Positions 1-64,000 of a stretch of DNA of 64,000 nt are shown here, one piece after another; positions within the stretch are counted from its first letter, which is position 1, and each line of letters opens with the position of its first letter. A program made the translations under genes and the position numbers. Where the stretch lies: NCBI GenBank assembly GCA_964016885.1, contig OZ024740.1:425444001-425508000 (forward strand), read 5' to 3'. Under the pieces are notes generated by a model. That model saw nothing but the letters and a program-made list of their open reading frames with translations, was not told where the DNA came from and did not search any database. This DNA is from Eledone cirrhosa (taxonomy: Eukaryota).

Positions 1-898
1 CTCCTTACTAAATTCTATAGAGACTACTCTAATCTCTCTTTTGAGAGATCCCCACCACCTGCTGTTGACGATGGCGCCCGTCAATCGCTCCTTAACTAAA
101 GTGCTAATCCGGTCCCTGTAAGCCCTACTTGCCGGTAAGGACAAGTTGAGCTTCCAGTAACCGGGTCCCTGTCTATGCATTCTGTCAAGATTGACCATGC
201 AGGTCACTAACTTGTGGTCTGAATAGCCAACCATGAGCATTTTTGGACAGCTTACAAAGTCCTTATCCTTATTTCTAACTAAGAACCTATCTAGGTACGG
301 TACGACCTAGATGATCCGCTGCGGTTTGCCCAAGTCCAGGTTGGCGCAGTCGGAAAATCTAATCGATATCTATCGGCCAGGTCAAATCGACCGATTAACC
401 CTTTGAGACTGTTAAACCCCTCTCTATCGGGACAGGCCCCTGCGTAGTCCCAACGTGCATCTAGGATACCATTCCAGTCCTCCACTAATAGCAAGGAGCG
501 GGACGTCCTCAGAAAAGTCTCCAGACGATGGAAGAAGTCTGGCCGCGTTGACCCGAAAGGGACGTAGACGGCTACCAGCCTAAACGCTCTGCCTTCATCA
601 CTGCCAAGGTCCAGAACCACTAGTCGACCCTTCGGGTCCAAATGTACGGTCTGTGTTGCGAGACCCAGATGTTTTTGCAGCAGAACGACAACCCCACCCC
701 ACCTCCGGGCTGACAGAGAGATGCGTGCATCTCAAAGTCATCAAAGGTGGGGGCCAGCTGTCGCACGTTGCTGATCCGGGCCTCGCAAATAACCATCACA
801 TCTATACGTTGTGACCTGAGGTCATTTAGAAGCATTGCTTGCTTCCAAGTTGAGCCCAGGCCACGCGCATTTAGACAGCCTACTCTTAGCATAGCCAT
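1..898 (-). pseudogene. Family A ORF2 N-terminal APE endonuclease domain; frameshifted
   Basis: ATG at 898 (MAMLRVGCLNARGLGSTWKQ); ORFs 620-922 and 291-641 are homologous to the other ORF2 copies in the window. Confidence 0.88.
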
Positions 899-922
899 GT
901 TGGTGGTGAAGATAAAAGGCAC

Positions 923-2937
923 CTACCTCTCTGCGTCCCGGGTATCGGGCTCTTCGTCTCCTGGGGACCAGGCTGCACAATTTCCATGGGGTGTTGGAGG
1001 GTATTTTTGATGGGGTGGTGGTTTCTCTTCGTCTCCTGGGGACCAGGCTGCACAATTTCCATGGGGGTGTTGGAGGGTTTTTTGGTGGGTTGGTGGTCTC
1101 TGGCGGGATGGGGACGGAGATGTTTGGTGGGGAGGGGGTGCGTCTGGGGTGTGAGTGTCTGGGTTGGGGGTGTGGAAACATTTCAAAAGGGCGCGGTTAT
1201 AGGGTTTGACGCAGGGGTTACCTACGTCGTTAGGAAATTTTTCCTTTAACTGTTTATGTGTGTCCATGGAGATCCTAATCATTTTAAGATTAGGATTCTC
1301 CGAATAGTGTGTAAAAGTTTTCCCTTCGGACTCCACCGAAGGGTTTTTATATATGGTGTCTGTTAAAGTTTTATTGTTAGAATTTATGTAGGTGTAATAT
1401 TTTTGTTGTGTTGTGTTTTTTTTTTCTGTGGTTCTTGTGTGTGTTTACGTTTTGTAGTAGGTGTTTTGTTTTCAGGAGGGGGTGTTTTTGTTTGTGCTGT
1501 TTGCGTCGCTTGTATTGGTGTTTGTGTGTTTGTTGCATTTTTGTTTGTGTTATGTCTTTTCTTTTTTTCTTTTTACTGGTCGGAAAGGCTCTCCCTCACC
1601 GTCACTGGGTGACGATGATGAGGCCTCATCCGTGGTGTTGGGGAGGAGTACATTTTGAGGAGCTGTGTGTGGGTGTTTCTGGAGTTGTTTTAGGTGGGGA
1701 GGGGTTGGGTGGGACTGTGTTTGCAGTTTGGTTTGTTTTTGTGTGTTGTTGTTGTGGTGGTTGTTGTTGTTGTTGTTGTGGTGGTGGTGGTGGTGGTTGT
1801 GTTGTTGTGTTGGGTGTCGGCAGTAGTGCATTTTTTTTATTGAAGTTAATTGAGGACAGGAAGCCCTCAGGTGACCACTGCTTAAACAGTGGTAACATGA
1901 AGGCCGCCTACCCTCAACAGAAATGTTTATGTAGGAATTTCCATCCAGAGGCACATGTTGTGGTATTCTAGCTATCCGTTCTGGTCTCATTTGGACCAGA
2001 ACTTCTAAGCTTGTACCGTTGAATATGACCCTGGAGGACTTTCCTACCGAAATTATTATGTCTTCATTAAAATTGATGAAACCAGCTATTATCCACCAGA
2101 TGTTTACATTTCGTGTGATGGTTGTTATTTTTATTTTTTGGCTCGTTTTTCCCATGTATGTGGGGAAAAAGGTGTAGAGCGGGGACACAATTGGCGACAC
2201 AGAATATTTCTGTGCCGTCAATTGGTCTTTCATTATTATTGATAAACTCCCGAAGAGTTTTCCCTTCTGTATGAAGGCAATGTCATTCATGGAGTTTCTT
2301 AGAACCAGTTCAATTTCGTTTTGAGTTAATTGAGCTGGTTTTCTGGTGGTATTTGAGATTGTCCTAAAAACTATGGTCTTCAGGACAGTGTCTCTACGCA
2401 ATTCTTGGGGAGAAGTGATGCTAAAAGCGCCATCCTCCCCAAAAGTTATATATTGCTTGGCATCTCTTAGCAATTCTCCGGCATTAGAAATGTCAATCTG
2501 TGTATATAGTTCTGTCTTTTAGACAGTTTGTGCAAACGAAACTTTTTTTCCTTGTTTGTGGAGTTGTTCTTGTTGGTGTTGTTGTCATTATTGTTGCTGT
2601 TGTTGGTGTTGTCATTGTTGTTGTTGTTGTTGTTGTTCTCAATTGCTTGATCTGTGGTTGCGGAATTCATTTGTGAAGTTGTGTTTTCGTTCATAGCATT
2701 GTTGTTATTGTTGTTGCTGGTGCCGCTGGTTATGCTGTTTTGATTTGTTGCCATGGCAACATCAAGTTGTCGGTCAGCAAGTGGAGAAAATTCTACCTCT
2801 GGCTGACCTTTGTCTTTGACATCTGCTACTATGACAGTGGCAGGGGGAAGCTGTAAGAATATCTTCCCCTTTCCACCTTCGAATGTTGGTGAAGAAACTT
2901 TAGCCCTTTTTTTTTTAAATGTTAGCTTTTCCCCCAA
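923..2937 (-). pseudogene. Family A ORF1 (Asn-rich N-terminus, RRM-like region, single CCHC zinc knuckle, Pro/Thr-rich tail); frameshifted
   Basis: ORF pieces 2467-2937, 1550-2473 and 923-1336; VEGRRPSCYHCLSSGHLRASC; 75-bp internal duplication encoding GNCAAWSPGDEE twice. Confidence 0.8.
2747..2760. promoter_or_regulatory. Perfect palindromic RFX X-box motif GTTGCCATGGCAAC in the family A 5' region
   Basis: Exact match to the canonical RFX palindrome, ~360 bp inside the element 5' end; also overlaps a candidate ORF1 ATG. Confidence 0.45.
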
Positions 2938-3120
2938 AAAAAAAAACTTTTATGTACTATTTCGCCTAAAGGTATAGAATATTTTGAGAGACTGACCAGA
3001 TCAAAATTTGACCTGGCAGTCCCTCTACAAGTTGATATAAAAATAAAGGTTCACAGTTAGGAATTTCGTTAGAAATTTAAGCAGAACTTACCCAGCAAGT
3101 TTCACGCGTGTGTCCATCCC

Positions 3121-3193
<73 letters not shown>
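3121..3193. repeat. (ATAG)n microsatellite between two minus-strand Tx1-like elements
   Basis: Direct reading. Confidence 0.98.
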
Positions 3194-3194
<1 letters not shown>

Positions 3195-4055
3195 TTCTTT
3201 ATTTGCCAAAAGGGCGTACAAAAATGGGACATTACAAGACCTGACGGCCGGGGTTTTACATAAAAATCATATAACTTTAACATTAATAAATAACAATAAA
3301 CTATATATAATAAAATAACTATTGAAATCCCCAATAGGAGGGAACGTTACTGCAGGGTTGTTTTACACCCCGTGGATAGAACAACCCTCAACACCAGGAA
3401 CACGTTTTGTAGGTGTTCCCGTCTTCCCTCTGTTTATCTTCCTCAACCTACATGTTTATATACAGAGAAGGCCCATTCACTCGGGCCATTTTCGCCACAT
3501 TCACCCACCTTTCAGCGAATTTACTGGGGTGTAGCCCCTCTCTCTCTCTCCACTCTCATCTTTAAGTACCATAGTCACCAGACAGAGGAAAACCTCCTTT
3601 CCTTAATTCTTAAATGAAGGCGGCGGTGTGATCCTCACGATGGACTCGACTGACACGTGACAGTAGCTGTTCGACATAATTCCTTAGGTCGGTCACCCCT
3701 GGGCACTGAACAATTGCGTGCAGAACAGTTTCGATGTCCTGCTCGCTTCTTGGACAGGTTCTTTTAGCAGGATCTCTGCCAGGGCGTCCGTGCCTGTAGA
3801 TTTTGTCTCGAACTGGTAGAGCTCCTCGGTAGCACTGTCAGGCCAGAGACCTCTGGAAGTTATCCATAGGCCCTAGACGGAAAGTCCTCCCGAATAGACG
3901 GGTCAGTTCGTCCTCCTCGATGCCTAGAGTTTCATCGAGAACGCCGTCGCACTTATCATACAATAATCCCCTAAAGAATGTCGAAGTGGAGTCTCCGCTG
4001 ATTGTCGTTTCCGCTAGGTAGAGGGCTGTGAGCGCCTGAAGGCACTAAGGGATTT
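3192..4055 (-). mobile_element. 5'-truncated Tx1-like element (ORF2 C-terminus plus 3'UTR), flanked on both sides by (ATCT)n
   Basis: Minus strand encodes MDNFQRSLA, ALPVRDKIYRHG, CPRS...ETVLHAIVQCP; ends AATAAAGAAATC followed by (TATC)n. Confidence 0.85.
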
Positions 4056-4153
<98 letters not shown>

Positions 4154-4162
4154 TGTGTGTGT
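4056..4162. repeat. Compound microsatellite (ATAG)n(AG)n(TG)n
   Basis: Direct reading. Confidence 0.97.
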
Positions 4163-4564
4163 GAAGAAGATAGAGACAGAGAGAGGGTCAGTGTCAAAAA
4201 ACATGCGGGAAAGAAACGTAGATAAGGTAAATGTATTAGAAAACACTTGATTGAAAACTTGAAGCATTACATCAAGTATATGTGTTTCTCAGACAACAAT
4301 ATTTAAATCCTAACAGACAGTAATCATATTTCTTTGGTACTAAATTTTATATAATTTACAGCAGACGTAAGTAATATAGCAACACATATTAATACAATAT
4401 TGATTTTTAATTTCCTAATGACGTATATTTAGAACAATTGCAGTGGCCAGTTATCTGTCCACTTCAAATAATCATTTGTTGGAGATTTAAACTACGTAGA
4501 CATTTCCCCATTCATGTGAATAACTGCTAATACGGTATGTGTGATTGACGGTGAGATCTCATCA

Positions 4565-4738
4565 CCAACAACAACTATAACAACAACAACAACAACAACA
4601 ACGACGACGATGACGGCAACAACAACAACAACGACAACGACAACAACGACAACAACAACGACAACAACAACGACAACGACGACGACGACGACAACAACAA
4701 CAGCAACGACGACGACAACAACAACAACGACGACGACG

Positions 4739-4775
<37 letters not shown>

Positions 4776-5000
4776 CGACGACGACGACAACAACAACAAC
4801 AACAACAACAGCAACGACAACAACAGCAACGACGACGACAACAACAACAACAACGACGACGACAACAACAACAACAACAACAACAACAACAGCAACGACA
4901 ACAACAGCAACGACGGCAACAACAACAACAAGCACAACAACAACAACAACTACTACTACAACAACAACAACAACAACAACAACTACAACAACAACAATGA
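4565..5000. repeat. (ACA/ACG)n trinucleotide microsatellite
   Basis: Direct reading; source of the poly-T/V/L ORFs. Confidence 0.97.
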
Positions 5001-5129
5001 CACTAAGGATAACAACATAATAATATTTTGTTTATTAATTAGACGGTTTTTCATAAAGATTGAGGGCGGTAAAACTTGGTAAAGTGTAAAATGTCTAAAG
5101 TCTGTCTTGGAGGCTCATTAGGCCGGTGT

Positions 5130-5340
5130 TATGAATACAAGATTCTTCCTCCAGGAGAGGATGCCAGTCCATCACAGGCTTAAACCAGCAGCGACTACCG
5201 GGAATCATTTTCAGCCGAGCATACTGGAACAACGTGAAAGGAAGTGTTTTGTTGACGAAAACGACACACAAGCCAGGCCAGGAATAGAACCCACGACACT
5301 AACATCGTAATATCAACATCCATTAGGTTGTGTGTCTTCA
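5130..5340 (-). mobile_element. Degenerate tRNA-derived SINE (older family)
   Basis: B-box-like GGGTTCTATTCC on the minus strand at ~5281-5292; body (GGATGCCAGTCCATCACAGG...ACTGGAACAACGTGAAAGGAAGTG) resembles invertebrate core-domain SINEs from memory. Confidence 0.5.
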
Positions 5341-5399
5341 TAGAGTAGGATTACATAAAAAGTAAATAACGAAAGTAAAAAAATGGGTAACAATTTCAT

Positions 5400-6770
5400 G
5401 ACACAAAGAGAATTACCAAACAGGTGTAAATATTTCCTGGGCTACTCGTGGCTAAACATTACAAAAAGCCTTTCTGCAATTGTCCCCCTCCAGTTTAGAG
5501 ATTTATACGCAGAACAGGCCCATTCACCCGGAATTTGCTAGCCCTTCTCACCCATCTTTCAGCACATTTGTTAGAAGGCAGCACTTTCCTCTCCACCCTC
5601 AATTTCCTTTTCAAGTAAAATTAGAAAAGGTTTTAAGAGCTTTCTCAAAGAATAAAGTGTCTGTCTTTAGCCCTTTGAATCTTGTCCTCTACTCAAACTT
5701 TTTTGTCTCAGCTACCAGAAAGATTAAAAAAATAATACCTGCACTTTCTTGCAAGAGGAAGCCGGCAGAATAATCTCCAGAATGGACTTAGCTGATGCCA
5801 GGATCTGTCCTAGTTGTGATAGCAACTGTTCGACATAATTCTATGCGGGCACTGAACGAGTACATGCAGGATAATTTCATTGCCCTCCGTGCATCTCGGA
5901 CTCTCACGGCAGACGAGATTTCCGTGCCTGTAGTGTTTATCCCGAACCGGAAACTCTCGACGCCCCCCCCCCCCCCCCCCCCCCTCCCCTGATAGCACTG
6001 TCAGACCAGTGATTTCTGGAAATTATCCATTGGCCCTGGACCATATTTACTTCGGAAAAGATTAGCCAGTTGATTTCCGTCGACATCCGCCTTCTTACGT
6101 CAACGAAACACTGAAGATCTCGCTATCTTGGAGCAGGTCTGCGCATCATTAGGTACGGCATACCTGTTCCTTCGCTTAGCTGGTGTTGTCAGCAAATGGA
6201 TCACCTGTCCAGGGGAACGCGTCCCTTCGACAAAATACGAAAGAGAATGCGTCCAACTTATGTCAGATGCGCAAACCTTGAGCGAGGTACTACGCCCAGG
6301 CAGTAATCTATGACTTATGCGATGTCGACACCTTAATTTGAACTTTCAGAGATAGGTTCCACTTTGCCTAACCTGCTCGTTACCTCATGCCAGTTATTTA
6401 CTACTTGGAGATCTAGACCTAAACCAGATCCCGAGCAATTTCGTGAAAGGTGCCCGTCCTGCGTTGCACGACACTTCTGGATCTCATAGAACTGCCCCTC
6501 CTGTCAGATCGATACTGATAAACCCGATATATTTAGTATCTAACACTACTAAGGTAACATCCTAGTGAACACAGGATTGTCGTCAATGCCTCTAATTTCT
6601 GCAGTTGTGATTCTTGAATCAGTTTATACCGAAGAGATGAGAGGAGATAGCCTTAATGGACAGCCTAAAGGGTTTAGAGAGGTGGCCATTTACTCCGACC
6701 GCTGAGCAAATGTCGCTGTACTTTGCAATAATATATCCCCTGAAATCTGAAGTCCGAAAACTGAAACCGA
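5400..6770 (-). mobile_element. Old degraded Tx1-like ORF2 3' half
   Basis: Remnants of VNGHLSKPF, LLGIWF, GPMDNFQKSLV, VRDKHYRHGN...LHVLVQCP are homologous to the younger copies. Confidence 0.8.
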
Positions 6771-6949
6771 CTGACGTAAAAGTAAATGGTGATTGGAAGT
6801 GGTTTAAACATTTAATAGTGTTTACAAAAACATTCAGTAATGTACTGAAAGAACCAGAAACAACTCTTGGTTGTCTCACCAACTGAAACTCACATTTAAT
6901 CCCCACAAAATCTAAAGACACAATAAGCGACAAATAGAGAAACAAGAAA

Positions 6950-7600
6950 TAGGACTGCATTTAGAAAACATCATTTAAACACCGTCACAGAAATATTAAA
7001 TAAGACTACATGTATAATACATCATTTAAATACTGATATAGAAATATTAAATAGGACTACATTTAAAAACTGGGAGAGAGAGAAATATTATTTACCCCAA
7101 ACATTGTGGAGTGAGAATGATCTAGAATCAAGAAACTATTATAAAAGCATTAAGGGAAAATAATATGAATAGTTATAGAATATGAAGAAAAAATTACTTT
7201 CTTAAATCAAGGAAGCCAACAAAAAACGGTTTACTGTCTTCAAGGAAGCCATGAAATATAAAGCAGAAGCTGAGGTAAGAGACAGTGGTGAGGAGAGTGT
7301 AGAAATAAGAGAAATTATTAAAGAACTATTTAAAACATAATTTATAAAATATTTAAATGGGATTAAAAAGAAGACACTGAGGTAGACGACAGTTGTGAAG
7401 AAGGTGTAAAAACAAGAGAAAATATTTTTAAAATATTTAAAACAATTTATAAAATATTTAAATGGGATTAAAAATGTTATACTAAGCTGTTGACAGGTAG
7501 AGTCCCCTACATGGCCAATCCTTGACAGAATAAAACGTAAACTGAGAAGTGCAGCAAAGATGAGACTAAATAGTTTTTCATTACATGATACTGGTAAATT
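6950..7600 (+). mobile_element. Highly degraded R4/Dong-like non-LTR relic with local tandem duplications
   Basis: CCCCTACATGGCCAA (PLHGQ) at ~7504 and GTCTTCAAGGAAGCC parallel the relic at 43.3-44.3 kb; ~51-bp and ~107-bp tandem duplications at 6950-7070 and 7268-7475. Confidence 0.4.
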
Positions 7601-7684
7601 ATATTAGCGAGGTAAAAGTGCAAAATGGCCGATATTTTTTCGTTCAGTGAAGAAAATATCGAAATAGCAATACTCACTCAAATA

Positions 7685-7893
7685 TATTGGTTTCTGGACA
7701 GCAATATTGGGAGGAGGGCAAAGTCGATAAAATCGACTCCAGTGCGTAACTGGTACTTTATTTTATTGACCCTGTAAGGATGAAAGGTAAAGCTAACCTC
7801 GGCGAGATTTGAACGCAAAACGCAAAGGGCCGTAACTTTATGCCATAAAGCATGTTGTCTGACGCTCTACTGATACTGCTAATCCACCGCCCT
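7685..7893 (-). mobile_element. tRNA-derived SINE (older copy)
   Basis: Homologous to the SINEs at 27341 and 28180 (GGCGGTGGATT head, GTTCAAATC B box, CTTTCATCCTTAC body). Confidence 0.85.
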
Positions 7894-7909
7894 CACTCCT
7901 AAATATAAT

Positions 7910-8093
7910 TGTTTCTACTTTAGGCACAAGGCCAGCAATTACCCAGTGCATTACTGGTACTTTATTTTATCGACCACGTAAGGATGAAAGGCAAAGTCAA
8001 CCTCGGCGGGATTTGAACTCAGACCGTAAAGGGACGTAACTATGCCATAAAGCATGGCGTCCGACCCTCTACCGATACTGCCAATCCACCATA
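7910..8093 (-). mobile_element. tRNA-derived SINE (young copy) with 24-bp target-site duplication
   Basis: Near-identical to 28180-28360; flanked by ACCGCCCTCACTCCTAAATATAAT at 7886-7909 and 8094-8117. Confidence 0.9.
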
Positions 8094-8639
8094 ACCGCCC
8101 TCACTCCTAAATATAATACTGAATATTTGCAACTACTAAAACATGTAATTAGGAACAGCAGCAGCAGTAACAACAACAAAATTAATTCTTTGAAATTGTC
8201 AGGTAACCGGAAGAATAGGTGAAGTATAGCACAAAATACAACAACTAGTACTATAACCATGATAACAAATGGGAAAACATTACCACTAACACAATTATAG
8301 ACACTAGCATAACACTGCGACCACCGCAACTGATGAGGGCGTTATACCTGTTGCTACCTGGCAGGTTAATGAGTTCAGGAAAGACTTCCAAACTCTCTTG
8401 ATCGATTAGTATCTCCCTATGCCTGCCCAGCCCTTCATTCTCACCATTGAACTTGTATCTGTCTATATTCTATTGTTCCTTTACATATGTTTAGTCAGTA
8501 TCCCAACCAATATTTACACGTGTTTCAATATGATGATTACCTCTAGCTCCACCAACTTACCTACTTCCTGTGTACCACTAACACATACTACAATGAAGGC
8601 TAGTAGTAACTTCAATACCGTAACCAAATACATTTTTAC

Positions 8640-11600
8640 TAGTGTTATAGGTGCTCTTCTTGTTGGTACTGCGTCTACTACTGCTGCTGCTGCTGCTGTT
8701 GTTATAGGTCGTCTTGTTGTTGGTACTACGTCTACTACTGCTGCTGCTGCTGCTGCTGTTGTTATAGGTCCTCTTGTTGTTGGTACTACGTCTACTACTA
8801 CTGCTGCTGTTGCTGCTGCTGTTGTTATAGGTCCTCTTGTTGTTGGTACTGCGTCTACTACTGCTGCTGCTGCTGCTGTTGTTATAGGTCCTCTTGTTGT
8901 TGGTACTACGTCTACTACTGCTGCTGCTGTTGTTATAGGTCCTCTTGTTGTTGGTACTACGTCTACTACTGCTGCTGCTGTTGTTATAGGTCCTCTTGTT
9001 GTTGGTACTGCGTCTACTACTGCTGCTGCTGCTGCTGTTGTTATAGGTCCTCTTGTTGTTGGTACTACGTCTACTACTGCTGCTGCTGCTGCTGTTGTTA
9101 TAGGTCCTCTTGTTGTTGGTACTACGTCTACTACTGCTGCTGCTGTTGTTATAGGTCCTCTTGTTGTTGGTACTGCGTCTACTACTGCTGCTGCTGCTGC
9201 TGTTGTTATAGGTCCTCTTGTTGTTGGTACTACGTCTACTACTGCTGCTGCTGTTGTTATAGGTCCTCTTGTTGTTGGTACTACGTCTACTACTGCTGCT
9301 GCTGTTGTTATAGGTCCTCTTGTTGTTGGTACTGCGTCTACTACTGCTGCTGCTGCTGCTGTTGTTATAGGTCCTCTTGTTGTTGGTACTACGTCTACTA
9401 CTGCTGCTGCTGCTGCTGTTGTTATAGGTCCTCTTGTTGTTGGTACTACGTCTACTACTGCTGCTGCTGTTGTTATAGGTCCTCTTGTTGTTGGTACTAC
9501 GCCTACTACTACTGCTGCTGTTGCTGCTGCTGTTGTTATAGGTCCTCTTGTTGTTGGTACTACGTCTACTACTACTGCTGCTGTTGCTGCTGCTGTTGTT
9601 ATAGGTCCTCTTGTTGTTGGTACTGCGTCTACTACTGCTGCTGTTGCTGCTGCTGTTGTTATAGGTCCTCTTGTTGTTGGTACTACGTCTACTACTGCTG
9701 CTGCTGCTGCTGTTGTTATAGGTCCTCTTGTTGTTGGTACTACGTCTACTACTGCTGCTGCTGTTGTTATAGGTCCTCTTGTTGTTGGTACTACGCCTAC
9801 TACTACTGCTGCTGTTGCTGCTGCTGTTGTTATAGGTCCTCTTGTTGTTGGTACTACGTCTACTACTACTGCTGCTGTTGCTGCTGCTGTTGTTATAGGT
9901 CCTCTTGTTGTTGGTACTGCGTCTACTACTGCTGCTGTTGCTGCTGCTGTTGTTATAGGTCCTCTTGTTGTTGGTACTACGTCTACTACTGCTGCTGCTG
10001 TTGCTGTTGTTATAGGTCCTCTTGTTGTTGGTACTACGTCTACTACTGCTGCTGCTGTTGCTGTTGTTATAGGTCCTCTTGTTGTTGGTACTGCGTCTAC
10101 TACTGCTGCTGTTGCTGCTGCTGTTGTTATAGGTCCTCTTGTTGTTGGTACTACGTCTACTACTGCTGCTGCTGCTGTTGTTATAGGTCCTCTTGTTGTT
10201 GGTACTACGTCTACTACTGCTGCTGCTGTTGTTATAGGTCCTCTTGTTGTTGGTACTACGTCTACTACTACTACTGCTGCTGCTGCTGTTGTTATAGGTC
10301 CTCTTGTTGTTGGTACTACGTCTACTACTGCTGCTGCTGCTGTTGTTATAGGACCTCTTGTTGTTGGTACTACGTCTACTACTACTGCTGCTGCTGTTGT
10401 TGTTATAGGTCCTCTTGTTGTTGGTACTATGTCTACTACTGCTGCTGCTGCTGTTGTTATAGGTCCTCTTGTTGTTGGTACTACGTCTACTACTACTACT
10501 GCTGCTGCTGCTGTTGTTATAGGTCCTCTTGTTGTTGGTACTACGTCTACTACTGCTGCTGTTGCTGTTGTTGTTGTTATAGGTCCTCTTGTTGTTGGTA
10601 CTACGTCTACTACTGCTGCTGCTGTTGTTGTTGTTATAGGTCCTCTTGTTGTTGGTACTACGTCTACTACTGCTGCTGCTGCTGTTGTTATAGGTCCTCT
10701 TGTTGTTGGTACTACGTCTACTACTGCTGCTGCTGCTGCTGTTGTTATAGGTCCTCTTGTTGTTGGTACTACGTCTACTACTGCTGCTGTTGTTGTTGTT
10801 GTTATAGGTCCTCTTGTTGTTGGTACTACGTCTACTACTACTGCTGCTGCTGCTGTTGTTGTTTTAGGTCCTCTTGTTGTTGGTACTACGTCTACTATGA
10901 CTGCTGCTGCTGTTGTTGTTGTTATAGGTCCTCTTGTTGTTGGTACTATGTCTACTTCTGCTGCTGCTGCTGTTGCTGTTGTTATAGGTCCTCTTGTTGT
11001 TGGTACTACGTCTACTGCTGCTGCTGCTGTTGTTATAGGTCCTCTTGTTGTTGGTACTACGTCTACTACTACTGCTGCTGTTGCTGTTGTTGTTATAGGT
11101 CCTCTTGTTGTTGGTACTACGTCTACTACTGCTGCTGCTGCTGTTGTTATAGGTCCTCTTGTTGTTGGTACTACGTCTACTACTACTGCTGCTGTTGCTG
11201 TTGTTGTTATAGGTCCTCTTGTTGTTGGTACTGCGTCTACTACTACTGCTGCTGTTGCTGTTGTTGTTATAGGTCCTCTTGTTGTTGGTACTACGTCTAC
11301 TACTGCTGCTGCTACTGTTGTTATAGGTCCTCTTGTTGTTGGTACTACGTCTACTGCTGCTGCTGCTGCTGTTGTTTTTATAGGTCCTCTTGTTGTTGGT
11401 ACTACGTCTACTACTGCCGCTGTTGCTGTTGCTGCTGTTATAGGTCCTCTTGTTGTTGGTACTACGTCTACTGCTGCCGCTGCTGCTGTTTTTGTTATAG
11501 GTCCTCTTGTTGTTGGTACTATGTCTACTACTGCTGCTGCTGCTGTTGCTGTTGTTATAGGTCCTCTTGTTGTTGGTACTACGTCTACTGCTGCTGCTGC

Positions 11601-14600
11601 TGTTGGTATAGGTCCTCTTGTTGTTGGTACTACGTCTACTACTACTGCTGCTGTTGCTGTTGTTGTTATAGGTCCTCTTGTTGTTGGTACTACGTCTACT
11701 ACTGCTGCTGCTGCTGTTGTTATAGGTCCTCTTGTTGTTGGTACTACGTCTACTACTACTGCTGCTGTTGCTGTTGTTGTTATAGTTCCTCTTGTTGTTG
11801 GTACTACGTCTACTACTGCTGCTGCTGCTGTTGTTGTTATAGGTCCTCTTGTTGTTGGTACTACGTCTACTGCTGCTGCTGCTGTTGTTATAGGTCCTCT
11901 TGTTGTTGGTACTACGTCTACTACTACTGCTGCTGTTGCTGTTGTTGTTATAGGTCCTCTTGTTGTTGGTACTACGTCTACTACTGCTGCTGCTGCTGTT
12001 GTTATAGGTCCTCTTGTTGTTGGTACTACGTCTACTGCTGTTGCTGCTGCTGTTGTTGTTATAGGTCCTCTTGTTGTTGGTACTACGTCTACTACTGCTG
12101 CTGTTGCTGTTGCTGCTGTTATAGGTCCTCTTGTTGTTGGTACTACGTCTACTACTGCTGCTGCTGCTGTGTTATAGGTCCTCTTGTTGTTGGTACTACG
12201 TCTACTACTGCTGCTGCTGCTGTTGCTGCTGTTATAGGTCCTCTTGTTGTTGGTACTACGTCTACTACTGCTGCTGCTGCTGTTGCTGCTGTTATAGGTC
12301 CTCTTGTTGTTGGTACTACGTCTACTACTGCTGCTGCTGCTGTTGTTATAGGTCCTCTTGTTGTTGGTACTACGTCTACTACTGCTGCTGCTGTTGTTGT
12401 TGTTGTTATAGGTCCTCTTGTTGTTGGTACTACGTCTACTGCTGCTGCTGCTGCTGTTGTTGTTATAGGTCCTCTTGTTGTTGGTACTATGTCTACTACT
12501 GCTGCTGCTGCTGCTGTTATAGGTCCTCTTGTTGTTGGTACTACGTCTACTACTGCTGCTGCTGCTGTGTTATAGGTCCTCTTCTTGTTGGTACTACGTC
12601 TACTACTACTACTGCTGCTGCTGCTGTTGTTATAGGTCCTCTTGTTGTTGGTACTACGTCTACTACTGCTGCTGCTGCTGCTGCTGTTGTTATAGGTCCT
12701 CTTGTTGTTGGTACTACGTCTACTACTGCTGCTGCTGTTGTTGTTGTTATAGGTCCTCTTGTTGTTGGTACTACGTCTACTACTACTACTGCTGCTGCTG
12801 CTGTTCTTATAGGTCCTCTTGTTGTTGGTACTATGTCTACTACTGCTGCTGCTGCTGTTTTTATATGTCCTCTTGTTGTTGGTACTACGTCTACTACTGC
12901 TGCTGCTGCTGCTGTTGTTGTTGTTATAGGTCCTCTTGTTGTTGGTACTACGTCTACTACTGCTGCTGCTGCTGTTGTTGTTGTTATAGGTCCTCTTGTT
13001 GTTGGTACTACGTCTACTACTGCTGCTGCTGCTGTTGTTATAGGTCCTCTTGTTGTTGGTACTACGTCTACTACTACTGCTGCTGCTGCTGCTGTTATAG
13101 GTCCTCTTGTTGTTGGTACTACGTCTACTACTGCTGCTGCTGTTGTTGTTGTTATAGGTCCTCTTGTTGTTGGTACTACGTGTACTACTGCTGCTGCTGC
13201 TGTTGTTGTTGTTATAGGTCTTCTTGTTGTTGGTACTACGTCTACTGCTGCTGCTGCTGCTGTTGTTATAGGTCCTCTTGTTGTTGGTACTACGTCTACT
13301 ACTGCTGCTGCTGCTGTTGTTATAGGTCCTCTTGTTGTTGGTACTACGTCTACTACTGCTGCTGCTGCTGTTGTTATAGGTCCTCTTGTTGTTGGTACTA
13401 CGTCTACTACTGCTGCTGCTGCTGCTGTTGTTATAGGTCCTCTTGTTGTTGGTACTACGTCTACTACTGCTGCTGCTGCTGCTGTTGTTATAGGTCCTCT
13501 TGTTGTTGGTACTACGTCTACTACTGCTGCTGCTGCTGCTGTTGTTATAGGTCCTCTTGTTGTTGGTACTACGTCTACTACTGCTGCTGCTGTTGTTGTT
13601 GTTATAGGTTCTCTTGTTGTTGGTACTACGTCTACTACTGCTGCTGCTGTTGTTGTTGTTATAGGTTCTCTTGTTGTGTGTACTACGTCTACTGCTGCTG
13701 CTGCTGTTGTTGCTGTTGTTATAGGTCCTCTTGTTGTTGGTACTACGTCTACTACTGCTGCTGCTGCTGTTGTTGTTGTTATAGGTCCTCTTGTTGTTGG
13801 TACTACGTCTACTACTGCTGCTGCTGTTGTTGTTGTTATAGGTCCTCTTGTTTTTGGTACTACGTCTACTACTACTACTGCTGCTGCTGCTGTTCTTATA
13901 GGTCCTCTTGTTGTTGGTACTATGTCTACTACTGCTGCTGCTGCTGTTGTTATAGGTCCTCTTGTTGTTGGTACTACGTCTACTACTGCTGCTGCTGCTG
14001 CTGTTGTTGTTGTTATAGGTCCTCTTGTTGTTGGTACTACGTCTACTACTACTGCTGCTGCTGCTGCTGTTATAGGTTCTCTTGTTGTTGGTACTACGTC
14101 TACTACTGCTGCTGCTGTTGTTGTTGTTATAGGTCCTCTTGTTGTTGGTACTACGTCTACTACTGCTGCTGCTGCTGCTGTTGTTATAGGTCCTCTTGTT
14201 GTTGGTACTACGTCTACTACTGCTGCTGCTGCTGCTGTTGTTATAGCTCCTCTTGTTGTTGGAACTACGTCTACTACTGCTGCTGCTGCTGCTGCTGCTG
14301 TTGTTATAGGGCCTCTTGTTGTTGGTACTACGTCTACTGCTGCTGCTGCTGCTGCTGCTGTTGTTATAGGTCCTCTTGTTGTTGGTACTACGTCTACTAC
14401 TGCTGCTGCTGTCGTTGCTGTTATAGGTCCTCTTGTTGTTGGTACTACGTCTACTACTGCTGCTGCTGTTGTTGTTGTTATAGGTTCTCTTGTTGTTTGT
14501 ACTACGTCTACTACTGCTGCTGCTGTTGTTGCTGTTATAGGTCCTCTTGTTGTTGGTACTACGTCTACTACTGCTGCTGCTGTTGTTGTTGTTATAGGTT

Positions 14601-14891
14601 CTCTTGTTGTTTGTACTACGTCTACTACTGCTGCTGCTGTTGTTGTTGTTATAGGTCCTCTTGTTGTTGGTACTACGTCTACTGCTGCTGCTGCTGTTGT
14701 TGTTGTTATAGGTCCTCTTGTTGTTGGTACTACGTCTACTACTGCTGCTGCTGTTGTTGCTGTTGTTATAGGTCCTCTTGTTGTTGGTACTACGTCTACT
14801 GCTGCTGCTGCTGTTGTTGTTGTTATAGGTCCTCTTGTTGTTTGTACTACTTCTACTGCTGCTGCTGCTGTTGTTGTTGTTATAGGTCCTC
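8640..14891. repeat. Minisatellite array, ~51-63 bp units (roughly 110 copies): ATAGGTCCTCTT(GTT)2GGTACTACGTCT(ACT)n(GCT)n(GTT)n
   Basis: Direct reading; unit length varies in multiples of 3. Confidence 0.97.
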
Positions 14892-15358
14892 TACAATACA
14901 GGGACTTGTATTGTAGCAGCATCCTGTGGGTAAGTTTATGTCACACCAGCTGCACCTGGTTCTCATCTTGTTCTCAGTCTTAGAAAAACAAGTGTATGCT
15001 TCCCCATGTCGTACCCGAGGTATGGAGTGGGCAGAGTGCCACACATTGGCAAGATTTCATCTAACTTTCAAAATAATATACACGACGTCCCCGTATTTTG
15101 AAAAACAGAAATATGTTGCTTTCCCCCTCTTCTTTATCGAGATAAATTTATCAGGCAAGATGACAATGAGATGTCTCAAGTTGATTCGCTCTTTTGTACT
15201 CAAGATATTTACAAAAGATGAAATGATCTTGTTGTTTGTTTTGTTAATGTCTGTTGTTCATAATATATTCTTTCATTCAAATTAATATTTCCAATGTTGT
15301 TATTATCTTAGTATCGTCTTTTGTTTCAAGTGTTTCAACTGGATTATCCCCCTTTTAA

Positions 15359-15363
<5 letters not shown>

Positions 15364-15444
<81 letters not shown>

Positions 15445-15470
15445 ACTCACTCACTCACTCACTCACTCAC

Positions 15471-15528
<58 letters not shown>

Positions 15529-15534
15529 ACTCAC

Positions 15535-15579
<45 letters not shown>

Positions 15580-15615
15580 CTATCTCTCTCTCTCTCCCTC
15601 TCTAACTCTCTCTCT
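15364..15615. repeat. (CT)n/(CACT)n compound microsatellite
   Basis: Direct reading. Confidence 0.97.
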
Positions 15616-16404
15616 TTTTCCCTCTCTGTCTATGTTTTTCAATGTCTGTTTTGATTTCTTCCTTAATTTATTTCTCTTTTCTTCCGTTTGAAAATAATTT
15701 GAGGTGTGTTTGAATTTAGGGTTACTGAGACTACAGGTATCACCACCTTTCAACTAATGTTCACAGTAACTATACTAAAACTAATCCTAATTCTACTTCT
15801 AACCCTAACCCTAATTATAGTTCTAACATTAGCTCTCACACTCATCTTTCTACAGCTCTACCTTCACCTAAATGGACAATAAAACACAAAACATATACCG
15901 AGTTTAAACAAATTTTGTCTCATTTATTGTATTTTATTTCATTCTACCTTCTTCTTCTCAGCTTCCTATATCTCACTCTTCTTACCTCTCCCACAACTGA
16001 AGGCACTACAAATGAACAACAAAATCTACACAACCTACTATACATTACAATAAAGTCCAACGCCTAAAGACCATGGTTGGTGCTCTCCTTGTTACTGGTG
16101 TACCACCACAGAACACAGCTCTGACATTTGCCTGAGCAGAGGCAATCAAAATCATCTCATCCTTATCTCTTCTATCACAAGGCTCTGACGACCACTAAAA
16201 AGCTAAAGGTTCAACTCCTCTCCATCATAGCAACAGACAGAAGTTAGAAATAACAGTAGTAATCCATCGACTGACGACGTTGAGAAGAAAAAGATGACTT
16301 GGGAAGTCAAAGGAGAAAAACAAGGAAAGACAATAACCTTAAAGAAGAAAATTAGAAACGCCGTCAGCAATGCACAGAAAAACAAAACAAATCTGTGAAA
16401 AAAG

Positions 16405-16516
16405 ATGCCACCATGATTAGCTTTGCCTTTCATCCAATAACATAAAATACCAGTAATGCTTTGGAATCAATTTAATCAACTTTCCCCTCCTCCAAAATTG
16501 CTGGCCTTGTACCTAA

Positions 16517-16549
<33 letters not shown>
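16405..16549 (+). mobile_element. Degenerate SINE 3' half ending in an (ATT)n tail
   Basis: CTTTGCCTTTCATCC...TACCAGTAATGC...TTGCTGGCCTTGTACCTAAA matches the SINE body, followed by (ATT)n at 16517-16549. Confidence 0.75.
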
Positions 16550-16750
16550 GGCGACCTACGTAGGAAATCTTATTATCGTGAGCTCCGCAAAGGTTTGTTG
16601 TTTTCAGTTGTTTAAAATTGCCATTTATGGAGAATTGTTATTGTTAACTGTATACATTGTTTTCTGAAAAGGACACTCAAAAAGATTGGGGCCTTGAGCC
16701 CAAAATTTAAACTTTTATAATTATCAAACAAAAATTTCTTTGAAAAAATC

Positions 16751-18546
16751 ATGGACGACTCAGAGTCACACCTTCCTCACAAACTAACACCTCACACCGA
16801 CACCACCCTTGTAAATATTACTACGTTTGCCAACCCTAAAAATATAAGTAGTAGCAATATTTTAAAGTCTCAGGCACCCTCCACCACCACCACCACAGCG
16901 ACAACAGAAACAAAAGAAAAAAAAATTATCTCGTGACATCGAAATGGAGTCACCCAGAATGGACTCTTCCACACCGAACACCACTGACGCCGCGACCACC
17001 ACAACTGAAACTAAAGATAACAATAACAAAAATAACGATAACAACAACAGCAACAACAACAATGAGAATAAGAAAACCACCCTGTCTTTTGCCAGAGTAG
17101 CAAAAAAGTGCGAAGCAATCCAGGTAACTCAGGGGGAATTAGATGAAGCCAAGAGAATGGTAAAGAAAGATGGAGCATCGGCGCCTATACACCGTGTCTT
17201 ATCGGACGATTAACATAAAATTGCGCCGAGTGGAACGAGCATCCGAGTCCCAAATCCAAAAGCTTTGGGACATGTTTGGGAAAAAAACCCACATCAGACG
17301 TGGGCAGAAATATGGAACCGTGGACGTGTTCTTTGGAACACCACAGGAGGCCAGAGAACACTCCATTGCTCCATTAAGAAATGACGACTTCACACTCGTC
17401 CCAAGCTATTGTGGCCAGAGACTCGTGAAGATCAGGGTGACCCACGTTCCACCGACCATCGAAATTCCCTGGCTAATGGCTGCCGTCCTCGCCGGCATCA
17501 AGGCCAACACCAAGATAATCGAAATAGCGAAAGAAAAGCAGGAGAACTGGTCCGGATCTGGGATGGAGCTCCTGATCCAAGCGGACCAAAAAAGCATTGA
17601 GGAGATCCCAGAGGTAATAGACCTCACTGACGGCAGCCACCTCACCGTAATCGTCGAGGGCAGAAGGCCTAGGTGTGTCGTTTGTGGTGAAGGAACCCAC
17701 CTAAGGGCCTTCTGCCCTCAGGCTAAAAGGTTGAGGCCACCTCTCTTACCCACCCCAGTGACTCAACCATCAACACCACCAGCAGCAGAAATGGCAGCAA
17801 CAACTTTAGCAGCAACAACAGAAGCAACTGTAACAGCAACAACCCCAGCAACAGTAGCAAAACCAACACCACCACCACCCAACGCGCCAGAACTAGCACC
17901 AGCGCCTACACCATCCACCACGCCACACCAAAACCAACGCCTGTGGAGGATTTTCCACTCCCCGACCTATCGCAACTGGAGACAGATTGTGACGACGAGG
18001 AGTGGGAAACGGTATCAGGAAAAAAGAAAAAAAAAAGAAAAAAGAAAAAATTCTCTTCCTTCCCCTCCAAAAACAAATTATAGAGGGAAACAAATAAACT
18101 ATCAAACAAAAAAGTTAGGACAGCTATGCCACCATCCGCACCAGCATCACCAACCCCATCACCATCATTAAACCCAACACCACAAAAGTCACCAAAAAGC
18201 GAAACAGAAACAAACCCACAACAAACGCAAACAAAACAAAACAACCAAAACGATACACACTACACAGCATTAAATTTTAACAACAACCAATTATTACACT
18301 ACATCCAACACAACACCGGCATCACAGAAAAATACTACACAACAACCCAAAAGTTCAAACCTCCTCCACACATACAAATCACTCGCATCACACAGAAAAC
18401 GGACACGACACTAAAACAAACAATCCCCAAAGACAACAGCGACTTCCGACAAGCACTCTCCAGGAGGATTTATAAGGACATCCTTCCGGAGGAGGCCACA
18501 AGCAGTGAAAAGGATAGAGAAGCCATCCGTCCTCTATGAGAAGTAA
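16751..18546 (+). pseudogene. Family B ORF1 (CCHC knuckle); frameshifted
   Basis: ORF pieces 16751-16936, 16944-17213, 17170-18171 and 18126-18539. Confidence 0.8.
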
Positions 18547-18585
18547 GGTAAGTGGTCTTTCCCATCTTTTCCACTCCATTTCAAC

Positions 18586-21242
18586 ATGACCTCACTCAGA
18601 ATAGGCAGCATAAATGCGAGTGGCTTGGGGTCGTCATGGAAGCAGGGCCACCTGCTCAACGACCTCGGGTCACTAAACATAGATGTAGTGGCCATCAGCG
18701 AGACCAGAATCTCCGAAGCACGGGCCTTTGCACCGGTCTTCGGCGGCTTCGATGTGTACGCATCTCCCAGCCGTCCTGGATCGGGGGAGGGGAGGAGTTG
18801 CTGTGCTTTTTCGGAGAGGTTTGGATCTCGCCATACGGGCCATCTCCCTGGATCCAGAAGGTAAGTTGGTGGTGCAGGGCGGCCTGATCTCTTCCGGCGT
18901 CTGGATACCTTTCTTGGAACGTCCCGCTCTTTAGTGTTAGTGGGCGACTGGAACGGGGTCTGAGATGCACGCTAGGAGTGTGTGGGATAGGGGAGGAGGG
19001 TGCAAGAGCCTCACCAACCTGCTCAGGGGTTTTGAACTGTCTGACAGGTACCGATTGGATTTCTCGAATGTGCCAATGTGGACTTGGACAAACCGGATAG
19101 GGTCATCCAGATCATATCTAGATAGAGTATTTTGTACGGAAATAGATAGATCTAGCATAGGCTGTCCACAATTCAAGATAGTCAGCTACACGGACCACAA
19201 ATTCGTGATCTGTGTGCTTGACTTAGATAGGCTTCATAGACGAGGACCCGGCTACTGGAAGCTAAACGCGTCCTTACCAGAGCGCAAGGCCTACAGAGAC
19301 CGGATTAGAGAACTAGTTAAGCGGGCGTTGACGGGGGCCATCGTCAAAAACAAGTGGTGGTTTGCTCTGAAAGAACGATTAGAATAGAGTCCATTAGGTT
19401 TAGTAAGGCTTTAACAATAGAGAAAAATAGAGCAGAGGGAGAACTAGTTAGAAAATTAGACGAGGCGCTTAGCAAAGTCATCGCGACCGACGTACTTCCG
19501 GCGAAATTGGCCCTTGACCAATTCTTCAATGCAAAGCACGAAGGCTGCGTTGTCAGAGCTAGGGTGCATGCTCTCAGACACGAGGGGACGAAAGCCGTTG
19601 AATGGGCCCGAGTGGCGGAGTCGCGTCGTGGCAACAAAGGCACGATACGGTCTTGTTGGACCACGACGGGCGCATGCCACTCGATCCCGGGCAAATGTGT
19701 GAAGCTTTTCCGCGACACTTCGATCAGCTGTTCGGGGGCAGCGGCGGGCCGGGTCGAGGGATAGACTTTAGTGTCTACCTCGACGGACTGCTGCGGCTCT
19801 CGGCCTCTGAGGGGGAGTGTTGCGAAAAGTCGATAACAGCCGCTGAAGTATGGGAGGCAATGATTGGCTGCACAAGGGGTAAATTGCCTAGTTTGGATGG
19901 TCTGCCCTATGAACTTTACGTACAGATGCCAGACTTGTTCGGAGACCTCTTGGCGGATGTCTACATAGATAATTTCAGACCCATAACTCTGCTAAACACA
20001 GAGTTAAAGATTTGGGCCAAGGTGCTAGCAAAGAGGTTGGCGCTTGTCGTTGGTGGTCTGGTGGGAGTGGCGCAGACATGTGCCATTCCCGACAGATCCA
20101 TCCACGACAACCTCAACCTCATGCAATACATCGTAGAGAGGGTAGATAGGGAACCTGGCACGGGTGGGTCCTTGATCAGTTTAGATCAGTCGAAAGCTTT
20201 CGATAGGGTCGACCATCGTTACCGAGCGGCAGTCCTGATGGTGGCTGGCTTTGAGCCCGTCTTCAGAGGCTGGATCGCTGCCATGCACAGCGACATCTTC
20301 TCTGTGGTTTGAGTGAACGGTCACCTTTCGGAACCGTTCAACATCATGCGCTCGGTCCGCCAAGGATGTCCACTCTCGTCCCTCTTGTACGTATTCACTC
20401 TCGAGCCATTACTGCACAAACTGGAGATGTCGAGGAGGATCCCGCGCGAACTAGGATGCGGAAGATCCGTGTCAGCATATGCGGACGATGTCACCGTAGT
20501 GGTGTCGAACGCCAAACACATCGAGGCGATCGACACTACACTAAGAGAATACGAAGCGGTGACAGGAGCAATGATCAACCAGGAAAAGTCAGTGAGCCTG
20601 CAGCTTGGCACCTGGAGAGGCAGGTCCATGCCGTCCAACAGCGTCGTCGGGCGCTAGACGGACGGACCGGTTAAATTGCTAGGGGTCTGGTTCGGTCCGG
20701 ACCTCCAGGCGGATAAAAACTGGGACGAAGTGACGAGCAGGGTGAAAGGTCGAGCGGAGGTGGCTAACGCGTACATCGCGTCCGTCATCTACTACCGCCT
20801 GACCGTCGTACCTTGTCCTAAGCCCCGCCTGACTGCGCTGGAGCGTTTGCTCTTTCACTTCTTGTGGAAGGGACGTGCTCCGATGGTCAGGGGATCCATC
20901 TGCTGTCAACACCCGCTACGTGCAGGGATGGGCATGCCGTGGCTGATGATGCGCAGACACGCGCTCAGGCTACGACATCTGCAACTCTTCCTCGACGGTG
21001 ATCAGCTGTGGTCGCCGTTTGCTAGACGCGTCTTTCCCCAGCTCGTCTCCTTGACTGAGCTGCAGTCCTGGGTCAAGCGAAGACCGAGAGGGAGCGCTTG
21101 GAGACTAGAATGTGTTCAGGCGCTCACAGTCCTCGACCAATCGGGCAATGTGATCGGTGGAAACTCCACCTTGGCGTTCTATAGAGGATTAGTGGAGGGG
21201 AAGAGCGACGACGTACTTGGGGAAGCTCTAGTGGCTTTTTAA
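18586..21242 (+). pseudogene. Family B ORF2 (APE endonuclease-reverse transcriptase); disrupted, C-terminal Cys region deleted
   Basis: MTSLRIGSINASGL start; YADD motif; multiple stops and frameshifts. Confidence 0.92.
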
Positions 21243-21427
21243 TGGGCTTTCTCCACGAATGTCTCTCGGAAGTCTCCCCCGTATTGAGGAATTTTTCATT
21301 GTTATTTTCTTGTTACATCCTCTGATTTTGTCTTTTTTACACGCAGAAATGCCCATTTGTACCGTTCTGTATTGTTCTGTACTGTCCTTAATATCTACTT
21401 TATGTAAACCCTTGTGGTTAATAAAGA

Positions 21428-21464
<37 letters not shown>

Positions 21465-21669
21465 GGGCTAATCGGACGTGTTTTGCTCGCTCCCAGTAAG
21501 TCGCTTTATTTGCCTGTTAAAATTATTTGTTGTTAAATATTTCTTGTTGTGTAAGGGATATAAGCCCTTAGACCTTGCCCTGTTAAGGGGTAAGTATAAT
21601 ATTTGGGCCTCTTGGCCCAAATATTTGAACTTTTTTACATGTTAAAAAATTTATGGAGAAAAAAAAATC

Positions 21670-23689
21670 ATGGCTGAGCCACGCCCTCCAGCGATATGTC
21701 TGCTGTCGTGCGACAACGACGAAGAAGTTGAGAGGAGCGCTACAGCGAAATTAACACAAATTGATAACACAAACACCACCACAAACAATGTAAACAAAGA
21801 CACCAATGATACCAATGAGAACTCTAGTTTTCAGAAAAATGACAGTAACAGCGACAACGAAAATACAGATAACAAAAAAAAAAATATCAAATGCAACAAC
21901 AATATCAACACCACTAACATGAAAACAAATAGCGACAACACCAACAGCAACAATACCAACTGCACCGAGAACAACGGTGGCAACAAAGACAACAATGATA
22001 ACAGCGACAGTGATAACAACAACACCAACAAGAACAACGACAACGACAACGAAACCCCCAACGAAAACAAGAAGAACACTTTCGCTGCGGCAGCAGCAAA
22101 AAGGAGGCCATGCTTCAACATGGACCTCTCAAACAAAGATGAAAAGTTGGCCTAAGCATGGAAGCTCATAAAGCAAGAGGAAACCTGGGCCAACTTAACT
22201 GTCCTGGTAGAAGTTATTGAGGCAGTGGAGCGCAGAACGGTGCATTATAGATGCATCTCAGCACAAACCAAAAGGGCAGCTTTAATCCCACAAGAAGATG
22301 TCGAAGTCGCGCTGAGGTGCATCAGAGAAGACACCCAGTACATAGAGAGGGGCAGACAGTACGGCACCATTTCGGTGTTGTTCAAGTCAGAAGCCCTCGC
22401 GATGAAAGACGCCATAAATCCTTGCAAAACCAGCAAGGTCATAATGTACCCCTCCCACATGGGAAAAAGAACGGCCCGTCTCCGCATTCCCAGAATCCCA
22501 CCAGGACTTGACATGTGGTGGCTTCTGGGATGTGTGATTGTGGTGGGGACGGAAACCGTCCATATAGAAGTGACCAGAACGGCCAGAGAGGACTGGTCCG
22601 GGGTTGACCTGGAGATCTTTCTCCAGATCAGACCCGAGAATGTGAAGACAATCCCGGACCACATCCGCCTTCAGAATGGGACGATCATTCACATTATGAC
22701 CAAAGGCAAAAGGCCGCAGTATTTTGTTTGTGGGGAAAAAACCCATTTGCGAGCCTTCTGCCCTCAACTGCGGAAAGAGGCAAGGGGTCGAAAGGCTGCA
22801 CTGTTGCCGACGCCGAGGCGAGGACCACAACCAACACCAGCACCGGCAAAACCACCAACAACAACACCAATAGAAAGACCACCACCAACATTGACCACCT
22901 AAGGAGGAAACGAGGAAAGCTGTCAAATTCCCCTCCCCCAAAAATACACACACCAATAAAACCATAAACATACATACAGACACACTTATAGACACAGACC
23001 CCTCATCTACCAGTAGTGAAGATGAGGGAAAACCAAAATCCCCCAAAATACAAAAAAGGAAACACAAAAAGAAAAAAAAACTCAACAAAGCACAAAATCA
23101 CTCAATAAAAAACGCAGACACCACCCACGCAAACATCTCTCCAATAACACCAACATCAACACCACCATCACCATCACCAGAATCCCCCAAACGCAAACAA
23201 CCTGAATAGACGCAAGAACAAATATACACACAAACATGTGAAACCACAGACACCGCACTCACAACAAACACAGCCACAACCGAAACAACACCACCAAAAA
23301 CCATCACCACCACAACCACGCAAACAAATAAAATCACACCAACAAAACATACAAAACTTCGTGCTCGTCAGGAGGGCCTACAATGAACTGATGGCCCTCG
23401 TAGCACGAAGTGAAAATATACAAAAAGTGGGGGACATTTTTAAATCGAGCACATTTTTAAATCGAGCACATTTAAATCGAGCACATTTTTAAATCGCGTG
23501 CCGGAAGATTTGGTTCTGGTGCGAAAGTCGATCGATTTATACAAAGAAATACGAGGCAGCTTTCCTCGGGACGTGGGAACCCCGAACGTAAAACCCACTT
23601 CAAGACTTTTAAAGGGGTTCCCAAAAGAAACCCCACCAACTATGGAGGTCGAACAACCCAACCTTCACAAGAGCCCGGAAGGTAAGTAA
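21670..23689 (+). pseudogene. Family C ORF1 (Asn-rich N-terminus, RRM-like region, degenerate CCHC knuckle); disrupted
   Basis: ORF pieces 21670-22155, 22225-22902 (YFVCGEKTHLRAFC; CFVC in copy C') and 23498-23689. Confidence 0.8.
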
Positions 23690-23721
23690 ACCTTTCCTCT
23701 CTCTCTTTTTAACCTGCCAAC

Positions 23722-26700
23722 ATGGCCGTATTAAGAGTAGGATGTTTAAATGTTCGAGGCCTGGGATCGACCTGGAAGCAGGCTAACCTGCTAAACGATC
23801 TCAGGTCTCTAGAAATGGATGTAATTGCCGTCAGCAAGACCAGGATTTTAGACACGCGCGCACTATCCCCCATTTTCGACGACTATCAGATCTTTGCATC
23901 TGTTAGCCAGCCGCGAATGTGAGGCGGGGTGGCAGTGCTGTTTAGGAAAGGCCTGGATCTCGAGGTAAGGTCGATCTTCCGGGACCCGGACAAGAAGTTG
24001 GTGGTCCTGGACGTGAACAATATCGTAGGTGGTGCCTTTAGACTGGTGGCCGTCTATTCTCCTATTGGAGTAGGACGCCTGGAAGCCTTTCTGGGCACGT
24101 CTCGCCCTTTACTGTTGGCGGGGGGCTGGAACGGCATCTTAGACGCACGTTGGGACTGTGTGGGAGTATCCGATAGAAGCGGGGGATGCAAAAGCCTCAA
24201 GAACCTGATCAGCCAGTTACAACTGTCTGACAGGTACCGACTAGATTTCCCTAATGCGCCAGTGTGGACCTGGGCTAACCGCATAGGGTCATCTAGATCG
24301 TATATAGACAGGATATTCATTAGGAAAATAGACAGAAATAGTGTAAGCTGTCCACGTTTTGAAACGGTCGCCTATTCAGATCTTTGTGATCAGTATGGTC
24401 GACCTAGATAAGACGCGTAGGTTAGGACCTGGTTACTGGAAGCTAAACTGTCATTTCCAGCACGCAAGGCTTACAGTGAGCAGGTCAACAATTTAGTTAA
24501 GAAAAAGTTGACAGGGGGAGTCGTCAACAATCGATGGTGGGGGGGGGGGGGGGGGCTCTCAATAGAGAGATTAGAATAGTGTCGATAGAGTTTAGCAAAG
24601 AAGTAGCGTTAGAGAAAAATAGAAAGGAGGGGGAGTTGGTAGATAAGTTAGACGAGGCTATTGGTAGTGGCATTGCAACTGACGGGCTAGCTGCGAGAAT
24701 GGCATTAGACCATTTCTTCAATGCGAAACACGGAGGTTGCATTGTCAGAGCTAAGGCGCGTGCTCTGAGAAATGAGGGAACCAAAGCTGTTCGATGGGCC
24801 CGCGTGGCAGAGGCGCAGCGTGGTAATAAAACCACGATTCGGTCTTTGACGGACTGAGACGGACACGAGCTGAACGATTCCAAGCGGATGTGTGAGGCCT
24901 TTCGCCAACATTTTGTTCGGTTGTTCGGGGGAAGTGGCGGATCAGAGATGGTGGCGGACTTCAGTCCCTACCTCGATGGCATGCCGCAACTCTCGACGGC
25001 TGACACTGGGCGCTGCGAAAGGCCAATTACTTCAGCCGAGATTCAGGATGCCCTTGTCGGCTGCATGAGGCGCAAGTCACCCGGTTTGAATGGTCTGCCC
25101 TACTAGCTTTACGTAAATATGCCAGACTTGTTCTCCAATCTCCTCGATGCCCTCTACTGCAACTGGTTGCAAAACGGGAGTATTCCCAGTTCTGTGAGCC
25201 GGGGCGTAGTGACGCTGATAAGGAAAGACGAAAATAAGAGGGACACATTAGGCAATTTCAGGCCCATAACTCTGCTCAACACAGAGTTTAAGATTTTGGC
25301 CAGGGTGTTAGCGAAGAGGTTGGCGCTTGTTGTCGGGGATTTGGTTGGGGAGGCGCAAACTTGCGCAATCCCAACCAGGTCCATACACGACAACCTCCAC
25401 CTAATGCGATACATCAAAGAGAGGGTAGGGTGTAAATCTGGCTTCGGTGGGGTACTGATCAATTTAGATCAATCGAAAGCATTCGATAGGGTCGACCATC
25501 GGTACCTGGAGGCTGTCCTCAAGGCGGCTGGCTTCGGCCCCGTCTTCAGAAGCTGGATCGCTGCAATGCACAGCGGCACCTGCTCGATGGTCAAAATTAA
25601 TGGCCACCTCTCGGAACCGTTTCAGGTCTCCCGATCGGTCCGTCAAGGGTGCCCTCTCTCTCCTCCCTTCTGTACGTATTGACTCTCGAGCTTTTACTGC
25701 GGAAGCTGGAGCTGCTGCAGGGCATCCCGCTCGAACCGGGACGTGGAAAGGCTGTGTCGGCTTATGCGGACGACATCACCGTGATGGTGTCGGACACCTC
25801 AGAAATCGAGGTGGTCGGCAACTTATTGGAGGAATATGAAAGGTTGACGGGTATCAAAACTCAACCCGGAAAAGTCGGTGGGCTTGCAACTCGGCACCTA
25901 GAGAGGCAAAGCCATGCCGTCCAACAGCGTCGTTAGGCGCTGGACGAACGGACCGGTAAAGTAGCTAGGGGTTTGGTTCGGGCCAGACCTCCAGGTGGAT
26001 AAGAACCGGGATCAGGTGACGGGCAGGATAGCCAGTCTCACCCAGAAATGGGCTGGGATGAAGCTATGACTGAAAGGTCGGGCGGAGGTGGCGAACGCGT
26101 ACATCGCGTCCGTCATCTACTACCGTCTGACCGTCGTCTCTTGCTCCCGTCGCGCCTCGCCATCTTGAAGCGGCTCCTCTTCAAATTCTTGTGGAGGGGT
26201 CAGGTTCCGCTGGTGAGGCGGTCCATCTGCTGCCAGCACCCTCTACGTGGAGGGCTGGGCATGCCGTGGCTAATGATGCGCAGGCACGCACTGAGGCTGC
26301 GGCATCTCCAGATATTCTGCCTAAACGGTAAACTGGTGTGGTCGCCGTTTGACAGACGGGCCTTACCGCAGCTCGTTTCTTTGATTAAGTTGCAGTCCTG
26401 GGTCAAGAAAAGACCGAGACTGGGTGACTGGCATCTGGAATGTTGCCAGGCACTCACTGCCCTCTACCAGGCGGGCAATGCGGTCAGTGGAACTTCCACT
26501 CTCGAGTTCTATAGAGGATTAGCGGAGAGGCTCTGGGAGTCAACGAAGTCGAACTAACCAGTCTGTACCGGAGGACTTTCGAGCCGGGGACGATGGATAA
26601 TTTCCAAAAATCCCTCGACTGGCAGTGCTACCGGGGGGGGGGGGGCACTGCCGGTTCGAGATAAACTCTACAGGCACGGAAGTGCTGTCAGACGGACCTG

Positions 26701-27115
26701 CCCGAGATGCGCGCAGTGCGACGAAACCTCTCTGCACGCACTCGTCCAGTGTCCGTGCATTACTGACTTGTGGAGTTATGTTGAACAGCAGTTGTCGCGT
26801 GTAGAACGAATCCGGCTATCGGCCGAGTCCATAGTGAAGATCGAACCGCCGCCTTCTTTTGGTCAGGAAGGGCAGGCAATTTTCCTCTGTCTGGTGGCAG
26901 TTGCGAAAGAGGTTATATGGTGGACCAGGTTAAAAGGACTGAAGACAGACACTTATCTCTTCGGCCAATCCCTCATCAACTTTTTCAAGTTTCACTTGGA
27001 AAGGAAGGTGAGGCTGGAGAGAGAAGTGCTGCCCCTCAGTACATTTGCTGAGAGGTGGGTGAATGTGGCGAGAATTGCCCGTGTGAGTGGGCCTACTCTG
27101 TTCATTAGGCTGTGG
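23722..27115 (+). pseudogene. Family C ORF2 (APE-RT-Cys motif); frameshifted
   Basis: MAVLRVGCLNVRGL; NFRPITLLNTEFKI; LDQSKAFDRVDH; QGCPLS; AYADDIT; CPRCAQCDETSLHALVQC. Confidence 0.92.
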
Positions 27116-27340
27116 AAGAAAGGGGTGCCCTTCCAGGGTGCTCTCGAAGCGTCGGGTCGTTCAGGATTGGTGTGGTACCTGAGCGAACCCTGGGTGGTCA
27201 TGCCCCCTATTGGGGAATTTTTCTTGTTGTAATTTTATTGTTACTTCCCAGTCTTTTGTATTGTCCTCTATATGTCGGCTCTTGTGGCCAATAAATGAAA
27301 TGATTATTATTATTATTATTATCATTATTATTATTATCCA

Positions 27341-27535
27341 AGGGCGGTGGATTGGCAGTATCGGTAGTGGGTCGGACGCCATGCTTTGCAGCATAGAGTA
27401 ACGGCCCTTTATGGTCTGAGTTCAAATCCTGCCGAGGTTAACTTTGCCTTTCATCCTTACGGGGTCGATAAAATAAAGTACCAGTAATGTACTGGATAAT
27501 TGCTGGCCTTGTGCCTAAAGTAGAAACAATTATTA
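27341..27535 (+). mobile_element. tRNA-derived SINE
   Basis: A-box-like TGGCAGTATCGG, B box GTTCAAATCC, 3' end GCCTAAAGTAGAAACAATTATT. Confidence 0.9.
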
Positions 27536-27776
27536 CTTAAATATTCCGACCTTGCAGCCCCTATAGGAACAGAGCACCATTGCGGTTGGTCTGAGGCCAA
27601 TTAAGGCTTCAGCTTGTAAATTGCTAGAGAAGCCTTACAAAAAAATAAAAAAATAAATCCTTATCGTTGTTATGAATGTAGGCGCCAGTCAAAATGTTGG
27701 GTGAACTATTAACAACCCCAACTTTTAATTCCAAGAAGTATTTCATTTATTTCAATAATGTTCTTAGATAATAACC

Positions 27777-27790
27777 GTATCCATAGCAAC
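27777..27790. promoter_or_regulatory. RFX X-box-like motif GTATCCATAGCAAC
   Basis: Fits the GTHNYY-AT-RRNAAC consensus; ~85 nt upstream of the ATG at 27874. Confidence 0.35.
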
Positions 27791-28179
27791 TGTCCAGGAA
27801 ACCATTCTCTTTACAACAGAGGCTTTATGCCTATTTAAGAAATAATAATATTGTCGATTTCTTTTATTTCTACATGGATGACGAATGGGAGACATTAAAT
27901 AATGATAATATTAAAACCAATACCAACGATAACAACAATAACAACAATAACAACAACAACAATGACAATACCAAAAATATTATTAATAATGAAATTAACA
28001 ACAACGAAAACAAAAACATCACCAATATTATTGTAAATAGTAAAACTAACTACAACAGCAATAATAACGCCAATATTATTATTAATAATAAAATTAACAA
28101 GAGCAAGAATTGTAACAAAAGTAACAACAACAATAGCACCACCAGCAACAACAACCACAATGCCAATATTATTATCAAT

Positions 28180-28360
28180 GGTGGATTGGCAGTATCGGTA
28201 GAGGGTCGGACGCCATGCTTTCCAGCATAGTTACGTCCCTTTACGATCTGAGTTCAAATCCCGCCGAGGTTAACTTTGCCTTTCATCCTTACGGGGTCGA
28301 TAAAATAAAGTACCAGTAATGCACTGGGTAATTGCTGGCCTTGTGCCTAAAGTAGAAACA
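28180..28360 (+). mobile_element. tRNA-derived SINE with 12-bp target-site duplication
   Basis: Same family as 27341; ATTATTATCAAT at 28168-28179 and 28361-28372. Confidence 0.9.
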
Positions 28361-28762
28361 ATTATTATCAATAACAACAATAACACCAACAACACCAATA
28401 ACACCAATAACAACAATAACACCAACAAAACCAACCACAACAATACCAATATTATCATTAATAATAACATTTACAACAACAACAACAACAATGGCAACAG
28501 CAATAACAATGATTTCTTTATTAACCACAAGGGTTTACATAAAGTAGACATTAAGGACAGTGCGGGACAATACAGGACGGTACAAAGGGGCATTTCTGCG
28601 TGTAAAAAAACAAAAACAGAGAATGTAACAAAAAAATAACAATGAAAAATTCCCCAATAGGGGGGAGACTTCGGAGGGACAATTGTGGATAAAGCCCAGT
28701 AAAAGGCCACAGTGACCCTGACCACCAAGGCAAGTGCCCTCTCCCAATTTTCCACCTTTAAT

Positions 28763-31700
28763 TTACAGATACATACTCAGAGTAGGCCCATTCACTCGGC
28801 CATTCTTGCTTCTCTCACCTATCTTTCAACAAAATGCTGGGAAGAGAGCACTTCCCTCTCTACTCTGATTTTCCTTTTCAAATGAAATTTGAAAAAGTCA
28901 ATCAGGGCATCACCGAAGAGGTAAGTGCTCGTCTTCAGCCCTTTCAAACGTGTCCACCATACTATCTCTTTCGCCATGGCCACCAGACAGATAAAAACTG
29001 TCTGCCCTTCCCGGCTAAAGGAAGAGGGCGGGGCAATCCTCACGATGGACTCAGCTGATAGCTGGATCCGTCCTACACGCGACAGCAGGTGTTCGACATA
29101 AACCCACAAGTCAGCAATGCGCGGACACTGGACGAGTGCGTGCAGGACGGTTTCGTCACCCTGCGCGCATCTCGGACATGCCCGGCTGACAGCACCTCCA
29201 TGCCTGTAGAGTTTATCCCGAACTGGCAAAGATCCTCAGTAGCACTGCCAGGCCAGTGATTTCTGGAAGTTGTCCATAGGCCCCGGCCCGAAAGTCCTTC
29301 CGAAGAGATTGGCTAGTTGATTTTCGTCGACGCCTAGAGTTTCCCCAAGTACGTCGTCGCTCTTCTCCTCCACTAATCCTCTATAGAACGCCGAGGTAGA
29401 GTTTCTACCGATCACATTGCCCGATTGGTCGAGGGCTGTGAGCGCCTGAAGAGATTCCAGTCTCCAAGCGCTCCCTCTCGGTCTTCGCTTGACCCAGGAC
29501 TGCAGCTCCGTCAAGGAGACGAGCTGGGGAAATACGTGTCTAGCAAACGGCGACCACACCTGATCACCGTCGAAGAAGAGTTGCAGATGTCGTAGCCTGA
29601 GCGCGTGTCTGCCCATCATCAGCCACGGCATGCCCAGCCCTCCACGTAGCGGGTGATGACAACAGATGGACCACCTGACCATCAGAGCGCGTCCCTTCCA
29701 CAAAAAGCGAAAGAGCAAACGCTCCAGCGCAGTCAGGCGGGGCTTAGGACAAGGTACGACGGTCAGGCGGTAGCAAATGACAGACGCGATGTACGCGTTA
29801 GCCACCTCCGCTCGACCTTTCAGGGATAGCTGCCTCTCCGCCCATTTTTGGGTGAAAGAAGCCACACTGCTCGTCACCTCGTCCCAGTTTTTGTCCGTCT
29901 GGAGGTCCGGACCGAACCAGACCCCTAGCAATTTAACCGGTCCGTCCGTCCAGCGTCCGACGACGCTGTTGGACGGCATGGACCTGCTTCTCCAGGTGCC
30001 GAGCTGCAGGCCCACTGACTTTTCCTGGTTGATCATTGCTCCTGTCACCGCTTCGTATTCTCTTAGTGTAGTGCCGATCGCATCGATGTGTTTGGAGTTC
30101 GACACCACTACGGTGAGATCCTCCGCATATGCTTACACGAATCTTCCGCATCCTAGTTCGCGCATGACGCCCCTCAACGTCTCCAGTTTGTGCAGTAATG
30201 GCTCGAGAGTCGATACCTACAAGAAGGACGAGAGGGGACATCCTTGGCGGACCGAGCGCATGATGTTGAACGGTTCCGAAAGGTGACCGTTCACTCTCAC
30301 CACAGAGCAGATGTCGCTGTCCATGGCAGCGATCCAGCCTCTGAAGACGGGCCCGAAGCCAGCCGCCCTCAGGACGGCCGCTCGGTAACGATGGTCGACC
30401 CTATCGAAAGCTTTCGACTGATCTAAATTGATCAAGGACCCACCCGTGCCAGGTTCCCTAGCTACCCTCTCTACGATGTATCGCATGAGGTTGACGTTGT
30501 CGTGGATGGATCTGTCGGGAATGGCGCATGTCTACGCCTCTCCTACCAGACCACCAACGCCAAGCACCAACCTCTTTGCTAGCACCTTGGCCAAAATCTT
30601 GAACTCTGTGTTTAGCAGAGTTATGGGCCTGAAATTATCTATGTTATCCCCCTTGTTCAGATCCTTTCTCACAGTGCCACCGCTCCTCGGCTCACAGAGC
30701 TGGGAATCCCCCCGTTCTGTTGCCAGTTGCAGTAGACGACCGCCAAGAGGCTTCCGAACAAGTTTGGCATCTGTACGTAAAGTTCATAGGGCAGACCATC
30801 CAAACCAGGCGATTTACCCTTTGTGCAGCCAGTCATTGCCTCCCGTACTTCAGCGGCTGTTATCGGCTTTTCGCAACACTCCGCCTCAGTGGCCGAGAGC
30901 CGCGGCAGTCCGTTGAGGTAGACACTAAAGTCCATCCCTCGTCCCGGCCCACCGCTGCCCCCGAACTTCTGAGCGAAGTGTCGCTGAAAAGCTTCACACA
31001 TTTACCCGGGATCGAGTAACATGCGCCCGTCGTTGTCCACCAAAGACCGGATCGTGGCTTTGTTCCCACAACGCTCCTCCGCCAATCGGGCCCATTGAAC
31101 GGCTTTCGTCCCCTCGTGTCTGAGAGCAGGCACCCTAGCTCTGACAACGCAGCCTTCGTGATTTGCATTGAAGAATTGGTCAAGGGCCAATTTTACCGCA
31201 AGTACGTCGGTCGCGATGCCTTTGCTAAGCGCCTCGTCTAATTTTCTAACTAGTTCTCCCTCTGCTCTATTTTTCTCTATTGCTAAAGCCTTACTAAACC
31301 TAATGGACTCTTCTAATCGTTCTTTTCAGAGCAAACCACCACTTGTTGTTGACGATGGCCCCGTCAACGCCCGCTTAACTAGTTCGCTAATCCGGTCTCT
31401 GTAGGCCTTACGCGCCGGTAAGGACGCGTTTAGCTTCCAGTAGCCGGGTCCTCGTCTATGAAGCCTATCTAAGTCAAGCACACAGATCACGAATCTGTGG
31501 TGCGTATAGCTGATTATCTTGAATTGTGAACAGCCTATGCTAGACCTATCTATTTCCGTACAAAATACTCTATCTAGATATGATCTGGATGACCCTATGC
31601 GATTTGTCCAAGTCCACATTGGCACATTCGGGAAATCCAATCGGTACCTGTCAGACAGTTCAAAACGCCTGAGCAGGTTGGTGTGGCTCTTGCACCCTCC

Positions 31701-32175
31701 TCCCCTATCCGCTAATCCCACACAGTCCCAGCGTGCATCTAAGATCCCGTTGCAGTCGCCCACTAACACTAAAGAGCGGGACGTTCCAAGAAAGGTCTCC
31801 AGACGCCGGAATAAATCAGGGCGCTCTGCTCCTGTCGGGGCATAGACGGCCACTAGCCTGAAAGCTTGCCCGTCTCCGCTGGTCACGTCCAGCACCACCA
31901 ACTTACCCTCTGGGTCCAGGAAGATGGCCCGTATGGCGAGATCCAAACCTCACCGAAAAAGCACAGCAATTCTCCCCCGATCCAGGACGGCTGGGAGATG
32001 CGTACACATCGTAGCCGCCGAAGATCGGTGCGAAGGCCCGTGCTTCGGAGATTCTGGTCTCGCTGATGGCCACTACGTCAATGTTTAGTGACCTGAGGTC
32101 GTTGAGCAGGTGACCCTGCTTCCATGACGACCCCAAGCCACGTGCATTTATGCTGCCTATTCTGAGTGAGGTCAA
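28763..32175 (-). pseudogene. B' ORF2 (APE-RT-Cys motif); frameshifted, start codon reads TTG
   Basis: ORF pieces 31903-32175, 31326-31946, 30669-31001, 30217-30486, 29236-30108 and 28819-29229 (CPRCAQGDETVLHALVQC). Confidence 0.92.
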
Positions 32176-32214
32176 GTTGAAATGGAGTGGAAAAGATGGG
32201 AAAGACCACTTACC

Positions 32215-33828
32215 TTACTTTTCGTAGAGGAAGTATGGTTTCTCCATCCCTTTTTCACATGATCGTCTGGTGAAGGGACCGTTGAATCGTCCCTTCGGCT
32301 GGTCGTCGGTTCTTCTATGAGTATGTCCGAATATACTCACCGGTTGAGAGTCCCTCCTAGGTCTCTGAAATCACCAACTGCTTTGGGGAATTTCGTTTTA
32401 ATGTTTGTGTATTGTTTCTGTGCTATTCTTACCAGTCTTAAGTTCGTTGGTGTTTTGATTGGTGCTGGTATTATGTAGTCGTGCTGTGAAATGTCTGTGT
32501 GTTCAATTATGTAAGTTATTAGTTTCTTGTTGTGTGTATTTATTGCCGTACATTTGTTTTTCTGGGGGTGGGGGTGGTTCTGCTATTTTCTTGTCGTTGT
32601 TGCTGGGTGTGTGTGTTTTGTTGTTGTGTTTGCGATGTTGGTGCTTGTGGTGGTGGTGTTGAAGGTGTTGTTGTTGTTGGCGGAAGGGTTGTCGCCGGTG
32701 GTGATGGTGTTGGTGGTGTTGCTGCTGTGAGTCTCTTTGCAGTAGCCTTTACCTTTTTTCATTTCTTTCCTCCCTTTTCGAAGGCGACGATGCACTGCTT
32801 CTGCGTTTGTGCCCATTTGCGACCTTTTGCCATCCCTCTCTCACCTCACACTCCATGTCTGATTCTGTGAGGTCGGGGAGAGGTACCAGCTCCACTCTTT
32901 CACTTGTTGTTGTTGGTGATGTTTGCAGTGGAGTCTCTGTTGCAGCTGCAGTTGGTTTTACAGTTGTTGTTGTTAATACTTCCACTGCTGTTGCTGTTCT
33001 TGATTTCCGTGGCGTGGGTATGGGTGCCACGGACCTATCGTTCCTCGTTGCCGCTTGTCCTGTTGCTGGTAGCAGTGGAGCCGGTTTCGGAAGGAGGGGT
33101 TTTCTCCTTTCTCAGGGTCTTCTCGTTGCAGAAGGCCCTGAGTTGAGTCTTCGATTCACAGCGAAAGCATTTCGGGCGTTTGCCCTCAACACTTATGGGC
33201 AGTTGAGTGCCGTTATCGAAGTCTATCACATCCGGGATAGCTTCAATGCACTCCTGGTTGGTTTGGATTAACATCTCAATGGAGGTGCCGACCCAATCTT
33301 CTGTTACTTTTTCTGTACTTGCAGTATAGTTGTTTTGTCCTCGATTCCGACGAGGACAGACGCGGCCAGCCAAGAAGGGGCCATCCCGGGGGGGGGGGGG
33401 GGGGACGTGGGTCAGTTTGACTCTCACAATTTTTTGCCCGCAGTAGGAGGGCACCAACACCATTTCCTCGTTCCTTAGAGTCACTAAGGATTGAGCCTTT
33501 GCCTCCTGGGGTGTGGCAAAAAGCACGTCTACGGTGGTATATTTCTTGCCTCGGGTGATATGCGTTTTCCGCTGCCACACAGACCCTAAGGCTTTTTGTA
33601 TTTGAGCCTCTGTGGCTCTTTCAACCCTACGGGATTTTGTGCTTAGTGTACGGTACGTGACCGTACAGTGCTGTTGGGTTTCAAAAAATGTTTCGGCTGC
33701 CTTGCAGATTGCTCGGTGTCCGGTTTTTGTCACCATCTTCTTTGCTTCCTGTAATTCCTCATTTGTTATGAGGATAGTTTCCAGGTTCTTTACGTTACCT
33801 GCAAACGAGATTGGTTTTTCTTTGCTGC

Positions 33829-33879
<51 letters not shown>

Positions 33880-34350
33880 CATCAGAGCTGCTGTTCTTTT
33901 GTTGTTGCTGCAGGTACTACAACTACTGCCGCCGCCGCTGTTGCTGTGGTTGTTGTTGTTGTTGCTGCTGCTGCCGTTGTTGTTGCTGTTGCTGCTAATG
34001 CTGTTGTTGTTTATGCTGCTGCTGATGCTGTTGCGGCTGCTACTGTTGTTTTCCTTGTCAGTGTTGCTGCTGCTGCTGCTGCTGTTATTACGGCTGCTAC
34101 TGCTATTATTCATGACGTCAGACGAATGAAATGGGTTTTCGTATTTACCGCACACATTTTTCGTCGTTGTCGTCGTCGTGGAGAAATGTTCCATGTTTTG
34201 CACGTGATTTTGGAAACTATTTTTCTTTACTGGCGTCGCTTGCGTAAGAGAAGGGAGGGAGAGAGACAATCTTCTCTCTGCTGTAGTGACGATTGAGGAA
34301 GAAGACGGAATGAGTGGAAGTGACTTGTGAAAATTCTTTTTTGTAGCCAT
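32215..34350 (-). pseudogene. B' ORF1 (Ser/Asn-rich N-terminus, degenerate CCHC knuckle); frameshifted
   Basis: VEGKRPKCFRCESKTQLRAFC; LVPSYCGQ shared with the B ORF1. Confidence 0.8.
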
Positions 34351-34858
34351 TTTTTGGGGGGGGGTTTCAAATAAATATTGGGCACAAAACCCCAATAAGC
34401 AGTTATTTAACCCCGAAGGGCCAAATAACGGGCAGAAAGACCCCTCTCACGAGGAGGAGGGTGTTTTGTCTACAGTTTGGTTAAAGTTTTAAACAATTTA
34501 CAATTGTTATAGCGGTCAAAATTTACAATACTTTACAGAGACGAGCCTCCGTCAACCATGGCATTCAATAATAATAATAATAATAATAATAATGATTTCA
34601 TTTATTGGCCACAAGGGCCGACATATAGGGGACAATACAAAAGACTGGGACAGTGGGTTTTTACAGAAAAATCGAGTAAACAATATGAATAACAATACCA
34701 AAGTAACAATAACCAAGTAACAATACAATAACAAGAAAATTACAACAAGAAAAAATTCCCCACCTAGGGTTCGCTCAAGTACCCCACCAGTCCTGAACGA
34801 CCCGACGCTTCGAGAGCACCCTGGAAGGGCACGCTTCTCCTCCTCAAATTTACCTACC

Positions 34859-37800
34859 TACAGCCGCATGAACAGAGTAGGCCCACTCACACGGGCCATT
34901 CTCGCCACATTCAACCACCATTCAGCAAATGTACTGAGGGGCAGCACTTCTCTCTACACCCTCACCTTCCTTTCCAAGTGAAACTTGAAAAAGTTGATGA
35001 GGGATTGGCCGAAGAGAAAGTGTCTGTCTTCAGTCCTTTCAACCTCGTCAACGATACAACCTCTGTCGCTACAGCCACCAGACAGAGGAAAATCGCCTGC
35101 CCTTCCTGGCCTAAAGAAGGCGGCGGGTCGATCTTCACTATGGACTCGGCCGATAGCCGGATCCGTTCTACACGCGACAACAGCTGTTCAACATAACTCC
35201 ACAAGTCAGTAATGCACGGACACTGGACGAGTGCGTGCAGAGAGGTTTCGTCGCACTGCGCGTATCTCGGGCAGGTCCGTCTGACAGCACTTGCGTGCCT
35301 GTAGAGTTTATCTCGAACCGGCAAGCCCCCCCCCCCCCGGTAGCACTGCCAGGCGAGGGATTTTTGGAAATTATCCATCGTCCCTGGCTCGAAAGTCCTC
35401 TAGTACAGACTGGTTAGTTCGAATTCGTTGACTCCCAGAGCTTCTCCGAGTGCATCGTCGCACTTGCCCACCACTAATCCTCGATAGAACTCGATAGTGG
35501 AAGTTCCACTGACCGCATTGCCTGCCTGGTAGATCGCAGTGAGTGCCTGGCAGCATTCCAGATGCCAATCACCCAGTCTCGGTCTTTTCTTGACCCAGGA
35601 CTGCAGCTCAGTCAAAGAAACGAGTTGCGGAAAGGCCCGTCTGACAAACGGCGACCACACCTATTCACCGTTTAGGCAGAATATCTGGAGATGCCGCAGC
35701 CTCAGCACGTGCCTGCGCATCATTAGCCACGGCATGCCCAGCCCTCCACGTAGAGGGTGCTGGCAGCAGATGGACCGCCTCACCAGCGGAACCTGACCCC
35801 TCCACAAGAATTTGAACAGGAGCCGCTCCATGATGACGAGGCGCGAACGAGGGCAAGGGACGACGGTCAGACGGTAGTAGATGACGGACGCGATGTACGC
35901 GTTCGCCACCTCCGCCCGACCTTTCAGTGATAGCTTCATCCCAGCACATTTCTGGGTGAGACTGGCTACCCTGCCCGTCACCTCGTCCCAATTATTATCC
36001 ACCTGGAGGTCTGGCCCGAACCAAACCCCTATTAACTTTACCGGTCCGTCCGTCCAGCGCCTAACGACGCTATTGGACGGCATGGCCTTGCCTCTCCAGG
36101 TGCCGAGTTGCAAGCCCACCGACTTTTCCGGGTTAAGTTTTGCTTCCGTCAACCTTTCATATTCCTCCAATAAGTTGCCGACCACGTCGATTTCTGAGGT
36201 GTCCGACACCATCACGGTGATGTCGTCCGCAGAAGCCGACACAGCCTTTCCGCATCCCGGGTCGAGCGGGATGCCCTGCAACAGCTCCAGCTTCCGCAGT
36301 AAAGGCTCGAGAGTCAATACGTACAGAAGGTAGGAGAGAGGGCACCCTTGACGGACCGATCGGGAGACCTGAAACGGTTCCGAGAGGTGGCCATTAATTT
36401 TGACCATCGAGCAGGTGCAGCTATGCATTGCAGCGATCCAGCTTCTGAAGACGGGGCCGAAGCCAGCCGCCTCGAGGACAGCCTCCAAGTACCGATGGTC
36501 GACCCTATCGAATGCTTTCGATTGATCTAAATTGATCAGAGCACCACCGTAGCCAGGTTTTCACCATACCCTCTCTATGATGTATCGCATTAGGTGGAGG
36601 TTGTCGTGTATGGACCTGGTTGGGATTGCGCAAGTTTGCGCCTCCCCAACCAAATCCCCGACGACAAGCGCCAACCTCTTCGCTGACACCATGGCCAAAA
36701 TCTTAAACTCTGTGTTGAGCAGAGTTATGGGCCTGAAATTGTCTAATGAATCCCTCTTGTTCTCGTCTTTCCTTATCAGCGTCACTACGCCCCAGCTGAC
36801 AGAACTGGGAATACTCCCGTTTTGCTGCCAGTTGCAGTAGAGGGCTTCGAGGAGATTGGAGAACAAGTCTGGCATATTTACGTAAAGCTCGTAGGGCAGA
36901 CCATCCAAACCGGGTGACTTGCGCCTCATGCAGCCGACAAGGGCATCCTGAATGTCGGCTGAAGTAATTGGCCTTTCGCAGCGCCCAGCGTCAGCCGTCG
37001 AGAGTTGCGGCAAGCCATCGAGGTAGGGACTGAAGTCCGCCACCATCTCTGACCCGCCACTTCCCCCGAACAACCGAGCCAAATGTTGGCGAAAGGCCTG
37101 ACACATCCTCTTGGAATCGCTCAGCTCGTGCCCGTTTCGGTCCGTCAAAGACCGAATCGTGGTTTTATTACCACGCTGCGCCTCTGCTACGCGGGCCCAT
37201 CGAACAGCTTTGGTTCCCTCGATTCTCAGAGCACGCGCCTTAGCTCTGACAATGCAACCTTAGTGTTTCGCATTGAAGAAATGGTCTAATGCCATTCTCG
37301 GCGCTAACACGTCAGTTGCAATGCCACTACCAATAGCCTCGTCTAACTGATCTACCAACTCCCCCTCCTTTCTATTTTTCTCTAACGCTACCTCTTTGCT
37401 AAACTCTATCGACATTACTCTAATCTCTCTTTTGAGAGCCCCCCACCATCTATTGTTGACGACTCCCCCTGTCAACGTTTTCTTAACTATATTGTTGACC
37501 TGGTCCCTGTAACCCTTACGTGCCGGAAATGACATGTTTAGCTTCCAGTAACCAGGTCCTAACCTACGCGTCTTATCTAGGTCGACCATACTGATCACAA
37601 AGATCTGAATAGGCGACCGTTTCAAAACGTGGACAGCTTACACTATTTCTGTCTATTTTCCTAATGAATATCCTGTCTATATACGATCTAGATGACCCTA
37701 TGCGGTTAGCCCAGGTCCACACTGGCGCATTAGGGAAATTTAGTCGGTACCTGTCAGACAGTTGTAACTGGCTGATCAGGTTCTTGAGGCTTTTGCACCC

Positions 37801-38137
37801 CCCGCTCCTATCGGATACTCCCACACAGTCCCAGCGTGCGTCTAAGATGCCGTTCCAGTCCCCCGCTAACAGTAAAGGGCGAGACGTACCCAGAAAGGCT
37901 TCCAGGCTTCTAAAGAAGTCCGGCCGTCCTGCCCCAGTAGGAGCATAGACGGCCACCAGATGCAAAGATCTGATATTCGTCGAAAATGGGGGCTAGTGCG
38001 CGCGTGTCGGAAATCCTGGTCTCGCTGTCGGCAATTACATCTATTTCTATAGACCTGAGGTCGTTGAGCAGGTGACCCTGCTTCCAGGATGATCCCAGGC
38101 CTCGAACATTTAAACATCCTACTCTTAATACGGCCAT
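34859..38137 (-). pseudogene. C' ORF2 (APE-RT-Cys motif); disrupted
   Basis: MAVLRVGCLNVRGL; RT motif reads SADD instead of YADD; ~145-bp deletion in the APE domain. Confidence 0.9.
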
Positions 38138-38169
38138 GTTGGCAGGTTAAAAAGAGAGAGAGGAAGGTT

Positions 38170-39302
38170 TACTTACCTTCCAGGCTCTTGTGAAGGTCGG
38201 GTTGTTTGACCTCCATAGTTGGTGGCGTTTCTTTTGGGAACCCCTTTAAAAGTCTTGAAGTGGGTTTTACGTTCGGGGTCCCACGTCCCGAGGAAAGCTG
38301 TCTCGTATTTCTTGGAATATATCGAGCGACATTCGCACCAGAACCAAATCTTCCGGCACGCGAAATGTGCTCGATTTAAAAATTTCCCCCTTTTTTTGTA
38401 TATTTTCACTTCGTGCTACGAGGGCCATCAGTTCCTTGCTGGCCCTCCTGACGAGCACGAAGTTTTGTATGTTTTTTTGGTGTGATTTTATTTGTTTGCG
38501 TGGATGTGTTGGTGATGGTTTTGGTGGTGTTGTTTCGGTTGTATCTGTGTTTGTTGTGAGTGTGGTGTCTGTGGTTTCAGATGTTTGTGTGTATATTTGT
38601 TCTTGCGTCTGTTTAGGTTGTTTGCGTTTGGGGGATTCTGGTGTTGGTGATGGTGATGGTGGTGTTGATGTTGGTGTTATTGGAGAGATGTTTGCGTGGG
38701 TGGTGTCTGAGTTTTTTATTGTGGGTGATTTTGTGGTTTGTTGAGTTTTTTTTTTCTTTTTGTGTTTCCTCTTTTGGGATTTTGGGGGATTTTGGTTTTC
38801 CCTCATCTTCACTACTGGTAGATGAGGGATCTGTGTCTGTAAGTGTGTCTGTATGTATGTTTATGGTTTTATTGGTGTGTGTATTTTGGGGTGGACGGGG
38901 AATTTGACAGCTTTCCTCGTTTCCCCACTGGGTGGTCAATGTTGGTGGTGGTCTTTCTATTGGTGTTGTTGTTGGTGGTTTTGCCGGTGCTGGTGTTGGT
39001 TGTGGTCCTCGCCCCGGCGTCGGCAGCAGTGGAGCCTTTCGACCCCTTGCATCTTTCAGCAGTTGAGGGCAGAATGGTCGCAAATGGGTTTTTTCCCCAC
39101 AAACAAAACACTGCGGCCTTTTGCCTTCGGTCATATTGTGAATGACCGTCCCATTCTGAAGGCGGATGTGGTCCGGGATTGTCTTCACTTTCTCGGGTCT
39201 GATCTGGAGAAATATGTTTTAATTTCGCTGTAGCGCTCTTCTCAACTTCTACGTCGATGTCGCACGACAGCCGACATATTGCTGGGGGGCGTGGCTCAGC
39301 GA
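38170..39302 (-). pseudogene. C' ORF1 with a ~870-bp internal deletion
   Basis: Sequence jumps from the equivalent of C ~21757 to C ~22618; retains CFVCGEKTHLRPFC. Confidence 0.8.
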
Positions 39303-39537
39303 TGTTTTTTTTTCTTCGTAAATTTTTTAACGTAAAAAATATTTCAAATATTTGGGCCAAAAGGCCCAAATATTATACTTTCCCCTTCACGGGGCAAAGT
39401 CAAAGGGCCTTATATCCCTTACACAACAAGAAATATTTAACAACAAATAATTTTAACAGGCAAATAAAGCGACTTACTGTGAGCGAGCAAAATACGTCTG
39501 ATTAGACCAATAATAATAATAATAATAATAATAATAA

Positions 39538-39835
39538 ACCGATACCAGGACTTAAAGTGGGAGGTAAAAAGGAATTGGAACTGCCATAAAGTCAAAGTCG
39601 TCCCGATTGTCATAGGCGCACTAGGTACTATCTCAAAGAGTTTCCAAGGATGGTTAAAGAAGATTAGTCCAGTCCCGCTTTTTGGAACACTTCAAAAGGC
39701 ATGCTTGCTGGGAACAGCAAGAACCCTCCGATACGTCCTGAATATCTGAGGCTGCAGGTAGCGGCTTTATATTCAACAAACTTAACTTTCCAGTTAAATA
39801 ACATCAATGACTGAGACTCAAAGAACAATAATAAT
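39538..39835 (+). mobile_element. 5'-truncated R4/Dong-like non-LTR element (end of restriction-like endonuclease domain plus 3'UTR)
   Basis: 39540-39749 reads RYQDLKWEVKRNWNCHKVKVVPIVIGALG...LQKACLLGTARTLRYVLNI*, a typical R4-clade C-terminus; flanked by (TAA)n. Confidence 0.85.
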
Positions 39836-40309
39836 GTTAATTATTATCATAATTATCCTGATAATAAACATTGGTATTATAGTTGTTGATGAGGTAGTTA
39901 TGTTTGTTGTTGTTGTTGCTACTATTTCGAATGAAATTTTAATTCGTAAGCCATGGTCGTATCTTATGCTCTTGTTGCCAAAGTAGCAGTCACGAATGCA
40001 AATCTATTTTCTGCTATCTAATATTACATAATGAAGAATTTCGAAAACTGTAATTGATACTTGAATTAATAGAAAGGCGCGATTAATATCTCTTTTACTC
40101 TGAAACATATTAAATATTCAATTAGACACGCTGCAACTTTATAAAGAAAAGAGACAACGAGTGGGAGTTGATCTTGCAAAACGAAACCAAAAGAATAAAA
40201 TAGATTAAAACTAAAGAAAAATAAATTAATGAATGGCTTGAAATGAAAAACAGCCATTTTGATTTGGTCAGTGTCGACTAGAAACCTACACCAATATGGA
40301 ATGTGAGCC

Positions 40310-40990
40310 AATAACAATGATGATGACGATGATGGTGATGATGATGATGGTGGTGGTGGTGGTTGTGGTGGTGTTGGTGGTGGTGGTGGTGGTGTTGGCG
40401 GTTGTGGTGGTGGTGGTGGTGGTGGTGGTGGTGGTGGTGGTGGTGGTGATGGTGGTGGTTGTGGTGGTGATGGTGATGGTGATGACGATGATGATGGTGG
40501 TGGTGGTGGTGGTGGTGGTGGTGGTGGTGGTGGTGGTGGTGGTGGTGGTGGTGGTGGTGGTGGTGGTGGTGGTGGTGGTGATGATGATGGTGGTGATGAT
40601 GATGATGATGATGATGGTGATGGTGGTGATGATGGTGAGGAGGGGGAGGAGGAGGAGGAGGAGGAGGAGGAGGAAGAAGAAGTGTATGTTTATGATTATG
40701 ACAATAATAATGTCGATGTTTACGATGACTGGGAAAGTTGTGGAAGACTGACGAAGGGTTGTTAGTGGGGAAATAAGGGTAAAGACGAGAGTGGTAGTGG
40801 GGGGGGGGGAGTAGGGGCTGAAGGAGGAGTGGGAATGGGAGTGGGAGCCGGGAGATGAGAAGAAGAAGAAGAAGAAGAAGAAGAAGAAGAAGAAGAAGAA
40901 GAAGAAGAAGAAGAAGAAGAAGAAGAAGAAGAAGAAGAAGAAGAAGAAGAAGAAGAAGAAGAAGAAGAAGAAGAAGAAGAAGAAGAAGAA
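40310..40990. repeat. Compound trinucleotide microsatellites (TGG/TGA)n, (AGG)n, (AAG)n
   Basis: Direct reading. Confidence 0.96.
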
Positions 40991-41509
40991 GGGTGAGAAA
41001 GTAAACAAGACAGAAGAAAGAAGGGAAGGAAAAATGAAAGAAGGGATTAAAAGAAAGAAATATTAAAGGAAAGCGAGAAAGAAAGAAAGATGGACTGAAG
41101 GAAAGAAAGAAAAGATACGATGCAGAAGAATCGAGATAAGGGAAGAAGAGAGTAAAGAGGGAGAGAAAGCGGAGGAAGGAAGGAGCAAGAAAATGGAATG
41201 AAAGAGTGAGAAGAGTTTGCCAATGTGTTAAGCAGAATCCGTAGAAGCTGGTAACTAAATAATGTCTCCTCTGCCGAGAAGAAATATTGATTATGTCTGC
41301 TAATAATTAATGCTATCTCCACATAATTTTCCTTCTTCTTAGCTTGAACATCTTTTGTAGTAATAACACGAAATATTGTCTGATTATATGAACCGCCATT
41401 GCTGGTAAATATTCTGATACACACCACTGCAGATGTACGGTATTTCTATCACATGGGTGTATATATATGTAACGGGCGTAAACTGGAGTGAGTGTATACA
41501 TACAACTTA

Positions 41510-43045
<1,536 letters not shown>

Positions 43046-43344
43046 CAAATCCTACTGTCTCAACAACACATCAAATCTACGTTAGAAAAATGATGCGAAT
43101 TTGTAGTTGTCTTCTTCGTCTAGTTTGAAGGTTTTGATGGAAAGCAGTGGCGCATTACCAAAGAGAGAGAATCTGGCGGAAGACTGATGAATTTCCTTCC
43201 AAAGAGGAGACATTTTTTCGAAGTGTCGGGTTGGGTGATGTTAAGACATAAAATCTATAAAATGGAACAAAAAAAAAAAAAAAATGGTGAAACGTTTCTC
43301 TATTCCTCCATTATCGTGAAATTCTCCTTTTCAATAGCGACTGC

Positions 43345-44337
43345 ATTTGGAATACACCACCTAAAATCGGATGTAGAAAGAGTATACCTACCACGTACAC
43401 AGAGAGAAAGGGGTCTTATGTAACAACAAAACTATAATGAAATAACCACTGTAGGATTATAAAAATATCTAATTAAGATTAATGGAATGTAATACCAATA
43501 ACCACGAAACATGAACAACACAAAAGATTGTTTTCTGTCGTCAAGGAAACCAACAAATTCCAAACACAAGCTGAATTAACAGATAATTATGAAGAAAATC
43601 AAAACAGAGAACAAGAGCAACAGAAACTGCGAAGAAGATAAAACTGATCTCTAGGATGCTATTCTAAAAAGATGACTAGAAAACCTCCACACATGGCCAA
43701 TACATGAACAAAATAACCTAACTAGGGAGGAAGTGGAGAAACAAACGTCATGAAATTAGTTAAGAATCATTGGATTAAAAGCTGAGGTTGAAGGAATTCT
43801 AATTGTAGCAGAAAATGAACGCCTCCCTTACAAAAATACAATGTGGCAAACAACAGTGTCTACATTGTCTCTGGTTACCTAGTATTAACAAGAAAGAATA
43901 TATACATAAACATGATAAATTTGTGATTTAAATACACGGGAAGTTATGCCAACACTACGATATACCAACAGACAAATGGTGGTAAATACTTACACCATAC
44001 ACGCAAGATCAAAGCCAACCGACCAGATATTGTAGTCAAAGACAACAAAGAACAAATGTCTTCTATTTGATAGATCAATCCCCACAGATGACAATAAATC
44101 TATGAAGGAAATGGAGATAGAAATAAACCGAATATGGATGAAGAAAGCAGAAACAGTTCTTATGATAATAAATGCGCGAGCAATGATTAAAAAACACACA
44201 GACAGACATAGATAAACCCCAGGACGTACAGGTATAGACAAAATACAAACAACATTATTACGCGACACTGCACATATGTTACGAAGAGTAATCTCAATAC
44301 AGTAGTAATGACAACACAAAACAACAACACCACACAT
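43345..44337 (+). mobile_element. Degraded R4/Dong-like non-LTR retrotransposon 3' part
   Basis: HHLKSDVERVYLPR...RGLM; KPPHGQY; LKAEVEG; IKANRPDIVVKD (PD motif of the RLE); ends TAHMLRRVISIQ* at 44305. Confidence 0.82.
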
Positions 44338-47300
44338 ACCCAAGGTGCTGCGAGAAGTACCAGGTAACACAGTGACCACTGACACCCAAGGTACAGCGAG
44401 AAGTACCAGGTAACACAGTGACCACTGACACCCAAGGTACACTGAGAAGTACCAGGTAACACAGTGACCACTGACACCCAAGGTACAGCGAGAAGTACCA
44501 GGTAACACAGTGACCACTGACACCCAAGGTACACTGAGAAGTACCAGGTAACACAGTGACCACTGACACCCAAGGTACACTGAGAAGTACCAGGTAACAC
44601 AGTAACCACTGACAACCAAGGTACACTGAGAAGTACCAGGTAACACAGTGACCACTGACACCCAATGTACATTGAGAAGTACCAGGTAACACAGTAACCA
44701 CTGACAACCAAGGTACACTGAGAAGTACCAGGTAACACAATGACCACTGACACCCAAGGTACACTGAGAAGTACCAGGTAACACAGTAACCACTGACAAC
44801 CAAGGTACACTGAGAAGTACCAGGTAACACAGTGACCACTGACACCCAATGTACATTGAGAAGTACCAGGTAACACAGTGACCACTGACACCCGAGGTAC
44901 ACTGAGAAGTACCAGGTAACACAGTGACCACTGACACCCAGGGTACAGTGAGAAGTACCAGGTAACACAGTGACCACTGACACCCAAGGTACAATGAGAA
45001 AAACCAGGTAACACAGTGACCACTGACACCCAAGGTACACTGAGAAGTACCAGGTAACACAGTGACCACTGACACCCAAGGTACACTGAGAAGTACCAGG
45101 TAACACAGTGACCACTGACAACCAAGTTACATTGAGAAGTACCAGGTAACAGAGTGACCACTGACACCCAAGGTACACTGAGAAGTACCAGGTAACACAG
45201 TGACCTCTGACACCCAAGGTACACTGAGAAGTACCAGGTAACACAGTGACCACTGACAACCAAGGTACACTGAGAAGTACCAGGTAACACAGTGACCACT
45301 GACACCCAAGGTACACTGAGAAGTACCAGGTAACACAGTGACCTCTGACACCCAAGGTACACTGAGAAGTACCAGGTAACACAGTGACCACTGACAACCA
45401 AGGTACACTGAGAAGTACCAGGTAACACAGTGACCACTGACAACCAAGGTACACTGAGAAGTACCAGGTAACACAGTGACCACTGACACCCAAGGTACAC
45501 TGAGAAGTACCAGGTAACACAGTGACCACTGACACCCAAGGTACAGAGAGAAGTACCAGGTAACACAGTGACCACTGACACCCAAGGTACACTGAGAAGT
45601 ACCAGGTAACACAGTGACCACTGACACCCAAGATACATTGAGAAGTACCAGGTAACACAGTGACCACTGACACCCAAGATACACTGAGAAGTACCAGGTA
45701 ACACAGTGACCACTGACACCCAAGGTACACTGAGAAGTACCAGGTAACACAGTGACCACTGACACCCAAGATACATTGAGAAGTACCAGGTAACACAGTG
45801 ACCACTGACACCCAAGGTACACTGAGAAGTACCAGGTAACACAGTGACCACTGACACCCAAGGTACACTGAGAAGTACCAGGTAACACAGTGACCACTGA
45901 CACCCAATGTACATTGAGAAGTACCAGGTAACACAGTGACCACTGACACCTAGGGTACACTGAGAAGTACCAGGTAACACAGTGACCACTGACACCCAAT
46001 GTACATTGAGAAGTACCAGGTAACACAGTGACCACTGACACCCGAGGTACACTGAGAAGTACCAGGTAACACAGTGACCACTGACACCCAAGGTACACTG
46101 AGAAGTACCAGGTAACACAGTGACCACTGACACCCAAGGTACACTGAGAAGTACCAGGTAACACAGTGACCACTGACACCCAGGGTACAGTGAGAAGTTC
46201 CAGGTAACACAGTGACCACTGACACCCAATGTACATTGAGAAGTACCAGGTAACACAGTGACCACTGACACCTAGGGTACACTGAGAAGTACCAGGTAAC
46301 ACAGTGACCACTGACACCCAAGGTACACTGAGAAGTACCAGGTAACACAGTGACCACTGACACCCAAGGTACACTGAGAAGTACCAGGTAACACAGTGAC
46401 CACTGACACCCAAGGTACAGGGAGAAGTACCAGGTAACACAGTGACCACTGACAACCAAGGTACACTCAGAAGTACCAGGTAACACAGTGACCACCGACA
46501 CCCAAGGTACACTGAGAAGTACCAGGTAACACAGTGACCTCTGACACCCAAGGTACAATGAGAAAAACCAGGTAACACAGTAACCACTGACAACCAAGGT
46601 ACAGTGAGAAGTACCAGGTAACACAGTGACCACTGACACCCAGGGTACAGTGAGAAGTACCAGGTAACACAGTGACCACTGACAACCAAGGTACAGTGAG
46701 AAGTACCAGGTAACACAGTAACCACTGACAACCAAGGTACAGTGAGAAGTACCAGGTAACACAGTGACCACTGACAACCAACGTACAGCGAGTAGTACCA
46801 GGTAACAGAGTGACCACTGACAACCAAGGTACACTGAGAAGTACCAGGTAACACACTGACCACTGACACCCAAGGTACACTGAGAAATACCAGGTAACTC
46901 AGTGACCACTGACACCCAAGGTACACTCAGAAGTACCAGGTAACACAGTGACCACTGACACCCAAAGTACACTGAGAAGTACCAGGTAACAGAGTGACCA
47001 CTGACACCCAAGGTACAGCGAGTAGTACAAGGTAACACAGTGACCACTGAGACCCAAGGTACACTGAGAAGTACCAGGTAACACAGTGACCACTGACACC
47101 CAAGGTACACTGAGAAGTACCAGGTAACACAGTGACTACTGACACCCAAGGTACACTGAGAAGTACCAGGTAACACAGTAACCACTGACAACCAAGGTAC
47201 AGTGAGAAGTACCAGGTAACACAGTGACCACTGACAACCAAGGTACACTGAGAAGTACCAGGTAACACAGTGACCACTGACAACCAAGGTACACTGAGAG

Positions 47301-50300
47301 GTACCAGGTAACACAGTGACTACTGACACCCAAGGTACACTGAGAAGTACCAGGTAACACAGTGACCACTGACACCCAGGGTACAGTGAGAAGTACCAGG
47401 TAACACAGTGACCACTGACACCCAAGGTACAGGGAGAAGTACCAGGTAACACAGTGACCACTGACAACCAAGGTCCACTGAGAAGTACCAGGTAACACAG
47501 TGACCACTGACACCCAAGGTACATTGAGAAGTACCAGGTAACACAGTGACCTCTGACACCCAAGGTACACTGAGAAGTACCAGGTAACACAGTGACCACT
47601 GACACCCAAGGTACACTGAGAAGTACCAGGTAACACAGTGACCACTGACACCCAAGGTACAGCGAGAAGTACCAGGTAACACAGTGACCACTGACACCCC
47701 AGGTACAGAGAGAAGTACCAGGTAACACAGTGACCACTGACACCCAAGGTACAGTGAGTAGTACCAGGTAACACAGTGACCACTGACACCCAAGGTACAC
47801 TGAGAAGTACCAGGTAACACAGTGACCACTGACACCCAAGGTACAGCGAGAAGTACCAGGTAACACAGTGACCACTGACACCCAAGGTACACTGAGAAGT
47901 ACCAGGTAACACAGTAACCACTGACAACCAAGGTACAGTGAGAAGTACCAGGTAATACAGTGACCACTGACAACCAAGGTACACTGAGAAGTACCAGGTA
48001 ACACAGTGACCACTGACACCCAAGGTACACTGAGAAGCACCAGGTAACACAGTGACCACTGACACCCAAGGTACACTGAGAAGTACCAGGTAACACAGTG
48101 ACCACTGACACCCAAGGTACACTGAGAAGTACCAGGTAACACAGTGACCACTGACAACCAAGGTACAGAGAGAAGTACCAGGTAACACAGTGACCACTGA
48201 CACCCAGGGTACAGTGAGAAGTACCAGGTAACACAGTGACCACTGACACCCAAGGTACACTGAGAAGTACCAGGTAACACAGTGACCACTGACACCCAAG
48301 GTACAGAGAGAAGTACCAGGTAACACAGTGACCACTGACACCCAAGGTACACTGAGAAGTACCAGGTAACACAGTGACCACTGACACCCAAGGTACACTG
48401 AGAAGTACCAGGAAACACAGTGACCACTGACACCCAAGGTACAGTGAGAAGTACCAGGTAACAAGTGACCACTGACAACCAAGGTAAACTGAGAAGTACC
48501 AGGTAACACAGTGACCACTGACACCAAAGGTACATTGAGAAGTACCAGGTAACACAGTGACCACTGACACCCAAGGTACACTGAGAAGTACCAGGTAACA
48601 CAGTGACCACTGACACCCAAGGTACAGAGAGAAGTACCAGGTAACACAGTGACCACTGACACCCAAGGTACAGTGAGAAGTACCAGGTAACAAGTGACCA
48701 CTGACAACCAAGGTAAACTGAGAAGTACCAGGTAACACAGTGACCACTGACACCCAAGGTACATTGAGAAGTACCAGGTAACACAGTGACCACTGACACC
48801 CAAGGTACATTGAGAAGTACCAGGTAACACAGTGACCACTGACAACCAAGGTACAGTGAGAAAAACCAGGTAACACAGTGACCACTGACAACCAAGGTAC
48901 ACTGAGAAGTACCAGGTAACACAGTGACCACTGACACCCAAGGTACAGTGAGAAGTACCAGGTAACACAGTGACCATTGACAACCAAGGTACACTGAGAA
49001 GTACCAGGTAACACAGTGACCACTGACACCCAAGGTACACTGAGAAGTACCAGGAAACACAGTGACCACTGACACCCAAGGTACAGTGAGAAGTACCAGG
49101 TAACACAGTGAACACTGACACCCGAGGTACAGTGAGAAGTACCAGGTAACACAGTGACCACTGACAACCAATGTACATTGAGAAGTAACAGGTAACACAC
49201 TGACCACTGACACCCAAGGTACACTGAGAAGTACCAGGTAACTCAGTGACCACTGACAACCAAGGTACAGTGAGAAGTACCAGGTAACAGAGTGACCTCT
49301 GACACCCAAGGTACACTGAGAAGTACCAGGTAACACAGTGACCACTGACAACCAAGGTACACTGAGAAGTACCAGGTAACAGAGTGACCACTGACAACAA
49401 AGGTACACTGAGAAGTACCAGGTAACACAGTGACCACTGACAACCAAGGTACACTGAGAAGTACCAGGTAACAGAGTGACCACTGACAACAAAGGTACAC
49501 TGAGAAGTACCAGGTAACACAGTGACCACTGACAACCAAGGTACACTGAGAAGTACCAGGTAACAGAGTGACCACTGACAACAAAGGTACACTGAGAAGT
49601 ACCAGGTAACACAGTGACCACTGACAACCAAGGTACAGTGAGAAGTACCAGGTAACACAGTGACCACTGACACCCAAGGTACACTGAGAAGTACCAGGTA
49701 ACATAGTGACCACTGACACCCAAGGTACACTGAGAAATACCAGGTAACACAGTGACCACTGACAACCAAGGTACACTGAGAAGTACCAGGTAACACAGTG
49801 ACCACTGACAACCAAGGTACACTGAGAAGTACCAGGTAACACAGTGACCACTGACACCCAAGGTACACTGAGAAATACCAGGTAACACAGTGACCACTGA
49901 CAACCAAGGTACACTGAGAAATACCAGGTAACACAGTGACCACTGACAACAAAGGTACACTGAGAAGTACCAGGTAACACAGTGACCACTAACAACCAAG
50001 GTACAGTGAGAAGTACCAGGTAACACAGTGACCTCTGACACCAAAGGTACACTGAGAAGTACCAGGTAACAGAGTGACCACTGACAACCAAGGTACAGAG
50101 AGAAGTACCAGGTAACACAGTGACCACCGACACCCAAGGTACAGGGAGAAGTACCAGGTAACACAGTGACCACTGACAACCAAGGTACACTGAGAAGTAA
50201 CAGGTAACACACTGACCACTGACACCCAAGGTACATTGAGAAGTACCAGGTAATACAGTAACCACTGACAACCAAGGTACACTGAGAAGTACCAGGTAAC

Positions 50301-53300
50301 ACAGTGACCACTGACACCCAAGGTACACTGAGAAGTACCAGGTAACACAGTGACCACTGACACCCAAGGTACACTCAGAAGTACCAGGTAACAGAGTGAC
50401 CACTGACAACCAAGGTACAGAGAGAAGTACCAGGTAACACAGTGACCACCGACACCCAAGGTACAGGGAGAAGTACCAGGTAACACAGTGACCACTGACA
50501 CCCAAGGTACATTGAGAAGTACCAGGTAACACAGTGACCACTGACACCCAAGGTACAGGGAGAAGTACCAGGTAACACAGTGACCACTGACACCCAAGGT
50601 ATACTCAGAAGTACCAGGTGAAACAGTGACCACTGACACCCAAGGTACATGAGAAGTAGCAGGTAACACAGTGACCACTGACAACCAAGGTACAGGGAGA
50701 AGTACCAGGTAACACAGTGACCACTGACACCCAAGGTACAGGAAGAAGTACCAGGTAACACAATGACCACTGACAACCAAGGTACAGGGAGAAGTACCAG
50801 GTAACACAGTGACCACTGACACCCAAGGTACAGAGAGAAGTACCAGGTAACACAATGACCACTGACACCCAAGGTACAGGGAGAAGTACCAGGTAACACA
50901 GTGACCACTGACACCCAAGGTACAGAGAGAAGTACCAGGTAACACAGTGACCACTGACACCCAAGGTACAGGGAGAAGTACCAGGTAACACAATGACCAC
51001 TGACAACCAAGGTACAGGGAGAAGTACCAGGTAACACAGTGACCACTGACACCCAAGGTACAGAGAGAAGTACCAGGTAACACAATGACCACTGACAACC
51101 AAGGTACAGGGAGAAGTACCAGGTAACACAGTGACCACTGACACCCAAGGTACAGAGAGAAGTACCAGGTAACACAATGACCACTGACACCCAAGGTACA
51201 GGGAGAAGTACCAGGTAACACAGTGACCACTGACACCCAAGGTACAGAGAGAAGTACCAGGTAACACAGTGACCACTGACACCCAAGGTACAGGGAGAAG
51301 TACCAGGTAACACAATGACCACTGACAACCAAGGTACAGGGAGAAGTACCAGGTAACACAGTGACCACTGACACCCAAGGTACAGAGAGAAGTACCAGGT
51401 AACACAATGACCACTGACAACCAAGGTACAGGGAGAAGTACCAGGTAACACAGTGACCACTGACACCCAAGGTACAGAGAGAAGTACCAGGTAACACAAT
51501 GACCACTGACACCCAAGGTACAGGGAGAAGTACCAGGTAACACAGTGACCACTGACACCCAAGGTACAGAGAGAAGTACCAGGTAACACAGTGACCACTG
51601 ATACCCAAGGTACAGGGAGAAGTACCAGGTAACACAGTGACCACTGACACCCAAGGTACAGAGAGAAGTACCAGGTAACACAATGACCACTGACAACCAA
51701 GGTACACTGAGAAGTACCAGGTAACACAGTGACCACTGACACCCAAGATACAGTGAGAAGTACCAGGTAACACAATGACCACTGACACCCAAGGTACACT
51801 GAGAAGTACCAGGTAAGACAGTGACCACTGACACCAAAGGTACAGTGAGAAGTACCAGGTAACGCAGTGACCACTGACACCGAATCTACAGAGAGAAGTA
51901 CCAGGTAACACAGTGACCACTGACCCCCAAGATACACTGAGAAGTACCAGGTAACACAGTGACCACTGACACCCAAGGTACACTGAGAAGTACCAGGTAA
52001 CACAGTGACCACTGACACCCAAGGTACACTGAGAAGTACCAGGTAACACAGTGACCACTGACCCCCAAGATACACTGAGAAGTACCAGGTAACACAGTGA
52101 CCACTGACCCCCAAGATACACTGAGAAGTACCAGGTAACACAGTGACCACTGACACCCAAGGTACACTGAGAAGTACCAGGTAACACAGTGACCACTGAC
52201 ACCCAAGATACAGTGAGAAGTACCAGGTAACACAGTGACCACTGACACCCAAGGTACAGTGAGAAGTACCAGGTAACACAGTGACCACTGACAACCAAGG
52301 TACACTGAGAAGTACCAGGTAACACACTGACTACTGACACCCAAGGTACACTGAGAAATACCAGGTAACACAGTGACCACTGACACCCAAGGTACAGAGA
52401 GAAGTACCAGGTAACACAGTGACCACTGACACCCAAGGTACAGAGAGAAGTACCAGGTAACACAATGACCACTGACACCCAGGGTACAGTGAGAAGTACC
52501 AGGTAACACAGTGACCACTGACACCCAAGGTACATTGAGAAGTACCAGGTAACACAGTGACCACTGACACCCAAGGTACAGAGAGAAGTACCAGGTAACA
52601 CAGTGACCACTGACACCCAAGGTACACTGAGAAGTACCAGGTAACACAGTGATCACTGACACCCAAGGTACACTGAGAAGTACCAGGTAACACAGTGACC
52701 ACTGACGCCCAAGGTACACTGAGAAGTACCAGGTAACACAGTGACCACTGACAACCAAGGTACACTGAGAAGTACCAGGTAACAGAGTGACCACTGACAA
52801 CCAAGGTACACTGAGAAGTACCAGGTAACAGAGTGACCACTGACAACCAAGGTACACTGAGAAGTACCAGGTAACAGAGTGACCACTGACAACCAAGGTA
52901 CACTGAGAAGTACTAGGTAACAGAGTGACCACTGACAACCAAGGTACACTGAGAAGTACCAGGTAACAGAGTGACCACTGACAACCAAGGTACACTGAGA
53001 AGTACCAGGTAACAGAGTGACCACTGACAACCAAGGTACACTGAGAAGCACCAGGTAACACAGTGACCACTGACAACCAAGGTACACTGAGAAGTACCAG
53101 GTAACAGAGTGACCACTGACAACCAAGGTACACTGAGAAGTACCAGGTAACAGAGTGACCACTGACAACCAAGGTACAGTGAGAAGTACCAGGTAACACA
53201 GTGACCACTGACACCCAAGGTACACTGAGAAGTACCAGGTAACACAGTGACCACTGACACCCAAGGTACAGAGAGAAGTACCAGGTAACACAGTGACCAC

Positions 53301-56300
53301 TGACACCCAAGGTACACTGAGAAGTACCAGGTAACACAGTGACCACTGACACCCAAGGTACAGTGAGAAGTACCAGGTAACAGAGTGACCACTGACAACC
53401 AAGGTAAACTGAGAAGTACCAGGTAACAGAGTGACCACTGACAACCAAGGTACAGAGAGAAGTACCAGGTAACACAGTGACCACTGACACCCAAGGTACA
53501 CTGAGAAGTACCAGGTAACAGAGTGACAACTGACAACCAAGGTACAGAGAGAAGTACCAGGTAACACAGTGACCACTGACAACCAAGGTAAACTGAGAAG
53601 TACCAGGTAACACAGTGACCACTGACACCCAAGGTAAACTGAGAAGTACCAGGTAACACAGTGACCACTGACACCCAAGGTACAGTGAGAAGTACCAAGG
53701 AACACAGTGACCACTGACAACCAAGGTAAACTGAGAAGTACCAGGTAACACAGTGACCACTGACACCCAAGGTACAGAGAGAAGTACCAGGTAACATAGT
53801 GACCACTGACACCCAAGGTACAGTGAGAAGTACCAGGTAACACAGTGACCACTGACACCCAAGGTACACTGAGAAGTACAAGGTAACACAGTGACCACTG
53901 ACACCCAACATACACTGAGAAGTACCAGGTAACACAGTGACCACTGACACCCAAGGTACAGCGAGAAGTACCAGGTAACACAGTGACCACCGACACCCAA
54001 GGTACACTGAGAAATACCAGGTAACTCAGTGACCACTGACAACCAAGGTACACTGAGAAGTACCAGGTAACACAGTGACCACTAACAACCAAGGTACACT
54101 GAGAAGTACCAGGTAACAGAGTGACCACTGACAACCAAGGTACACTGAGAAGTAACAGGTAACACACTTACCACTGACACCCAAGGTACACTGAGAAATA
54201 CCAGGTAACACAGTGACCACTGACAACCAAGGTACAGAGAGAAGTACCAGGTAACACAGTGACCACCGACACCCAAGGTACAGGGAGAAGTACCAGGTAA
54301 CACAGTGACCACTGACACCCAGGGTACAGTGAGAAGTACCAGGTAACACAGTGACCACTGACAACCAAGGTACACTGAGAAGTACCAGGTAACACAGTGA
54401 CCACTGACAACCAAGGTACACTGAGAAGTACCAGGTAACACACTGACCACTGACACCCAAGGTACACTGAGAAATACCAGGTAACACAGTGACCACTGAC
54501 AACCAAGGTACACTGAGAAGTACCAGGTAACACAGTGACCTCTGACACCAAATGTACACTGAGAAGTACCAGGTAACACAGTGACCACTGACACCCAAGG
54601 TACACTGAGAAGTACCAGGTAACAGAGTGACCACTGACAACCAAGGTACACTGAGAAGTACCAGGTAACACAGTGACCACTGACAACCAAGGTACAGAGA
54701 GAAGTACCAGGTAACACAGTGACCACCGACACCCAAGGTACAGGGAGAAGTACCAGGTAACACAGTGACCACTCACAACCAAGGTACACTGAGAAGTACC
54801 AGGTAAAACAGTGCCCACTGACACCCAAGGTACATTGAGATGTACCAGGTAACACAGTGACCACTGACACCCAAGGTACAGGGAGATGTACCAGGTAACA
54901 CAGTGACCACTGACACCCAAGGTACAGGGAGAAGTACCAGATAACACAGTGACCACTGACACCCAAGGTACACTGAGAAGTACCAGGTAAGGCAGTGACC
55001 ACTGACACCAAAGGTACAGTGAGAAGTACCAGGTAACACAGTGACCACTGACACCCAAGGTACAGAGAGAAGTACCAGGTAACACAATGACCACTGACAA
55101 CCAAGGTACACTGAGAAGTACCAGGTAACACAGTGACCACTGACACCCAAGATACAGTGAGAAGTACCAGGTAACACAGTGACCACTGACAACCAAGGTA
55201 AACTGAGAAGTACCAGGTAACACAGTGACCACTGACACCCAAGGTACACAGAGAAGTACCAGGTAACACAGTGACCACTGACACCCAAGGTACAGTGAGA
55301 AGTACCAGGTAACACAGTGACCACTGACACCCAAGGTACACTGAGAAGTACAAGGTAACACAGTGACCACTGACACCCAACATACACTGAGAAGTACCAG
55401 GTAACACAGTGACCACTGACACCCAAGGTACAGCGAGAAGTACCAGGTAACATAGTGACCACCGACACCCAAGGTACACTGAGAAATACCAGGTAACTCA
55501 GTGACCACTGACAACCAAGGTACACTGAGAAGTACCAGGTAACACAGTGACCACTAACAACCAAGGTACACTGAGAAGTACCAGGTAACAGAGTGACCAC
55601 TGACAACCAAGGTACACTGAGAAGTAACAGGTAACACACTTACCACTGACACCCAAGGTACACTGAGAAATACCAGGTAACACAGTGACCACTGACAACC
55701 AAGGTACAGAGAGAAGTACCAGGTAACACAGTGACCACCGACACCCAAGGTACAGGGAGAAGTACCAGGTAACACAGTGACCACTGACACCCAGGGTACA
55801 GTGAGAAGTACCAGGTAACACAGTGACCACTGACAACCAAGGTACACTGAGAAGTACCAGGTAACACAGTGACCACTGACAACCAAGGTACACTGAGAAG
55901 TACCAGGTAACACACTGACCACTGACACCCAAGGTACACTGAGAAATACCAGGTAACACAGTGACCACTGACAACCAAGGTACACTGAGAAGTACCAGGT
56001 AACACAGTGACCTCTGACACCAAAGGTACACTGAGAAGTACCAGGTAACACAGTGACCACTGACACCCAAGGTACACTGAGAAGTACCAGGTAACAGAGT
56101 GACCACTGACAACCAAGGTACACTGAGAAGTACCAGGTAACACAGTGACCACTGACAACCAAGGTACAGAGAGAAGTACCAGGTAACACAGTGACCACCG
56201 ACACCCAAGGTACAGGGAGAAGTACCAGGTAACACAGTGACCACTCACAACCAAGGTACACTGAGAAGTACCAGGTAAAACAGTGCCCACTGACACCCAA

Positions 56301-59300
56301 GGTACATTGAGATGTACCAGGTAACACAGTGACCACTGACACCCAAGGTACAGGGAGATGTACCAGGTAACACAGTGACCACTGACACCCAAGGTACAGG
56401 GAGAAGTACCAGATAACACAGTGACCACCGAAACCCAAGGTACACTGAGAAGTACCAGGTAAGACAGTGACCACTGACACCAAAGGTACAGTGAGAAGTA
56501 CCAGGTAACACAGTGACCACTGACACCCAAGGTACAGAGAGAAGTACCAGGTAACACAATGACCACTGACAACCAAGGTACACTGAGAAGTACCAGGTAA
56601 CACAGTGACCACTGACACCCAAGATACAGTGAGAAGTACCAGGTAACACAATGACCACTGACACCCAAGGTACACTGAGAAGTACCAGGTAAGACAGTGA
56701 CCACTGACACCAAAGGTACAGCGAGAAGTACCAGGTAAGACAGTGACCACTGACACCAAAGGTACAGCGAGAAGTACCAGGTAACTCAACGACCACTGAC
56801 ACCCAAGGTACAGGGAGAAGTACCAGGTAACACAGTGACCACTGACACCCAATGTACATTGAGAAGTACCAGGTAACACAGTGACCACTGACACCCAAGG
56901 TACACTGAGAAGTACCAGGTAACACAGTGACCACTGACACCCCAGGTACACTGAGAAGTACCAGGTAACACAGTGACCACTGACACCCAAGATACAGCGA
57001 GAAGTACCAGGTAACACAGTGACCACTGACACCCAAGGTACACTGAGAAGTACCAGGTAACACAGTGACCACTGACACCCAAGGTACAGTGAGAAGTACC
57101 AGGTAACACAGTGACCACTGACACCCCAGGTACACTGAGAAATACCAGGTAACACAGTGACCACTGACACCCAAGATACAGCGAGAAGTACCAGGTAACA
57201 CAATGACCACTGACAACCAAGGTACACTGAGAAGTACCAGGTAACACAGTGACCACTGACACCCAAGATACAGTGAGAAGTACCAGGTAACACAATGACC
57301 ACTGACACCCAAGGTACACTGAGAAGTACCAGGTAAGACAGTGACCACTGACACCAAAGGTACAGCGAGAAGTACCAGGTAAGACAGTGACCACTGACAC
57401 CAAAGGTACAGCGAGAAGTACCAGGTAACTCAACGACCACTGACACCCAAGGTACAGGGAGAAGTACCAGGTAACACAGTGACCACTGACACCCAATGTA
57501 CATTGAGAAGTACCAGGTAACACAGTGACCACTGACACCCAAGGTACACTGAGAAGTACCAGGTAACACAGTGACCACTGACACCCCAGGTACACTGAGA
57601 AGTACCAGGTAACACAGTGACCACTGACACCCAAGATACAGCGAGAAGTACCAGGTAACACAGTGACCACTGACACCCAAGGTACACTGAGAAGTACCAG
57701 GTAACACAGTGACCACTGACACCCAAGGTACAGTGAGAAGTACCAGGTAACACAGTGACCACTGACACCCCAGGTACACTGAGAAATACCAGGTAACACA
57801 GTGACCACTGACACCCAAGATACAGCGAGAAGTACCAGGTAACACAGTGACCACTGACACCCAAGGTACAGTGAGAAGTACCAGGTAACACAGTGACCAC
57901 TGACACCCAAGATACAGCGAGAAGTAGCAGGTAACACAGTGACCACTGACACCCAAGGTACAGTGAGAAGTACCAGGTAACACAGTGACCTCTGACACCA
58001 AAGGTACACTGAGAAGTACCAGATAACACAGTGACCACTGACACCCAAGGTACACTGAGAAGTACCAGGTAACACAGTGACCACTGACACCCAAGGTACA
58101 TTGAGATGTACCAGGTAACACAGTGACCACTGACACCCAAGGTACAGAGAGAAGTACCAGGTAACACAGTGACCACTGACACCCAAGTTACACTGAGAAG
58201 TACCAGGTAACACAATGACCACTGACACCCAAGGTACAGCGAGAAGTACCAGGTAACACAGTGACCACTGACACCCAAGTTACACTGAGAAGTACCAGGT
58301 AACACAGTGACCACTGACAACCAAGGTACAGGGAGAAGTAACAGGTAACACACTGACCACTGACACCCAAGGTACACTGAGAAGTACCAGGTAATACAGT
58401 GACCACTGACACCCAAGGTACAGTGAGAAGTACCAGGTAACACAGTGATAACTTACAACCAAGGTACACTGAGAAGTACCAGGTAACACAGTGACCACTG
58501 ACACCCAAGGTACACTGAGAGGTACCAGGTAACACAGTGACCACTGACACCCAAGGTACATTGAGTAGTACCAGGTAACACAGTGACCATTGACACCCAA
58601 GGTACAGGGAGAAGTACCAGGTAACACAGTGACCACTCACAACCAAGGTACACTGAGAAGTACCAGGTAACACAGTGACCACTGACACCCAAGTTACACT
58701 GAGAAGTACCAGGTAACACAGTGACCACTGACACCCAAGTTACACTGAGAAGTACCAGGTAACACAGTGACCACTGACACCCAAGTTACACTGAGAAGTA
58801 CCAGGTAACACAGTGACCACTGACAACCAAGGTACACTGAGAAGTACCAGGTAACACAGTGACCACTGACACCCACGTTACACTGAGAAGTACCAGGTAA
58901 CACAGTGACCACTGACACCCAAGTTACACTGAGAAGTACCAGGTAACACAGTGACCACCGACACCCAAGGTACACTGAGAAGTACCAGGTAACACAGTGA
59001 CCACTGACACCCAAGGTACACTGAGAAGTACCAGGTAACACAGTGACCACTGACAACCAAGGTACACTGAGAAGTACCAGGTAACACACTGAACACTGAC
59101 ACCCAAGGTACACTGAGAAGTACCAGGTAACACAGTGACCACTGACAACCAAGTTACACTGAGAAGTACCAGGTAACACAGTGACCACCGACACCCAAGG
59201 TACACTGAGAAGTACCAGGTAACACAGTGACCACTGACAACCAAGGTACACTGAGAAGTACCAGGTAACACACTGAACACTGACACCCAAGGTACACTGA

Positions 59301-62300
59301 GAAGTACCAGGTAACACAGTGACCACTGACAACCAAGGTACACTGAGAAGTACCAGGTAACACAGTGACCACTGACAACCAAGGTACACTGAGAAGTACC
59401 AGGTAACACAGTGACCACTGACACCCAAGTTACACTGAGAAGTACCAGGTAACACAGTGACCACTGACACCCAAGGTACACTAAGAAGTACCAGGTAACA
59501 CAGTGACCACTGACAACCAAGGTACAGTGAGAAGTACCAGGTAACACAGTGACCACTGACACCCAAGTTACACTGAGAAGTACCAGGTAACACAGTGACC
59601 ACTGACACCCAAGGTACAGAGAGAAGTACCAGGTAACACAGTGATCACTGACAACCAAGGTACACTGAGAAGTACCAGGTAACACAGTGACCACTGACAC
59701 CCAAGTTACACTGAGAAGTACCAGGTAACACAGTGACCACTGACACCCAAGGTACACTCAGTAGTACCAGGTAACACAGTGACTAATGACACCCAAGGTA
59801 CAGGGAGAAGTACCAGGTAACACAATGACCACTGACACCCAAGGTACACTGAGAAGTACCAGGTAACACAGTGACCACTGACACCCAAGGTACACTGAGA
59901 AGTACCAGGTAACACAGTGACCACTAACAACCAAGGTACAGTGAGAGGTACCAGGTAACACAGTGACCACTGACACCCAAGGTACAGTGAGAAGTACCAG
60001 GTAACACAGTGACTAATGACACCCAAGGTACACTGAGAAGTACCAGGTAACACAGTGACCACTGACACCCAAGGTACAGTGAGAAGTACCAGGTAACACA
60101 GTGACCACTGACACCCAAGGTACACTCAGTAGTACCAGGTAACACAGTGACTAATGACACCCAAGGTACAGTGAGAAGTACCAGGTAACACACTGACTAC
60201 TGACAACCAAGGTACACTCAGAAGTACCAGGTAACACAGTGACCACTGACACCCAAGTTACACTGAGAAGTACCAGGTAACACAGTGACCACTGACACCC
60301 AAGGTACAGGGAGAAGTACCAGGTAACACAGTGACCACTGATACCCAAGGTACAGAGAGAAGTACCAGGTAACACAGTGACCACTGACACCCAAGATACA
60401 GTGAGAAGTACCAGGTAACACAGTGACCACTGACACCCAAGTTACACTGAGAAGTACCAGGTAACACAGTGACCACTGACACCCAAGGTACACTCAGTAG
60501 TACCAGGTAACACAGTGACTAATGACACCCAAGGTACAGGGAGAAGTACCAGGTAACACAATGACCACTGACAACCAAGGTACACTGAGAAGTACCAGGT
60601 AACACAGTGACCACTGACACCCAAGGTACACTGAGAAGTACCAGGTAACACAGTGACCACTAACAACCAAGGTACAGTGAGAAGTACCAGGTAACACAGT
60701 GACCACTGACACCCAAGGTACAGCGAGAAGTACCAGGCAACACAGTGACCACTGACAACCAAGGTACACTGAGAAGTACCAGGTAACACAGTGACCACTG
60801 ACACCCAAGGTACACTGAGAAGTACCAGGTAACACAGTGACCACTGACACCAAAGGTACACTGAGAAGTACCAGGTAACACAGTGACCACTAACAACCAA
60901 GGTACAGTGAGAAGTACCAGGTAACACAGTGACCACTAACAACCAAGGTACAGTGAGAAGTACCAGGTAACACAGTGACCACTGACACCCAAGGTACAGG
61001 GAGAAGTACCAGGTAACACAGTGACCACTGACACCCCAGGTACATTGAGAAGTACCAGGTAACACAGTGACCACTGACAACCAAGGTACACTGAGAAGTA
61101 CCAGGTAACACAGTGACCACTGACACCCCAGGTACATTGAGAAGTACCAGGTAACACAGTGACCACTGACACCCAAACTACACTGAGAAGTACCAGGTAA
61201 CACAGTGACCTCTGACACCCAAGGTACACTGAGAAGTACCAGGTAACACAGTGACCACTGACACCCAAGGTACAGTGAGAAGTACCAGGTAACACAGTGA
61301 CCTCTGACACCCAAGGTACACTGAGAAGTACCAGGTAACACAGTGACCACTGACACCCAAGGTACACTGAGAAGTACCAGGTAACACAGTGACCTCTGAC
61401 ACCCAAGGTACACTGAGAAGTACCAGGTAACACAGTGACCTCTGACACCCAAGGTACACTGAGAAGTACCAGGTAAAACAGTGACCACTGACACCCAAGG
61501 TACAGCGGGAAGTACCAGGTAACTCAATGACCACTGACACCGAATCTACAGAGAGAAGTACCAGGTAACACAGTGACCACTGACACCCAAGGTACATTGA
61601 GAAGTACCAGATAACACAGTGACCACTGACACCCAAGGTACATTGAGAAGTACCAGGTAACACGGTGACCACTGACAACCCAGGTACACTGAGAAGTACC
61701 AGGTAACACAGTGACCACTGACACCCAAGGTACATTGAGAAGTACAAGGTAACACAGTGACCACTGACACCCAAGGTACACTGAGAAGTACCAGGTAACA
61801 CAGTGACCACTGACACCTAGGGTACACTTAGAAGTACCAGGTAACACAGTGAGCACTGACAACCAAGGTACATTGAGAAGTACAAGGTAACACAGTGACC
61901 ACTGACACCCAAGTTACACTGAGAAGTACCAGGTAACACAGTGACCACTGACAACCAAGGTACACTGAGAAGTACCAGGTAACACAGTGACCACTGACAC
62001 CCAAGTTACACTGAGAAGTACCAGGTAACACAGTGACCACTGACACCCAAGTTACACTGAGAAGTACCAGGTAACACAGTGACCACCGACACCCAAGGTA
62101 CACTGAGAAGTACCAGGTAACACAGTGACCACTGACACCCAAGGTACACTGAGAAGTACCAGGTAACACAGTGACCACTGACAACCAAGGTACACTGAGA
62201 AGTACCAGGTAACACACTGAACACTGACACCCAAGGTACACTGAGAAGTACCAGGTAACACAGTGACCACTGACAACCAAGTTACACTGAGAAGTACCAG

Positions 62301-64000
62301 GTAACACAGTGACCACCGACACCCAAGGTACACTGAGAAGTACCAGGTAACACAGTGACCACTGACAACCAAGGTACACTGAGAAGTACCAGGTAACACA
62401 CTGAACACTGACACCCAAGGTACACTGAGAAGTACCAGGTAACACAGTGACCACTGACAACCAAGGTACACTGAGAAGTACCAGGTAACACAGTGACCAC
62501 TGACAACCAAGGTACACTGAGAAGTACCAGGTAACACAGTGACCACTGACACCCAAGTTACACTGAGAAGTACCAGGTAACACAGTGACCACTGACACCC
62601 AAGGTACACTAAGAAGTACCAGGTAACACAGTGACCACTGACAACCAAGGTACAGTGAGAAGTACCAGGTAACACAGTGACCACTGACACCCAAGTTACA
62701 CTGAGAAGTACCAGGTAACACAGTGACCACTGACACCCAAGGTACAGAGAGAAGTACCAGGTAACACAGTGACCACTGACAACCAAGGTACACTGAGAAG
62801 TACCAGGTAACACAGTGACCACTGACACCCAAGTTACACTGAGAAGTACCAGGTAACACAGTGACCACTGACACCCAAGGTACACTCAGTAGTACCAGGT
62901 AACACAGTGACTAATGACACCCAAGGTACAGGGAGAAGTACCAGGTAACACAATGACCACTGACACCCAAGGTACACTGAGAAGTACCAGGTAACACAGT
63001 GACCACTGACACCCAAGGTACACTGAGAAGTACCAGGTAACACAGTGACCACTAACAACCAAGGTACAGTGAGAGGTACCAGGTAACACAGTGACCACTG
63101 ACACCCAAGGTACAGTGAGAAGTACCAGGTAACTCAGTGACTAATGACACCCAAGGTACACTGAGAAGTACCAGGTAACACAGTGACCACTGACACCCAA
63201 GGTACAGTGAGAAGTACCAGGTAACACAGTGACCACTGACACCCAAGGTACACTCAGTAGTACCAGGTAACACAGTGACTAATGACACCCAAGGTACAGT
63301 GAGAAGTACCAGGTAACACACTGACTACTGACAACCAAGGTACACTCAGAAGTACCAGGTAACACAGTGACCACTGACACCCAAGTTACACTGAGAAGTA
63401 CCAGGTAACACAGTGACCACTGACACCCAAGGTACAGGGAGAAGTACCAGGTAACACAGTGACCACTGACACCCAAGGTACAGAGAGAAGTACCAGGTAA
63501 CACAGTGACCACTGACACCCAAGATACAGTGAGAAGTACCAGGTAACACAGTGACCACTGACACCCAAGTTACACTGAGAAGTACCAGGTAACACAGTGA
63601 CCACTGACACCCAAGGTACACTCAGTAGTACCAGGTAACACAGTGACTAATGACACCCAAGGTACAGGGAGAAGTACCAGGTAACACAATGACCACTGAC
63701 AACCAAGGTACACTGAGAAGTACCAGGTAACACAGTGACCACTGACACCCAAGGTACACTGAGAAGTACCAGGTAACACAGTGACCACTAACAACCAAGG
63801 TACAGTGAGAAGTACCAGGTAACACAGTGACCACTGACACCCAAGGTACAGCGAGAAGTACCAGGCAACACAGTGACCACTGACAACCAAGGTACACTGA
63901 GAAGTACCAGGTAACACAGTGACCACTGACACCCAAGGTACACTGAGAAGTACCAGGTAACACAGTGACCACTGACACCAAAGGTACACTGAGAAGTACC
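44336..64000. repeat. 46-bp tandem satellite (~427 units in window, continues past the end); consensus GTACACTGAGAAGTACCAGGTAACACAGTGACCACTGACACCCAAG
   Basis: Direct reading; higher-order duplications of 7, 14, 16, 32 and 68 monomers. Confidence 0.99.

Follow-up and report, generated by a model that had tools for sequence, protein, structure and literature searches.

Related APE-type LINE families at ATT and ATCT repeats of Eledone cirrhosa and a likely single change of target

Introduction

How does a retrotransposon lineage come to insert at one simple repeat and a sister lineage at another? The gain and change of sequence specificity in the APE endonucleases of LINEs are described as poorly understood in the excerpted text of PMC3812793. 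The question is raised by a stretch of 64,000 nt from Eledone cirrhosa (assembly GCA_964016885.1, contig OZ024740.1, positions 425,444,001-425,508,000), called the window here; all coordinates below are relative to it. The sense-strand repeat of each of six LINEs in the window is ATT or ATCT. An earlier sequence-only reading proposed that these repeats are the insertion targets of related Tx1-like families. The two sister branches would form a natural pair for asking how such enzymes pick a cut site.

Elements and repeat tracts in the window

The following features were located:

1..3120, minus strand: A1, a full-length LINE of the ATCT group, present here with its 5' half; ORF2 is of family E4, ORF1 is nearer E5
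3121..3194, minus strand: (ATCT)n tract, serving A2 as 3' tail and A1 as 5' flank; reads (AGAT)n on the plus strand
3195..4046, minus strand: A2, a 5'-truncated E1-family copy with a small internal deletion, 91-95% to the E1 profile
4056..4087, minus strand: (ATCT)n tract that precedes the truncated 5' end of A2; (AGAT)n on the plus strand
about 5477..6501, minus strand: fragment of a related LINE, older and diverged (66-68% identity)
16517..16549, plus strand: (ATT)11 between a SINE copy, whose 3' end precedes it, and the 5' end of B
16550..21430, plus strand: B, of ATT family B, with both ends present and three internal deletions
21431..21464, plus strand: (ATT)11 separating B from C
21465..27302, plus strand: C, near full-length, of ATT family C, with APE, RT and zf-RVT remnants
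27303..27337, plus strand: (ATT)n on the 3' side of C
27338..27535, plus strand: SINE with an ATT tail, oriented like the ATT-group LINEs
28178..28365, plus strand: another copy of the SINE; its target-site duplication is 12 nt long and begins ATTA (locus L091)
28510..34566, minus strand: B', full-length, with ORF2 as in B and another 5' UTR and ORF1
34567..34593, minus strand: (ATT)9 separating C' from B'; (AAT)n on the plus strand
34594..39508, minus strand: C', a family C copy with two internal deletions
39509..39537, minus strand: (ATT)n bordering C' on its 5' side; a Dong-like element of the opposite strand shares it
39537..39838, plus strand: 3' end of a 5'-truncated RLE-type (Dong/R4-like) LINE with an AAT tail, head-to-head with C' across the tract at 39509..39537

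The tracts listed by the sequence-only reading are all present. At 28510, where it placed an ATT/GTT-rich tract, there is such a run in the 3' flank of B', but only a degenerate one. Its two ATCT elements are bounded by ATCT as described; they belong to distinct families. About 9 bases between A2 and the tract at 4056 are unaligned. A1 runs leftward beyond the window start and ends 3' in an ATCT tract, and the chain extends left of the window with a third copy, 5'-truncated and of family E1. No repeat is visible at the ends of the 5477-6501 fragment. ORFs are broken in all copies of the window. As a local background, the repeat occurs in 114 (ATT) and 20 (ATCT) of 3928 non-element 30-mers.

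B and B' are about 91% alike, C and C' about 92%, and the pairs lie on opposite strands, as might be expected of a single inverted segmental duplication of one B-C block. The order is B-C on the plus strand and C'-B' on the minus strand, and each copy is 91-97% alike to its own family profile. B and B' are alike only from about 18505 onward; their 5' UTR and ORF1 differ, and both types occur at other loci with the same ORF2 and 3' end. Since the internal deletions of C and C' differ as well, these are independent insertions, as had been proposed. The block duplication was rejected on ORF1 type and order and is extremely improbable.

Classification

The elements are APE-type non-LTR retrotransposons (LINEs) with APE, RT and a C-terminal zinc motif, variable 5' truncation, a 3' tail and target-site duplications. 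PF03372, PF00078 and PF13966 are all found in the intact natural ORF2s of loci L278 and L284, and self-comparison revealed no terminal direct repeats (LTRs). The L1/Tx1 group is marked by two ORFs, a CCHC knuckle in ORF1 and an ORF2 of about 1140 aa that lacks RNase H. These families have two ORFs, an ORF1 CCHC in 8/8 family profiles and an ORF2 of about 1140 aa, and a Pfam domain search of the intact ORF2s gave no RNase H family match. The six LINEs thus belong to the L1/Tx1 group. The Tx1 clade is likely and the anatomy fits this label; protein databases returned no Tx1-named homologue.

Every family is multi-copy across the genome. B/B', C and D form the ATT group and E1-E5 the ATCT group. 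Intact ORF2s occur in natural ATCT-group copies (L278, L283, L284), and the APE frame is open in natural ATT-group copies (L238, L248, L274, L275). The B 3' end with its AAT run was also seen on 1 and 23 contigs of two runs carrying other organism labels (X5 and X6); these matches are given no weight for the range of B.

The Dong-like element uses ATT tracts from the other strand, and 51 of its 52 3' ends have an AAT tail. A longer copy, whose Pfam matches are weak, shows a PD..D-type motif after a CCHC-like motif, a putative RLE of the Dong/R4 type.

The repeat as target

Is the repeat a target or only a tail? In a census of copies collected from the genome, from whose B profile a SINE piece that made false chains had been removed, full-length copies carried their own repeat at the 5' junction in 45/46 cases (ATT group) and 20/23 (ATCT group). 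The register is exact at full-length ATT junctions, where TATT precedes the first base in 34/36. The single ATT miss is a D copy and is explained by the untrimmed 5' start of the D profile. An explanation without targeting would be that the repeat is only an element-encoded tail and that copies gather passively in repeat-rich DNA or bring upstream repeat along in their transcripts; full-length 5' junctions could arise from transcripts that begin within such a repeat.

Truncated copies argue against this explanation. Their breakpoints are scattered along the element, and the own repeat adjoins them in 23/39 cases (59%) in the ATT group and 50/71 (70%) in the ATCT group, in a census that over-represents copies discovered next to another copy; the background rates are 152/5900 (2.6%) and 37/5900 (0.6%). 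The opposite-strand repeat occurred at 1/39 and 0/71 truncated junctions, and the other group's repeat at none of the 5' junctions in the census (0/85 ATT-group, 0/94 ATCT-group copies). The sequence-only reading had set a target against a mere tail, for which most 5' flanks would be non-repeat; this comparison favours its proposal, because truncated copies adjoin the repeat of their own group and never that of the other. The families also count as target-specific in the sense of PMC4494074, where a single type of sequence has to occupy over 20% of the flanks. Upstream neighbours within 150 nt belong to the same target group in 53/54 pairs, mostly of other families, and the exceptional pair looks like a mis-assigned 48-nt fragment.

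Among truncated copies sampled by their 3' ends, fewer keep the repeat: 8/23 in the ATT group (by eye, a clear ATT run in 7/15 B and 1/8 C copies) and 18/29 for E1. The claim of a simple repeat at every junction therefore holds for full-length copies and fails for truncated ones. The 7/8 C and 11/29 E1 copies that lack the repeat would suit an untargeted origin. The repeat is kept, however, in 15/20 short versus 3/9 long truncated ATT copies, and 27/69 full-length-anchored copies have large internal deletions, so that later deletions may explain the misses. Moreover, 4/8 B misses lie at the 3' end of a SINE, or close to it, where the SINE has lost all or part of its ATT tail. Given strand- and group-specific truncated junctions, the absence of targeting is already largely refuted and is very improbable.

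Target-site duplications and proposed mechanism

Target-site duplications point to a short core, ATTA in the ATT group and TATCT in the ATCT group. Duplication-like matches were found in 12/110 truncated copies against 48/2462 mismatched control pairs. The SINE, whose 3' end is LINE-like, has informative duplications of 10-20 nt in 32/108 copies (control 38/3000), and 27/32 begin ATTA, in a sample drawn from already collected loci and biased toward ATT-rich places. Across the inferred nick from the conserved core, bases are weakly constrained.

The own repeat lies on both sides of insertions in a strand- and group-specific manner, together with 5' truncation, target-site duplications and one target change on the ORF2 tree. 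The elements probably belong to APE-RT LINEs that radiated recently, likely of the Tx1 clade, and live in ATT or ATCT repeats, in which the endonuclease would nick a short core and the matching RNA tail would pair with the freed end. Judged by the start points of the duplications, the nick in the bottom strand would follow TAAT in the ATT group and AGAT in the ATCT group, and in either case it would fall at a T-purine step. The transcript may extend past its AATAAA and take in a single repeat unit or a few of them, which would pair with the primer and so explain the lack of a copied poly(A). The duplication would come from a second nick, placed 10-20 nt downstream. Insertion would leave repeat on both flanks, a landing site for further copies from every family in that group, and mixed head-to-tail chains would result.

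A likely single change of target

The ORF2 tree places a single target change between the ATT and ATCT groups (support 100/100), with the ATCT families nested within ATT lineages. Outside APE, family C clusters with the ATCT families (support 86/99) and monophyly of the ATT group is rejected (p-AU 0.0006-0.0007); in the APE tree, from which E2 was excluded for a faulty APE start in its profile, the grouping of C with ATCT is neither shown nor rejected (p-AU 0.27). C is closer to E1 in RT (86%, versus 80% to B) and closer to B in APE (74%, versus 70% to E1). Rooted on long branches and on outgroups without an established target, the tree suggests that the ATCT branch likely arose after one target change from ATT-targeting lineages.

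The earlier proposal of related families with ATT and ATCT targets is thus borne out, and flank data leave enzyme specificity and RNA-tail pairing inseparable. Nicking might be loose at T-purine steps, with pairing of the element's ATT or ATCT tail mainly picking the target; the switch would then have lain in the tail, and drift would account for the APE differences. The conserved part of the site is indeed the part expected to pair with the tail, and beyond the inferred nick the constraint is weak. A short ATTA match suffices for SINE insertions, and E1 copies keep an ATCT-like end even beside a different flanking repeat. In the excerpts of PMC1950540, loop grafts into the L1 endonuclease (L1-EN) failed to transfer specificity; the Tx1L endonuclease, on the other hand, is sequence-specific in vitro, which speaks against a purely tail-led choice. 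So does family C, whose APE remains ATT-like while the remainder of its ORF2 clusters with that of the ATCT families.

The APE domains of ATT and ATCT families are 60-70% identical. Group-separating columns, counted without E2, make up 41/238 in APE versus 81/899 elsewhere (1.9-fold, p=0.0006, uncorrected with ten splits tried), and the counts reflect descent as well as target, in both of which the groups differ. Among the ten, APE enrichment is strongest for the target split, and APE change is reduced in B and D; both points count against a tail-led choice. The enrichment is not unique to the target-change branch, as 1.8-fold (p=0.006) is reached on the E4 branch by itself. Several of these columns align on or beside the DNA-contact elements described for L1-EN (PMC8565326), namely the tip of the hairpin loop (Ile vs Ser/Thr) and the loops with Asn118 and Lys70, in an alignment at only about 20% identity. 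The predicted APE structure matches L1-EN (E 3e-17); its best matches are L1-EN and an L1-EN with an LTx loop graft, and L1-EN structures outrank that of TRAS1-EN. No copy among the collected loci combines the APE of one group with the tail of the other. A tail-led choice of target is considered unlikely.

The enzyme-based reading, in its full form, is offered tentatively: the ATCT branch would have a single origin from ATT-targeting ancestors, reprogrammed once by a few changes in DNA-facing APE loops with a matching tail, and each branch would build its own landing pads, the ATT pad being shared with the SINE and with the Dong-like element on the opposite strand. If so, the two branches are a near-minimal natural pair for defining an APE recognition code. 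Since sister families with cleanly separate targets are available in intact or open copies, the choice between enzyme and RNA tail is directly testable, and it matters for site-specific insertion tools. Chains of LINEs and microsatellites help explain the joint growth of microsatellites and LINE stacks in large cephalopod-like genomes.

Comparison with known systems

These comparisons draw on excerpts of the cited papers. ATT or ATCT targets of such LINEs were not found in the papers searched; Repbase or the supplements of PMC4494074 may list them. In Octopus vulgaris, Dong-R4 and L1-Tx1 are listed as recently active (PMC13282606). Dong, of the R4 clade and with an RLE, inserts in TAA repeats, and DongBg is known from a snail (PMC3812793); the microsatellite is that of the ATT group, whereas the endonuclease class differs and the strand is opposite. 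SART1/TRAS1, Waldo and Mino of the R1 clade are APE LINEs in short tandem repeats (PMC7265360; PMC3812793). SART1 requires a few repeat units and its priming needs a poly(A) tail (PMC7265360); unlike SART1, the copies here end in the target repeat without poly(A), and the clade differs. Tx1L of Xenopus has a sequence-specific APE and belongs to the same broad group, but its target is a DNA transposon and not a microsatellite (PMC1950540).

The microsatellite-targeting Tx1 lifestyle itself is already known. The teleost Tx1 LINEs Kibi and Koshi insert in (TC)n and (TTC)n, and in crocodilians there are Tx1 families that occupy (TTCC)n/(TTTC)n (PMC4494074; PMC3812793). As in those systems, related families of APE LINEs prefer microsatellites of different units; the units here, ATT and ATCT, are not pyrimidine-only. 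Kibi and Koshi are defined by (TC)n or (TTC)n targets and the junctions here are ATT or ATCT, so the present families work like them and are not classed as members. What sets them apart from the teleost and crocodilian families is that two young, high-copy sister branches occur together in the genome of a single invertebrate, separated by one change on a rooted tree.

Window copies and families across the genome

Six LINE copies with an APE endonuclease domain and a reverse transcriptase (RT) are present in the window, as delimited by self-comparison and Pfam:

1-3120, minus strand, A1 LINE copy (ATCT group)
3195-4046, minus strand, A2 LINE copy (ATCT group)
16550-21430, plus strand, B LINE copy (ATT group)
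21465-27302, plus strand, C LINE copy (ATT group)
28510-34566, minus strand, B' LINE copy (ATT group)
34594-39508, minus strand, C' LINE copy (ATT group)

APE, RT and zf-RVT remnants were found in these copies, and the frames are broken in all six. Among named proteins, the nearest match is one of Argonauta hians, at 66% across the RT region. All repeat tracts named in the sequence-only reading were found in the window. An ATCT tract also lies at the end of A1, left of the window, followed by a further truncated E1 copy. The B/B' and C/C' pairs had been read as separate insertions, and this was borne out: B and B' have a common ORF2 and different 5' UTR/ORF1 regions, and C and C' carry different deletions. 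The SINE flanking the window LINEs resembles an octopus SINE; together with the Argonauta match, this makes an octopod host likely. A 57-bp minisatellite unrelated to the LINEs (8643-14892; about 109 copies, (CTG)n core, several open frames) is also present.

The genome (3.0 Gb) was searched with element ends. Each search gave 1108-3343 first-look candidates, with scoring limited to the best 40 and retrieval to 30, so copies similar to the query are over-represented. Clustering of 3' ends together with 120 longer regions gave families B/B', C and D in the ATT group and E1, E2/E5, E3 and E4 in the ATCT group. Natural copies with an intact ORF2 are present (L278, L283, L284). Between profiles, the ORF2 of B and B' is 99% alike and ORF1 about 65% where alignable; E2 and E5 diverge in a similar pattern. 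ORF1/5' UTR exchange is seen in B/B' (window 16550-18500 versus 32300-34566; loci L231-L250), in E2/E5 and in A1, which joins an E4 ORF2 to an E5-like ORF1. Inter-family chimeras also occur (B-C, D-C and E1-E3; L008, L350, L359, L322). None in the loci examined joined families of different target groups, and they may have formed by template jumping at the 5' junction or by loss of DNA between stacked copies. Near-identical adjacent loci (L102/L103, L147/L148) suggest that LINE-containing blocks were duplicated in local tandem or in the assembly.

The repeat at the 5' junction

With the window copy counted in, full-length 5' ends adjoined their own repeat in 30/30 cases for C, 30/30 for B, 22/22 among the matches listed (of 30) for B', and 30/30 by eye for A1-type copies, some runs being short or degenerate. 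In a census over all loci, the 30 bases directly 5' of each copy with a 3' end were scored; 21 ATT-group and 19 ATCT-group locus-edge copies, 3 and 5 chimeras, and 1 and 3 interrupted copies fell outside the counts. The sequence-only reading placed every intact junction in a simple repeat. This held for nearly all full-length copies (ATT in 45/46, ATCT in 20/23) and only in part for truncated ones (23/39 and 50/71). Own repeat was found in the 3' flanks of 95/110 ATT-group and 107/121 ATCT-group copies.

The proposal that the repeat is a target, not merely a tail, gained support from the truncated junctions, where own repeat is far above the background in random 30-mers (ATT 152/5900, ATCT 37/5900). 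The other group's repeat was found at 0/85 ATT-group and 0/94 ATCT-group junctions, and the opposite-strand repeat in 1/39 and 0/71 truncated copies. Copies that lie next to other copies are over-represented in this census; hence a second count used copies sampled by 3' end only. For E1, ATCT adjoined 18 of 29 copies scored as truncated, and one miss (L286) is probably a different ORF1 type rather than a truncation. Among 29 B copies read by eye, ATT adjoined all 13 full-length ones; of 15 truncated, 7 had ATT, 4 lay at or close to the 3' end of a SINE that had lost its ATT tail in part or entirely, and 4 had no repeat, with 1 copy unresolved. The 29 C copies comprised 18 full-length (ATT in 18/18), 3 chimeras with B or D, and 8 truncated, where ATT in only 1/8 counts against strict targeting. 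Later deletions may account for this low rate, since more than 150 nt is absent from 27/69 full-length-anchored copies and ATT retention drops as copy length rises (15/20, 5/10, 3/9). Taking enzyme-led and tail-led forms together, targeting is highly probable.

Insertion site and chains

Where pure repeat lies on both sides, no target-site duplication (TSD) is visible. Where the flank has unique bases, a TSD-like match was found in 12/110 truncated copies (one likely spurious) versus 48/2462 mismatched pairs; full-length copies gave no informative TSD (0/69). Clear TSDs start at ATTA in the ATT group and at or within TATCT in the ATCT group. An abundant SINE (window 27338-27535, 28178-28365, 7738-8092) has a LINE-like 3' end, similar by eye at 15/21 positions, and an ATT tail. 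It gave informative duplications in 32/108 copies versus 38/3000 controls, 10-20 nt long and starting at ATTA in 27/32. The SINE is likely mobilised by ATT-group LINEs; SINE insertions were also found within LINE copies.

The LINE 3' ends carry AATAAA a few bases ahead of the repeat, with no poly(A) in the copies examined. The bottom strand would be nicked after TAAT (ATT group) or AGAT (ATCT group), a T-purine step in both, and reverse transcription would be primed on the matching RNA tail. A LINE end and its tail rebuild the preferred site, which would account for head-to-tail chains; a close upstream neighbour was of the same target group in 53/54 cases, mostly from a different family.

The switch of target

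Family-profile trees needed one target change (100/100). With closer outgroups and non-APE regions, C clusters with the ATCT families (86/99, and 99 SH-aLRT) and a B+C+D clade is rejected (p-AU 0.0007 and 0.0006). By parsimony ATT may be the ancestral target, with the root placed on a long stem. C is closer to B than to E1 in APE (74% and 70%), the reverse of RT (80% and 86%), and the APE tree is compatible with either placement (p-AU 0.27). B and D are 92% identical in APE and 82-88% in the remaining ORF2, a contrast that points to exchange of the APE or to strong constraint on it.

Group-separating columns are 1.9-fold enriched in APE (41/238, versus 81/899 elsewhere; p=0.0006); other splits gave 0.46-1.8-fold, with the highest value (p=0.006) on the E4 branch by itself. 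The APE model (pLDDT 81) best matched L1-EN and L1-EN loop grafts. Sequence alignment places group-specific residues at the tip of the hairpin loop (Ile versus Ser/Thr) and in the loops matching Asn118 and Lys70, all of them DNA-contact elements in L1-EN (PMC8565326). Their tie to target choice is suggestive only: two groups amount to a single contrast, in which target and descent are confounded, and specificity was not transferred by grafting loops into L1-EN (PMC1950540). A switch in which enzyme and tail acted together, with a change in the enzyme, is moderately favoured.

A probable RLE-type LINE and a satellite

A truncated LINE 3' end occupies window 39537-39838. It probably belongs to the RLE type (Dong/R4-like), a different endonuclease class, as judged by a motif that marks such elements. 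AAT ends 51/52 copies, and 15/52 stand tail-to-tail with an ATT-group LINE, at loci partly picked through those LINEs. Dong is described in PMC3812793 as targeting TAA repeats. Window 43400-64000 contains a decayed RLE-type LINE whose stop codon is immediately followed by a 46-bp satellite, with at least 427 copies between 44338 and the window end. The satellite unit is similar to the final ~45 nt of the 3' UTR in 7 other copies of that LINE family (75-84% across the junction region), and the array therefore probably expanded from a LINE 3' end.

Comparison with known systems

The anatomy of these elements fits Tx1 clade membership. L1-Tx1 and Dong-R4 are among the abundant or active elements named in octopus repeat papers (PMC13282606, PMC8967140), whose accessible parts give no insertion targets. 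In the openly accessible literature searched, no Tx1 family with an ATT or ATCT target turned up; such families may already be catalogued, for example in Repbase/Dfam. A microsatellite-targeting lifestyle is known from Kibi, Koshi and crocodilian Tx1 families (PMC4494074, PMC3812793, PMC4640811). The association of LINEs with ATT and ATCT repeats described here is real and genome-wide.
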